A stretch of 63,968 nt of DNA, counting the filler, from Lenisia limosa (lineage: Eukaryota; Protista; Breviatea), in NCBI GenBank assembly GCA_001655205.1. It is 13 parts of 13 records of this genome, joined end to end, with 100 filler letters (N's around TTAATTAATTAA, not from the genome) between each part and the next. Parts side by side here need not be neighbours in the genome. Positions count along the whole stretch, not along the records: positions 1 to 26,122 come from LPNZ01006518.1; positions 26,223 to 29,259 come from LPNZ01002786.1; positions 29,360 to 30,923 come from LPNZ01002518.1; positions 31,024 to 33,431 come from LPNZ01001105.1; positions 33,532 to 36,875 come from LPNZ01003936.1; positions 36,976 to 39,154 come from LPNZ01008096.1; positions 39,255 to 42,377 come from LPNZ01010805.1; positions 42,478 to 45,646 come from LPNZ01009417.1; 5 more parts are not named here. The stretch is one strand, 5' to 3'. Below are positions 1 to 63,968 of the stretch, one piece after another. The notes below the pieces were generated by a model. The model did no database searches. It was not told the DNA's origin and worked only from the letters and a program-made list of their open reading frames with translations. A program made the translations under genes and the position numbers. The stretch's first letter is position 1, and each line of letters starts with the position of its first letter.

Positions 1-941
1 CGTGTAGTGACAATGCTTCCCCTCAGGAATTGGAGCAATTCTGAGGAAACCCTCATTTTCAAGCCCACAAATTATCATCATTAGAGCAGTACACCATCAC
101 TCTATCCCACCCACGTTTCTGTTCACCTCCATGAGTTTGGCTACGTCAACCTTCATGGCCTCAATTTGACCTGAGATCTGGAGAACAGTAAAACAGACAG
201 AAGAAGGAATAGCATGTTCAACAGGATTATATCAATTGGAGATATCATCAGGATGACATTAGATTGAACCCCACCTCCCCCACACTACCACATTTGGATC
301 ATCCAATATCCCCCCTTCCTAATCAAAACGATCATCCACCTTCCTGTAATAATCTTATCATCATCCCCCGTCCTAAAAAGACATCGCCAGTCATAGTCAC
401 AATAAGATATCCATCCCTTGCCGCCGCCGCACCTTTTCAAAGTCATTTTGGACCTGCTGGGTTTTATCTTCAGCCAACGCCCGCGCCTCGCGTAATGCCA
501 TGATTTCAGCCACTCCTAGTATGATCACTCGGGATAATGTTGTAAGTCTCCATTCATAAAAACAATCGCGTCAAAAGAGATATAACAGTACCACTAACAA
601 AAGATAGTTACATAAGCCTACCATTTTCGCTATTTTCGCAGTTGGTTTGGATCTGCTTCTCAAGATTCATGATTTGAGACGTATCTTAAATATCAGTGCG
701 CGAAAATAACAAAGCGACATCCAAGTATGGTAGATTTCTAATGTATATTATTTCTCTTGTTAAAAAAATCCATATGTACAATAATATTATCCTGGTACTA
801 AAACACCATTAGTATAACTTAACTTCCATCCTAGGTTATCGAGAACTTGCCAGCTTACATTGGGTCTGAAGAAGGTCCTTGAACTCTTCAAGTTCACCGC
901 TATGTTCATTGGCTAACTCCTTAGGTGTCAGTGACGAAAGC

Positions 942-984
<43 letters not shown>

Positions 985-3900
985 CCACCACCAAAAAAAA
1001 CTAATTTCAAAGAGAAATTCTCAGAAATAAATTCCACCAGAATATTGCAAAATTCCTTCAAAATGGATCTCAAGAAAGAGTTCCACAAAAAAATTACCTC
1101 AAGCCTGGTCTCATAATGCTTCTTTTGGTCGGCAATTTCCCTTTCAACTTCGAGATTCATTTCCTCACGAATCTAAGGAATAAACCCAAAACAAAAACCA
1201 AAGTATCTCAGGAAACAACAACAACAAAAAAAAAAGATCAATACTATTCCCGCTCACATCCAGTTCCGTGCTCTCAGCTTCGGCCTGAAGGTCAACAACC
1301 TGGGTTTCCAGCTCACTAACCAGCGACTACGTTGGTCAGTGCGGGTAAACAGAGGGGGAAATATTGAAACATATTTTATCAAAAAAAAAGAAAAAAAAAG
1401 AGGGGGTCTCAGTAGAATGAATAAAAACGTGGGGTAACCCACCCTGAGTCTGTTGATTTCCACCAATGATTGATCCGCAGATTTGAAGAGATCCTCATTT
1501 GCCTGCTCAAGCTCAACCTGCAGATTCTATAGAGTCAAAATGTGTTTAAAACACGATTCGGCTTGCTTAAATAACACAAAAGCTTCTCCCTCCCACCTTC
1601 AATTCCAGGTTTTCATTCTGAAGTTCCTTTACACTTTCAATAGCCGTATCCAATGTAGTGGAATCGAACGTCGAAGAACCAAGTGAGTCTAAATCGCTGT
1701 TCTACGAATAGTTAGTTTATTTTCTGAGCATGTTTAGTAAATCTAGCAACAGTGTATCCCTTTTTTTTGAACAGGCTAAACAGGATACATTAAAAGAGCA
1801 ATAGAAAAATAATATCCCTTGATTTGTTTTAAGGTCTTTCTCAAAAAAACCTTGCCCCCCCCCCCCACTGCAGCCTTGAGTTGGGTTTTTAGGTTGAGAA
1901 TCTCGGACTGAAGCCTGGCATTTTCGGCCCTAAAGTGTCAAAAGCCGCCCCTTGCCTGAGTGGATCAAATGGAAAGACGAAGTGAAGTGTTTGTGACTAA
2001 GATCAAAATCAGATTCAAATCATATATTTTCATTTCATTTCTTGTCTTCATGAATAGAAAATGTCCCCTTCTCATAGTTTCTCACTTCCATCAATTGAAC
2101 CTGACCCAAAGCCATCAACATGATTTTGCTTCTCAACGATACGAAATACTGGGAGATGCTATAGGAAATATTGGGAGATTTAAGGAGAAATGCCACTCTT
2201 CCTCACAGGATTTCTTTAGCTGACAGGCTGACTGGCTTGCGGGATTGTTGAATTTGCTGCGAAGTAAACAAGGGCGATTCATTCAAAATCCTTAATAAAA
2301 TACAGAGCGCTTGTAAATTGCACAATAGTAATATCTATAGAGTCTCAGTTCTGAAATAACAGACAAACCAATGGCTTTTCCAGATCAAAACGAAGATCCA
2401 TTAATAATATAAACCCCCAATTATCTCCATGGAAACAGAGAAAGAAATACGGACTTCGGAATTAAGATGATTGAAAGCTTATTTAAAGCTTATTTGACCC
2501 TTTGATCCAACAAACCGATGCTTTAGAACAGAAATCCAGGGTTCCTCGGGTGCCTGGTAGTTGAGGGTGAATTTTAGTAACAATTACTATCCTTAAAATG
2601 AGTAAACAAAAATTATGTGATTTTCACAAACTATGAGATTTTTTGTGAGCATTATCAATTCCGATCTCTATTCGGTCATGTTAAAAATCATATGGGGAAA
2701 ACTTTGAAGGAAATTATACAGTTACGTCCAAATGCCCCCAAATACTCCTCACTGACATTTCCATTGTCCCCCCCCAACCTGTTACGTCACAAAGAGCAGC
2801 ATTGACATTGGCAATCAGAGTAATACTACCTGTAAAACACGTTATTATTCTTGATGTCATTTACTAACAGAAGGCGATACATATTTCGAAATTCCACAGA
2901 GCAGCGAGACGGTACTATGGATAGAGGAGAGGCGCCAGAGGAGCGCGGCTCTCGGATATATGGTAATTATGCTTGATAATATCCATATATCTATCCATAT
3001 CTATCATGTATTATTTAGGCTTCACTTCGGTTTGAAAAACCGGTAAAATATCGGTAGGTTTCGACTAGTCTTTTTCCAACCGAAGTGAAGCCCTATGTAT
3101 TATAATATTGTTTTCAAAAAAACAAACCGTTGCCTTGGAAGTACGGAAGCATATACTGTGTCAGGCGACTTTCTCTAGCGGGAATCCGATCTAAAAGAAC
3201 AGTAAAACAAGAATCCGATCTAAAAGAACAGTAAAACAAGAGTATGAATACTTCAGCAGGGGGGAAGATGGCCATCTCAAAAACTGATATATAATTCCCT
3301 AACTGTCAAATATATGAAATAATATGTAAAAGAGTGACATAAAAATATCATCTATGCACATACTATAGCAATGTCCAGAAAGTGGTATTTTATTTGAACA
3401 ATTGGATACCGAAACCCACTTTTCTTTTTACTGTTCGCGTTTGCAGCCATTTCCCTGATGCATTGCCCTGGAAAATGAGAGATGGTCTGACAACAGAAGA
3501 AACAATGTGTAATAACTCGGCCTTCATAAAAATAATCTAAATATCAGAATATAAACAACAAACAACTTCAACAGTATGACAACCAACCCCTCACCCAAAG
3601 TCATAAGGGACTTATTGATTCCTCCAGCTTCGCGAGCACGGGTGTCTGGACGTAAATAGGAGACCAAACTGGTATATTATACCAAAGATCGATTGATGTC
3701 AGGATAAGTCTTGACCTTATTCCTTGGGAAATAATCATAGACCAAATCGGTCAAGACTTATCCCGGTCACTGTGCATACTGATTGCTTCATATCATATTC
3801 AGCCAAGCGGTCCCTTCTAAAGACCTTTTTAGTCTCGTCACTATTTATTTATACTCTTACATGCACCCCTACCCCCGGACTGTTATTATGTGCTCGCGTC

Positions 3901-6900
3901 TTCTCAAAACGTTCGCTTCCCGCAAGATCCATAATGCAGAGCTGTCCCTCACGTCCACTGCTTTCCTGGGGGGGGGGGCATAACGAAAGNNNNNNNNNNN
4001 NNNNNNNNNNNNNNNNNNNNNNNNNNNNNNNNNNNNNNNNNNNNNNNNNNNNAAATATCGATTATCGAGGATTTATGGAGAACTCTTTCTTTTTAGAAGA
4101 ACCGAAAGAAAGTGAAGATACAAGCACCAGAATACGTCATGTTTGCCTTCAGCGTCACAAGAGTATCGAGTGAGGTGCACAGTGAGAACCGCATGCGAAC
4201 GTGAGGACTTCTCATTGGCTGCTGTTGCATGGCTCTGGGGGGGGGGGTTAATACTATGTCATATATTTAAAAATGGAGAAACAAAACCCTGAACTAAAAA
4301 AGAAATTGTCAGTGAGGGTAGAAAGGGTGAATAGAATCGCTCAGATCATCAAGTTAAAAAACAATTCAGCGATTCAATTGGATAGATCAGCATCATTATC
4401 TTGATACAGAAGTACTTAAAACAAAAGTGACCCAAAAACTAGTAGCCCTATTTGGTCGTTTTAACATGAATGAATATATATGGGAAAATACGAAGCCACA
4501 ACTAGACTGTGAACGAATGTAATAGATTTAAACAGCGGAATCCTGGGGTACTGACCTGGCGTTGTGAGCCACAGTAAGTCAAGAACTCAGCAGCTTCTTC
4601 CAAATTGTTGATATGCACCCTTCGGAGTCCTTTTGCGTAAATTATATCATATATTAATACCTGAGTCTTGGCTACAGGAGATCCATCAAAGAAGAGAAAA
4701 TAATGGAAAGAGAAAAGTAAAATAATTTATTAACAAAAGTAGTATTTTTGGCCAATGGATTCAGAAATACATACCTCTGAGAGTATAGAGACTTTCCTTG
4801 GTCCTTTCAAGCTTCAAACTCTCTCTTGCCTCATCAAGCTAAGAGGTCAACGAAGAATACTGTTTGTTATGCGTCATGCAGACAATAGTGAACACTGCTT
4901 CTCTTGCCATTTATACATTGTTGTTTTACAAAAATGTTTCATATCATACTATGTTGCAACCAAGATTAAGAACATTGACGACTTACTTTAACCCCACTAT
5001 AAAAACTGCAATTCCATGACCCCCCCCCCCAATAGCAGTCAATATGTTGATCATTCCCTATCAAAAGCCTCTAGACACCCACTGCTGTGGCCACCATGAG
5101 GTCGAAGCAGTACTCGTTGTAGATTTCAAAGTAGGACAGCTCAATTTTGTACTTAGTGTAAGAAGGCAAGTCAGTAACTGGAGGGAAGAGGGTAAGATGA
5201 CAGTTTCGTCAGATGAGAGTGTTTTCATTGTTTTCGGAACAACTAATAGTGACCAGGATAAGTCTTGACGGATTTATTAAGTATTTGGGAAAGGAAGTTA
5301 AGCCCCAAAATAATATCAGTAATGACAAAAAACAAAGCATCTCACACACAACCCCCTCCCCCAACTTGGCGTTGTAGGGCTCTGGTAAATAGTGCGATAG
5401 AGAACACGAGCCTCTTCTCCCAACTCAGCCATGACCTAAGCTTATAAAACAGAAAATAGGCTTATTTGGTGGAGCTAGAGCTTTTGATTCCCTCCCGTCA
5501 CTACTCAAGCCACAAACAAAAACAGACAAGACCAGGCTTCTTCACTAGAATTCCATTACCCATAAATCGTGCTATTCTGCGGTAAACCATCGATCACTTT
5601 CCCGTAGAACCTCCAAAACAAACACAAAACACCAAGAACGCTACCAGAAGCTCACTCGTTGTCTGCTTCGTTTGTCCATATCAGGCGCAATGGGCATGTC
5701 GGGAATGGGGCCTATTCAGTAAGAGAACGTAATAAAATGGGGATATCTTTCAAAAAGAGAGGGTTTAGAGAAAGTCAGAGAAAATATCATAATAATANNN
5801 NNNNNNNNNNNNNNNNNNNNNNNNNNNNNNNNNNNNNNNNNNNNNNNNNNNNNNNNNNNNNNNNNNNNNNNNNNNNNNNNNNNNNNNNNNNNNNNNNNNN
5901 NNNNNNNNNNNNNNNNNNNNNNNNNNNNNNNNNNNNNNNNNNNNNNNNNNNNNNNNNNNNNNNNNNNNNATGTATGTATACTTTGATAGTAGTCATAGGG
6001 TATCTGACCATAGGAACGCCCTAATAACAAGTCCACCAACCAGGACGTTTAACGATCTTCCCCTCAAGGCTCGCAAACACGGTCCTAATTTGGTCAGAGG
6101 TGATATGCCATAACAATGTACATATATAATAAACAAATCTTGAACACTGTTTACGCTTTTGAGCAGGAGAAAACTCTTTGATAGTATCTTACAATGCTTC
6201 AAAAGCAAACACTATTATCTCACACTCGTTGTGCTTACCATAATAATAATCCATGATTGATTACAAAACCAAAAGCCAAATATATACACAGATTTCAAAA
6301 CTCAAGCTCAATTCCTTGTCCACCAACCTCAATGAGCGAGGTGTAATACCAGGGTTAGAGTTGGGCCCCATAATTGTAAACGTTTTACCAGCGTTCGTAC
6401 AGCCATAGCTGAAAAGTGACTGATGAAGACAGTTCCGGGATTGGATTCTAAAAATCAAAGAGTCCCATTATCAATGTCAATAATGGACAAACAACACAAT
6501 TTCTCCGCTCGATACCCCCCCTTACGCCATAAAACACGCATTTTCTCCGTGAAGTACCTAGATTGTGAAAAAATATATACTTGTACATTGCTACGATGGA
6601 TGGAATAAACCTCTAGAATATGCTGAGGAGCGGTCTCTTTTCTACACCATTTTCATTAACGGTTGCAGATTGTGTCCCATGTATACATGTCTGTTTTTTT
6701 AGCTTTACTCTTTATTCGCTAGATTCCCCCATTCACCTTGGAGATGAGTGGCTCCATTGTGTCGTTGAAAATCATTGGCTGGGGTGCGGAGGGGGGGAAC
6801 ACACTGGTAAATAAGCAGTTAAAGAAGACTTATTGAATGTTTAGTATTACAAAAATTCGAAAAATACTGGATTTAAGAGATATTGTGTCCACCCATCTTA

Positions 6901-8537
6901 CTGTGTTAGGGCAAACTGTTTGTCTTTTCCGTTATACGTTAATGTGACTGTATCGTCTAAGGGGTCAGTGCAAAGTCTCGCACAATTGAAAGCAAAGCTC
7001 TTGTGACGTGACATGCTAGTCGCCTACCAGTGTACTGGAGGCAGGGTTTGGACTTCTTCTCCTCTGCTCCGATCGAGGGTCTCACCCTCACAAACACCTA
7101 GACTGTTACAATTAGGGCTTCCTTACGGTACGAAAAAGACCGATATTTATCGAGAATTTATCGAGAAATTCAGGCTTTGTTGGGATCGTAGGGAAGCCCT
7201 AGTTACAAACAATGGCTACACAGAATATAAAACTGTTAGGTGGAAACCCTCAGCAATGAGTCAGATATATTGCGAAATCTGCAGTTCCATAACAAAAAAA
7301 AAAAAAAAAAACGATTTTGGCTACATATTNNNNNNNNNNNNNNNNNNNNNNNNNNNNNNNNNNNNNNNNNNNNNNNNNNNNNNNNNNNNNNNNNNNNNNC
7401 CACCAGAGGTGGACCCTCCAGTGGTTTGCGGCCGGACTGGCAGGGTGGCGGGAGGGGCCATTGGGAGCTAATAGATTAGGGTAGGGTATCTAGAGGCCTT
7501 TATTTATGAAGTTGGGGGTTTCAAGATGTGGGAAGGGGAATAGGAACAGGTATACAGCGGGAACTCCTCTGATTTACAATCCATTTAGTGCTTCTTTTAT
7601 TTTAAAAATTTAAATAGTCAAAGTTGACCCTCTACTTACAGGTTGCGCAGTGGCAGGCCGGGTTTCAATAAAGGTCTCTGAAAACCGTTAAAAACAAAAC
7701 AACCCAATGAGAGTAACATCTTTTTCTCGTCATCAAAAGGCTGCTGGTCTACAAAAACCCCAAAAATAGAAAAAAATACAGCCTAAATGGCAGCCGTAAA
7801 GGCAAATTCACAAGCGCACCCTTTCTTTCGCTTGGTTGATTGTAAAAGAACGCTCAAGTATAAGGTTTAACAAAATATACTGCCCTGTCCCCTGTAGACA
7901 CCCACTAACCAGTTGAATCATAATGGTTTGGGGACTGAAAGAGATTCTTTTTAACAGCCTGGAAGTCTTCAATAGGCTAAACAGGTGAGATGTGGAACTT
8001 CGCTCAGCTGGAAGAAAAGATCATCACAAACCGTTTCTTCGTCTGATGCCTGGAGAGGGGTCTCAAGGGGTGGCTGCGGGTATACATTGCAATTGTTGCT
8101 AAATGTTGGTGGAGGAGGCACTAAGAGGGTCAGAGGGGACATAGATGAAGAATATTCAACTGACCATCGTCCTCCTCGAAGAAATCCATGTTTCTGTGAT
8201 TAACGAAGTGAATTACAACGTTTTAAAATCGTTTCGCTGCTCTAATATCAGTGAATGAAGCTGAAAGAAAAGACGATAAGCGGGAATCAACTAATTATCT
8301 ACTATAGCCCATATCAACAAATCTAAAATAAAAACTATACCTACCAAATCGCCTTTGTTGTTCGAAAAGTCCAAACTGAGTCCAAAAAGAAGACAAAAAT
8401 TCAGTTTTATAGTTTTCTAATTTCGTAAACCTTTGACTATCTGATCTGAAGACTCTTCTTTGGACTTTTCTTGGTGAATCAATTAGATACAGAACCATAA
8501 ATATAAAATTTCTTCTCAAAATCCAACTACCGGCCAT
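1..8537 (-). CDS. Kinesin motor protein, kinesin-6 (KIF20/KIF23/MKLP)-like; multi-exon; 3' end runs off the window; start exon uncertain
   Basis: Hand-spliced exons give the ordered motor motifs VFVRVRP (7028-7097), VFPPSAPQPMIF, VLHGENACFMAYGCTNAGKTFTIMG..PGITPRSL (P-loop exon 6328-6408), SYFEIYNEYCFDL, NEKSSRSH (4136-4234), DLAGSER (ends 3965), REAGGINKSLMTLG, RESRLTQ and GSITLIANVN. A coiled-coil tail follows (IREEMNLEVEREIADQKKHYETRLE). The GxTNxGKT P-loop, long insert before the EIYNE strand and the IREE tail are kinesin-6-like. Confidence 0.92.
941..993 (+). repeat. (CAA)n microsatellite, intronic
   Basis: About 14 CAA units followed by CCA units; explains the poly-T/poly-V ORFs 925-1116 and 921-1160. 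Confidence 0.95.
3016..3095. mobile_element. MITE family A copy (CACTTC subtype)
   Basis: TA-GGCTTCACTTCGGTT...AACCGAAGTGAAGCCC-TA terminal inverted repeats; in a kinesin intron. Confidence 0.85.
3697..3776. mobile_element. MITE family B copy (Tc1-like CAGTG termini)
   Basis: GGATAAGTCTTGACC...GGTCAAGACTTATCCCGGTCACTG inverted repeat; same family as 25918, 38498, 42227, 44680, 57117. Confidence 0.8.
7113..7201. mobile_element. MITE family A copy (CCCTAC subtype)
   Basis: TA-GGGCTTCCTTACGGT...ATCGTAGGGAAGCCC-TA, directly upstream of the VFVRVRP exon acceptor region. Confidence 0.9.
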
Positions 8538-8931
8538 TCCCCTAGCGTTTATAACGGTTGAACAACCTTCCTTATATGGAAGTATGGAAGGTTGTTGCTA
8601 CGTTGCTTTCACGGCAGGCATTCTTCGATTTTTTGTCTTTTCTGCTTGATTAAAATCATCTTCCTTTCCCAGTGTTACATATTCTTTCATTCTTTCCTCT
8701 TTTTTTATTTGGTGGTGGTCAGGCGTGACGGTGTTGCTCAAGTAGGACATTTCACATTCATACCCTGCGAAGAGACCAAACTAAGAAGAAGAGGATGTCT
8801 GTTTTGAGACTCTCTGTGAGGGGATAAGCTACTTTAAATTGTAGGGTAGCTAATGCACCCACATGAAGGCGAGGTGTAACCTTTACTGCTATACTACTCT
8901 GTGATGCAACGCCAACAAACCTGCTTTGTTT

Positions 8932-11900
8932 ATGGAATCTTCAGTTTGGTTTTATTTTTCAACTCTTCTTCTAACAACTATATTCATTTTATCCACCAAG
9001 TCCTCAACACCCTCAATATCCCTCCAGATACATCACCACTCACCACCGCAGGCATCCGAGGCGCTAGACTATACAGTTGTCGATTGGTCATCCTTCAGTG
9101 GAGAGTTTCACCCAGAGCAACTCACTCATTCGGACCCTGAAGATGAGTGGTCAAGGTAGGTTGTGCCAATACCGTGTTTTCCCTCAATTTTTTCAAATTT
9201 CATGAATATGAATATTTCCTAATTGGAGTGCGTGCCTAAATATAGTTAGTTGTTTTTGGGTTTATTTGACATCTTTTAACAAATAATCTTTCAAGTGACT
9301 TAATTATATATATCAGAGATATATTATATGATACTATATTATATAAAATAATATATATCGATATAATATTATCTGATATGTATATAGTATGATATATCTG
9401 AAATAAAAAGCAAAAAATCAAAATTTAGATGGACAACAGACGGCAATGGTCCGACTGAGTACGTTGTCCTCAAATTAGACATGCCTGCCGTGGTAGTTGG
9501 AGTCGAATTCGGCAAGTACATTCAAGGTAAATCATAGTAGCATCAGGGGTATGATCAGGGGGAATAAATATTTCATGTGACAATTACTGTTGTTTCACTT
9601 ATGTTACTGTGTTACCTTTTTTTAGAATTCATAATACGGTAATAATCATATTTTCATAAAAGTAACTGTATTAGAGCATGTGAGTAACACTAAACGCGTA
9701 CGTGTCTACTGTGGAATGTCACTTACAGCTCTGAAGCTTGTTTTCGATGGAGGTAATGTCACACCGGGCAATGCTTCCATTTTTTGTCCATTACAACAAG
9801 TATACAACCACCAGTACAAAGTAAATCCTTCTTGACATTGTTAGATCTAGCCAATGACAATGACGCTGAAGTATTCAACATCCGCTACCATCTCAATGTT
9901 CCCTCAACTCTGCCTCCACCTGCCATTTGGTATTTTTACATGTACAATAGTAAACATAAAACACAATTGTCAAAACATCTATCTTGCAAAATATCTTATC
10001 ATTACAGCAAGTCAAATATCATCTTTCCGTGTCTCTATATTAAAATCTGTCCAATGTCAGCGTATAATACCGGATCTAACTTCTCTCTTTGGTGAGTGAA
10101 TGAAATAATTCTTCGTTTAGTTCACTGTGAACTTTACGAATATTGTGACAGTTTAGGTCATTTGCCATTTTTGGGTTTTCAAATGCAGATTTCGTTGGTG
10201 CAATTACTCAAAATTATGTTAAGGTTTGTATAACTGTTCTATTATTATTGTTTAAACCTATTAGTAAAAAACAAATAATTTTTTAGACCGTGGAAATTGC
10301 AACACTGGAGGATATATCCCGTCATTTCAGAGATCGAAATCTCAACGAGGCGTGTGACCTGATATCACGCTATTCTACTATCAAGTTGGTCATTCTACCA
10401 GCTTGTTTCTGTTCCAAAAAGTGGTCAAAAATTAGAGTCTCTAGATCTAGGATGATAAATGTTTCTCAACCAATTCTTATAATAAATTAACACTCTAGTC
10501 CAAATGTAACTTTATTGGACAAGCTCCACAGGGCATTGGTAAGTTACCATTATTGAGACTCCTTCAACTAAAATCTTGTAATTATATCCGAATATTTATT
10601 TCTCAAGCAAAATATTATAACGTTCTCCAGATACCTTGTTATTCCCATCTCTAATGTATAATTATCACGCCCATTGTTTTTGACATTGTATTGGAATTTT
10701 GACTTTTAAGAGTAATCAAATACAGGTTGAAAACTTGGACTATGAAGAGTGTGCTTCAATTATCAAGAAATTAGAAGAAGAGCATTTCTTCCTGAATTAT
10801 CAACAAGTTCAACCACTCACAGCGGTGTATGAAAAAGCTGGTATGTAGATAAGTTGATTTGATATTTGTTTATCTTGGTACATTACTATGACTTTTTTTA
10901 GTGGGAATGAAAAGCAACTATTAAATCTAATGAAATACTCTGTGCATATCACATAGTATTGATACTTGACACAAGTATCTGTGTATTTTTCTATAATATT
11001 CCCTTGGGCTTCTGTTGGAATGACATGTTTAGATTCTAGCTCAGAACCAAGTCCCAGATCTGGTCATGCGTCATGTTTTGACCAAATAGTAAGCAACTTG
11101 ATCTAATGATGATGATGATGCAAACGTAACAAGGAACAAATTATAAAGACACTTTTCGCATATTTGATCATGAACAGCCTCTTTGGTACATATTGTGATA
11201 CATTAGAACAACAGGCTCTATATTCAAGGCGGTTGGTCTGGTTCAGGGAATTTAAGCGACTTCTGGATGTTTGATGCGACTCTCTCCAAATGGAGTTGTA
11301 TCAGTAGAGATATTCTGTAAGCATTACAAGGCCTTTTATTATTTTTGCATACATGTCTCAATGCTGAGTATTCCAATCATTAGGCCACAGTATAAATTGC
11401 TTTCCGATACACTTCCACTTAATGGATTTCATGTGTGCTTTTGGTTTAATCAATAGATGTGAACAAGGACCTGCACCTATCTCTTGTCACAGGGTAGGTT
11501 AAATGTTAAAGTGAAAAGTGAAATATATCATAATTTGTAATTGTGCCATGGGATACGACTGACTCTTGATGAAAGAGAAAGTTGCTCTCTGTGAAGATTT
11601 GCTTGATATTCTGTACAGTAGAATCTTTTGTGGTAATTTTTTGTCAATTCATTATAATGTAGATGGCTTTTGACCCTGACAACAAAGTTATCTATTTGTT
11701 TGGTAGACCTCCAAGCTCTAGTACTATGGTGAGATAAAATATTGTGTGTGTTTCATCAAATATTTCATAATACTGCATTTTGTCTAGAACAGACCTGATG
11801 ACGACACTGATTAATCAGGTTGAACAGGATTCATCCGTCCGTCTCACCACAACAATTGACAGAGGGTATGTACTGAGGATTTGTTAAATTATATATTCTA

Positions 11901-14861
11901 ACAATCTAGGGCTGTGAACCAACACAATGATGATAGTAAGTCAGTAATCAATTCGTGAATCACGTCATACCCCACAACGTATGAATGTTGACATATTAGA
12001 CGTTTCTTTGTTTTGCTACTCGCTTGATAGCATGAAGTGGACTCGAGTTTATGATGTGGGCCTTACAACAGAAGATAAAAAATAATGTCAATGATGCCGT
12101 GTAGATTGCTAATTGGCTAATCATACCTGAGGAAATCAACTCATAAATGGCAAGAATTGAATCTGGCTTTATGATTAGAGTGTGTCACATGTGAAAAGTT
12201 TCACCTGATAGGACTCATCTCCATCCCTTACGTCGGACTGTGGCTTTGCGTTTTCACAGAAATACAAGGTTTGAACAAAAATGTCATGTAATATCAAGGG
12301 TATGTGATTTTTATAAGTTCAATATTTTATTAAAACATATTTCTGCCCACTCTAACAATTGATATTGGTGATATTACTTTATAGAAACTGTTTCTCTATG
12401 GAGGCGCTTCAAACGCACCCTACCCACAATCGCAGTATTATGAGTTAGTTGAGTGAATTTTCTTACTTTCAATAGTAACTTTTCTTCTGATCAAGTAACT
12501 ATTTGACGTCTAAAGAGACCACTTTGCTGTATTTGTTCACCATTTAAGCACAACGGAATCCTACAAAATGCATATTTATGATCTTGAGACAAGACAATGG
12601 GCATCAACTACCACGTAAGTGACCGCTTTTCTACAGTTAACTTGGAAAAGCTTTTTCTGTAGTGAATAACGTGTAATTTCTTGAAATGGCTTGAAATGAC
12701 AGAATAGGGCAAGTGAACCACTTTCAACTCAAGCAGCAAGAACCGGTCACTGGTACGTGATTAATATAGCATATTACAGCAAGAACCAGTCACTGGCGTG
12801 ATTAATATAGCATATTCTGAAATAAAATAATAATTAACTCATTACATCATGACTAACATCCTAGTATGGTCGCATGTGATAGTCTTGATGGAATCTTCAT
12901 ATATGGTGGGGCAAACAAATCAAACCAACGGCAGTTTATGGGAGACCTTGTCTTCTTCCATATTCCAACCTATCAGTTCATCCACATCTCAACAAATACT
13001 GAGAATGACGTAAGTTGAATTGTAATAAATTTCCCTGACTTGTAGGGAGGCCCTTGTTCTTTGATTGGAAGTGCAATGGTACTTGATGATCTTTCAATGG
13101 AATTGTAATTGGGCATTCAATGGTATTTAGTCATTGTGACTTGTATATTTTACATAACATAAACTGGGTTGCTTATACCTAATTGATGAATTTGAAAGCA
13201 ACGTTGCAAGTGGTATTCCTTTAAAATTATCTTATTTGTGTTAATACATTTAGGATTATTTATGGGGGTCTTCAGGGTAAAGAAATTAACCACTCTAATG
13301 ATGACAACGAACTTTCAGTTAGTCCTATAATATGGGTAAGCTGGTTCACTTTTACCCTCTTTCCGCAGATTTGACCCTATGTTTACAATTCACTTCAAAT
13401 GATGTAATTGAAAATACACCCAAGAAAACAATTTCATTTTTACAATGTAAATTCTTTCAATGTAGATCTCTCAACTTTATTCTTACAATGTAGATCTATT
13501 CAACTTCATTTTTACAATGTAGATCTATTCAATTATGTCGGCTCAATGGAGACATGTTAGCAGTTTTACGGTATTAAATGTCAGGGTGTTGATGTACAAT
13601 ATCATAAACCATGTGTATTGGGTGGTGTTCAAGTTGTGAAATGTTAATTACCCAAAGGACACGAAATATTATTTGATAACAACGTAGTTGTTGACCTTGA
13701 TATTACAAAATACTGTAAATGGTAACTTCTCTTAGAAGAGTCGCCCGTGCGCCAGATTTGCATGTACAATCGGATTTAATTCAACTTCCAAGGTAGGCAT
13801 AATTACACTTTCTAGTAAGTACTTACTATTTCAGGAATTAGTGCTCTTTGGAGGAAGTAACACGAGCCCCGCAAAGCTTGGTGATACCTGGACCATTAAG
13901 TTGACACATGGATATGGCCGCACCCCAATTGTCAATGAGTCGCTGTTTCATATCAAGTATATCATGTTAGATGGTTGAATGATTTGTTTCATGTTTCCTC
14001 ATAATATTGCTCTTGTTAATTAGTTTCAAACTTGTTAATATTGCTCAAATAACTGAATTAGGTGGTTAGAAATGGTTGACGATGGTCCATCTGAGGTTGG
14101 TGATAAATGCTATTAGATTATTACATGACAATTTCTTGAACAGGAATATTTTTCCCATTTGCTTGCTAAATTGATCATTCTTTTAAGACTTGAAGACACA
14201 TATTTTCTTGCTTCTCACTCCGTATATTATTAACAGTATCAGCAAATGCATGAATTATATGAAGACCTTCGAAAGGCAGCAAAGAATTGGCCTCTTTTAG
14301 AACTAATTGTCACTGAGATCAAGAGATCCAACTACGGTGCTATTGTAAGTAATAATATCTTGGGCACTTAATAACCCATCATCAAAAACAACCATTAACA
14401 TGCACAACACTTGGGCCTTTATACGGTGTCATTTTCATTTATTTAGCAAGTTGATTCAGCCCCATCCAGCCCTCAAACAAGGGTCCAAACCCCCAAGCAC
14501 TCCTATCGAAAAGTGGGTACATATAGTATATTATATTACATGTTCATAGTTTTTACATGCTGTGTAAATACTGTGATAGCATCCAAATCAATTATATATC
14601 TAACTGTGTTTAAGATAACACAAAGGCCTAACCAAGACGACTACATCAATCTCGTTCTCCCACATTTCACAAAGGACCCTCAAATTGAAGCTGGTGTAAC
14701 CGGGGTGCTGCTCATTTTGTACACTTTGAAACATGGAAAAAATTTTGCACAGATAGACATTATACACCTTTCTCATTGTTAACTTTATAGAAACTTGGAT
14801 CGTTAGTAACATCAACAAACATTACTCGAAGCCGAAGGTAATTTTGCTCAATATACAGTAA
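8932..14861 (+). CDS. MKLN1: Muskelin (discoidin-like N-domain, LisH/CTLH, kelch repeats); about 30 exons; start and stop approximate
   Basis: Spliced exons match recalled muskelin in order: YTVVDWSSFSGEFHPE..DPEDEWSRW, EYVVLKLDMPAVV..FGKY, IFPCLYIKICP..NFSLW, RHFRDRNLNEA, PSPRSGHASCFD, LYIQGGWSGSGNLSDFWMFD..KWSCISRD, GPAPISCHRMAFD, RPCARFAC, LVLFGGS..KLGDTWTIKL. Confidence 0.93.
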
Positions 14862-15344
14862 ATAATTATATTTTCTCTAATTGAAATGTGAGCAGCTTAA
14901 ATTAAACGTAACATCCCAGGGTAGCTTTATTTGACCGTATTGCTGCGGCAGTATCTCCTCCATATTCACCGAGACATGGTTTTTGGGATTTGAGTTTTGG
15001 AGGGATAATTGGTTTCATATTTGGTGGTGTTTTCACATTCGATTGTTTTTCAAACACTTATTTTAAACCATCACAAAATGAGTTACTCTTTGATATTCCA
15101 GGAATGGATGGCTCAAAAGAAGATGTGGTCCTACACCACTACTGAGTATCTTGTTATTGATGTAGTCTGTTTGGACAATTCATCTCAACATATTCAATAT
15201 CTCGTAATATGATAATAATAAAAATTTTGGCATTTGGGTTACAATATCAATGGCACAGAATTTCCCTTATGTCAGTTGATATAGTCCTCACAGGTTTGAA
15301 ACCAATAGATAACAGTAATATGAAAATAACATCAAAATATCAAG

Positions 15345-16747
15345 CTACTCTCCGTCTTTAAAGATTTTTGTAAGATAATCATCAACGGACATTCCTAACT
15401 CGGAATCATCAATATACATCTTGTTGATTGCTTTGTTACAGGCACCTGAAATATTAAAAATGGCTAATTGCTTACTTTGTTTTCGCGCGCATTCTGGAAG
15501 TTGTTTTGGTGTATCACACTCGATTTTGAGAGCATTACATTTGTCGATGCTATGCTTGAAAGTCGTTTGGCTTCCGTCAGAAGTTTCGTCAAGAATCATG
15601 ATATCACACTGGTGCGGTAAGAGAGACATACGTATTTGAATCACGTTATTCAAGCTCGTAATTCATACAAAAAAGAATAATCTTAGAAACGTTACAAATA
15701 ATGAATAATGCTAGATGAACTCCCTACCTTTTTGAAGTAAAATCCTCCAGTGCCACCCAGAATGATACCGATAAACACCAATGCAACAATGTATACCCAG
15801 ATGTATTGAATTCCAAAGGTGACAGTGTGCTTTGGTTCGTTTCTATCGACATGACTACAAGTATTAAAGCTGAACAATTATCAAATGTAAGTGAGATAAA
15901 TCTGATAATTGAACAATACACTATGTTTGATTTGAAACTAACATTGTTCTGGAATCTGATCTCTCGATCAGTCGGGCATTTTCGTCATCAGCTATGTCAA
16001 TCTATAAACTGAATCGCCCAAATACAACCTCAAAATGAATCGAAATAGTACTACAACAATTAGCATTCAGCATTACTATGGAATAAGTTTTTATATCGTA
16101 CCAGAGTATTGGGCGGGGAGTCTCTGCGTTGGATCTAAAATAATGAGAACCTTCAAACACCTGCCAAAAGAGTGTACCATATCAGAAACGATGTGGAAGG
16201 TGAAATTGAACTCACAAATACTCCACGTCCCCCCCAATTTGCTCACACTTAGGGTCTGCTGAGTAAATGGGGAACTTGTTCGATATCGAATGGAAGAAGT
16301 GACAGTATCCAGAGGTCCTGGTCTTAGACTTGCCTGGCTGTGAAGTGGTCAAATTGAAATGACACAGAATTTACCAACTTGGAGACATTGTATGTTTCAT
16401 CCACGTCTTGTGCCTCAAGATCAGGAGAGGACATGCTATGTTCATCGTCGAAACGACTGTCACCATCAGGACTTGAGTCTGTTAAATGTGTCATCAGTGA
16501 CTGGATGGTGGAATACTACGGACAACTTCAGTTTTAAAGAAGACCGACAAATGGTGGAATGCTATGGACAACTTCAGTTTTAAACAAGACTGACAAATAA
16601 CACACAAGGTAATTTGGGGATAAAATAATTCTAAACAAAATAGGCAAATCGGATTATGTGGTGCCGAGGTGCTGAGTATGTTGAGAAAGTTGTAAGAAGG
16701 GCAGTTTTAAAGCTCAAACTCAAGTGCTTTCCCAATATGGCAAACAT
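15345..16747 (-). CDS. Hypothetical single-pass membrane protein, multi-exon; start uncertain
   Basis: Exons with GT/AG ends; hydrophobic segment IWVYIVALVFIGIILGGTGGFYFKK followed by an open terminal exon of about 90 aa (CDIMILDET...KIFKDGE*). Confidence 0.65.
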
Positions 16748-16971
16748 GATATCCAGAGATTGTCCGTATTTTTGAAGGGTACAAAAAAAATTTTCTAAAA
16801 AAATTCGTTGGCGGCGATTTAGCGATTCAGAAGTATTAATTTTGATTGATTAACGCACTAAAAAATCATCACACGCAGTCTAAAACCAAGTATTAAGGAA
16901 GAGCTGGTGTTGCCTCAGTTGGTGTACAGATTTCGAGGATATATGCCCAGTTGCTGAGCTAGCCAACTACC

Positions 16972-19900
16972 ATGGTCCCAGCCTCGCAATTGGGTTCTAT
17001 TTTAGGAACAATTGAGACGCATGATGACCAAAGTGAGCAGTTTGTAATTTTGTGAACTTTCGTAGCTGCCTATCTTCCATCGAATTGCACTTAATGTTTT
17101 TAGTTTCATCAATGTGTTATGTTGATGGGGAAGTTTGGACAGCTAGCCTTTCCTGGGGGCTTCTCCGAATTCATAATGCACAGGTTTGTGAATTTACGGT
17201 GTTTAAGGGAGACTTATAAATGTAGAATGGACAGTATATGGGAGAAATAGACATCCCTTTCACAACTGTTTCCGCAAGTACCGTGGATGTTGACGGTAAT
17301 GTCACCTCCGGTGATCAGAAAGGTACCACATCAGAAAACAAGGTTTGTGGAGAGGCACTCGTATTTAATGGTCCACTTCCCTCCCCTTGGACCAATCTGA
17401 GATCTTCACCATTTCACTGATTAGGTCTACTGTCTTGCCAATGTGGAAGGCTTGATATTTGCCGGTTTATCGTCAGGAGAGGTATGAAGAAGGCATGTGC
17501 AAAAGGATACTGACAAGATGACGTTTCTAGGTTGTTGTGATCGATCCCTCTTCACGAAGTGTTGAAAGGCGACATGCTTGCCACGCCAGCGCTGTCAGGG
17601 CCCTTGCGGTTCACGATGGGTTCATCTGGACAGCTTCAAGTGATTTTACTGTCAAATCATTCGATATAGAGGTTGGCTTTGGTGGCTCTTTCATTCATGT
17701 GTCTTGTGGAATCCTTATTCCGTAGAGCTTCTCCCAGGTATCAGTCTTACACGGGCATACGGATGCGGTCACACAGCTTGCTAGTGCTGGTTTGGGGGAA
17801 TTTGGAAGGGGATGTGTGCTAAATAAGTGATGTGGAAAGCTGGCAAGGTGAAGGAGTATTTTGATTGAAATTCGAAATACATTCTGTGTTCCCCATGAGG
17901 AAACAGTTTTTATATAGGGGAAGAAAATAGGCATATGTGGTACGATGGGTGTTTTGTGAAAATTAATGTTGAGGATACTTTCACTAAGTTGGAAGGTGAT
18001 TTATTGGGAAAGGAATACCTTATAATATTGATTCAGTATAATACAAGATTATCAACGATTATCTGAGATACTTTGAAGGTGTGTTTGCGTTGGTAAGATT
18101 TACACCATTATTATGACCTCATTCACAGTCACCTTATCTACTAGGTCAGTATCTCGTTTCCGCTTCTGAAGACGGCTTGGTCTCTATTTGGGACACGAAA
18201 CAGGTGAGCGAGCTTACTGTCTTGTTGGTGTGGTATCTGGTTTTAAAAGGTGGTGCTATGGAATTCTGATCTTGTAAACTTCATTTCTGAAACGGAAGGT
18301 GAAATTTTTCAGTTGATCATGCACCCCCTCCCCCAGCCAAAATGCCTGTATAGTCATACAGCCCACACCACTGCCATTACCGGGCTTGTCGTTATCCAAG
18401 ACAAGGTATTTGGTTGAGATTAAGAGGTCAATATGTCAGAAATTTTCCATGTCTTGTCATTATTATTGACAGTGTCCAGTGATATTATCTTATAATATAA
18501 TGAAATATATATTGATAGCAATATTAATGTTGATATAAATATTATAGTGTTGATAGAAATATAATAATGTAATTAGAAATTCTAATCATGTTGAAAGAAA
18601 GTACAATTGACAAGGTAGCAGGATTATTTGTATGATGATATCATATTTGAAGCGGTAAAAGATGCATCGCTATATCGTTTATTGACGCACCAGGTTTTCA
18701 CTTTTTCACGTGAGGAGCGGTTGGGCCGTGTTTGGAGGCTTCCAAGATTGTCAGCTATGAAGGATGTGGCTGGACAGGTGAGGGGGGGGGNNNNNNNNNN
18801 NNNNNNNNNNNNNNNNNNNNNNNNNNNNNNNNNNNNNNNNNNNNNNNNNNNNNNNNNNNNNNNNNNCTATACACCCATATGGCTATTCTCATTTTGCTAC
18901 ATTATTAGCAAGTCTGTATTATATTGTACCCTGATCACTGTACATGCCTCGATATATATGTTTGGTAGTTAGAGGTTGTAAGTTTTCCAGTGTATCCTCA
19001 CATCATTCTAAGTGTGTGAAGTTTTTTTTTGTTTCTAAATGGGAATACATTCACAATTTAACCTCAATTCATTCCACTTTTTCACCATGTTTGTTCACCT
19101 CGTCAGGTTGGACCTGTTCTCTGTGCTGAAGGAGTTGATAACATGCTCTGGCTTGCGGGTGGCGATAAAACCTTGCGTGGCGTATCAGTAGAGGTATGAA
19201 GTGACCTGGGTAAACCGAGAAGTCGCCTTGTCCTTTACAAACAGAATCTTGTATATCATGATGCTATGTGAAAAAGCAGCTAGAATATTGATCTTTATCT
19301 AATAGAGAGGTTTAATCCCTTAGTCTATATTCTCAAAACACGCTTTCTCTCGATCAACTCAATCCCAAAAATTAATTGTGTTTTGTAATTTTTATTTTTA
19401 TGTAGCCTCTAACACTCAATTGTCTCTTAATCTAAGAAATTGGCAGCATTTCAGCTCACAAAACAGGCCATGAAAGTTGTTCGGAAAATCAAGGACCACA
19501 CTGGAGGACTCACGGCCCTTTGTTTGGTTCCTTCCGGGCGACTCTGGGTGGCTTCACGTGACCACACCATCTCAATGCATGCTATAACGGAACAGGTTTG
19601 CTCGATTACGTGGAGATGTGTTGAATATTTGAAGATTGCTTATTGAATGAGTTATTAATTTTCCTCAATAACATAATCTTGCTTATCACTTGTTTGAGAA
19701 TTATAATGGTCAAGAATACTGAATAGTATATTAAATCTAGCATTTATGCTATAAGGAGCCCTCACCTGGGAACCGTCTTGTGCCGCCAGCAGCCCCTGCT
19801 GTGTCATCCGTGCCGCAGACGGTGGAAGACCTTCATGATGACGTCATCGCTGATGAAGAGTGCGCTGATCNNNNNNNNNNNNNNNNNNNNNNNNNNNNNN

Positions 19901-22900
19901 NNNNNNNNNNNNNNNNNNNNNNNNNNNNNNNNNNNNNNNNNNNNNNNNNNNNNNNNNTTGAAGACAAAGTGTCAGCAGTAAGTAGGGATGTTTTCCCTTT
20001 GGTTACAAGATACTGTACATATGGTATGAGCATTTGGCCAACTATTTCTTCTTTTTTGCTGTTTAATAATTTGGGCTCGGTCTTTTTCGGACCGAGGGAA
20101 TCCCTTTGATAATCATTCATTAATAACCAAAAGGCACGGTTGGAGCGCCGAGTTGCGGGGAGGCGGAAGGCCCGCGTGACAGCGGATGTGGCTGATCTTC
20201 GCGCAAGATTGGCAGCCCTCAACGCGCAGTAGGCTGGGTTATATTACGACCTTGTCGTAACCAAAGATTTGGTCAAATTTTGCTTCTTTATGGAAGTAGT
20301 TTGGTTTTTCTTCCCTTATTTTATCACTAGAAAATCTGTAAAAGGTGTTGACGATATGGAAGTCCTTTTCGGACTATATTTGGAAACTTAACACATTTTG
20401 ACTGTTTAGGCCGGATCCGTCTCAAGAAGACATCCAAGCCCTCCGTACTAAATTACTCCGAAAACAAAAACAAATGGTGAGGCTTTGTTAGCTGTCTTCG
20501 AGGGGTTTTGATGCTCAATACGACAGAATTTTCAAGCAAATCCTTGAAAATGGAGGTGTTTAACTGAACCACAGCAGCCGTACTAGTATACGTATCATTT
20601 ATATTGTATTTAACTCACGATTGTAGTCTTCAGCAGAGGAGGCCTATATCAAACGGTAAGATGGATCATATTTTATGCGATTCCCGATATCACATTTTGC
20701 ATTAATGCTGTTTTTTCTTTCTTGCGCCAAAAATGTTGCTCACTTTTTAACAGTTAGCCAAGTGGTTGACTTTTTGTTGGCTGCCTTTGACAAACGTCCA
20801 TTTTTCCTCTCACCCCCAGTTGTGAAGAAACCGAATCAGCCGAAGCGGACCTTGCTGCCTCCCACCTCACGCGTAGGGGGGGTGTAATACTGGTTTATAC
20901 TTCTTTTTGTTTTTTGAAGAAAACTGTTATAAACGCTGCTAAATATTAGACAGTCAAAGGATGTGGGTTTAGTGATGGGGTGTATCATCATTTCTTCATT
21001 GGTCGTTATGACATTTCCCTTCAGTTTTCGCCCAATCCCCTGCACAATCCCCTTCAAAGTCCCCGTCCCCAAGCCACTCAGCCTCCTCGTCGCCAACTAA
21101 GTCACCTATGAGTGAGCCAAAGGTTCTTCGTTTTTTCTGCTCTTTTTAACTTTTTTTTATTAACTTCCCCTTTTAGAAAGTTCAGTTCGGTCAGTTCCTG
21201 GCCAAAAAACTGCACCAGCTTGGCAAAGACGATCGTGCGGTCAGCTTCCAGCCGATTCGCCCATGCAGACGTCAGACTTGGTCTCCTCAAGCCAACGGCA
21301 GTCATCCGTTGGGGGGGGGGGGGNNNNNNNNNNNNNNNNNNNNNNNNNNNNNNNNNNNNNNNNNNNNNNNNNNNNNNNNNNNNNNNNNNNNNNNNNNNNN
21401 NNNNNNNNNNNNNNNNNCGGAGAGCTCAGGTTTATGTGTTGTTCTGTGTTGAGGGTTCCTAACTTTCAAACATGATTTTCTCACCTCTTCAGGCACCGAA
21501 TGTTCGTGAACTTCAACTGGAAATATCCCGACTCAGGCGCCAGGTTGGAATAGGGTGCTTGTATTCATCCATAGTTTTCATTTTACCTTTCAGTTATGAT
21601 ACTTTCAAAATGTACCGGAGTAAATCTAAAACATATGTTTTTTTTTCACGCATTTCAGGTAGACATGGACTACCACGCTGCCAGAGTCAAGGCCAGATTG
21701 GAGGCACAAAGGCAGCTTGAAGAGTACAAGGTTGGTTGCTTTATTCGGAGCGTTCTTGTTCAATATGAACACTTTTTTTTTTTTTTTTTTTNNNNNNNNN
21801 NNNNNNNNNNNNNNNNNNNNNNNNNNNNNNNNNNNNNNNNNNNNNNNNNNNNNNNNNNNNNNNCATACCATAAATGCAATTACAGCACACCGAATGTGAT
21901 GCCATTTGTATACGGAGTCATGTAAAAACGAATTTATAAACATTCACAACACAATTGGGTCGAATACTCTATAGTGTACATGTACAAATCATTTACTGAG
22001 ACAATTTGAAAACAAAGAGTTTGAAATTGAGTTCCCGTTATAATATGCCATCAAATTTTGTATTTATTTCCACATAATCTATTGTTACCCCACCCCTAGG
22101 ATGCCTGGGGACGCGAGTTGGCCGAAAAAGTTCGCAGTTTAGAGCGACAAAACGCCATGCTGAAGACCAAGGCTGTGGAATCAAGGAAAGTAAGGGGGCA
22201 TCTTGTGTTAGCTTCGATATGCAACAAATAGTATATACCTACCTATATTACATATAGCTATGTAGTTCTACTGTTTCAATGATAGTTGAAAATGGCATGG
22301 CTATCTTACAACGCTGCTCAGATCACCACCACATTTTGTGTTGTCCCCACGCTCGTCCTCTAACTATTTAGCAACTCTCCGAATCCGAACAAGAAAGGGA
22401 CAAAATCGAGACCGCCCTCAAACGCACCCTCCAACGAATGGATGCAAACGAGCAGGTAAGATACTGGGTGTTTTTTGTTGAGTGTCCTTCTTCAAAGAGC
22501 TCGTGGTTTACTGACAACTTTGATTTTTTTTTTTTTTTTATATTTTTGATCGAATGTATCCAAAAGCTTGGAGCAAAGCACGGGAAATTGTCAATTCTGA
22601 CGTTTCACAGGTCTGGTCAAAGCGGATTATCGACACAAATGACATTGAGCTTGACCTGGAATCCCGGGAAGATGACCTGAGAGGTTTGGCTACATGGGAA
22701 CAGGCTTCACTTTCAATCATACCAGAATGCCATCGCTTAGATCAACTCTCATATCGCTAAATCCCCCCCCCCCCCCNNNNNNNNNNNNNNNNNNNNNNNN
22801 NNNNNNNNNNNNNNNNNNNNNNNNNNNNNNNNNNNNNNNNNNGAGGGCAAGGAAATATCTTAAATCAAATCTTGGGATGTAATTACATATCATATCATAA

Positions 22901-25900
22901 TACACTTAGCACATATCGATTATCTATCCATGTCCACTACAAAAAAGCGAACATTATGCATCTGAAATCGTATTTTGAAGCATGATCAAATAGGATTCTG
23001 ATGAAACATATTGTATCATATAATACACCAGACCTGTTTCTAATTTGTTTAGCACGGATTGAGTCTTTGGAAGCTGAAGTGGCCGAAGCGCATGAGGCAA
23101 CAGATGCGGGTACCAGGGGAAGATGGTTGTGTGATAGAGAAAAGGAGAGAAGAGGAAATGGAAGTGAGGGAAAGGAGAGGGTTAAGAGAAAGATGTCAAA
23201 AATTGGACAAAGCGGAGGGGCGATGAAGAAGAAAGTGAAGGTGAACAGAGGGTATAATAGCAGTACTTTCCCAACGACCAAAAACAACAAACAGTAATAT
23301 CACCCCTTCCCCAGTAATCACACGATACTTTCTAATTCCAAAACCCCTGTTTTACTTTCCTCACTATTCTCAGAGGAGAAGGAGAAACACAAGGTGATGA
23401 AAGTTGTTGACGAACTCAAAGTCAAAGTTGGCGGGAAAGGTTTCTTTATATAACAAGTATTTCGGTTTTAATCTTCTAGATCGAGGATTTGGAGGATAAC
23501 ATCGTTCTTATCAAGGAGGACAAATCTGTGGGTTTCTCAAGTTTCCGTATTTGGAGGTTTTGACGGCGTAAATTACCTTATTAGGAAGTTGAGGACAGGG
23601 TAGAAGCGCGCAATGAAGAAATTGAAGGCTTGAAGGAGACAATGAAAGAAGAGAAGGACCACAGCGACCACCTTCTTGTGAGTGCAATTATGAATGATGG
23701 GCAGATTAAAAAGACAATACCCTACCTCTTGACACACGCTGTATTTATAGCTTTTTACGATATTAGGATGAAGCTGAAGAGGAACACGCAGCAATTGTCA
23801 CAGAATACGAGGCAAGACTTGAAGAAGTATGCAGAATAACTACCCCTTCCAATGCAATCTTGCGTTTTTGAAAAAATTATTCTTTTCTCGCACCAATACC
23901 TCTTATCAAGTTCCAGACCTCTTCACTGCTCAACGATATTACCGTCAAGTCTGAAGAACTGAACATTGTTTGGCGGTGATTAGTGTTGTTGGAGTTGTCA
24001 GACTTCTGATGCCCGAAAAAAAAATCGTACAACATCTATCATCTTACATGCCTCGCCACTCACCCCCAATGGACAGTGCTGCAGAAGAGGGCCTGGGCTT
24101 TGTTTGTTTGTTGTTATCAATCCTCATGTGTTGTCTGCCAACAGAGTTGATTGTGTTTTGTTTCAAATATTTTCCAATTTTACCCTCCACCCCTCACCCC
24201 CCAGCTCATCGATGCTGTGACAGACGAAAGGGACGATATCCAGGACAAGGCCGCCGAGCTAGAGGAACAGCAGAGGGAGGCTCTTGCTAAGATCGAAGTG
24301 AGATGGCCCTTCCGCTCTCATTAAGTAGATAAATAAGAGGCCTTTGTCGCTCATGTTATTCTCCAATTGCCAAAATATTTTGTTCAATTTATTGTACAGT
24401 ATGATAATTATTTAATTGAAAACGATTTCGCTCTCCTTGAAATACCCATTATTCATCTCATTCTGACATTATGCCAGGAGCTTAAGACCCAAATTAGCGA
24501 ACTCAATGAGGACGTTGTTTCGAGAGACGCAACAATCGCCGAAATTACTGAGACGACCAATGCTAAAATACAGGTGGGCTGACACTGTCAATGACTACAT
24601 CAAAATTAGCATTATCATAGAATTGTTTACTTCATGAGCTCTCCCATTTGCCCAAACTACCCCCTTTCCTTCCTCAATTTCTCCGTCACGCCTGTAGTCC
24701 CTTGAAGAGTCTCTAAGCAATGCGGAAGAACTCGCCTGCGAAAATGAGACCAAATACGAAACTGAGGTTGAGGTTTGTGGAGTACGTTGCTTTTTTTTGG
24801 AAGAAGAGAAATAATATGTGTATCTCTTTTTACATTAGAAATCTAGGGAAACAAATAAATACAGAGGGATACCATAAAAATAATTAACATAACTGCTGCT
24901 GTCTTCTCTTCATGTCAAGGGCTACTTGGGTGATTATGATATCGCAAATCTGTATTTCAACACTTTCTATCACAGCAATAAATTGTATATCACACATACC
25001 ATGTATTATATTTTGTAATCCACCAATATACTGTGGTATTATTAACCTACCAAGTTAGTAGAAAATTCGGAACGAAAAGAGAACTGCTTACATGAGAACG
25101 TCAAGCTTACTATCAACTTCGTTTACCCCCCCCCCCGCCCAGAATCNNNNNNNNNNNNNNNNNNNNNNNNNNNNNNNNNNNNNNNNNNNNNNNNNNNNNN
25201 NNNNNNNNNNNNNNNNNNNNNNATGAGGAGGCAATTCAAACTCTCAAGTTGGCGTTTTACTGCTGTGAATGCTACATACTCATGACGATGTTTATTTGTT
25301 TCCCTAGATTTCTAATGTTAATATTCTAATACTCATGTATGACGATGTGGACTGCTCTTCTTTCTTTTTTTTTTTTTTTTCTCATTGCGTCTTTATTGCC
25401 GTTGTACTTTTATTGATAATCTCTTCAGACTCGAACATGAACAAACGGTGTCAGACATTCAGACTATCAACGACCAAATAAAGCAAGAAATGGAAGAAGC
25501 ACATGAAGAGCGGATTTCCTGCACTGTGGGGGGTGGCAGTTTTATAACACTTAACTTTGACCCTATTTTTGCTTATTTTCACTAACATACTTAGTAGTAT
25601 TGATACGATTGTGAAGCCCCCCCCCCCCCTCTTTTNNNNNNNNNNNNNNNNNNNNNNNNNNNNNNNNNNNNNNNNNNNNNNNNNNNNNNNNNNNNNNNNN
25701 NNNNNNNNNNNNNNNNNNNNNNNNNNNNNNNNNNNNNNNNNNNNNNNNNNNNNNNNNNNNNNNNNNNNNNNNNNNNNNNNNNNNNNNNNNNNNNNNNNNN
25801 NNNNNNNNNNNNNNNTAGTGTTCAAACATTTTTTAAACAGAGAAGAAACCCAAATAGACTGCATCAACAACTGTATGACATGAGCCAACATCTTCAACTT

Positions 25901-25909
25901 AAATTTTAG
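16972..25909 (+). CDS. WD40 beta-propeller plus Ser/Pro linker plus long coiled-coil protein; more than 35 exons
   Basis: WD-type exons (HASAVRALAVHDGFIWTASSDFTVKSFD; LHGHTDAV; YLVSASEDGLVSIWD; HTTAITGL; DHTGGLTALCLVPSGRLWVASRDHTI), a Ser/Pro exon at 21025-21122, then heptad-rich exons (EVEDRVEARNEEIEGLKETMKEEK etc.) to a TAG ending at 25909. Confidence 0.88.
24076..24204 (+). repeat. Family D element forming the 3' end (acceptor) of an intron
   Basis: Matches consensus GCTGCAGAAG..CTGGGCTTTGTTTG..TGTGTTGTC.GCCAACAGAGTTGAT..TTTTCCAATTTTACCC..CCCAG and ends at the AG of exon LIDAVTDER. Confidence 0.85.
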
Positions 25910-25917
25910 CGCACATA

Positions 25918-25999
25918 TACAGTGACAGGGAGAGTATTTACCGATTTGCTATGTGATTTTCCAAGGAAAATCGGTCAAGACTTATCCCGGTCACTGTAC
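25918..25999. mobile_element. MITE family B copy
   Basis: TA-CAGTGAC...GTCACTG-TA, 9 bp after the WD40 gene stop codon. Confidence 0.88.
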
Positions 26000-26166
26000 A
26001 TATATATTAATCACATTCTTATATCCCCCTCTGAACCGCCAGAATCTGATAGCTTCATGACATATTTGACTAATTAATAATCATAACCTATTTCTTCTTT
26101 TTACCTCTCCCCCCCCCCCCCCNNNNNNNNNNNNNNNNNNNNNNNNNNNNNNNNNNNNNNNNNNNN

Positions 26167-26178
26167 TTAATTAATTAA
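26167..26178. other. Artificial scaffold-joining linker TTAATTAATTAA between N runs (first of 12)
   Basis: Identical 12-mer with stops in all six frames, flanked by N runs, starting at 26167, 29304, 30968, 33476, 36920, 39199, 42422, 45691, 48096, 56203, 58118 and 62812. Confidence 0.97.
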
Positions 26179-26222
26179 NNNNNNNNNNNNNNNNNNNNNN
26201 NNNNNNNNNNNNNNNNNNNNNN

Positions 26223-26338
26223 GGTAGAGCGGAGACGCCGTCGTGGGCTTGCGCTTGGTCATCCCGAACATAACGGATGATGACGTGTCAATGAGAGAGT
26301 TTGGTTTAATGGAGGTGGCGGGGGCTGGGGGCAAATAA
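26223..26338 (+). CDS. 3' terminal exon fragment of an unidentified gene
   Basis: Open GC-rich frame GLRLVIPNITDDDVSMREFGLMEVAGAGGK* at the scaffold start; no splice context visible. Confidence 0.4.
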
Positions 26339-26360
26339 GCAGATGGAGATGTATTATGCC

Positions 26361-26460
26361 TAGGGCTTCCCAACGATCCGAAAAAGACCGGTAAAATGTC
26401 GATATTTATCGAGGATTTATCGAGAATTTCAGTCTTTTTTGGGATCGAAGGGAAGCCCTA
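26361..26460. mobile_element. MITE family A copy
   Basis: TA-GGGCTTCCCAACGATCC...GGGATCGAAGGGAAGCCC-TA. Confidence 0.9.
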
Positions 26461-26899
26461 ATTAAGCCCCGTTTTGAAGAGAGGGATTGTGGGGATTGGA
26501 ATCGAAAATGAGAATGGGCTCTTTGAGTGAGGACCTTTGGCGTACCAGGCTGGCGTTCAGAGGCAATGGTGGGGCGACTGGAGAATGAGAGGAAACGAGG
26601 AGGGGTCAGACCAAAATAACAGTATTCATGAGAAATAAAACAATTTTCGAAATCAATGTCATTCGGAATGAATTTCTATTAACGTGTAAGGCACACCCGC
26701 GAACCTTGAGCTGATGTAGGAAGATGGGCGGTCCGAAAGCGACAGATCTGTGACGTTAGTGGGGCGCCTGATAACAATATACATATATATATACTAGCTA
26801 TATCTTTTCAAACATGGCTAGAACAGTATCATATATTAGTATTCTAATGAACCTTATTCCAGGTGGTAGAGAAGGCAGACTCGAGACCTCTCTATTCAC

Positions 26900-27000
26900 T
26901 CGGGTTTCACTTCGTTTCGAAAAAAAGACTGAATTCCTCGATAAATCCTCGAAAACTATCGATTTTTTACCGGTCATTTTCGGACCGAAGTGAAACCCTA
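26900..27000. mobile_element. MITE family A copy (reverse interior orientation)
   Basis: GGGTTTCACTTCG...CGAAGTGAAACCC-TA; interior is the reverse complement of the 26361 copy. Confidence 0.88.
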
Positions 27001-27054
27001 CTATTAACTCATTTTCCTACCCATTAGCACAATGATATATTGTAGCAACGCCTA

Positions 27055-29143
27055 CTGGAAGGGACGTCCCGGGTGAGTCGCGACTTCGGAACTTCTGTAG
27101 GGCGGAATTGCGACATCAGACGACCGACAAGGGTGGAGTCGTCTGTTTTGGGCTGGGAGGGGGGTAAAATTGGAAAATTTATGAAACAAAAAAGCCCTGT
27201 TGGCTGACAACACACGAGGGTTGAGAACAACANNNNNNNNNNNNNNNNNNNNNNNNNNNNNNNNNNNNNNNNNNNNNNNNNNNNNNNNNNNNNNNNNNNN
27301 NNGGATTGTACGTACATAATATCGACCCTTGTCCCAATAAACTCTTGTTATGCCAGGCTCACAGCAGAGGTCAGGCTGGTGGGAGGGGGTACCGTGGATC
27401 TGAAAGATAAGTTAGGAAAAAAAAAGGCGGGGGGAACGAGCAAATTTTCAGAAATTATTGATTCAATTCCAAATAGGACAAGAGATCAAGGTTACCAGAC
27501 AGGGGGGGTTTCAAGAGAGAAAAAAGTGGGAACATGCCGGAGAAAATGTCCAAAAAATAATCATCTTGCTGACCTTGGGATAGTGGTGGAGGTGGAAGAG
27601 GGGCTGTAGCGGAAGTTGGGAGTGTTTCGAAGGGTCAGGGCAAACCTATGGGATGTAAACAGTTAGACAAAAAAAAAAAAAAAAATTTTTTTTTCAATAA
27701 ATGAGACTCTTCTCATTAACCGGCACAAAGTCCCACCACAAAGTAAAAAGCTTATTTCCCCTCGGACCGAGAAGGTCTTGACGAGGACGAGAGGTCTGGG
27801 GCCTCGTACTTCCTGGTGGTAGTACGGGCAAGCGTCGGGGCCAGGAGTGAGCTGAACCTCGTTTCCTTTTTGCTGTCGTCTGCGGCACCGGAGATGGTGG
27901 CAGCCTCGGGTGTTACCACAGCCACGTCCTGTTGGAGGTCAAACACAATGGAGGCAAAATTGCTTCAAACAAACTGTTTATACTATAGAGTAATAATGTC
28001 TAAATGAGGACTCAGATGATAAGTTGTCGAAATGATCAAGGAGAATAGAGTACCTGGGGGGTGACGAAGAACGTGGAGGCCTTGTGATGGTGTTGGTGGG
28101 CCGTGACAGGGATCATGCGCTTCTTCAGCCCGAAGGGCTCAGGAATGCCAAGCTCCTGGGGGGGGGGNNNNNNNNNNNNNNNNNNNNNNNNNNNNNNNNN
28201 NNNNNNNNNNNNNNNNNNNNNNNNNNNNNNNNNNNNNNNNNNNNNNNNNNNNATGAAAATCATTTAGCATCCTACACGGTTTAGGCTCAATATCCCTTTT
28301 CATTCCAGCAACCTACATTTGAAATAGCGAGTCGGAAGGAGCTGATGGTCGAGTTTTCGTAGAGATTGACCTCACCCAAAATGTTATCATCCTTGAGCGT
28401 TAAAAGAGTTATATAATAGGAAAGCAGGCAATCTTACACTGATACAAAAAAAGCGTTATCCTCTGAAATCTGACCCCCCACAGTAATAGCCCCTTTGTAG
28501 ACGCGGACTTTGCGCAGCGGTGTTTCCGGTTCGGGTTCGGCTGAATGGTCAATCTCTGCGATAAAAATGGAGCAAATAGAATGAGACAGTATGTCATATA
28601 TCTCAAGATTATTGTTGATCACAAGTTATGACATGGGCTTCCCTACGGTCCGAAAAAGACCGTCAAAATACCGACAATTATCGAGAATTTATCGGGAAAT
28701 TCAGTCTATTTTGGGACAGTAGGGAAGCCCCAGTTATGACGTTCAAAAATGTGGGAATTAAAAGGCTTTCAAGCAGTTTAAAAAGAAATGCCACTTCATC
28801 GGGGTCACAGAACTAGACTAAGGCGGAACAACTTTTAGGATACGCAGTTCTCTCGTCCAAAGGTCCTTTATTTTACAAGGCTTAATCCTCACCAACCATT
28901 GACAATTAAACAGACGTCAGGCTGGGAGAAGACTTCGAGCGCAGGAGTCAACTAGCGGGGGTGAAGGGGTCTTTGATATATAGATATATAAATCTATTAT
29001 TGCCTTTAAATGATGCTTATGGAATGATAGTCCAATACGGTGTCTGAACGCCTTGCGGTAGTGCCTACCTCAGTCCAGCTTTCGATCTCGTTGTCTGGCA
29101 CGGGCTTCAGTGTGCACGTCGGGCTTTGCTCTAATTCCTGTGG
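27055..29143 (-). CDS. Hypothetical multi-exon protein fragment with low-complexity regions
   Basis: Exons with AG/GT ends: ELEQSPTCTLKPVPDNEIESWTE, EIDHSAEPEPETPLRKVRVYK, DDNILGEVNLYENSTISSFRLAISN, PKTDDSTLVGRLMSQF. No family recognised. Confidence 0.6.
28634..28731. mobile_element. MITE family A copy
   Basis: GGGCTTCCCTACGGTCC...GTAGGGAAGCCC. Confidence 0.88.
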
Positions 29144-29359
29144 GAGGGGGGGATTGCTAAGTAATGTCCGGAGTAAAGATGGAGTGTGATCAGTGAATGC
29201 GCCTCAATAAAAATGAACTATCTACTAATACATGATATGATATACTATATAACTGTAATNNNNNNNNNNNNNNNNNNNNNNNNNNNNNNNNNNNNNNNNN
29301 NNNTTAATTAATTAANNNNNNNNNNNNNNNNNNNNNNNNNNNNNNNNNNNNNNNNNNNN

Positions 29360-30110
29360 ACTCACATCAACGAAGCCGTTTCCGCAGAGTTTGAACTTCG
29401 AAAAGTCGGGAGCTAAAGGAATTAGAAAAATAACAGGTTTTTTTTAAGCTACAGGATATGGACAGCTTTGGTCAGACACATCATTGTTATTTATTATCTC
29501 TGTATGCTCAAGGTCCAAAATAAAGTTATTAATTCGGATTGAAGTCATTATTTCAGTATATAAAATGGTATGTTCCAAGAGAACACTATTTACACTAGAA
29601 AACTCTCAAAAACACTTCATACACATTGCTACACAAGACACCCCTTTGACCTTGATCCAACAGACAGTTTCCACTTTCAGTTTCAACGTAATTGTCCACC
29701 TGAGTACGTAAAGTAGGACTTCACAAAAAAATTTAAAATGTTGATGTGACGTTGGTTGGGCTTCCCTACGGTTCCAAAAAAGATGGATTTTTCCGATAAA
29801 TCCCAGATAAATATCGATATTTTGACGTGATTTTTCGGACCGTAGGGAAGCCCTAGATGTAGGACTCCACAAAAAGTTGAAATGTTGATGTGATGTGTGT
29901 ATTCAGAAATGAGAAAAAACAAGAGTTTCGGGAGCCGTTCACTCCACACTCCATCACGCAGGAAGAATAGTGTTTGTAATTATCAATTTGTAATTATGTA
30001 TAAAGGATTTGGCTGAAGCCCTTTGGTCCAAAACCCAAACACCAATCTCCCCTCCCCCCCAAACCTGTTCCACCAATTCAGGGTACCAGAACCACGTGTC
30101 GTTCCAAAAC
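29360..30110 (-). CDS. Possible spliced gene fragment
   Basis: Candidate exons PDFSKFKLCGNGFVD|gtgagt, VDNYVETESGNCLLDQ and FWNDTWFWYPEL; frames not linked. Confidence 0.3.
29756..29855. mobile_element. MITE family A copy (reverse interior orientation)
   Basis: GGGCTTCCCTACGGT...ACCGTAGGGAAGCCC-TA. Confidence 0.88.
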
Positions 30111-30224
30111 TGCGAAGGTTATTTTAGCTGGTGGTTTTATTTAAGGGAATTTAAGGGTACTTTATCAGTTATTTTTGGGGCATTTCTCAAGTTATTTCAG
30201 CGAACATTTAAGAAGGTATTCAAG

Positions 30225-30427
30225 AAAGCAGGGTGCCAACCCAGAAAATTGTCACGGATATTCGAAGAAAAAGTTTCGGTGACGTCATCTTTTAACTATT
30301 TCTTTTGCTAGAATTTAATGAAGATTGTGACCAGTATGACAATCACAACATTTGCTCTTTTGCTTCCAAAACAACTGCTCTACTTGTGGTTTATCCGAGC
30401 CAATTTCTGGATTGGCACCCTGCTTTA
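30225..30427. mobile_element. Inverted-repeat element, possible hAT-type MITE
   Basis: AAAGCAGGGTGCCAACCCAGAAAATTG..CGGATA pairs imperfectly with TATCCG..CCAATTTCTGGATTGGCACCCTGCTTT; no TSD found. Confidence 0.5.
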
Positions 30428-30815
30428 AGGGTATTGTACCCAGGCAGCGTTGATTTTGGGCCTTTTTTTGTTTCGTAAATATCCAATTTTACCCCCCCCC
30501 CCCNNNNNNNNNNNNNNNNNNNNNNNNNNNNNNNNNNNNNNNNNNNNNNNNNNNNNNNNNNNNNNNNNNNNNNNNNNNNAGATGATTAGTAGCGGACGAT
30601 TTAACGAGAGAATACAGTTTTCCAAAATAGCAAATTTTTCAGTATTTCAATGTCAGCAAAATTAATTCGGTGAGAAAATAGTGGTTTCATTCCAAGATAA
30701 AATATTTCACACAAAAGTATTAGTAATATTACTAATACTTTTGTATCTAGATGATTAGATACCATTTATATCTATATTACTAATAACCTCTATTAGTAGT
30801 ACGAACCATCTAGAT

Positions 30816-30865
30816 AACCTCCTCTAATCATCTAGATGGGGGTATCTAGATGATTAGAGGAGGTT
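30816..30865. repeat. Perfect 22-bp hairpin with 6-nt loop
   Basis: AACCTCCTCTAATCATCTAGAT-GGGGGT-ATCTAGATGATTAGAGGAGGTT. Confidence 0.9.
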
Positions 30866-31023
30866 TTTATATAAGTGGTCGAGTTTGGCCTTGACCGCGT
30901 ATTTAGCCTTGACCGCGTATTTGNNNNNNNNNNNNNNNNNNNNNNNNNNNNNNNNNNNNNNNNNNNNTTAATTAATTAANNNNNNNNNNNNNNNNNNNNN
31001 NNNNNNNNNNNNNNNNNNNNNNN

Positions 31024-31145
31024 TAAGGTATACACATGCAAATGTGAGGGGGACTGCATAAGGTATACACATGCAAATGTGAGAGGGACTGCATAAGTGC
31101 TTCTACACATGCAAATGTGAGGGGGACTGTATAAGTGCTTCTACC
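31024..31145 (+). repeat. 35-38 bp minisatellite, about 3.4 copies
   Basis: TAAGGTATACACATGCAAATGTGAGGGGGACTGCA repeated at the scaffold start. Confidence 0.9.
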
Positions 31146-31172
31146 AGGGTGTGTATCATTATAACCCCTCAG

Positions 31173-32414
31173 GTTTTCACAGTGAGTCAAGTGAGTTCCA
31201 CCTCTACCGTAACATTCCCATCAATGGGAGACCCCACGATTTTCCTACAAGGAGAACAGAAATCGCAGTCCATGACAGTACCCGTGGATGTGAGGGGTAC
31301 CACATTTTTGGGGAGCTTGTTTTTCATCAAAAAAAGCAGCTCTCTTTGGAAACTTTGAAAATTGTAAAAAAATTAACAATTTTAATATTTAATGACAAGT
31401 CCCTTTTCTATTCATATCCTGATTGTTTCGACCCCGCCNNNNNNNNNNNNNNNNNNNNNNNNNNNNNNNNNNNNNNNNNNNNNNNNNNNNNNNNNNNNNN
31501 NNNNNNNNNNNNNNNNNNNNNNNNNNNNNNNNNNNNNNTCTTCCACCACCGGCACTTATCAATTCATACTCCCACCCTTCAGTCAATCTTCGCCATCACC
31601 CCTTAGTGTCGAGTCAATCTTCCTCCATCACCCCTTAGTGTCGAGTCAATCTTCCGCCATCATCCACTTCGGCTTCGTTGAAGTGTTACGATGAGCAAAC
31701 CAAATCCAGTGCAGCAAAGTGAGGGGGGTATTTAATCAGATATCACCGTACTGTAGCATTCTTCATTTTTCACAATTGCTTTACATGCGCCTCTTGATAT
31801 TATTCTAGCGTTGAAACAATCCAAATTGCTGCGTTCTACGCTGTTACTCCCTTTGATGCAAATTTCATTCAATTTGGCCAGACTTCATCAGTACGTTGGA
31901 TGTGATTTGAATTATTGCTTCCAACCCAATGGGTGGTTCAAGGTCACAAATAGAGTGGAGCAATAATATAAAAATAAATCTATTGATAACCTTTGGTACT
32001 TCACGACCTGAGAAACTATTCCTCATTATTTCAGCTTACTGTTGTTTTTCCTCAAGAATTCGCGTCCCCTCCAGTTGTGACTATTACAATTGAAGAGGGA
32101 AACGGAAGTGGACCGTCCGTGTGCTGTACGCTGGATTCATATTTTAGGTTTCAATCAGATCCTTGATAAGTGTTTTATTTTTCAGCGGTGACAACGCTTT
32201 CAACAACCGGGTTTACGTTTTTGTGTCGCTGGACTTCAACGGTAAAATGTGCTGGACTTTTTCCCTCCTGCGTGTAATTGTCTGCTTTGAACAGTCAATA
32301 ATTTCCTTCTAAGCAAAGGCCTGCTTATATGTTAGGTTTTTATCAATCCAGGGCCCAGCAGATCTCTACTCCTGGCTGGCAGTTCTCGAGAACTCCGAAT
32401 CTGTCCTCCAATAA
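31173..32414 (+). CDS. Multi-exon protein ending in an H-type-lectin / gp53-like beta-sandwich domain (partial)
   Basis: Spliced: NFIQFGQTSS|LTVVFPQEFASPPVVTITIEEGNG|.VTTLSTTGFTFLCRWTST|GPADLYSWLAVLENSESVLQ*. The QFG..V.FP..F..PP.V..TGF..YSWLA pattern fits these domains. Confidence 0.6.
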
Positions 32415-32459
32415 CTATTCTTTTTCTTTCATTACATATAATCTCATTTTTGTAGTTGG

Positions 32460-33240
32460 TAATGGGGGTTTCACCTTGTTACAACCTGCCTCTTCGGGCG
32501 ATTCTCCTTCCAACGCGCGTGGTTAAGGTAAAGTTAGGCCTAAACCAGCCGGGAAAAGGAGGGAACTCCTCAGGTTTCTGCGACAAATTCCAAATTTTTT
32601 CGATCCTCCATCCAGCAAGGTCGCCTCGGAATTCTAGCAGGATCACCATTTGAAAAACAAAAAGTCGCCCGAGCGCAATTCGCTTTATACACACACTTCA
32701 GCCCATTTGCCAGTAAATTCGAAGATTCGAAGGACACGATTGCTCATCGTGAGAAACTTGTGTATGGCCACTTTTCCACTTTTGGCTTGGCTGCATTTCA
32801 GTCACTCCATTTCTATTTTTCCATATTATTTGTTTTAGGAACTAGGATCGGATTGCGATCGGAACAACTTTCTCTTATGGGGAACCTAAAAACGGGGGTG
32901 AACAGGGCACAGCTATTGTCTCTTTGATGATGACAAATATGGAATTATGGGAATTGACACTCTTAAACGTTAAATGCTGTAAAGGAGCAATTTTTTAGAA
33001 ATCAACCAAAGACTTTATCTGGCAGTCCCTCAACCACTGCCTCTTGTCATCCGCAAAACAATAAATTACCATCAAAAGCAGTACCATATTCAAAGACCTT
33101 CGGGGAACAAGCCCTTTGATTTTAGCACTTCATGAAGCTAAAGAATGAGAGGGGGGTTCAACAATGGTATAGTTTCGCTAGCTGCCCAGACGCAACCAAA
33201 GTGGAAATTGCTGATACTGAGTTCCATTTAAGTGCGTGGT
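32460..33240 (+). CDS. Hypothetical spliced gene fragment
   Basis: Candidate exons QGRLGILAGSPFEKQKVARAQFALYTHFSPFA and CPDATKVEIADTEFHLSAW with AG/GT ends. Confidence 0.35.
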
Positions 33241-33531
33241 ATTTGGGGAATATTTTTAAAAGCGAATATCTGTGAATAAGTAAATGCGCTATTGAAAGAT
33301 GCTTTTTTAAAAGTCTCTCATTTATATCATTGATAGTGCAACTTGATTGGGGTGTTTATCATTTTGGTCCTGTGCAACGGCTTTCGCACCTTTTTAGATA
33401 AATGTGTTCTATCCTGGTCCTGCTTCCCCCCNNNNNNNNNNNNNNNNNNNNNNNNNNNNNNNNNNNNNNNNNNNNTTAATTAATTAANNNNNNNNNNNNN
33501 NNNNNNNNNNNNNNNNNNNNNNNNNNNNNNN

Positions 33532-36500
33532 CCGCGAAGTGGCTGTGCAACTATTGCGGCAAGTGGTGGTCAAGTCAGAGGACGCGGCTCTGTTCCTTGA
33601 TGATTTTGCTGAAATTCTGAGTCATATCACCCGGGATCCTTCGCCTGATGTTCTTCTGGTTTGTGGGGTGTTGGTGGGTAGTTCGAAGTCTCATGAATAG
33701 GGCTTCACGCAAGTACTGAAAAGATTCGAAAATATCGAAATATATCGAGTATTTTTCGAGAAATTCAGCCATTGTCTGGATTGTAGTGAAGCTCTACTCA
33801 TGAATATCGGAGGTTTACCTGAGGCTTATCTTTGATGAGGATATCCCTAGGTTGTATCCAAGGTTTATCTTGATTTGGGTTTATCAAGGAATTTTTGAGA
33901 ATTTATTGAAAGTTATTTTACCTTGTTTGTGACAACTTTTGACTATTTTAGGAGTCTTGTGCCCTGGTATCGGCACTTTCTGAGGCCTGTCCAGATCGCA
34001 TCGGGATGCTTGGTGGAAGACTGGCTGCAGTGGGAGGGGGGGGGGGNNNNNNNNNNNNNNNNNNNNNNNNNNNNNNNNNNNNNNNNNNNNNNNNNNNNNN
34101 NNNNNNNNNNNNNNNNNNNNNNNNNNNNNNNNNNNNATAAATGTATACCATCATCATCAGTGTCACCACCACCACCATCATTTCAATCATCAACATTCAT
34201 CATCATCATTATGGCAAAACAATGATTCATTATCTGCGATCGTGGATCAGTGTTGATAATGGTAATGATATGATGGTGGTGGTGATGATAATGATGATAC
34301 TGATGATATAAATGATAGTGATGATAATGATAATGATGGTGGTGGTGATGGTGATGAAGACGATGAATGATACTGATGGTGATACTGATGATGAGAGATG
34401 ATGATGTTGGCGATACTGATGATGATACTGATGATGATACTGATGATGAAAGATGATAATATTAGTGGCTTTTATGGTAGAAATTGATAATTATTCATTT
34501 TCTCTAATCCCCCCCTCCTATCAGTTTACCCCCCTTTCAGATTTTAAGTGCACCTCTGAAGAATAAGAGGTTCAAAGTCCGCCTGNNNNNNNNNNNNNNN
34601 NNNNNNNNNNNNNNNNNNNNNNNNNNNNNNNNNNNNNNNNNNNNNNNNNNNNNNNNNNNNNNNNNNNNNNNNNNNNNNNNNNNNNNNNNNNNNNNNNNNN
34701 NNNNNNNNNNNNNNNNNNNNNNNNNNNNNNNNNNNNNNNNNNNNNNNNNNNNNNNNNNNNNNNNNNNNNNNNNNNNNNNNNNNNNNNNNNNNNCTTACCC
34801 CCTCTCCCCCCAGGCCCTCGGGGCAATTCTGGTTAAAGCTGGTCACGGTGTTATGGATGAAGCTATCCCTCTGGTGGTCCAATTCACCGCTGATGCCAAG
34901 CCGAATCTCAGGATCGCTGCTGTTGAGGTTGGTGATTGTTGTGACAGAGTGCTGTTGAGGTTGGGGTTTGTTGTAGCTTGGGCTTTACTTCGGTACGAAA
35001 AAGACCGGTACATTATTGATAGTTTTCGAGGATTTATCGATAAATTCAGACTTTTTTCGAACCGAAGTGAAGCCCTAGTTGTAGCCCTCGTGGTTTTGGG
35101 CTTTTAATTTATTTTATAATTTTTTCATTTCTGGCCCAGGCATCTTCTATTTTACCCCTTTTACAACCAGGTATCAGCTCTTCTTCTTACAGAGCATCTC
35201 GAAAGGGTCTCTATCCAGCCCAAGCTTCTACCTGTTATTTTGACTATGGTGGGGAGTTACAGAAAGCTGTTTGCACAGAGTTGTAAGGCAAATGGTTGGG
35301 TGAATTAATATTATACTATAATTCAATATATCTTATAAGCGTGATGTTGTGGACGGGGGCTGCAGAAGCGACTGACCTGGGCTTTGTGTTTTGTTGTTAT
35401 CAACCCTTAGAATTGATTTGGGCTTTTTCCTTTCATAAATTCCAATTTTACTCCTTTCAGATTATTCGGTTCGTGATTAGTACCTTCACGCCAATATTCT
35501 TCATCTAAATTTTCTTCGTTTTACTCCCCGTAGATTGGAGACCCGGTCGAATCGGTCCAAAAAGCTGCCGTTTCAGCGATTGACAGAGTCGGTGCCCTCT
35601 ATGAAAAGGACAACAAAAACGAGATTGCAGATCAAAGAGGTGGGAGAGGTTTTCCGTTTTTTTTTGAGGAAATTAATTGAAATCATTAGTAAATAAAGTT
35701 TGAAATAGATAATAATTTTGGAAAATAGTGTATTTTGTTTCATTTGATTAAAATTGTCTAATTAACTGCTTGGAGTTCAAGATAATAAATACGAGATCAC
35801 AGATCAGAGAGGTGGGGTTTTGTTGGCCTTTAGGGAACGTTTAGACTTGTTTTTTTGAAAACACTTTAAGCTTTTAGCTTTAGCTTTTAGCTTTTTTATA
35901 ACACTTTTAGCTTATTTATAACACTTTTAGCTTATTTATAACACTTTTAGCTTATTTATACACTTTTAGCTTATTTATAACACTTTTAGCATTTTTTCCT
36001 ACACTTTTTGCTGATGTTGTTTATTTGTGAATTGTTTTTCTCACATTTTTAGCTTATGATGTTGCCAAAGTTGAGCCTCTTCTCTTCGCTCCATTTTCAA
36101 GTAAGAAATCTACATGTTATGTTGTCGTTAATCCTATCAAAACGGGATATATGTCAAAATGTTGACCATATTTCCTAGTGAAGCATAGTCCTACTTTTGA
36201 GTCAAAATGATGAGGAAAAGAGGGTTTCTCCCAAGTGCATTGGCTTTATTAATACCTCACAGATTTCCCGTTTACCCCCCCTCTTTCACACAGGAGTGAT
36301 GGGATGCGGTGCTCCACAAGCGACTGGCTTGGGCTTTGTTTGTTTTTGTTGTTCTCAACCCTCGTGTGTTGTCAGCCAACAGAGTTGATTTGGGGTTTAT
36401 TATGTTTCCAAAATTCTTCGTGTCCCCTCTCCCCAGGATTTTTTTCTTTTAATTTGCTTGTTTCCCCCCATTACAATTCCATTATTTACGCTACAGGCCG

Positions 36501-36875
36501 GCCGCTTTTGGGGTCGCGGTGTGTGGTACGCGGTGGTTTTTTGATAATAGGATAAATACTCCGCAATAAGTCCTGACACGGATATATATATGATATACAA
36601 TGCGATTTAAAGAAATAATTCAATGTGTTTAAGGCGATTTAACTCGTTTTAAGGTCCGAAAGGAGCTTTTCAGTATGAAGAAGACGCTGGAGGAGGGCTT
36701 GTTGAACTGGACCGACGAGGGGCGTGTCAGAGGACTTCGATTCTGCAAGGCTGTGGGGGGGGGGTGTCTTATGATATCATATAGCATAAGATGTATGATG
36801 ATACAAGGACAATCGGTCAAGGCTCAACAGAGTGATCAAATGCTCCCATTCACCCCTCCCCCCCAGGTGTGCATT
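33532..36875 (+). CDS. DNAAF5: Dynein axonemal assembly factor 5 (HEATR2), internal fragment
   Basis: Exons RDPSPDVLL|ESCALVSALSEACPD, DAKPNLRIAAVE, KLLPVILTM|IGDPVESVQKAAVSAIDRVGALYEKDNKNEIADQ, RPLLGSRCVVR and GLLNWTDEGRVRG follow recalled HEATR2 (DPF..VRRESC; LLSSLNDEVPEVRQLA..DVGLQWQKEN; RPVLGCRELV; DITDWVVGTRVKS). Confidence 0.85.
33698..33796. mobile_element. MITE family A copy (degenerate)
   Basis: TA-GGGCTTCAC...GTGAAGCTC-TA with family A interior. Confidence 0.8.
34145..34460. repeat. (CAT)n then (GAT/GGT)n low-complexity tract, intronic
   Basis: Degenerate trinucleotide runs of opposite polarity. Confidence 0.85.
34978..35077. mobile_element. MITE family A copy
   Basis: GGGCTTTACTTCGGT...ACCGAAGTGAAGCCC-TA. 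Confidence 0.88.
35249..35533 (+). repeat. Intron composed of repeat modules C + D + E
   Basis: After the GT: C (about 35254-35352), D (about 35354-35457), E (about 35455-35533), ending at the AG of exon IGDPVES. Confidence 0.8.
35870..36010 (+). repeat. About 20-bp tandem repeat, about 5 copies
   Basis: ATAACACTTTTAGCTTATTT units. Confidence 0.9.
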
Positions 36876-36975
36876 NNNNNNNNNNNNNNNNNNNNNNNNN
36901 NNNNNNNNNNNNNNNNNNNTTAATTAATTAANNNNNNNNNNNNNNNNNNNNNNNNNNNNNNNNNNNNNNNNNNNN

Positions 36976-39154
36976 CAACCCCTCGCCCACGCAAGTTGAG
37001 GGCCTTGTTCGGATATGAGTGTCCTCATTATATACTATACTACATATGATATACATATGTAGTATATGATATAAATATTTTCTGTGGTACAGTTCAACCG
37101 CTGGATCTTTATGATCCTAGTCTAAATAGAGACTTTCCTGCAAAATAATAAAGAACATTAACCCCCCCACGCCGGTTGAGGGCCTTGTTCGGACATGAGG
37201 CTTGCGGCGGCGTAGGTAAGACTAGCCTCTTGAATGTGGTCCGGACGGAGGGTTGCCATCAGNNNNNNNNNNNNNNNNNNNNNNNNNNNNNNNNNNNNNN
37301 NNNNNNNNNNNNNNNNNNNNNNNNNNNNNNNNNNNNNNNNNNNNNNNNNNNNNNNNNNNNNNNNNNNNNNNNNNNNNNNNNNNNNNTTTATGCAACAAAA
37401 ATAAAGCCCAAAATCAAGCCAGTTGGTTAGCTAGAACACACAAGGGTTGGAAATAACACAACTAAGTCCAGAGTACACAGGCATGTGATATCGAACATCA
37501 AAAACAATACACACAAACATATCGAACATCTAAAACAATACATACACACATATCGAACATCTAAAACAATACCTGCAAGTTCGTCAAGGTACCAGCTGAA
37601 GACGGCACACAAGTTTCCGGGTTGTGGTGCTGCAGCCAAGCCCTCCAGGATGGCTCGTCGTTCGATATCTGAAATTATGAAAAAAAAAAAACCCCNNNNN
37701 NNNNNNNNNNNNNNNNNNNNNNNNNNNNNNNNNNNNNNNNNNNNNNNNNNNNNNNNNNNNNNNNNNNNNNNNNNNNNNNNNNNNNNNNNNNNNNNNNNNN
37801 NNNNNNNAACAAATCCCAGGCCAGTCGCTTCTGCATCACCGCATCCTATCACTCCAGCGTTACATAATAGGAAAATTTATTTTAAAAAAAACCCAAAACC
37901 AACTCTTGAGTGGGGGGTTATTAGAAAATCTATGAAACAAAAACAAAACATGACCACAATCAACTCGAGCAACACACGAGGGTGGGGGGGATATTCGATT
38001 CCTGGGGGATGGTAAGGGTAAAGCTAACTCCACTTTATCAATAACATTACTTCCAGCTCCCCACTTAATCACTAACATTACTTACATCAATAACATCCGC
38101 CCACCACGTCACCCAGTCTAGCCAGGCCCGGGTCTTGACTCAGAGTCGCCGCCGCCTCGATGCTCTGAGTTATGACGTCATCAGCAGGGGGCTCTCTGCG
38201 GCCGCGCGGGGATAGTCGTCGCGATTGTGGCTGTCTGCANNNNNNNNNNNNNNNNNNNNNNNNNNNNNNNNNNNNNNNNNNNNNNNNNNNNNNNNNNNNN
38301 NNNNNNNNNNNNNNNNNNNNNNNNNNNNNNNNNNNNNNNNNNNNNNNNNNNNNNNNNNNNNNNNNNNNNNNNNNNNNNNNNNNNNNNNNNNNNNNNNNNN
38401 NNNNNNNNNNCTATATTTATGAAATAAAAAAAGCACTAAATGGGGGTACCGATTACCCCAGCCCCTCCCCCGAAAATAAAAACTATGAATGTATATGTGC
38501 AGTGAACGGGACAAGTCTTGGCCGATTTGCTATGGTTTACCAAGGAAAAATCGGTAAAGATCCCGGTCACTGTATATCATATACTATATATAAAAATATC
38601 AGATAAAGTATAACAGTATATTACACCCCCCTCCCCGCGCACGAGGGCTGGGCATTCGGCAAAAACGAGGATTTGGGAGGAACAGTTTTTGGAGGCTGAG
38701 TCAGGAGTCGAACCAGTGTTGAGAACCCGGGGGTGCTGGAATCGTGCCTGGGGTGTAAGCATTATTGACTACTGTAAAGATGGAAGACTTATGTAACAAA
38801 ATAAAAAAAAGAAGCCCGNNNNNNNNNNNNNNNNNNNNNNNNNNNNNNNNNNNNNNNNNNNNNNNNNNNNNNNNNNNNNNNNNNNNNNNNNNNNNNNNNN
38901 NNNNNNNNNNNNNNNNNNNNNNNNNNNNNNNNNNNNNNNNNNNNNNNNNNNNNNNNNNNNNNNNNNNNNNNNNNNNNNNNNNNNNNNNNNNNNNNNGGGT
39001 GAGAGTTTGTCAAGAGTTGTTTTTAATTTAACTGTTTTTTTCATTTCTCTTGAATGTTTGAATTGACCCCCCGCCCTCACATTAGTCCGGCGATAAGCAT
39101 GAAGGCGGTGCGGGAATTTGAGGTCATGCCTCTAGTCAGAAGCTGCAGAAGAGT
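36976..39154 (-). CDS. Hypothetical multi-exon helical protein fragment
   Basis: Exons DIERRAILEGLAAAPQPGNLCAVFSWYLDELA, DDVITQSIEAAATLSQDPGLARLGD, ARFQHPRVLNTG..ECPAL and LLQLLTRGMT..IAGL with AG/GT ends on the minus strand. Confidence 0.6.
37490..37570 (+). repeat. 31-bp tandem repeat x3
   Basis: ATATCGAACATCTAAAACAATACA.ACA.AC units. Confidence 0.85.
38498..38574. mobile_element. MITE family B copy
   Basis: CAGTGAACGGGACAAGTCTTG...CCCGGTCACTG-TA. Confidence 0.82.
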
Positions 39155-39254
39155 NNNNNNNNNNNNNNNNNNNNNNNNNNNNNNNNNNNNNNNNNNNNTT
39201 AATTAATTAANNNNNNNNNNNNNNNNNNNNNNNNNNNNNNNNNNNNNNNNNNNN

Positions 39255-42200
39255 CCGCATCCCAACACTGTGAGAAAAGGTCTTGGTAATGATATTTATA
39301 GGTCTAAAGCCCAATACCTGTTGTGCTATGTCGTGGCAGGAAGTCAATGAAAACTTCGAGGAAACTTGTCTAGGAAAATAACCAACAGGGAGAGCGGGAT
39401 AGTTTTCTGATCTTTTTCAACCACCCCCCTACCATGGCCTCCACCAGGTCCGGAATGTCCAAAACCGCCTCCAGGCCGGGCTTAACATCGTCCCATTGCC
39501 CGTCGCCTCGTTCGCTGACAGAAACAAACAGAGCCACCAATCTTGGGGGGGGGGGGTAAAATTAGAAAANNNNNNNNNNNNNNNNNNNNNNNNNNNNNNN
39601 NNNNNNNNNNNNNNNNNNNNNNNNNNNNNNNNNNNNNNNNNNNNNNNNNNNNNNNNNNNNNNNNNNNNNNNNNNNNNNNNNNNNNNNNNNNNNNGGGGTA
39701 TTCATTTGGAGCGAGAGAGACTGGCAATATCGGACCATTTTCTCACATCATATCGAAACAGAAAAATGGTCCAAGAAGTGGCACGATTTACCCCACCAAT
39801 TATCATCATCATCACCACCATCACCACCACCATCATCATCATCACCATCATAATCATCACTATCACGCATTACCATCACTATCACGATCATTACCATCAC
39901 TATCACGATCATTACCATCATCATCATCACCATCACTCTCATCACCATTACCACCATCATCACTGACAGTATCTCCAATTCCAAATGACCCCACTGTGGC
40001 ACAAAGTCTAAGGGCGTATTGGCAGTGCGCCGTCTTCGTTTTCCCCTAGTGTCTGAAGAGGGAAATTCCGAGTCCGCCTGAGACGTAATTTGAAGGGGAG
40101 AGGGGGAGGGGGGGNNNNNNNNNNNNNNNNNNNNNNNNNNNNNNNNNNNNNNNNNNNNNNNNNNNNNNNNNNNNNNNNNNNNNNNNNNNNNNNNNNNNNN
40201 NNNNNNNNNNNNNNNNNNNNNNNNNNNNNNNNNNNNNNNNNNNNNNNNNNNNNNNNNNNNNNNNNNNNNNNNNNNNNNNNNNNNNNNNNNNNNNNNNNNN
40301 NNNNNNNNNNNNNNNNNNNNNNNNNNNNNNNNNNNNNNNNNNNNNNNNNNNNNNNNNNNNNNNNNNNNNNNNNNNNNNNCGCTAAAGTTCCTCAGAATCA
40401 CAGCGGAGAGCTCTGCCAGCACCCCGAGTCGAGATGCTGATGCCTGGGTCCATGACAACTCAGGGGGCCCTAACGGGGGAGGTTAAACGAAGACATAAGC
40501 TAGGAACACACAGTATAATAGTAAAAAGCTCTTGTGTGATATAGGTACATATATATTATAGTATGTATATATAGTGATTGGGATAAGTCTTGGAGATCAC
40601 ATAGCAAATCGATACATATACATGTATGTATATATAGCTATACAATCTCGATATTGAACTAAAATTTGCCTCAGATTCAGCAACCTACAGTTAGCCGGTT
40701 GCTTGACACTGGGTTTATTGTCGAGTATAGCGTCCAGCGGATTTCCAGTGTAATCTAAGGGGGAGTTAGGATTCTCAGTGTAATCAAGGTGAGGGGAGGG
40801 GGGTGAAATCATGTTTAATATAGAGCCAAAGCCGTCCACACAATCACCCTTAAAAGAGATATTGGATTATAATAATATAGAATTGTATCAATCATATGCC
40901 TCACAACTCTGTGCACAGCTTTCTATGTGCCTCCCCAGCATATGACTATGACTAGGAAATAAACATGGGTGTATCTGCTATAGGACTGAAACGTCATTGC
41001 AAAAAGCCCCTTAAACATACTCGACGTTCGCAGGGCGTGTGCAGAGAGGGAAATTAGAACAGATGGATGAACCAATTGCTTGAGAGCTGCTGTCTGTGGG
41101 GAGTAATTGGAAAATGTTATAAAAAAGCCCAAAATCAACTCGGTTGGATAGCAACACACAAGGGTTGAAAACAACAAAAGCAACAAAGACCAGACAAATT
41201 GACGTGCATTATAGCTTTGTATGTAATAGGGCTTTACTTCGGTTCGAAAAAGAAAGGTGAAATATCGATAGTTTTCGAGAATTTATCGAGAATTTTTTTT
41301 GAACCGAATTGAACCCTAATGATTGCAAGTTTGACGACCACCTCACGTCGGATAATGGAATCGCCTCAATTCGGTGCAGTGAGGGAGACGAGAATTCCTG
41401 GGGACTGGGGGGTGGGTTAAATTGAAAATTTATGAAACAAAAAACCCCCCCAAATCAACTCTGTTGGCTGACAACACACGAGGGCTGATAACAACAAAAC
41501 AAACAAATCCCAAGTATGAAAAATGGGGGGTGCAGGTGGGGTACTAGAAAGTGTAATAATAAAATAAAACAAAAAAACAAAACCCAGAATTAACACTTTT
41601 GGCTAGCATTTGGGAAACACCGAAGAGTAAAAATAACAAAACAAACAAAGCTTAGGCAATCGCTTCTGCAGCGCCATCCCATCACTCCAGCGAGGTGAAC
41701 ATAATTGTATTTGGGGGAGGGAGGGGGGTAAAGTTAGAAAATTTCAGACAGATAACTGACACACACATTAACCGCATACCCCCTTCCACCTAGATAGAAA
41801 CAAGGATTGCTGCTCGGCTACCAGACCATTTTTGGGCACTGTAGAGTGAGAGAAATCGGCTCATCTAAAAAGGGGGTGGCAGCGTCTGTAGTTTAAAAAT
41901 AAAAACGGCTAAAAGTGGTATTTTTATGAACAGAATTAAAAAATAAAAGGTTAATTTTGCAAACACAGACGTTTTTTTGAAGAGCCGCCCCATTTTTAGA
42001 CAGACCGGGAAATCTTTTCACTCATCAAATTTTCTCTTTTTTGTTGAGGTGGCGAAAAGAAAATAATAAGCAGGAGCACAATAGGACAAAATTTGAAGAA
42101 CACCAAACAACCAACCATTTGCGTTTTGGATCAGTCTTGATACCTTCTTGAACTTCGTTTTCTCCATTTTCGGTTTCAACTGCTGGGTTACAACCAGTTT

Positions 42201-42377
42201 TATTTGTCATCTCTCTCTATAATTCATATCTTGACCGATTTTCCTTGGGGAAATCACATAGCAAATCGGTCAAGACATATCCTGGTCACTGTATGTCGTG
42301 CATGAAAATACCCACCATGGGAAGGGCGTCCTTCGTGAGTCCAAACAGAAGGGTTTTGACAGGGCGCGACAATACGG
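39255..42377 (-). CDS. Hypothetical multi-exon protein fragment
   Basis: Exons VKTLLFGLTKDALPM, EFSSPSLHRIEAIPLSD, TAALKQLVHPSVLISLSAHALRTSSMFKG, ASASRLGVLAELSAVILRNF, WDDVKPGLEAVLDIPDLVEAM|TSFLEVFIDFLPRH. Confidence 0.6.
39795..39965 (+). repeat. (CAT/CAC)n degenerate microsatellite
   Basis: Explains the His/Thr/Ile-rich ORFs at 39496-40049. Confidence 0.9.
40826..40935 (-). repeat. Family C element, sense to host gene
   Basis: Reverse complement of GGAGGCACATAGAAAGCTGTG(TG)CACAGAGTTG...CCAATATCTC...GTGGACGGCTTTGGC; fills most of its intron. Confidence 0.85.
41227..41318. mobile_element. MITE family A copy
   Basis: TA-GGGCTTTACTTCGGTTC...GAACCGAATTGAACCC-TA. Confidence 0.82.
41398..41760 (-). 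repeat. Head-to-tail array of about 3 family D units ending at an acceptor
   Basis: Tail at 41715-41755, degenerate full unit at 41555-41690 with CGCTGGAGTGATGGGATG head, 3' unit at 41398-41515 ending CCCCAG|GAATTC. Confidence 0.8.
41880..42005 (-). repeat. Family G dispersed repeat
   Basis: AAAAACGTC..TAGTTGCAAAAATT.ACCTTTTAT...AAAA.ACCACTTTT shared with about 47340-47460 and about 60320-60410. Confidence 0.7.
42227..42293. mobile_element. MITE family B copy (left end truncated)
   Basis: TCTTGACCGATTTTCCTTGG...ATCGGTCAAGACATATCCTGGTCACTG-TA. Confidence 0.8.
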
Positions 42378-42578
42378 NNNNNNNNNNNNNNNNNNNNNNN
42401 NNNNNNNNNNNNNNNNNNNNNTTAATTAATTAANNNNNNNNNNNNNNNNNNNNNNNNNNNNNNNNNNNNNNNNNNNNAATGGTATTAAAAAAACAACAAT
42501 CGGTCCCCATCAAACAATAATGGTATTAAAAAAACAAAACAAAACAACAGTAGCCCCCCCCCCAACCAGCTCTACCAC

Positions 42579-45497
42579 CATCGTATAGCCGCCAGTTGCC
42601 GCAGCACAAATGGAGTTCTTGAGGTCCGACGAGTGAGCGGATACCACTGTGAACCGCGGGGAGAACTGGGTATAGGGGGTGAAATTGGAAAATTTATATA
42701 CTATATAAAAAAAAAGAGCCCAAAATCAACTCATTGGGTCTCTGAATAAAACAAATAATAAGACTTAAATGGGGTTGGGAGAGAGCAAAAAGTAAACAAC
42801 AATGAACGTACTTTGAAAGCCCTGCGAATCCACTCGTTGACCATTCCGTGGGGATCGATCACTAAAGGCACATGTCCTTAAACAGTAAAAATGGCGAGGA
42901 CGTGTGTCAATTTATACAATTCCAATATGAAAGCCTTATGTGAATAGCACAACATAATTCCACTAATAAAACGCTGGGAAGAGGTGAAAGGAGAAATATT
43001 GCATTCATTCGAAATTCTTTTCTTTCTGTCGTTTTCTGTGTGGATGTTTTTTGTGTAGTCAACCGCTGGATCTCTGTGATCCTAGTTTCAATAGAGACTT
43101 GACTGCAAAAAAAAAAAAAAAAATCTTTTCAATTAATTTCCTCAAAACACGATTTACACGGAGTCATAAAAAGTTCAATAGCAAACAGCCTTTCAATGTC
43201 TTATTATACCAAGTTCCTAAAGGTACCGTCCTTATAATTCCCTGCTACCAGCAAGGGGAGACTGTGATGATGGTGGATGGTTAACAACGGATTTAACGAG
43301 GGACCCTGACAGGTTGGCGTGGTACCCTGAAGGAAGATTCTGGGGGGGGGGGGATNNNNNNNNNNNNNNNNNNNNNNNNNNNNNNNNNNNNNNNNNNNNN
43401 NNNNNNNNNNNNNNNNNNNNNNNNNNTGAGAACAATATAACAACCCCCGTGTGACCTCCATGTTGTTGGCAGTCGTGTCATTGGAACCAAGGATGGTGGC
43501 CAAGTCCAGCGGGAATGTGGGCGGGAGTGCTGAAATATTATAATGTGGGGTTGCTACAATGCAACCCTCTTTATCTACAATGGAGTTAAATAAATAATAA
43601 TAATAAAAAAAAACAAAATGGGGGTCTGACCGAAAATGACGTCATCGACTTGTTAATTTTCCACTGTCCGTGAATTGACACATTTCAATGATTTACAAAA
43701 TAGACAAGTAACTTCTAATCAAGCACATTGGGCATTAAATATAACACGAGGGTTCGTCCCAAGTGTATCAGAGTATCATTGAGACTTGTTTTTAAGTAGA
43801 ATAGTCCAATTGTGCTACAGGATATTCTTGATGATGGTAAATGAGACAATCTTTGTCATTAAATGACCCAACTTCTCAAAGACTTAAACAAAAAATAAAG
43901 ATTATGTCTGTATTCTAAGGCGGTGTAATATGATTTCAGTATCTCGTCGGACTGTAGTGGAACCCTCATTATACCCCCCCCCCGCACAGTTTTTCAGGAG
44001 AACGGCACGGACAGCGGAATGGAACGTATCGCGGGCGGCGGGTGTGAGCGGTCCGGAGAAGGTCACCATAGCTAAAATCGTAAAATTGGCAAATTAACAA
44101 TCGCAAATATCGACAATCTGTTCTTACTCTTAAAACCCACACATATATTACATTCTCTATACCCCCCCCCCCNNNNNNNNNNNNNNNNNNNNNNNNNNNN
44201 NNNNNNNNNNNNNNNNNNNNNNAACCCTCTTCGCGCTCCTGCCACTCCTCAACGTGATTCTGCAGCGTGAGGAGAGGGGAAATAGCAGGTTGTTAAATGG
44301 GAAGTAGACCGAAGACGTGGTAGGATAGTACTCGGCCACATCTAATACAGTTGTCCAAGACAGTGAAGTTTACCAGAAGTTGTCCAGCGAATTCAGTACC
44401 CCCCCCCCCCCNNNNNNNNNNNNNNNNNNNNNNNNNNNNNNNNNNNNNNNNNNNNNNNNNNNNNNNNNNNNNNNNNNNNNNNNNNNNNNNNNNNNNNNNN
44501 NNNNNNNNAATATCGATATTTTACCGGTCTTTTTTGGGATCGTAGGGAACCCATAGGTATTAGTCAAAAGCTACCACGATTGATTATTCGCTTCAGAACA
44601 CAACCAAATATTTATGTGATATCGTTCTATCATTCTATATACAATAACCTTATTTTTATTTTTATTTCTCATCGCTATATACAGTGACCGGGATAAGTCT
44701 TCCGATTTGCTCTATGATTTCACAAGGAAAACCGGTCAAGACTTATCCCTGTATGTACTAGATGATATATCATATTATATTACATATGCATATGTATGTA
44801 TGTGTGTCCATTTTAGCTGAAGTTTAGTGCTGCAGCCTTATATGGTCGTTCTTGCCACAGGCAATTGAATTTGCCATGAACGCATTATTTATACCTCCCT
44901 TCGCATTATTTATGCCCAGACCTCCAAGGCCGCCAGAAGAGACTTGACGCGCAGGCCGCGTGACCTGAGCGCCTCAGTGCGTCGCAATGAAGACGTTCGA
45001 CTAACTTCCTTATCGTTGTAGAGGGACTCCTAAGGGGGGGAGGGGTAAAATTGGAAATTTATGAACAAAAAAAAAAAAGGTGAGGCTCCCTTATCCTGGA
45101 CAAGTGTGAATGTATTTTGTGTACATTGGAAGACTTGGTGTATCGGCTAAGATTAAGCTGCTTTTAGTGAAGAGGGAGTATAGAAGACAATTTCGATGAA
45201 TAGGGGAGGGAATGGGGACTTCTGGGAGAGAGAAAGAAAAGATTATTGTGCTTTTGGTGAAGAGGAGGGAGAGAGTTGTTTTGGAGTAAAAATGGAGGGA
45301 GAGTTGTTTGTGCTCTTTTTAATAAAGATGGAGTAAAACGAAGGATATTTTGATGAATACGGAGGAGGTAGGGACTTCTGGGAGAGAGAGGGAAAGAAGA
45401 TTGTGTAATAACAAGAAGAATAGAACCGTCATCTCACCTGGAGACTTAGGTCGGTTTGCGAGTTGATGAGACGGTCTTGAAGGTCGGCCAGGTCTCT
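42579..45497 (-). CDS. Dynein heavy chain fragment (stalk CC2 to AAA5), divergent
   Basis: Ordered exons RDLADLQDRL, LRVKSLLAALE|NHVEEWQERE, MVTFSGPLTPAARDTF, LTIHHHHSLPLL|VIDPHGMVNEWIRRAFK|FSPRFTVVSAHSSDLKNSICAAATGGYT parallel the dynein motifs L..GL..E..RW, AAFISYLGPF...R, RWPLLIDPQGQA..WIK and LE.AI..G. Confidence 0.8.
44680..44753. mobile_element. MITE family B copy
   Basis: TA-CAGTGACCGGGATAAGTCT...GGTCAAGACTTATCCCTG-TA (internal deletions). Confidence 0.82.
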
Positions 45498-46187
45498 CTG
45501 GGAGGTAAGTGAAAATGGAAAATTTATGACACAAAAAAAAAAGCCCAAAATCAACTCTGTGGGCTGACAGCAAAACAAAGCCCAAGCCAGTCGCAGGAAA
45601 TGGTCTACATATGAAACATTATATTGGATTGAAGTATCTGGCCAAANNNNNNNNNNNNNNNNNNNNNNNNNNNNNNNNNNNNNNNNNNNNTTAATTAATT
45701 AANNNNNNNNNNNNNNNNNNNNNNNNNNNNNNNNNNNNNNNNNNNNCAAGATCCTTCTGTGGTTTCCACCACTTTTTGAGAGAATTCAACTTCAAGATTG
45801 TCTAAACACCGGAATTGGCAAAAAAACCGGAATTGTGAACGGACGCATATACTCTTATTCAATACTTATTGTTTATTTATCATTGCTATATCATTATTAT
45901 TATTATTGTATTGTATTATTAGTATTATCATAAATTTTCCAATTTTACGAGCGGTGGTGGGACTCTTCAAAGGCTGGCTCGGGCTTGGTTTTTTGTTTTT
46001 GTCATCAGATTTTTGTCTAGTTTTATCGGTATTGCTCGTGTTCGTTATTGCTTGTTTTTTTTTTGTTTGTTTATAGTTTCAGATTATTCAGTTCGTGAGT
46101 AGTAGCTTTACGCCAATATTCTTCATCGAAATTTCTTTCGTTTTACTCTTCCTTTCCCTATCTCTCTTCTTTTTTGTTATTATCAGG

Positions 46188-47592
46188 TTCATTCACCGCG
46201 TAAGCCAGTCCCCCGTCCTGTGAGGCGTAAAACCAGGAAGGAACGCGAATTGGAGCGGGCCCTCCTGCAGCGGCAGCGCGACTTGAAGGGCGTGGGGGGG
46301 GGGATATAGCTGTAGTATTTATATCATATGTACTAGTATATGATGTTGAATAATCACCCTCACCTCATCCCCTCGGGTAGATTCGAGAAGGTGGGGACTG
46401 AATGGGTAGCGGCCGCATAGGGTTTTGGCTTTCAAATTATACACAGTATATTTCTCTCTCTATCTCTTTCTCTCTCTTCCAGCTCACCCCCCAGCTCATA
46501 GTCCTGGAGGCCACGGAAGGAACGGTCTTCAGTAACGCCCCCCTCACTGAGTACGACCTGTTCATCCGCAGCGTTGGCAAGTCTACGACTGTACAGACGG
46601 GGTAGGAGGAGTCTTCAATAAATTGTTTTTTGTACAAGAGAAATAAGGGAAACAAATAAATACATAGGGAGACCATAAACAGATTTTCATACTTTCGCGC
46701 CCACGCTCCTCGGCGCCCTCCGTCTGAAACACACTAGGTGCTTGAAACGTTAATACAACTCTTCAACATCCTCCTTGTTAACTAAATGTAGTGTTCCTCT
46801 AATTTCCCCCTTAGAACCCAGGCCCCGGAACCTGGCGATGTAACAGAGGATTCAGCACAAACAGAAGGTCCAATGGGCAGGGTTGGGAGGGAGGTATCAT
46901 CATTTCTTAATATTTTTAATAGGGGGCATTTTTTTTTATTTCACTTGTGTTTTATTTGTTATTTTGGTGGAAGGGGGGGGGGNNNNNNNNNNNNNNNNNN
47001 NNNNNNNNNNNNNNNNNNNNNNNNNNNNNNNNNNNNNNNNNNNNNNNNNNNNNNNNNNNNNNNNATATCTGCTATTTTCATCATTAAAGTGTATTTTTAA
47101 CTTTTTCCCATCACATTGTAGTGCATGGCCACCCAGGCACCTGAGGAGCTCTGGTGTTCTGTTGATTCGTATGATGACAAACGTGGGGGGTTATACTGCT
47201 ATTATTAGGGCTTCACTACGGTCCCAAAAAAGACCAAATTCGATAAGTATAGATATTTTAACGGTCTTTTTTGTATATTGATAGATGCGATGTCATTTTG
47301 GATAACTAAAGCAACTCGAATCAAGATTTACGAATTGAGGCTGTCAAAAAATGGGGTGACCCTCTAAAAACGTCCATAGTTGCAAAAATTAACCTTTTAT
47401 TGTTTTTAATTTTGTTCATAAAACAACACTTGCATCACTTTTTATTTACGCTGCCTTTGATGAGCCGTAATTCCAAGCAGCATATTCGAATCAAAATTAC
47501 GATTTTAGGCCCAACCCGTACCGCAGAGAACATGGGCAAACTTCAGGCGTTTCTGGCCAATGTCCTTCCCGTCCTGGATTGTCTTCTTGGGG
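46188..47592 (+). CDS. DYNC2I1: Dynein-2 intermediate chain WDR60, internal fragment
   Basis: LIVLEATEGTVFSNAPLTEYDLFIRSVGKSTTVQTG, ATQAP and KLQAFLANVLPVLDCLL resemble recalled WDR60 LIDLD..[34 protein letters not shown] and RLCSFLRAACQVMAVLLEE. Confidence 0.7.
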
Positions 47593-48490
47593 GTGGGAGG
47601 GTATTGTAAAGAAATACTTACGCCATATACTTCATCGANNNNNNNNNNNNNNNNNNNNNNNNNNNNNNNNNNNNNNNNNNNNNNNNNNNNNNNNNNNNNN
47701 NNNNNNNNNNNNNNNNNNNNNNNNNNNNNNNNNNNNNNNNNNNNNNNNNNNNNNNNNNNNNNNNNNNNNNTCCCCTCTCCACAACCTCAGTTGAACTTTC
47801 TGTGTCTTCGCCCCCCCAGGTATGCTGCTGACATATGTTGCTCCCCCCGTAATTATCCATATCTCAATTTGCAGTCAGCCAACAGAGTTAATTTGGGCTT
47901 TTTTGTTTCATAAATTGTCCAATTTACCGGGCTTGTTTTTGTTCTTGTGTTTTTGTCGTCTGGCTTTTGTCTTGTTTTAGCGTTGGTTGTTCGTGTTTGT
48001 TATTGCTTCTTTTTTGTTTGGAGTTTCAGATTCTTCGGTTCGTGATTAGTANNNNNNNNNNNNNNNNNNNNNNNNNNNNNNNNNNNNNNNNNNNNTTAAT
48101 TAATTAANNNNNNNNNNNNNNNNNNNNNNNNNNNNNNNNNNNNNNNNNNNNACAATAAACCGAGGGGGGACGACTGGACTTTCTTTAATGGCTGCAATGT
48201 GTCGTGTTTTAAGATGCACACCATCTTCTCATTCTTGCTCTCTTCTTTTTACGCAATTTTGCTTTTGCTAATTCCCATTCCATGGGTGCATTTTTTGTAC
48301 TGTAGCATATGACATATTTCCATTTGAGTTGTAACCTATTTTGCTTTTGATTATCCTTTTTTACGCTATTTGCCTGTGTTACTGTGTGTGTTTTATTCTT
48401 TGGTAAATCCTAGTTTCGAAACAAACCTCTAACTGCAATTAGTTTCTTTTTTTTCATTTCTATTTTGTCATTTTTTTTATTCCATTGCAG

Positions 48491-51400
48491 GGCCAGTCGC
48501 AGTTCCTGAGTTTGAGGACTTTGTCAGTGGAATCGAGTCAATCTCGGGAATCGACATGGAGAACTTGGTGGGAGTTTTTTTAAGAGAAATATTTTAATAT
48601 ATCATACTATATATATAATACATTAGAAATTATGGACAAATATGGTAATTGTTTTATTCCAAAGTTTTCCAATGGTGGGAGGGGGAAGTGGTTAATACAA
48701 ATACTACACAAATAATTGCTTGAATAACTGGGAGGGGGATTCTGAATCATATGCCGTCCGTGGAAGTCAGCATGACAGTATTTCCTTTAGTCCTCATAAG
48801 GATAGGATAGCCCATGTTTTATTTATCATAAGGATTATAATCTCTTGCCTGTCTTATATTCTTGTGCCGTTCAAACAATTGTGCAATCCCCAGTTTACAG
48901 TTCAGATAATTGTGTACAATGGCAACCGCTTGACTTCCTGGTCCCTCGTCAAGGCCTTCAATAAAGAATCCATGCCAGTTTTCCGCTGCTTCGACTCTGC
49001 CGACGCCAAATGTTGGGGAGTGTTATCATTAGGGCTTCCCTACGGTCCCAAGAAAGACTGAATATCTCGATAAATTCTCGATAAATATATCATGTTTTCA
49101 AATATTTATTCACTTCAAAAAAGATAACCTTATTTACCAAACTAATCATTCCAGATATCCCAGAACACCTGGAAAAACTGAAACCCCACTTCAAGCCTAT
49201 TCCGAGTGAACATCATCGGACCAAAAGACTCCCTCTTCCAAAAAGCCAGAAAAGCAGACATCCAAGGTATTAGCTTGTTACTATTTGGAGATGCTAGGGA
49301 GGCACGCAGAAAGCTGTGTGCACAGAGTTGTAAGGCAAATGATTGGGAGAATTAATATGTGCTATATGTATTTTTTCAGCTTTAGATTTTGTTCATTTGA
49401 TCTGTCAACAATGCCTTCGATTTCTCATATCACTCTTCGTAATTCTTCGCTTGATAAAGCCTGCTTAGTCCTGAAGCTGACCTTTCAGAAGTACAGCAAA
49501 ATGTCATCGGTGAAATTCCAGACAATGACCAATATTACGTACACAGTCAATGTTTGTTAGGTGTCTATAATCCTATCATATCTCTGTATTTGGTAACATT
49601 TGGACCCCTTGTGTTTGTATAAAATATCAAAAAACAAAAATTCTTGACCCAGGGAAACAAATAATAAATATTCATGGGGATCACAGAAACAAATTGTTTG
49701 CGGAATTTTTCGACGTAAAAATGCCTGTTCATGTGGAATTTAGGAATTTCCCAGATTGAAAAGAATGTGTGAGATGTTTGTATTATATATGATCCAGTGT
49801 TACTTTTCTTCCAATCCAAATGAAGAAAATTATAAATGTGACCTCTTTAGATCGACCCTCAGGAGACTCTCTTCAAAGCATGCTGCATGGTTCTCTCTGA
49901 TAAAGCCAACGGTAAGCATGGTTAGATGGATGGTGGAGGGATAGGAGTGGGTGGTCTTGTTCGTATTATTCTTCTTTTCTAACACTGACAAAAACGATAA
50001 AATACCTTCATTTCAACTTTAACCGCATCAGACCTGCCCTCTGATAGAGTCAGGTTCATCTTAAAGCCCCATGGAAAACAGACCAGATTTGAGGTATTAT
50101 TGGACAGCTTCGGCCAGGTACAGCTCTCAACTCTACCTATACCATCTAGGCTTCGGCCAGATACACCTTTATTTTTTATTTCTCATTTCTATATTATGTT
50201 ATGTGCCATATAATCCAATATCTCTCATAATCAGCATGATGATGTGGACGGCTTCGGCCAGATGCCACCTTGTTTTATTTCTCATCTCACGAACAGATCG
50301 AGCTATTCTTTTTCAAAATACAAGAGAGCTACATTCGATTCTCGAAATGCGACATTTATTGGTACTTCAGAATTTTTAGTCTTTTTGAAAGCGTCTACTA
50401 ATCCGTTTCTAGGCTTCTATCGAATCGCTCAAAGGAGAAACGGTCTTCATTCAAATTCTGGAAAGAGGTGATCCTGCCAAAGACGTGGAAGCTAAAGCGG
50501 CAAAAGGCGATTTGTTGAGTTTGATGCAGTGTCTCTCCAATCAAGAGAAGCTCTATCGGGTAGGCGGTATATCAAATATCATCTGATATACTCTAACCTT
50601 TTTGGATCATTGTTACATGTTAACTTCTCTATCCAAGAACTGATAAGCTCGGCCGGGTACCACCTTGTTTTAATTTCTCATTTCTTATTGAATGATAGGA
50701 AATGTTCTGCTTCTTGTCTTACCATCAGGTACTCTGTAGTTGTTCAGATAAAGGCATTTTAAAGATCCTCAAATTGGTGCCTGTTGATTCGAAATTAGTA
50801 GGCGTTCTGCTCTCACCAAATAACAATAACAAACAGGTTGAATTGGCCAAAAACCCTCGAGTTAACAAGTATTTACTTCTGAGCCACCCTGAGTTGGTGA
50901 AGGACGAACAAGAGGTGAGCAGGTGAAATACAGGTACTTCTTTCAGAATACTGGAGGCCACGGATAGCCGTATGCTACCACAATTGAATATAGTATATTT
51001 GTTTGGTTTCTCTGATGATGCCATCATTGTCTTTTTCTTTTTATTTTCAACTCTGTTACGTATATATGATTCACTCCTTCAGCTGCTGTTGACAATTCAA
51101 TATTTCGCTCAACACCCTCTGTCTAACAACTCCCTGGTCGTTCAGGCTGTAAAAGGAGTGGCAAAATACCAGGTGAGAGGAGTGGCAAAGTACCAGGTGG
51201 TTAGTGTTTTCCCAAGTTGTTTGTGTGGTGGGGAGAAACAAAAAAAGGTGATCATGAAAGAAAGATTTTGAGGAAAAGCTGTCCTCATATGTCTCTTTCA
51301 GTAGTGGTTCAGAGTGCTGCTCTCAGTTTTCATTCCGTTACCTTGTAGTACAACCGAGCGATTGCCAGTATTACCTTTGACGCCCTCAAGGTCAAAAATT

Positions 51401-54379
51401 TCCGTTTTGTTTCAGACATTATGAACACTGGCCTACAGATGAATGATGAGAAATTGGAAGTTCGTTCTTCAAATCATTTTATTTGTTTAGGCGTTTCCAT
51501 TTTCCGAGAAGTTCTGGTCTTTGGTTCAGAGCAATATTCTTGGGTTTGCAAAGCATGACAAGAACTTCCTCTTCCAGGCGTATGGATCCGGGTCTGTGAC
51601 TTTCAAATCATTGGTGAGGGGAGTTAGTCTTGCCGTAAAAAACTCATCGAGAACATTGACAGCGAGTCTTCGGGTATGTGTTTTATTCATTTCTCGTAAG
51701 CTTGTGAAATTTTTGTAATTTGCTCAAAGTCTTTTCTCTGTGCGCAGTTAATAAATAGGCAAATGATTGGATGAATTAGCATTATTCTATAATCCAATAT
51801 CTCGTATAAGTTTGATGGTGTGGACGGCTTTGGCCAGATACAACCTTTTTTATTTCTCGTTTCGAAATATTGTCCAAATTCATCACCACTCCATAACTGT
51901 TTTAGTGGAAGGTCTATCAAAAAACTAAGTCAGAAGAATACGGAATTGATGTTATTCAAGCGTCGTCGTCGGGCTTGCAGAAAAAAGTTGCTCCTCACTT
52001 TTTTATTTTACATTTTTAGACGGATCAATTCCCCTTACATGAGGCTGTCAAAAACAAGCACCACCAACTTGTCTCTTGTTTTCTGACCTCCTTAAATTGG
52101 CAGATCAATCAGGTCGATTCGGTTTGCTGGGTTCAAAAAATACAACGCCCTTTCAAGCAGGATACCCAACCGGAAGAAGACAGGGCAGCAACCGAGCCTC
52201 TGCAGACGATTTGTCTTTATTTGACAAAAGAGTAGATTACATTTGCCTTCATAACTATATTTCTGTTACTCTACTCTTGTGTTAATTTCGTGAAGCAAAA
52301 GACAAAAAATCTGCAGAGGCTCGGTTGCTGCCGAGTCTTCCTCCGGTTTGGCACCCTACTTTAACATTAGCACAGCTTGGGCTTCACTTTGGTTCAAAAA
52401 ATACCGTAGTTTTTGGGGATTTATGGAGAAATTCATTCTTTTTTTTTAAAACCAAAGTGAAGTCCTCCTCACAACTGTCTTCGTGATCTGTTTGACTACC
52501 TTATATTTTGAAGTCCCTTTCATGGCTCTTCACAATATACTACTACGATGTTTTTAATGACATGTTTCCCCATTCGAACTTCAAGATTTTTATTTTTTAT
52601 TTTTACAAATGTTCAGAATCATAATACTGCCTTGAGTATTGCCTGTTGGGGAAATGACTTGAAAATGGTCAAGCTATGCATTGACAATGGCGCTGTAGTA
52701 GGTCGCAATGTTCTTGATAAATGGCTTGACTGTATCTGTAAATATCCTTAGTCTGCTACTGTGCACTTTATTGTTCTTTCTAATTGGCATAAGAGCACTT
52801 TTCCATTCAGCAAAGGGGCTGACTTGGTTTAATACGTTCCGATTACTCTTTTACACATCAGTATGGTGCTACAACACTTCAAAAAGCTGTCACAAGCGGA
52901 TCCCGTGAGATCGTTCAGTATCTGGTCGAACTTGGAATGGACATCAATGAGAAGAAAGAGGTGGGCTCTTTATAAAAACTCACAATGAAAATACCTAATT
53001 TGAGATTTGCTACAACCAGTTCTAGAGTTCTTTTACACATCAGCATGCTTCCTCATTTCTACAACTTGCTGTGGAAAGCGGGTCCCTGGAGATCGTACAG
53101 TACTTCATACAACTTGGAATGGATATCAATGAGAAGACCAAGGTGGACAGGGATGTTTTTTTTTGTTTTGCACCATTACTGGAAAATTGTCGTTTTTATT
53201 TGGTGATTGAGTATTTTTTTGCTCACAGGAAAGAAATCAAGAATGTACTCAAATGACTCAAGATCACTTTATTTTTTGAAATGTAGTTTTTTTTAAAAAA
53301 AAAACTCTAATTTTTCCTTCTCCCCCAATAATCCCAACAGAAATCGATTTTTTTAGTGGCTTTAATGCAATCCAGGAAGGCTCCCTACTCCATTCTGCTG
53401 CAAAGGAAGGCTCGCATGAGAGCATCATAACCTACTTGATCCAAAATGGACTGGATATTAGTATGACATCCGTAGGCTCTTGTTTTTTCCTTAATTTGTT
53501 TTTTCTTATTCCCAAATTTTTCTTATTTTCAGGATTGTGGACAGACCACCGCCCTTCACTTGGCTGCTGAGAATGGGCATTCTACCACAGCTCAAGTTTT
53601 GATCGACAATGGTGCAGATGTAAATGCGCTGGATATCACCGCCCTTCACTTGGCTGCTGAGAATGGGCATTCTACCACAGCTCAAGTTTTGATCGACAAT
53701 GGTGCAGATGTAAATGCGCTGGATATGGTGGGTTTGGCTTATCTCTGATCTTTCATGATACGAAGATAACCCGAGGGTTCATACCGATATCGAGTGTTTC
53801 GGAGTGTCATTGAAGCTTGTCGACGATCAATGATTATTGGATACATATCACTGCGTGGTAATAGTTCACAGTCACACGGTGAAAATGATCCAAAAAGTGA
53901 TATGATATTGACACACTTTCTTAATAACCGAATTTGCCCTCGACCGTTTGGCCACCAAGGCTACTTTCTACATGTCTCTTTTTTTGAATATGTTTTGCCT
54001 TTAAAAGGTGTTTTTGAGCCATCTTTGGGCGTTGGAGATATTAGTTCCAAAAAAACCATCCTCGCTTTTCTAAATGAGCAATTAAGGGGTGCTGCTAAAG
54101 TTACTTATCCACCTCAGCAACGCCGTTCACCTGTTCATATGGCTGCTACAAGGAAATCTTGTGGGGATATGATCAATCTATTGAAGAAATCAGGAGCCAA
54201 CTGCTATGCCAAGGATTTTGTGGGGCTTCACTTGGTAAATATTTTTGTCTAGTCCTTTCAACTTTTCAACTTTTCTCACCAAATAGGCGGGACGAACACC
54301 GTTAATGATAATGGGAGAAGTAGAAGGAAGAGAGAGAAGAGAAAGTTACGACGACGAAGATTATTATTATTATGGTTAA
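48491..54379 (+). CDS. Multi-exon protein with C-terminal ankyrin repeats and unidentified N-terminal region (could be two genes)
   Basis: Ankyrin exons FPLHEAVKNKH, TALSIACWGNDLKMVKLCIDNGA, TTLQKAVTSGSREIVQYLVELGMDINEK, SFLQLAVESGSLEIVQYFIQLGMDINEK, LLHSAAKEG, TALHLAAENGHSTTAQVLIDNGADVNA (x2), SPVHMAA and GRTPL..; stop ends at 54379. Upstream exons link in frame where checked (..NDQYY|IDPQETLFK..|DLPSDRVRF..). Confidence 0.8.
52378..52466. mobile_element. MITE family A copy (degenerate)
   Basis: GGGCTTCACTTTGGTT...AACCAAAGTGAAGTCC. Confidence 0.78.
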
Positions 54380-55099
54380 GTTGTGAGGAATGATGCAGCA
54401 CTCTCGTCGCGTGGTTAAGCTACACAGGCGCATCGCATCGTAAGTCCTATTGATTTCTTCGGATTTCCATAAAATTGCATGTATACATGAAAATAATGGG
54501 TCCCTCCCGTCAAGAATCCCTCTGCGCCGCAGTGTACAGTCTGGTGGCGAAAGGCTATATTTTATCTAATTTAGCATATTAGGTATTGAAAGGCCCAATT
54601 TATTCTTTCTTAGTATTTTGTTTTTATGATATTACGACCACTCCTTCCTCCTCGCGCCTCAGATGCCCCCCCGCTCCCCCTTGAGCCGTCGGTCTTACTA
54701 CTTGTGTCGTAGTCGCTCGCGCCAAGGTAGCTTCTGGTTTTTTCAGAGGGCTTGCCTCTTTCGTTTGACTATCATCCCTCAAATTGTATCCTATCTAGAC
54801 AAGTCCCACTTTGACATAATAAGTACATTATAAACAGCTAATCTTGAGCCTCGGGAGTGCTGGGGTCTAAAGCATGAGCATATAGCAGGGGAAGAGGAGG
54901 GGGGGGGGGGTAAAATTGGAAACTTATGNNNNNNNNNNNNNNNNNNNNNNNNNNNNNNNNNNNNNNNNNNNNNNNNNGGCTGACAACACACGAGGGTTGA
55001 TAACACTAAGCCATCCCATCTCCATACTCACCAACCATAAAAGTTTTAATAAAATCTGAAAGAATCCATGAGGGTTTCCGCTGAATAAATTTTCTAATT

Positions 55100-56158
55100 T
55101 TACTCCCCTCCCTCACCTTCCTCTGAACTTGGGGCATCAGGTAAAGGAGAGGGGGTCTCAGGAATCATTGAAACGTCCTTGGAAAAGTGGTAGTCCTCAA
55201 CGTTTTTCTCCTCTTTCACATCGCACTCCATTTGTTCCCCGGAGTCTACTGGGGTTTGCTCCTCTGGTGAAGCGCATTGTTCTTCAGTTTTGATTTTGAC
55301 TTCGGGTTCCAAGGTTTTCTGTCGTTCTTCCTCGACATTACTTGTTTCCTTTTCCGCATCAATTATCTCTGGTTCCTCAGTCTTCATAGCCACATTACCA
55401 TCTTCTGTCTCTTCATCATCATCCATGCTCACCATCTTCTCTTCTTCTTTCTTCTTCTCTTTACCTTCCATGCTGATCTGATCTTTATCCTCTTCTGCCT
55501 TATTCTCTTCAACAATGACCATATTATCCTCTTCTTGCTTCTTCTCTTCAACTTGGCCAAGAGTTGCTCCATTGTCTTTCCCCTCAACTTCCTCTTCGGG
55601 CTTTGTCTCTTCCTTCAACACTTCTTCGCTTTCTTCCTCTTTCTCTTCTTCAATTTTCAGGTGGACATCCTCTTCTTTCATTTCTAACTTTTCTTCTAAC
55701 GTGTCTTCTATCTTTTCTTCTACCTTTTCTTCTATCTTTTCTTCTATCTTTTCTTCTTCTCTTTTCCCTTCAATCTCGCTGTCAATCTCCATCTTTTCAA
55801 CTTCAATTTCCATCTTTTCAACTTCAATTTCCATCTTTTCAACTTCAATTTCCACCTCCACCTCTTCCTCCATTTTCTCACCTTCTCCTGTCATTTCAGT
55901 TTCTTCCTCCTCCTTGGGACTCTCAGCCTTCACGTCCTCAATCTTACCTTCCTCCTGCTCTTCAAGATCTTCCTCTGGTGCTTCAATTGCATCATCTTCC
56001 ACTTCCATCTCCATATTCTCAACAGGTAATTCCGCTTTCACCTCAGAAGGCTCAGCCTCTTTAATGCCCCCCCTCTTCTCTTCATTGAGCTTGCTCTTCC
56101 GCTCCAGTTCCTCCTTAATCCGGGCCTCCTCCTTCCAGCGCGCGCGCTCCGCCATCAT
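55100..56158 (-). CDS. Large Glu/Lys-rich low-complexity exon; gene probably continues in small exons to about 54400
   Basis: 352-aa open frame with internal EVEKMEI repeats; likely donor GAAG|gtgagg near 55118. Confidence 0.8.
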   Translation of the reverse strand: MMAERARWKEEARIKEELERKSKLNEEKRGGIKEAEPSEVKAELPVENMEMEVEDDAIEAPEEDLEEQEEGKIEDVKAESPKEEEETEMTGEGEKMEEEVEVEIEVEKMEIEVEKMEIEVEKMEIDSEIEGKREEEKIEEKIEEKVEEKIEDTLEEKLEMKEEDVHLKIEEEKEEESEEVLKEETKPEEEVEGKDNGATLGQVEEKKQEEDNMVIVEENKAEEDKDQISMEGKEKKKEEEKMVSMDDDEETEDGNVAMKTEEPEIIDAEKETSNVEEERQKTLEPEVKIKTEEQCASPEEQTPVDSGEQMECDVKEEKNVEDYHFSKDVSMIPETPSPLPDAPSSEEGEGGE

Positions 56159-56656
56159 NNNNNNNNNNNNNNNNNNNNNNNNNNNNNNNNNNNNNNNNNN
56201 NNTTAATTAATTAANNNNNNNNNNNNNNNNNNNNNNNNNNNNNNNNNNNNNNNNNNNNTGTTATCTATTACATGTACATGTATTATATAATGCTATATAA
56301 TATGATACGATATTTTCATACTAATTTCATGGGTGTTTCGAGTATGGGTGGGGGGTCTGAATAGTAATCTTTTTAATGTTCCTGGGGAGTTGTCAGCAAA
56401 CAGAGTTGATTTTGGCTTTTTTTTGTTTCATAATTTTCCCATTCCCACCCCCCTCCCGTACACTGGAGTGATGGGATGCGTGATGNNNNNNNNNNNNNNN
56501 NNNNNNNNNNNNNNNNNNNNNNNNNNNNNNNNNNNNNNNNNNNNNNNNNNNNNNNNNNNNNNNNNNNNNNNNNNNNNNNNNNNNNNNNNNNNNNNNNNNN
56601 NNNNNNNNNNNNNNNNNNNNNNNNNNTCCAATTTTACTCCCTCCCCACCCCTCCAG

Positions 56657-58018
56657 TAACTTCCGAGACTTCCTGCACGTTCCAGCTCTGGACTTCGCCT
56701 TCACGCGCAACGCCTATGTGGGGGGCTAGTGTTATTTCATACAGCTATTCGATATTATTTGTGATATTTATTTATGTGAGGGGATATTCTAGTTATATTT
56801 AGATAAAATCACATAGATAGTTATATTTAGATAAAATCACATAGATATGAATATTTATTGACATTCGGGGTGATGATATATGTAGTGGGTGAGCTATTAG
56901 CTTGCTTGTCTATATGGGGAGGCACATAGAAAGCTGTGTGCACAGAGTTGTAAGGCAAATGATTGGGTGAATTAATATAAAACTATAATCAAATATCTCT
57001 TATATGTGATAGTGTGGACGGCTTCGGCCCGATACAACCTTATTTTTTCACACTGGTGATCGCATACTTGCGATCGCACTCAGACCGGGGAACTTATATA
57101 TATATTATATATGATATACAGTGACCAGGATAAGTCTAGACCGATTTGCCACATGATTTCCCAAGGAAAATTAGACAAGACTTATTCCGATCAGTGTATA
57201 CATATCCAAACAAATGTACATGTAGTATACGTATAACGCGGAGGGATGGTAATTTGTTTATGGTATCCTTATGTATTTGTTTCTCTAGATTTCTAATGTG
57301 CAACCTGTTAAACCATCAATGTTGCTTTTGAATGACATTTTAGGTCTACCATACATACCTGGATAACACCCAGAATATTGACGTTGGTATGCGGGACGAA
57401 TTGGGCGGATACTATAATCAAATATCTCCTATATTTTGGACTTTTCGGTTCGAAAAAGAGGGTGTTTATCGATATATCTTCGAATATTATCGATATTTTA
57501 CCGTTAAGTGAAGCCATACTTACCGTGATGGTGTGGATGGCTTCGGCCATATACAACTTTTTTGCTCATCTGTACATGTTGGGGTGAGGGGAAATACTGA
57601 CACACTGGCCTGCTACCCCCCTTTTTTTTTTATCCTTTTTTTTTTGACTTACCCCCATAGGAGGAATTCAGGTTATCGGAGAGTCAGTGCTCAACATGAT
57701 CCTCGACCGTATGGGGGGGGGGGGNNNNNNNNNNNNNNNNNNNNNNNNNNNNNNNNNNNNNNNNNNNNNNNNNNNNNNNNNNGTTGAAGTGAGACATATG
57801 ATAAACTCAATTTCAGACAATTGTATTTCAATTTTATCAATTAATTTCCTCAAATAATTTATTACACGGAGCCTTGAATGTCCCGATAAATCCTTTTACT
57901 TCATATTCCCTACTTATCAAGTTTAGTGTATTATTTGTTTCTCTCTTATTTTTTCAACTCACTTTGACAGTCTGTGGCCCGAATGGTTATATCACCGCAA
58001 CCAGTCCAAGAAATGCCG
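56657..58018 (+). CDS. Hypothetical spliced gene fragment
   Basis: Exons NFRDFLHVPALDFAFTRNAY|gtgggg and GIQVIGESVLNMILD|LCGPNGYITATSPRNA|gtgagg. Confidence 0.5.
56915..57050 (+). repeat. Family C element (most complete copy)
   Basis: GGGGAGGCACATAGAAAGCTGTGTGCACAGAGTTGTAAGGCAAATGATTGGGTGAATT...GTGGACGGCTTCGGCCCGATACAACC. Other copies near 35254, 40826, 49290, 50098-50290, 51735, 57395, 62575, 62940, 63500, 63785. Confidence 0.88.
57117..57199. mobile_element. MITE family B copy
   Basis: TA-CAGTGACCAGGATAAGTCT...AGACTTATTCCGATCAGTG-TA. Confidence 0.82.
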
Positions 58019-58949
58019 TGAGGGGGCTCGTATTTTTTTAACCGAAGTGAAGCCCTACATAGTGTATGTACTGNNNNNNNNNNNNNNNNNNNNNNNNNNN
58101 NNNNNNNNNNNNNNNNNTTAATTAATTAANNNNNNNNNNNNNNNNNNNNNNNNNNNNNNNNNNNNNNNNNNNNTACAGCTGGAAGGAAATTATTTTAAAA
58201 AAAGTATGTATGTAAGTAATACTGCGATAAGGCCTGGCACGATTGACTAAAGAAAACGCTTCCATTGAAGCAAAGCAGGAGCAAAGAGAGTGAAATAGTT
58301 GAATATTGACAATAATCCTCATAGTATTTCCATGGATATTGCCATATCGAGTTATAAATGCTGGTCCTGTGGTTGGGAATTTAGTTCAAAAATATTCAAA
58401 GGTTTTATACAATTGCCATCCCTCCTCTTATCATATAACAACCCCCCCTCCCCCCATAAACTATTTTTTTCTCCATATGATATATATCCCCTCTCCCACA
58501 TGAAGAACCTGGTGATGACAGTCGATGTCGCGAACAATGAGAATATTGGCCGAAGAGGGCAGAACCAGGTCCAGGCACGTCTCAACCTTGGAGTTGGGAT
58601 ATATAGCTGTGGTGTTAAAGCAGATATGTCAAGATAGATACTGTTGGTGTTAAAACAGGTCTCAACCGCATTGTTTTAGTACTATTCATGGATGGGATGA
58701 AGATTTATTGTTTGTCAGGATATTGAGGAGCTTTGGAGTCTGTGACCGCGATAAGTCTTGACTCGGATATTGGGCTTTACCTTGAGTCAATCTTGTCAAA
58801 CTTAATGTGTATTTGTTTTCCCTCTTATTGAATCAACGCATATCATATTATTATATATCTTTGAAGATCCAATACATTTTTTCAAAAAAAAAAACATCAT
58901 ACCCCTCACATTCAAATATGATCTTTCGGTGAACAAACGGAAAGCTTGC

Positions 58950-61900
58950 ATCTTCGTCACGTTTCCAGCCACCCTAAACGATCAGATTTCTTGGTGGTGG
59001 TGGGGGGGGGGGGNNNNNNNNNNNNNNNNNNNNNNNNNNNNNNNNNNNNNNNNNNNNNNNNNNNNNNNNNNNNNNNNNNNNNNNNNNNNNNNNNNNNNNN
59101 NNNNNTGTTGGCTTAGCATTTGGGGAGACTGTTGGCATTGTGCTTTATTACTTACACTACGGCGATCGATTTGGTACTCAGGTGTAGTTTTGGAAATTCC
59201 ATAAAAAGTTTCAATTTCCATAAAGATATTTGGGATTCCCATATATTTTCTATAAATAAGGAAAACCCAACTTTTTCGTAAAAATCCCAAGTCAATGCGC
59301 CGTAGTGCAGCAGTTGAACTACTCTATCCTCCATTTAATCCCTCACTCAAAAAATTGATAAACTAAACAAGGTGGGGCGCTTATAAGTATATTGATTCTT
59401 TTAGATTATGATAGCCCAGATAAAGAATATGATACCAAATATACAATGACCAGGACAAGTCTTGACCGATTTTCCTTGGGGAAAACATGTAATACATATC
59501 ATATACCGCTTTTACAAAGGAAAAGCTTAATTCTGTCAGAATATGAAAAACCAAATTGAGAAGTCCTTAATCGTATACTACTACATACCGCTTTAATAAA
59601 GGCTTTCATTCTGTCAGATTGAGAATCCTCGATAATGTCACCTTGAATATCCTGGGGGAGGGAGTGAAATTGATACGGGGTAAAATTGGACAATTTTGAC
59701 AACACACAAGGGTTGATANNNNNNNNNNNNNNNNNNNNNNNNNNNNNNNNNNNNNNNNNNNNNNNNNNNNNNNNNNNNNNNNNNNNNNNNNNNNNNNNNN
59801 NNNNNNNNNNNNNNNNNNNNNNGAAATAGGAAAATCTATGAAACAAAAAAAATAAACAACCCTGGGGGGAATAACTTGGCCTATTTCAGGGTGAGGGGTT
59901 AATATGGTAAATTTATAAGGAAAAAGCCTAGCAACAAAAGAAACATGTAAATTGATGAGATAAGTCTAATAATATTGGTGCGTGGATATTATTAGGACTT
60001 CCCTTGAGTCCGAAAAAATACCGGTAAAATATAGATATTTATCGAGATTTTGTCGACATATTCGACACGATTGACACGATTAAGCTCAATCATGCATCAT
60101 CAAGTTCTCGAACAAGTAAAGCAGCAAATATTTCGTACCCCCATATTCTATTTCCAAAAAAGCAAACCTTTCTCGTGTGGTTGTAAACAATGATACCTTC
60201 CATTTCGTCAGACTTGCCCCAAAATCTACAGGAGTAAAAAACCTTGTTGCAGGAAACGTGGCCACAATTTATTAGGATCTGAACCTTTTTTGCCTGTTAA
60301 AAAAAACGCGGTGATATATTTAAAACGTCTGTAGTTGCAAAAATTGACCTTTTATTTTGAAATTTTAATAAAAAACACCACTTTTCTTAACTGTAACTAG
60401 AGACGCTAAATAAAAGTTTCTCTATTAATTAATTTTGATACCCCCTTAAAATTGCCACTTTCTCCAATGTAGTCATAACGAATTATTCTTGCACACACAA
60501 ATAATACGTATTAGTCAAGCTCCGGACAACATTCAAAATTCCCAGACAGCTTGAGTTTTTTTGTTAACCTTGTTCATTTTCAAAATTTCCAGAAACAGGG
60601 ACACTCAAAATGATCAAAAAAGTTTCTAGATAAAATTATAATTATGATCTTGGATCTGAGACACATGGGATCCACTTACCATATTAGACAAGTTCAAATG
60701 CCTTTTGGCAAAAAGCCCCTCATAACAATTACANNNNNNNNNNNNNNNNNNNNNNNNNNNNNNNNNNNNNNNNNNNNNNNNNNNNNNNNNNNNNNNNNNN
60801 NNNNNNNNNNNNATACATTGGAAAGGCAATTAGGAAATAAACCTCAATCGAGACTTTCTCTTGATGATCTTAGTTTCAATCGAAACTTTCTTCCTCGTGA
60901 TGATCTTAGTTTCAATCGAGACTTTCTCTTGATGATCTTAGTTTCAATCGAGACTTTCTCTTGATGATCTTAGTTTCAATAGAGTAACATCCTAGTTTCA
61001 ATAGAGACTTTTTCTTTATGATCCTTGTTTAAATCGGGTATTGAATCTTTATGATTATAATACAGTCTCTATTGAAACTAGGATCATCTTTTTCTTGTAA
61101 CTAGAATTTTAAAAGGGGGGGGGGTGTTCTTGTAATTGCAAAGAATCTGGTTTGTTATTCTTCAATTTCAAACCACATGTCATCGCCTTTTTTATACTTA
61201 TTTGCATTCATGTATTATTAGAAGTGCCCGCATCCACGCCTCTTTCAAACCCCTCAAGTCTTTCTCAGCCTCTCTAGTGTGTGCTGCTATTATTTGTTTT
61301 ATAAAATACTCTCTATAAAATTTAGTTGAGAGGATTTAGACCCTTGCAAAGTATGAGCTAGGAGGCATATATATCTTGAAATAAGTATACCTTCAACCCC
61401 ACCCCCACACCCGTCATAGTTACCACCAGTAACACAAAGGACGTTTTTGACGGTAAACGTTCCGGCCTGCTTTTCAGATAGGCAGTATTCGTGGGCACTT
61501 TTCTCACCGTCTCGACCAGCCTGAGGGGGGGGGGTANNNNNNNNNNNNNNNNNNNNNNNNNNNNNNNNNNNNNNNNNNNNNNNNNNNNNNNNNNNNNNNN
61601 NNNNNNNNNNNNNNNNNNNNNNNNNNNNNNNNNNNNNNNNNNNNNNNNNNNNNNNNNNNNNNNNNNNNNNNNNNNNNNNNNNNNNNNNATTTTGATTTTA
61701 GCCCCCCTCCCACCCCTTCTAGAACAATCATGGCCACAATAAGACCGTCCACATCTAGTGAGGAAAGTGGTGGTGCTGCGAACGTGGCGAAACCGTCACT
61801 TAAATCTCGAGTTACCTAGAGGGGAAATTGTGAGGGTTGGCTGTACTGAGGGCTGGTAATTCTGAATTAATTGCCTAAAGTGTACCATCTTTTGAGACCT

Positions 61901-62510
61901 TATGACATCACTAATCCCAAAGGCTCCGTGCAATTAATGGAAAAAATAATTACAAAATTCGAAGTGGGACGTAGCGTTACGAGAACCCCTTTTCAAACTT
62001 TTAGAATTTTGTCAATTAATTTCTTCAAAAAATTAATTGCACGGAGCCCCCGTCCCACCTCAACAGTCCTTAAAACAGCGTCATTGAATAGGCCCCTAAA
62101 GAGGTACTGAACCTGGCCCNNNNNNNNNNNNNNNNNNNNNNNNNNNNNNNNNNNNNNNNNNNNNNNNNNNNNNNNNNNNNNNNNNNNNNNNNNNNNNNNN
62201 NNNNNNNNNNNNNNNNNNNNNNNNNNNNNNNNNNNCTTAAATGCTGTTTTTGAATTGGAAACAAAGGAGAGAAACAAAACTCTGAGATAAGTGAGAGGGA
62301 GTCAAATGTCACACACTGTTAAAATCAATATAAATACATTTGTTGTACATGGATGACGCCATAGTCAAGAGCTGTCCCAACATCATGTGTATAAGAGATA
62401 TTGGATTCTAATATCTGGCAGCAGTTCATATCATCAGTCATCAACTGTTAGCCCACCTGGCAATTTTTAATGACAATCTTGGGCGACGATCTGACGTCTA
62501 TGAGACCCTG
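58950..62510 (-). CDS. One or more hypothetical spliced genes (fragmentary)
   Basis: Candidate minus-strand exons GLIDVRSSPKIVIKNCQ, GLFNDAVLRTVE, VTRDLSDGFATFAAPPLSSLD, DIQGDIIEDSQSDRMKAFIKA, RVVQLLHYGALTWDFYEK|YQIDRRS. Confidence 0.45.
60845..61090. repeat. Family F: 32-bp tandem array plus one inverted copy
   Basis: TGATGATCTTAGTTTCAATCGAGACTTTCTCT x5-6, inverted GTCTCTATTGAAACTAGGATCATC at about 61065; single dispersed copies near 37095 and 43058. Confidence 0.85.
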
Positions 62511-62867
62511 AGAGTATTAGAAAAGTGTCTGTTAAACCATCTGAAAAATAAAACAAGGTTGAATCTGGATGAGACCCCGTCCACACCATCACGCTGAGTA
62601 GAGATATGGAATTTTAAAATGAAACGGCAATATCAAAACACTATGTACACAATCATTTGTCTTACAGCTCTGGGAAATACCACGGGATTAAAACACCATA
62701 TCAATATTATGAAGAATGAAAGTGAGTATGCAGAACAATTGTTCATATACCAAAAATGAGCTTTTCANNNNNNNNNNNNNNNNNNNNNNNNNNNNNNNNN
62801 NNNNNNNNNNNTTAATTAATTAANNNNNNNNNNNNNNNNNNNNNNNNNNNNNNNNNNNNNNNNNNNN

Positions 62868-62918
<51 letters not shown>
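62868..62918 (+). repeat. (TC)n microsatellite
   Basis: About 25 TC units at the scaffold start. Confidence 0.95.
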
Positions 62919-62920
<2 letters not shown>

Positions 62921-63049
62921 CAATTACTACAATATCTCTAATGTGATGGAATGGACGGACGGTTTCGACCAGATACTACCAATAATTACGACTCATTTAT
63001 TTCCAATTAAGTCCGACTAATTTCTTAATAGGAGTTGGAAACTGTGACC

Positions 63050-63968
63050 CTATTCCACCTTCCCTCTGCTGCCATTTCCCCAAAGAGCCCAAAGGTAAGT
63101 GACTTGGGCTTCCCTATGGTGCGAAACAGACCAAGAAAATATCGATATTTATGATATTAATATTGCACTTCAGTCATTTTAGCAGTGAGCAAGATATTCA
63201 CACATTCTTCTTTTGTATTCTGTTATCCGTTCAACGAGAATTGGTGTTAAAAATTGACACAGAGATGATTCATATTTGCTTTAAATCTTTCATCTTTTAT
63301 TTAACATTAACAATTCCACTCAGACTGATCGATTTTTAGAAAACGGTGACTCAGTCAGGTCCTCAAAACACAAGGAAAGTGACTCGGATAGTGACCCTGA
63401 CGTCATCCTCATTGACTCGGATGATGAACGGGTGGAGAGGGCCGTACATGAGGCGGACTGCCAGCGAGATATACAGAACGTGGGGGGGGGGAATATATAA
63501 TACAGCTTCGGCCAGATACATCCTTGTTTATTGCTATAAATATATGATTATATTGTGTATGTGTGCGGGGGGATTGTGTTGTTCATTCAGCTCCAATGAT
63601 CACAGACAAATGTGGCCCCAGATACCTTTTAATTTATTCTGCTGCTGCCCCATGTCCTTGCTATTATAACCACTGGTGTATGCTTTGTCCGATATTTAGT
63701 ATATCACACCCTTGGAATCCCGGAGTGCCATTTCCCCTCGGAAACAATGTATAGCTATATGTTAATATTTTAATGGAGTGACACAAAAAGCTGTGTGCAC
63801 CAAGTTGTAAGGCAAATGACCGGGCGAATAGTATTATACTCTCATCAACTACCTCTTCTGTCTCACCATGTTTTATTTCGCATTTATATATTGCTATATA
63901 CATACTATCATGAAATTGACCTCACAGGTCATGGACACCGCCAATTCAAAAGAACACAGACAGATGTT
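63050..63968 (+). CDS. Hypothetical low-complexity spliced gene fragment
   Basis: Exons ..SAAISPKSPK|gtaagt, NGDSVRSSKHKESDSDSDPDVILIDSDDERVER.. and ..ESRSAISPRKQ. Confidence 0.5.

Follow-up and report, generated by a model that had tools for sequence, protein, structure and literature searches.

The introners of Micromonas pusilla, in the available text of the two papers that describe them (PMC3879977, PMC4540971), are short non-coding repeats found only in sense and lacking both TIRs and TSDs; GC donors are present in 53% of IE-A1, and reverse splicing was proposed. Most of these introners (6,112 copies) form whole introns at new positions, beside 463 remnants that have lost their splice sites. 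TE-derived introners carrying one splice site are also known (PMC9860276, PMC12130899, bioRxiv 2020.10.14.339549). In the sections of these reports available to us they span the intron, mostly with TIRs or TSDs, and both introner surveys discard any repeat that falls short of one or both ends of the intron; families of the kind described below would thus go unlisted there. Fungal sister stwintrons, as outlined in PMC12403724, are repeated intron units tied to the splice signal of another intron; they split a donor, need two splicing steps and have near-terminal inverted repeats.

The window, by which we mean the whole stretch of 63,968 nucleotides of Lenisia limosa DNA analysed here, contains a repeat, family D, whose closest known counterpart is the set of sense-only nested introner remnants of Micromonas (PMC3879977, as far as its available text goes). 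Like these, D is sense-only, has no TIR and no general TSD, is often partial, lies inside pre-existing introns and is nested or merged with other copies. The first-pass annotation had D as its best candidate for an undescribed system, but sense-only introner remnants within older introns are already on record in that paper. Unlike the Micromonas introners as presented there, D was seen in no whole-intron copy; its copies lie where longer introns end on the 3′ side, keep and supply the acceptor, and form tandem stacks. It differs from the TE-derived introners in neither spanning the intron nor having TIRs or a general TSD, and from the stwintrons in lying at acceptors with a single RNA product. 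In the literature covered, main texts outside most subscription journals, we found no repeat family described as supplying acceptors of pre-existing introns in tandem. Figures S16–S17 of PMC3879977, on nested and merged introners, may bear on the novelty of D.

Family D is a repeat of ~145 nt with sharp ends and a high copy number across an intron-rich genome, and it is built like an intron, running from a donor-like GC start through a branch motif and a C-tract to AG. A profile made from the window copies gave 17 matches at E ≤ 0.05, spanning 24072 to 59718, where a dispersed repeat had been annotated, and none at this threshold in the reversed window (best E 0.38); additional copies were found as tail-only fragments. 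Because the window consists of small scaffolds strung together with linkers, and D copies are often interrupted by gaps, the counts given here are lower bounds. Genome-wide, 5350 contigs aligned to one D copy. Truncation at the 5′ end is frequent, with the 3′ end retained, and the depth of the head in the genomic run is ~0.45 of that of the body. The median pairwise identity of 77% indicates that the copies are old, and marks of insertion may therefore be eroded. The terminal AG and the last ~10 nt vary among copies, as does the sequence separating the branch motif from the AG, and the AG may often be the host's own. On this point the acceptor cassette of the first-pass annotation is not supported as it was put.

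We found no inverted repeat at the ends of D, no TIR within a copy and no poly(A), and copies of the window stand head to tail in tandem, all as the first-pass annotation had it; such tandems also turn up in genomic contigs outside the window. Past the 5′ edge only an acceptor-like loose-end consensus continues (agreement 0.43 over 99 contigs), and past the 3′ edge only a C-run followed by an AG-like sequence (0.57 over 146 contigs). As far as the flanks show, then, D does not form the terminus of some longer LINE or Helitron, an identity that the annotation had itself raised against its proposal. Its similarity to a second family, H, is modest but significant (p = 0.004), and it has no homology to a third, E (p = 0.23). 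No relatives were found in viral contigs or in metagenome contigs, the three 20-mer matches of a second scan being due to chance. D-like pieces occur in the polyA run, which cannot demonstrate a free D transcript.

All 16 window matches with an assignable host strand (one is unassignable) are in sense, in 8/8 host genes, as are all six copies in three genes of independent contigs. The tail 16-mers of the window divide into 10 sense, one antisense and one unassignable. The antisense tail, 55088..55117 (+), overlaps a G-rich donor at 55116 and is the same sole exception, near 55090, that accompanied the original claim of an almost invariant sense orientation. Control elements in the window are mixed (sense:antisense 6:12 for MITE A, 7:3 for MITE B and 2:1 for family G). 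Families E (14/14) and H (5/5) are, however, equally sense-only, and D is not the lone system it had been taken for. C-tracts in D-free introns are strand-symmetric (76 sense, 86 antisense), from which it follows that C-tract homology alone cannot give the sense bias of D.

Within the window, the end of D lies ≤30 nt from an acceptor in 6/10 measurable copies compared with 3/22 MITEs (Fisher p = 0.013), in line with the association with acceptors first noted. Family E shows no such enrichment (2/13, p = 0.40 against MITEs) despite its strict sense bias, and selection without targeting can therefore explain the acceptor position of D. The first-pass reading is supported in part, namely in the strong sense bias and the enrichment at acceptors against MITE controls. 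Nothing was found to support the suggestion that D improves splicing.

RNA contigs show splicing into D tails at 39542, 41094 and 41405, in three dynein introns, so that these tails are working 3′ splice sites, and RNA at D introns shows the final single product only. The first of these tails, 39542..39569 (−), provides the acceptor of intron 39994–39542 (RNA record 9); it had been entered, at 39545, simply as a sense copy. The second is a 5′-truncated copy, 41094..41201 (−) (RNA record 10). The third belongs to a composite, 41405..41762 (−), in which an old acceptor-like tail (41762–41720) is followed by a decayed full D (41691–41553) and a 5′-truncated D (41515–41405) ending at the acceptor in use. 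The position 41398 previously given for this acceptor has to be abandoned, since the RNA record length gives 41405 and 41398 yields a stop. A full-length copy, 36293..36437 (+), has a sharp 5′ edge with an acceptor-like remnant before it; it is in sense, as noted earlier for position 36290, but in RNA its AG (36437) is skipped in favour of an acceptor at 36496, and its branch motif has decayed.

Most D acceptors rest on the gene model built in this analysis, with the support given in brackets below. A copy with a shortened head runs to acceptor 24204 at 24070..24204 (+) (profile; spliced frame open) and is flanked by a 12-nt direct repeat (24056–24067 and 24190–24201). On the other strand, body and tail, the 5′ part lying in a gap, run to acceptor 27153 at 27153..27232 (−) (profile and frame), a 5′-truncated copy to 42666 at 42666..42738 (−) (profile and frame), a tail to 45030 at 45030..45072 (−) (tail match and frame) and a copy with an internal deletion to 45498 at 45498..45596 (−) (profile and frame). 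The tail fragment at a predicted acceptor, 44072..44095 (−), was absent from the earlier list. Tandem pieces at 37669..37983 (−) comprise body and tail (37983–37909), tail (37906–37866), head (37858–37808), a gap and a further tail, which reaches an acceptor that the gene model places at 37669 and not at 37673 as before. The head-to-tail tandem 56380..56656 (+) has body and tail, a head at 56464, a gap and a tail to acceptor 56656. In the tandem fragments of 59652..59927 (−), a second branch/C-tract module with acceptor 59652 comes after the last fragment. Away from assigned acceptors, profile matches include a body and tail preceding a gap, with the host gene unassigned (30430..30503 (+)), and a body whose tail runs into a gap (37387..37472 (−)); a body and tail with a gap within, 54895..55009 (−), is sense to its host.

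Other copies are joined to families E and H. The 5′ end of an E copy, 35249..35352 (+), is the working donor of intron 35249–35533; to it is fused a D copy, 35352..35460 (+), and the 3′ part of an H copy, 35440..35533 (+), supplies acceptor 35533, the whole intron being made up of these three families. The D copy, rightly recorded as sense at 35354, has an intact branch motif and AG, but use of this AG would give stops. At 45928..46160 (+) a D tail abuts a complete H copy downstream, and at 47870..48051 (+) a 5′-truncated D without AG runs straight into H. Among interior D tails, 10/13 have no usable branch and AG module and three appear intact but are unused. The 5′ flanks of D resemble old acceptors, and do so with tandem cases excluded too (13 window copies, p = 0.001; seven independent copies, p = 0.007).

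The heads of D and E score like real donors (43rd–68th percentile) and above 96–99% of intronic GT/GC decoys, on a score that is mostly G-richness and was applied post hoc; the D head is donor-like by this score alone and its use as a donor was never seen. The tail is more than the host's acceptor consensus, since 8/154 acceptors lie within three mismatches of the 16-nt tail, all of them D-associated, against none of ~1000 background windows. Overall, G-run donors show little tendency to pair with C-run acceptors (rho 0.18, n = 147), and within genes the tendency is gone (p = 0.34). No copy spans a whole intron: where the intron start is visible there is no donor ≤10 nt from the head, and every such intron has its donor at least 74 nt upstream of the D 5′ end. 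D thus shares with introners its repeated copies, its sense orientation in genes and a working 3′ splice signal, without reaching both intron boundaries, and the first-pass view that it is not a whole-intron introner holds. A protein search with one HEAT exon gave no match.

Helitrons have CTRR at their 3′ end as a rule, and Pol III promoters follow A- and B-box patterns. We found no CTRR end with a hairpin (four copies, both strands) and no subterminal inverted repeats, and on the sense strand no A or B boxes; nor was there a tRNA or Rfam match that would mark a SINE head. The TIRs of a MITE are likewise absent, and its fixed-length TSDs have no general counterpart in D. Flanking duplications gave no general TSD (3/22 copies, permutation p 0.12–0.14, the D copies being old), compared with 6-nt duplications in 3/6 MITE A copies. 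A structured RNA, ribozyme, snoRNA or snRNA was rejected, as there is no Rfam match and D folds no better than its shuffles (z ~0); covariation was found neither for D (with one structure string partly off-register) nor for the E hairpins. The D head has a short open frame that resembles a Rossmann glycine motif, but Pfam was negative for three copies and a captured exon was discarded.

We tentatively favour, at a little less than an even chance, sense-only introner-like insertion combined with selection through which copies bearing an acceptor are retained where intron meets exon. D likely spread as RNA by a transcription- or splicing-coupled route, and copies with an intact acceptor likely persist mainly at exon boundaries through sorting by selection. 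Excised RNA would enter transcribed DNA or pre-mRNA on the sense strand, in the manner of reverse splicing, which would make insertion strand-specific. Copying from the RNA 3′ end would often leave the 5′ end truncated and would produce no regular target duplication. Where the donor is weak or lost, an exonic copy would be harmful and a deep-intron copy would steal the acceptor. Survivors would be those in the short branch-to-AG spacer, with the old acceptor left upstream as a remnant, or those with a decayed tail. The spacer of a terminal D would then be a tolerated landing site, at which tandems accumulate at intron 3′ ends. Against introner-like insertion stands the absence of whole-intron copies, some of which a mobile intron should leave. 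Further points against it are the variable sequence before the AG, the one antisense tail, the three intact-looking unused tails, a convincing 21-nt flanking repeat in one independent copy and 9–12-nt ones in two window copies, the lack of conserved RNA structure, the post hoc donor score, the age of the copies and the gene-model acceptors.

The main rival, which we consider rather unlikely, makes D a non-autonomous retroposon that depends on the enzyme of a non-LTR element (LINE). Pairing of its C-rich 3′ tail with a C/G tract that has been nicked would prime reverse transcription, so that D lands in the C-tracts of acceptors and of earlier D copies, with antisense copies removed by selection. 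The 5′ truncation with a kept 3′ end and the variable sequence between tail and AG fit this; as the AG may be the host's, the latter fits C-tract priming better than introner-like insertion. The antisense tail coincides with a donor G-run, the target expected in mirror image, and a 21-nt repeat flanking one independent copy, in L013, exceeds all cross-pair nulls, with two weaker cases of 9–12 nt in the window. Tail-to-target pairing is described for the RTE, CR1 and L2 clades in the text available from PMC6007223, where SINEs of such LINEs similarly have a simple-sequence 3′ tail matching the target and 5′ truncation. By comparison with these, D lacks Pol III boxes and a general TSD and has a near-absolute sense bias, and no partner LINE was seen in the part of the genome examined. 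According to the available part of PMC3088655 on Alu exonization and mammalian TE bias, the orientation of SINEs close to splice sites can be skewed by selection; there, as here, the repeat brings a cryptic acceptor with it, and its orientation in the vicinity of exons is shaped by selection. In mammals, however, TEs are scarce around acceptors and selection disfavours the orientation that carries the acceptor, whereas in D that orientation is kept and used. The retroposon also has to contend with the strand symmetry of C-tracts, given that antisense copies, even headless, are nearly absent, and with E, strictly sense without a C-tail.

A bolder form of introner-like spread seems improbable to us, namely that the spliceosome itself inserts D, H and E, as mobile introns, at existing splice sites, with D aimed at the branch-to-AG spacer and replacing the host acceptor with its own. 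Later copies would re-hit D, and a small number of RNA elements, of a kind that introner surveys are built to overlook, would act as a ratchet that remakes intron 3′ ends genome-wide.

Tandems and chimeras are typical of rolling-circle elements. We give still less credence to a strand-blind DNA element without TIRs (Helitron/Helentron, or a tyrosine-recombinase element moving as a circle) with orientation and position due to selection alone, although the tandems and the E–D–H chimera (35249–35533) would suit it, a terminal copy in L013 is followed by 9–14 nt matching the head of D, as a circular intermediate would leave, and the reverse strand of the head is acceptor-like, so that antisense copies may be harmful. 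Such an element lacks its end signals here, and selection would have to purge almost all antisense copies of three families from introns in which MITEs lie both ways. Non-autonomous Helitrons/Helentrons such as DINE-1, in the available description of PMC4067079, are similarly non-coding, without TIR-bounded ends and prone to tandems, but have the subTIRs, 3′ hairpin and TT/AT target that D lacks, D having instead a strong host-strand bias. Least probable of all is the view that D is no insertion element but an intron 3′ end passed among C-rich acceptors, through ectopic gene conversion or through recombination mediated by cDNA, in which direct homology would yield sense orientation and 3′-end position for free and would suit the variable 5′ ends and upstream acceptor remnants, but which sits badly with a sharp common 5′ edge and one dominant, very-high-copy sequence, both indicating a defined master unit, and with the same polarity of E away from acceptors.

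Whether spliceosomal introns are still mobile by reverse splicing is an open question, on which the chief evidence comes from sense-only introners that lack the marks of a DNA transposon. Several sense-only, very-high-copy families lying beside strand-neutral MITEs, which act as an internal control, make this question testable at scale in Lenisia. D points to a class of element that published introner pipelines, in the parts of them available to us, remove by design. If D is a LINE-driven retroposon, it would be a striking yet more ordinary exaptation of a splice signal. D represents a route by which repeats can turn over splice acceptors and leave the protein unchanged.

Family D, a repeat of ~145 nt with a donor-like GC start and a tail of branch motif, C-run and AG, was found by profile search (E ≤ 0.05) at 17 places in the window and at none in the reversed window. 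All 16 matches with a known host strand, spread across 8 genes, lie sense to the host, as the first-pass annotation had held; counted by gene this is 8/8 (two-sided p 0.008). Matches to 16-mers of the tail only are 10 sense and 1 antisense, with 1 lacking a host assignment. The sense-to-antisense ratios of the controls in the window are 6:12 for MITE A, 7:3 for MITE B and 2:1 for a further repeat, family G. Distance to the next acceptor was measured only for copies with a gap-free path to it (10 of 17 for D, 22 of 32 for the MITE type), and here the proposed association with acceptors is borne out, 6/10 D copies against 3/22 of the MITE null ending within 30 nt (Fisher p 0.013; rank test on distance p 0.003). 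A reading of the tail as a generic acceptor was ruled out: it occurs in 8 of 154 acceptors, every one D-associated. C-tracts are about equally frequent on the sense (76) and antisense (86) strands, and C-tract homology in DNA alone is therefore insufficient for the sense bias.

Small scaffolds of an intron-rich eukaryotic assembly, with N-flanked linkers between them and many gaps, make up the window. Its 153 introns come from a self-trained gene finder and hand curation, in which 28 predicted exons were removed and 8 boundaries changed. Pfam, over 28 exons scanned, backs kinesin, muskelin, WD40 and ankyrin genes; of the hosts named in the first-pass annotation, dynein (AAA_9, E 0.004) and DNAAF5 (E 0.001, 0.012) gave weak matches below the cut-off and WDR60 was unconfirmed. 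A codon model trained on D-free genes, and blind to splice signals, clearly favours the assigned strand by summed score in 10 of 11 scaffolds, with a tie at 45747–48051. The D-free, well-assembled regions 1–23900 and 48152–54400 hold ~110 introns; copies of D are concentrated in scaffolds that are rich in gaps and have GC-rich exons. Window-wide, G-runs follow many donors and C-runs precede acceptors, both coinciding with assembly gaps; within genes the two are uncorrelated. A branch-like YTNAY motif, its A mostly 9–10 nt upstream of the exon, is matched 69 times among the 154 acceptors. The ankyrin-repeat exon 53533–53727 contains a ~96-nt exact tandem duplication.

An out-of-sample set is supplied by intron-rich eukaryotic contigs found within G001, a prokaryote MAG (44 contigs scanned). 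These contigs (C39, C43, C46, C69 and others; L013–L016, L031, L035, L036, L043, L046) are binning contamination, and they have D, E, H and both MITEs in common with the window and no unique sequence. D is sense in 6/6 matches with a host, a seventh having none assigned, and 4 of the 6 end within ~30 nt of a predicted acceptor. Here the host strands are less firm than in the window: they were assigned from open frames bounded by AG and GT and from a weak match to GalNAc kinase (E 1.2), and a codon test run exon by exon agrees in 9 of 14. At L013:5347–5503, the exon after a terminal D copy has 13 of its first 14 nt matching the D head, adding three in-frame codons; this single case is compatible with an intermediate, circular or tandem, that crossed over at an AG, or with an exonized head. 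A DnaJ-type gene at L014:4062–5498 has about nine T-rich inserts of 20–26 nt that start with GT, some apparently without a terminal AG; window introns are far longer (at least 42 nt), and the inserts may come from another eukaryote or form a class of tiny introns. At L014:291–1100 (Pfam E 1e-5) and L016:1200–1960 there are decayed DDE_1 (pogo-like) transposase frames.

RNA evidence, from single low-depth contigs, covers 4 D-bearing introns, and in three of them a D tail supplies the 3' splice site used. Record 9 splices 39995–40070 to 39458–39541, and record 10 joins 42116–42180 and 41021–41093 across 107 nt, the summed length of two exons (49 and 58 nt). From these joins and spacing, together with the frames, acceptors 39542, 41405 and 41094 are in use. 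At the full-length copy at 36293, RNA covers 36497–36525 and is absent over 36430–36481; the AG of D is skipped and its branch motif lost. The remaining terminal D acceptors are assigned from open spliced frames. Acceptors 44072 (−) and 47508 (+), in different genes, are identical over their last 12 nt, and a D tail precedes 44072. A usable branch and AG module is present in 15/15 terminal tails, where the AG is there by definition, and missing from 10 of 13 interior ones.

The D head starts GCTGGAG and scores as a real donor except for C at +2; no copy examined begins at a donor. At the 3' end the AG follows the branch motif and C-run by 10–22 nt of varying letters. The 30 nt on the 5' side of the junction resemble an old acceptor minus its AG, above background and MITE flanks (20 junctions set by eye, p 7e-6; 13 non-tandem, p 0.001; 7 independent, p 0.007). 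Target-site duplications are not general (3 of 22 copies, p 0.12–0.14); the flanks of one L013 copy carry a 21-nt repeat exceeding all nulls. Searches of D gave no TIR, Pol III box, Helitron end, Rfam match or covarying structure. Two public runs of one study contain the window: X1, of genomic type and perhaps the assembly's source, and X2 (polyA). In X1, 5350 contigs align to the copy at 36293 and summed depth, which is not copy number, rises from 33 to >200,000 across a sharp 5' edge, the head standing at ~0.45 of body depth; hundreds of distinct flanks are displayed, and D likely has thousands of copies genome-wide. Loose ends upstream of the head have only an acceptor-like consensus (99 contigs, agreement 0.43), and those downstream of the tail a C-run and then AG-like letters (146 contigs, agreement 0.57), so by its flanks D is not the end of a longer conserved element. 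Identity among 18 copies has a median of 88% to the majority and 77% pairwise, with a maximum of 91%; the copies are old, and a TIR DNA element of 2.3 kb (L013:1416–3755) interrupts one of them.

D is one member of a set of sense-biased families, the counts in the window being 14/14 for E, 5/5 for H and 6/7 for F. H is related to D (p 0.004) and also terminates in acceptors. Family E (~145 nt; 15 window loci, e.g. 56916–57057, 40793–40936 and 51738–51863; also L013, L031 and L036) lacks an acceptor module at its end and shows no enrichment near acceptors (2/13, p 0.40). Because E is nevertheless sense-only, two effects separate: strand-specific insertion, shared by the whole set, and a filter on position that acts on the acceptor-bearing member. 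E is tandem-prone, with a head that is likewise donor-like by score, one copy interrupted by MITE A, and two short hairpins without covariation support. In a DNAAF5-like gene, intron 35249–35533 is made up of E, D and H joined end to end and nothing else; its working donor, at 35249, derives from E and its acceptor from H, and it is a candidate for an intron made wholly of sense-only families.

The reading we favour, tentatively, is that D spread by an introner-like RNA route together with selection. Insertion would be into the sense strand only and copying would start from the 3' end; the survivors would be copies whose new acceptor coincides with an exon boundary or has decayed. For sense-only introners, reverse splicing into the strand that an R-loop displaces has been put forward (PMC4540971, PMC10996645) and is still a proposal. 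A LINE-driven retroposon primed by the C-tail is possible, though less probable; it accounts for the truncation, for the variation in the spacer and for the few repeats in the flanks, but three families would have to have lost nearly all their antisense copies. An element of the circle type, blind to strand, fits more poorly and is unlikely, and ectopic conversion, also a poorer fit, is slightly less likely again.

The nearest described case is that of the Micromonas introners, and D works likewise: they are sense-only, 53% of IE-A1 have GC donors, copies may be nested or merged, and 463 partial remnants lie within older introns or outside them (PMC3879977). Introners are defined by spanning the whole intron, which D does not, and large surveys exclude such repeats by design (PMC9860276, PMC12130899). 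D is also the opposite of mammalian TEs, which are depleted near acceptors (PMC3088655). In the main texts of the literature searched we found no account of its pattern. On one window and a few contigs, and with a mechanism that is proposed only, family D is real and unusual; it is a variant of an already known kind, new in its form.
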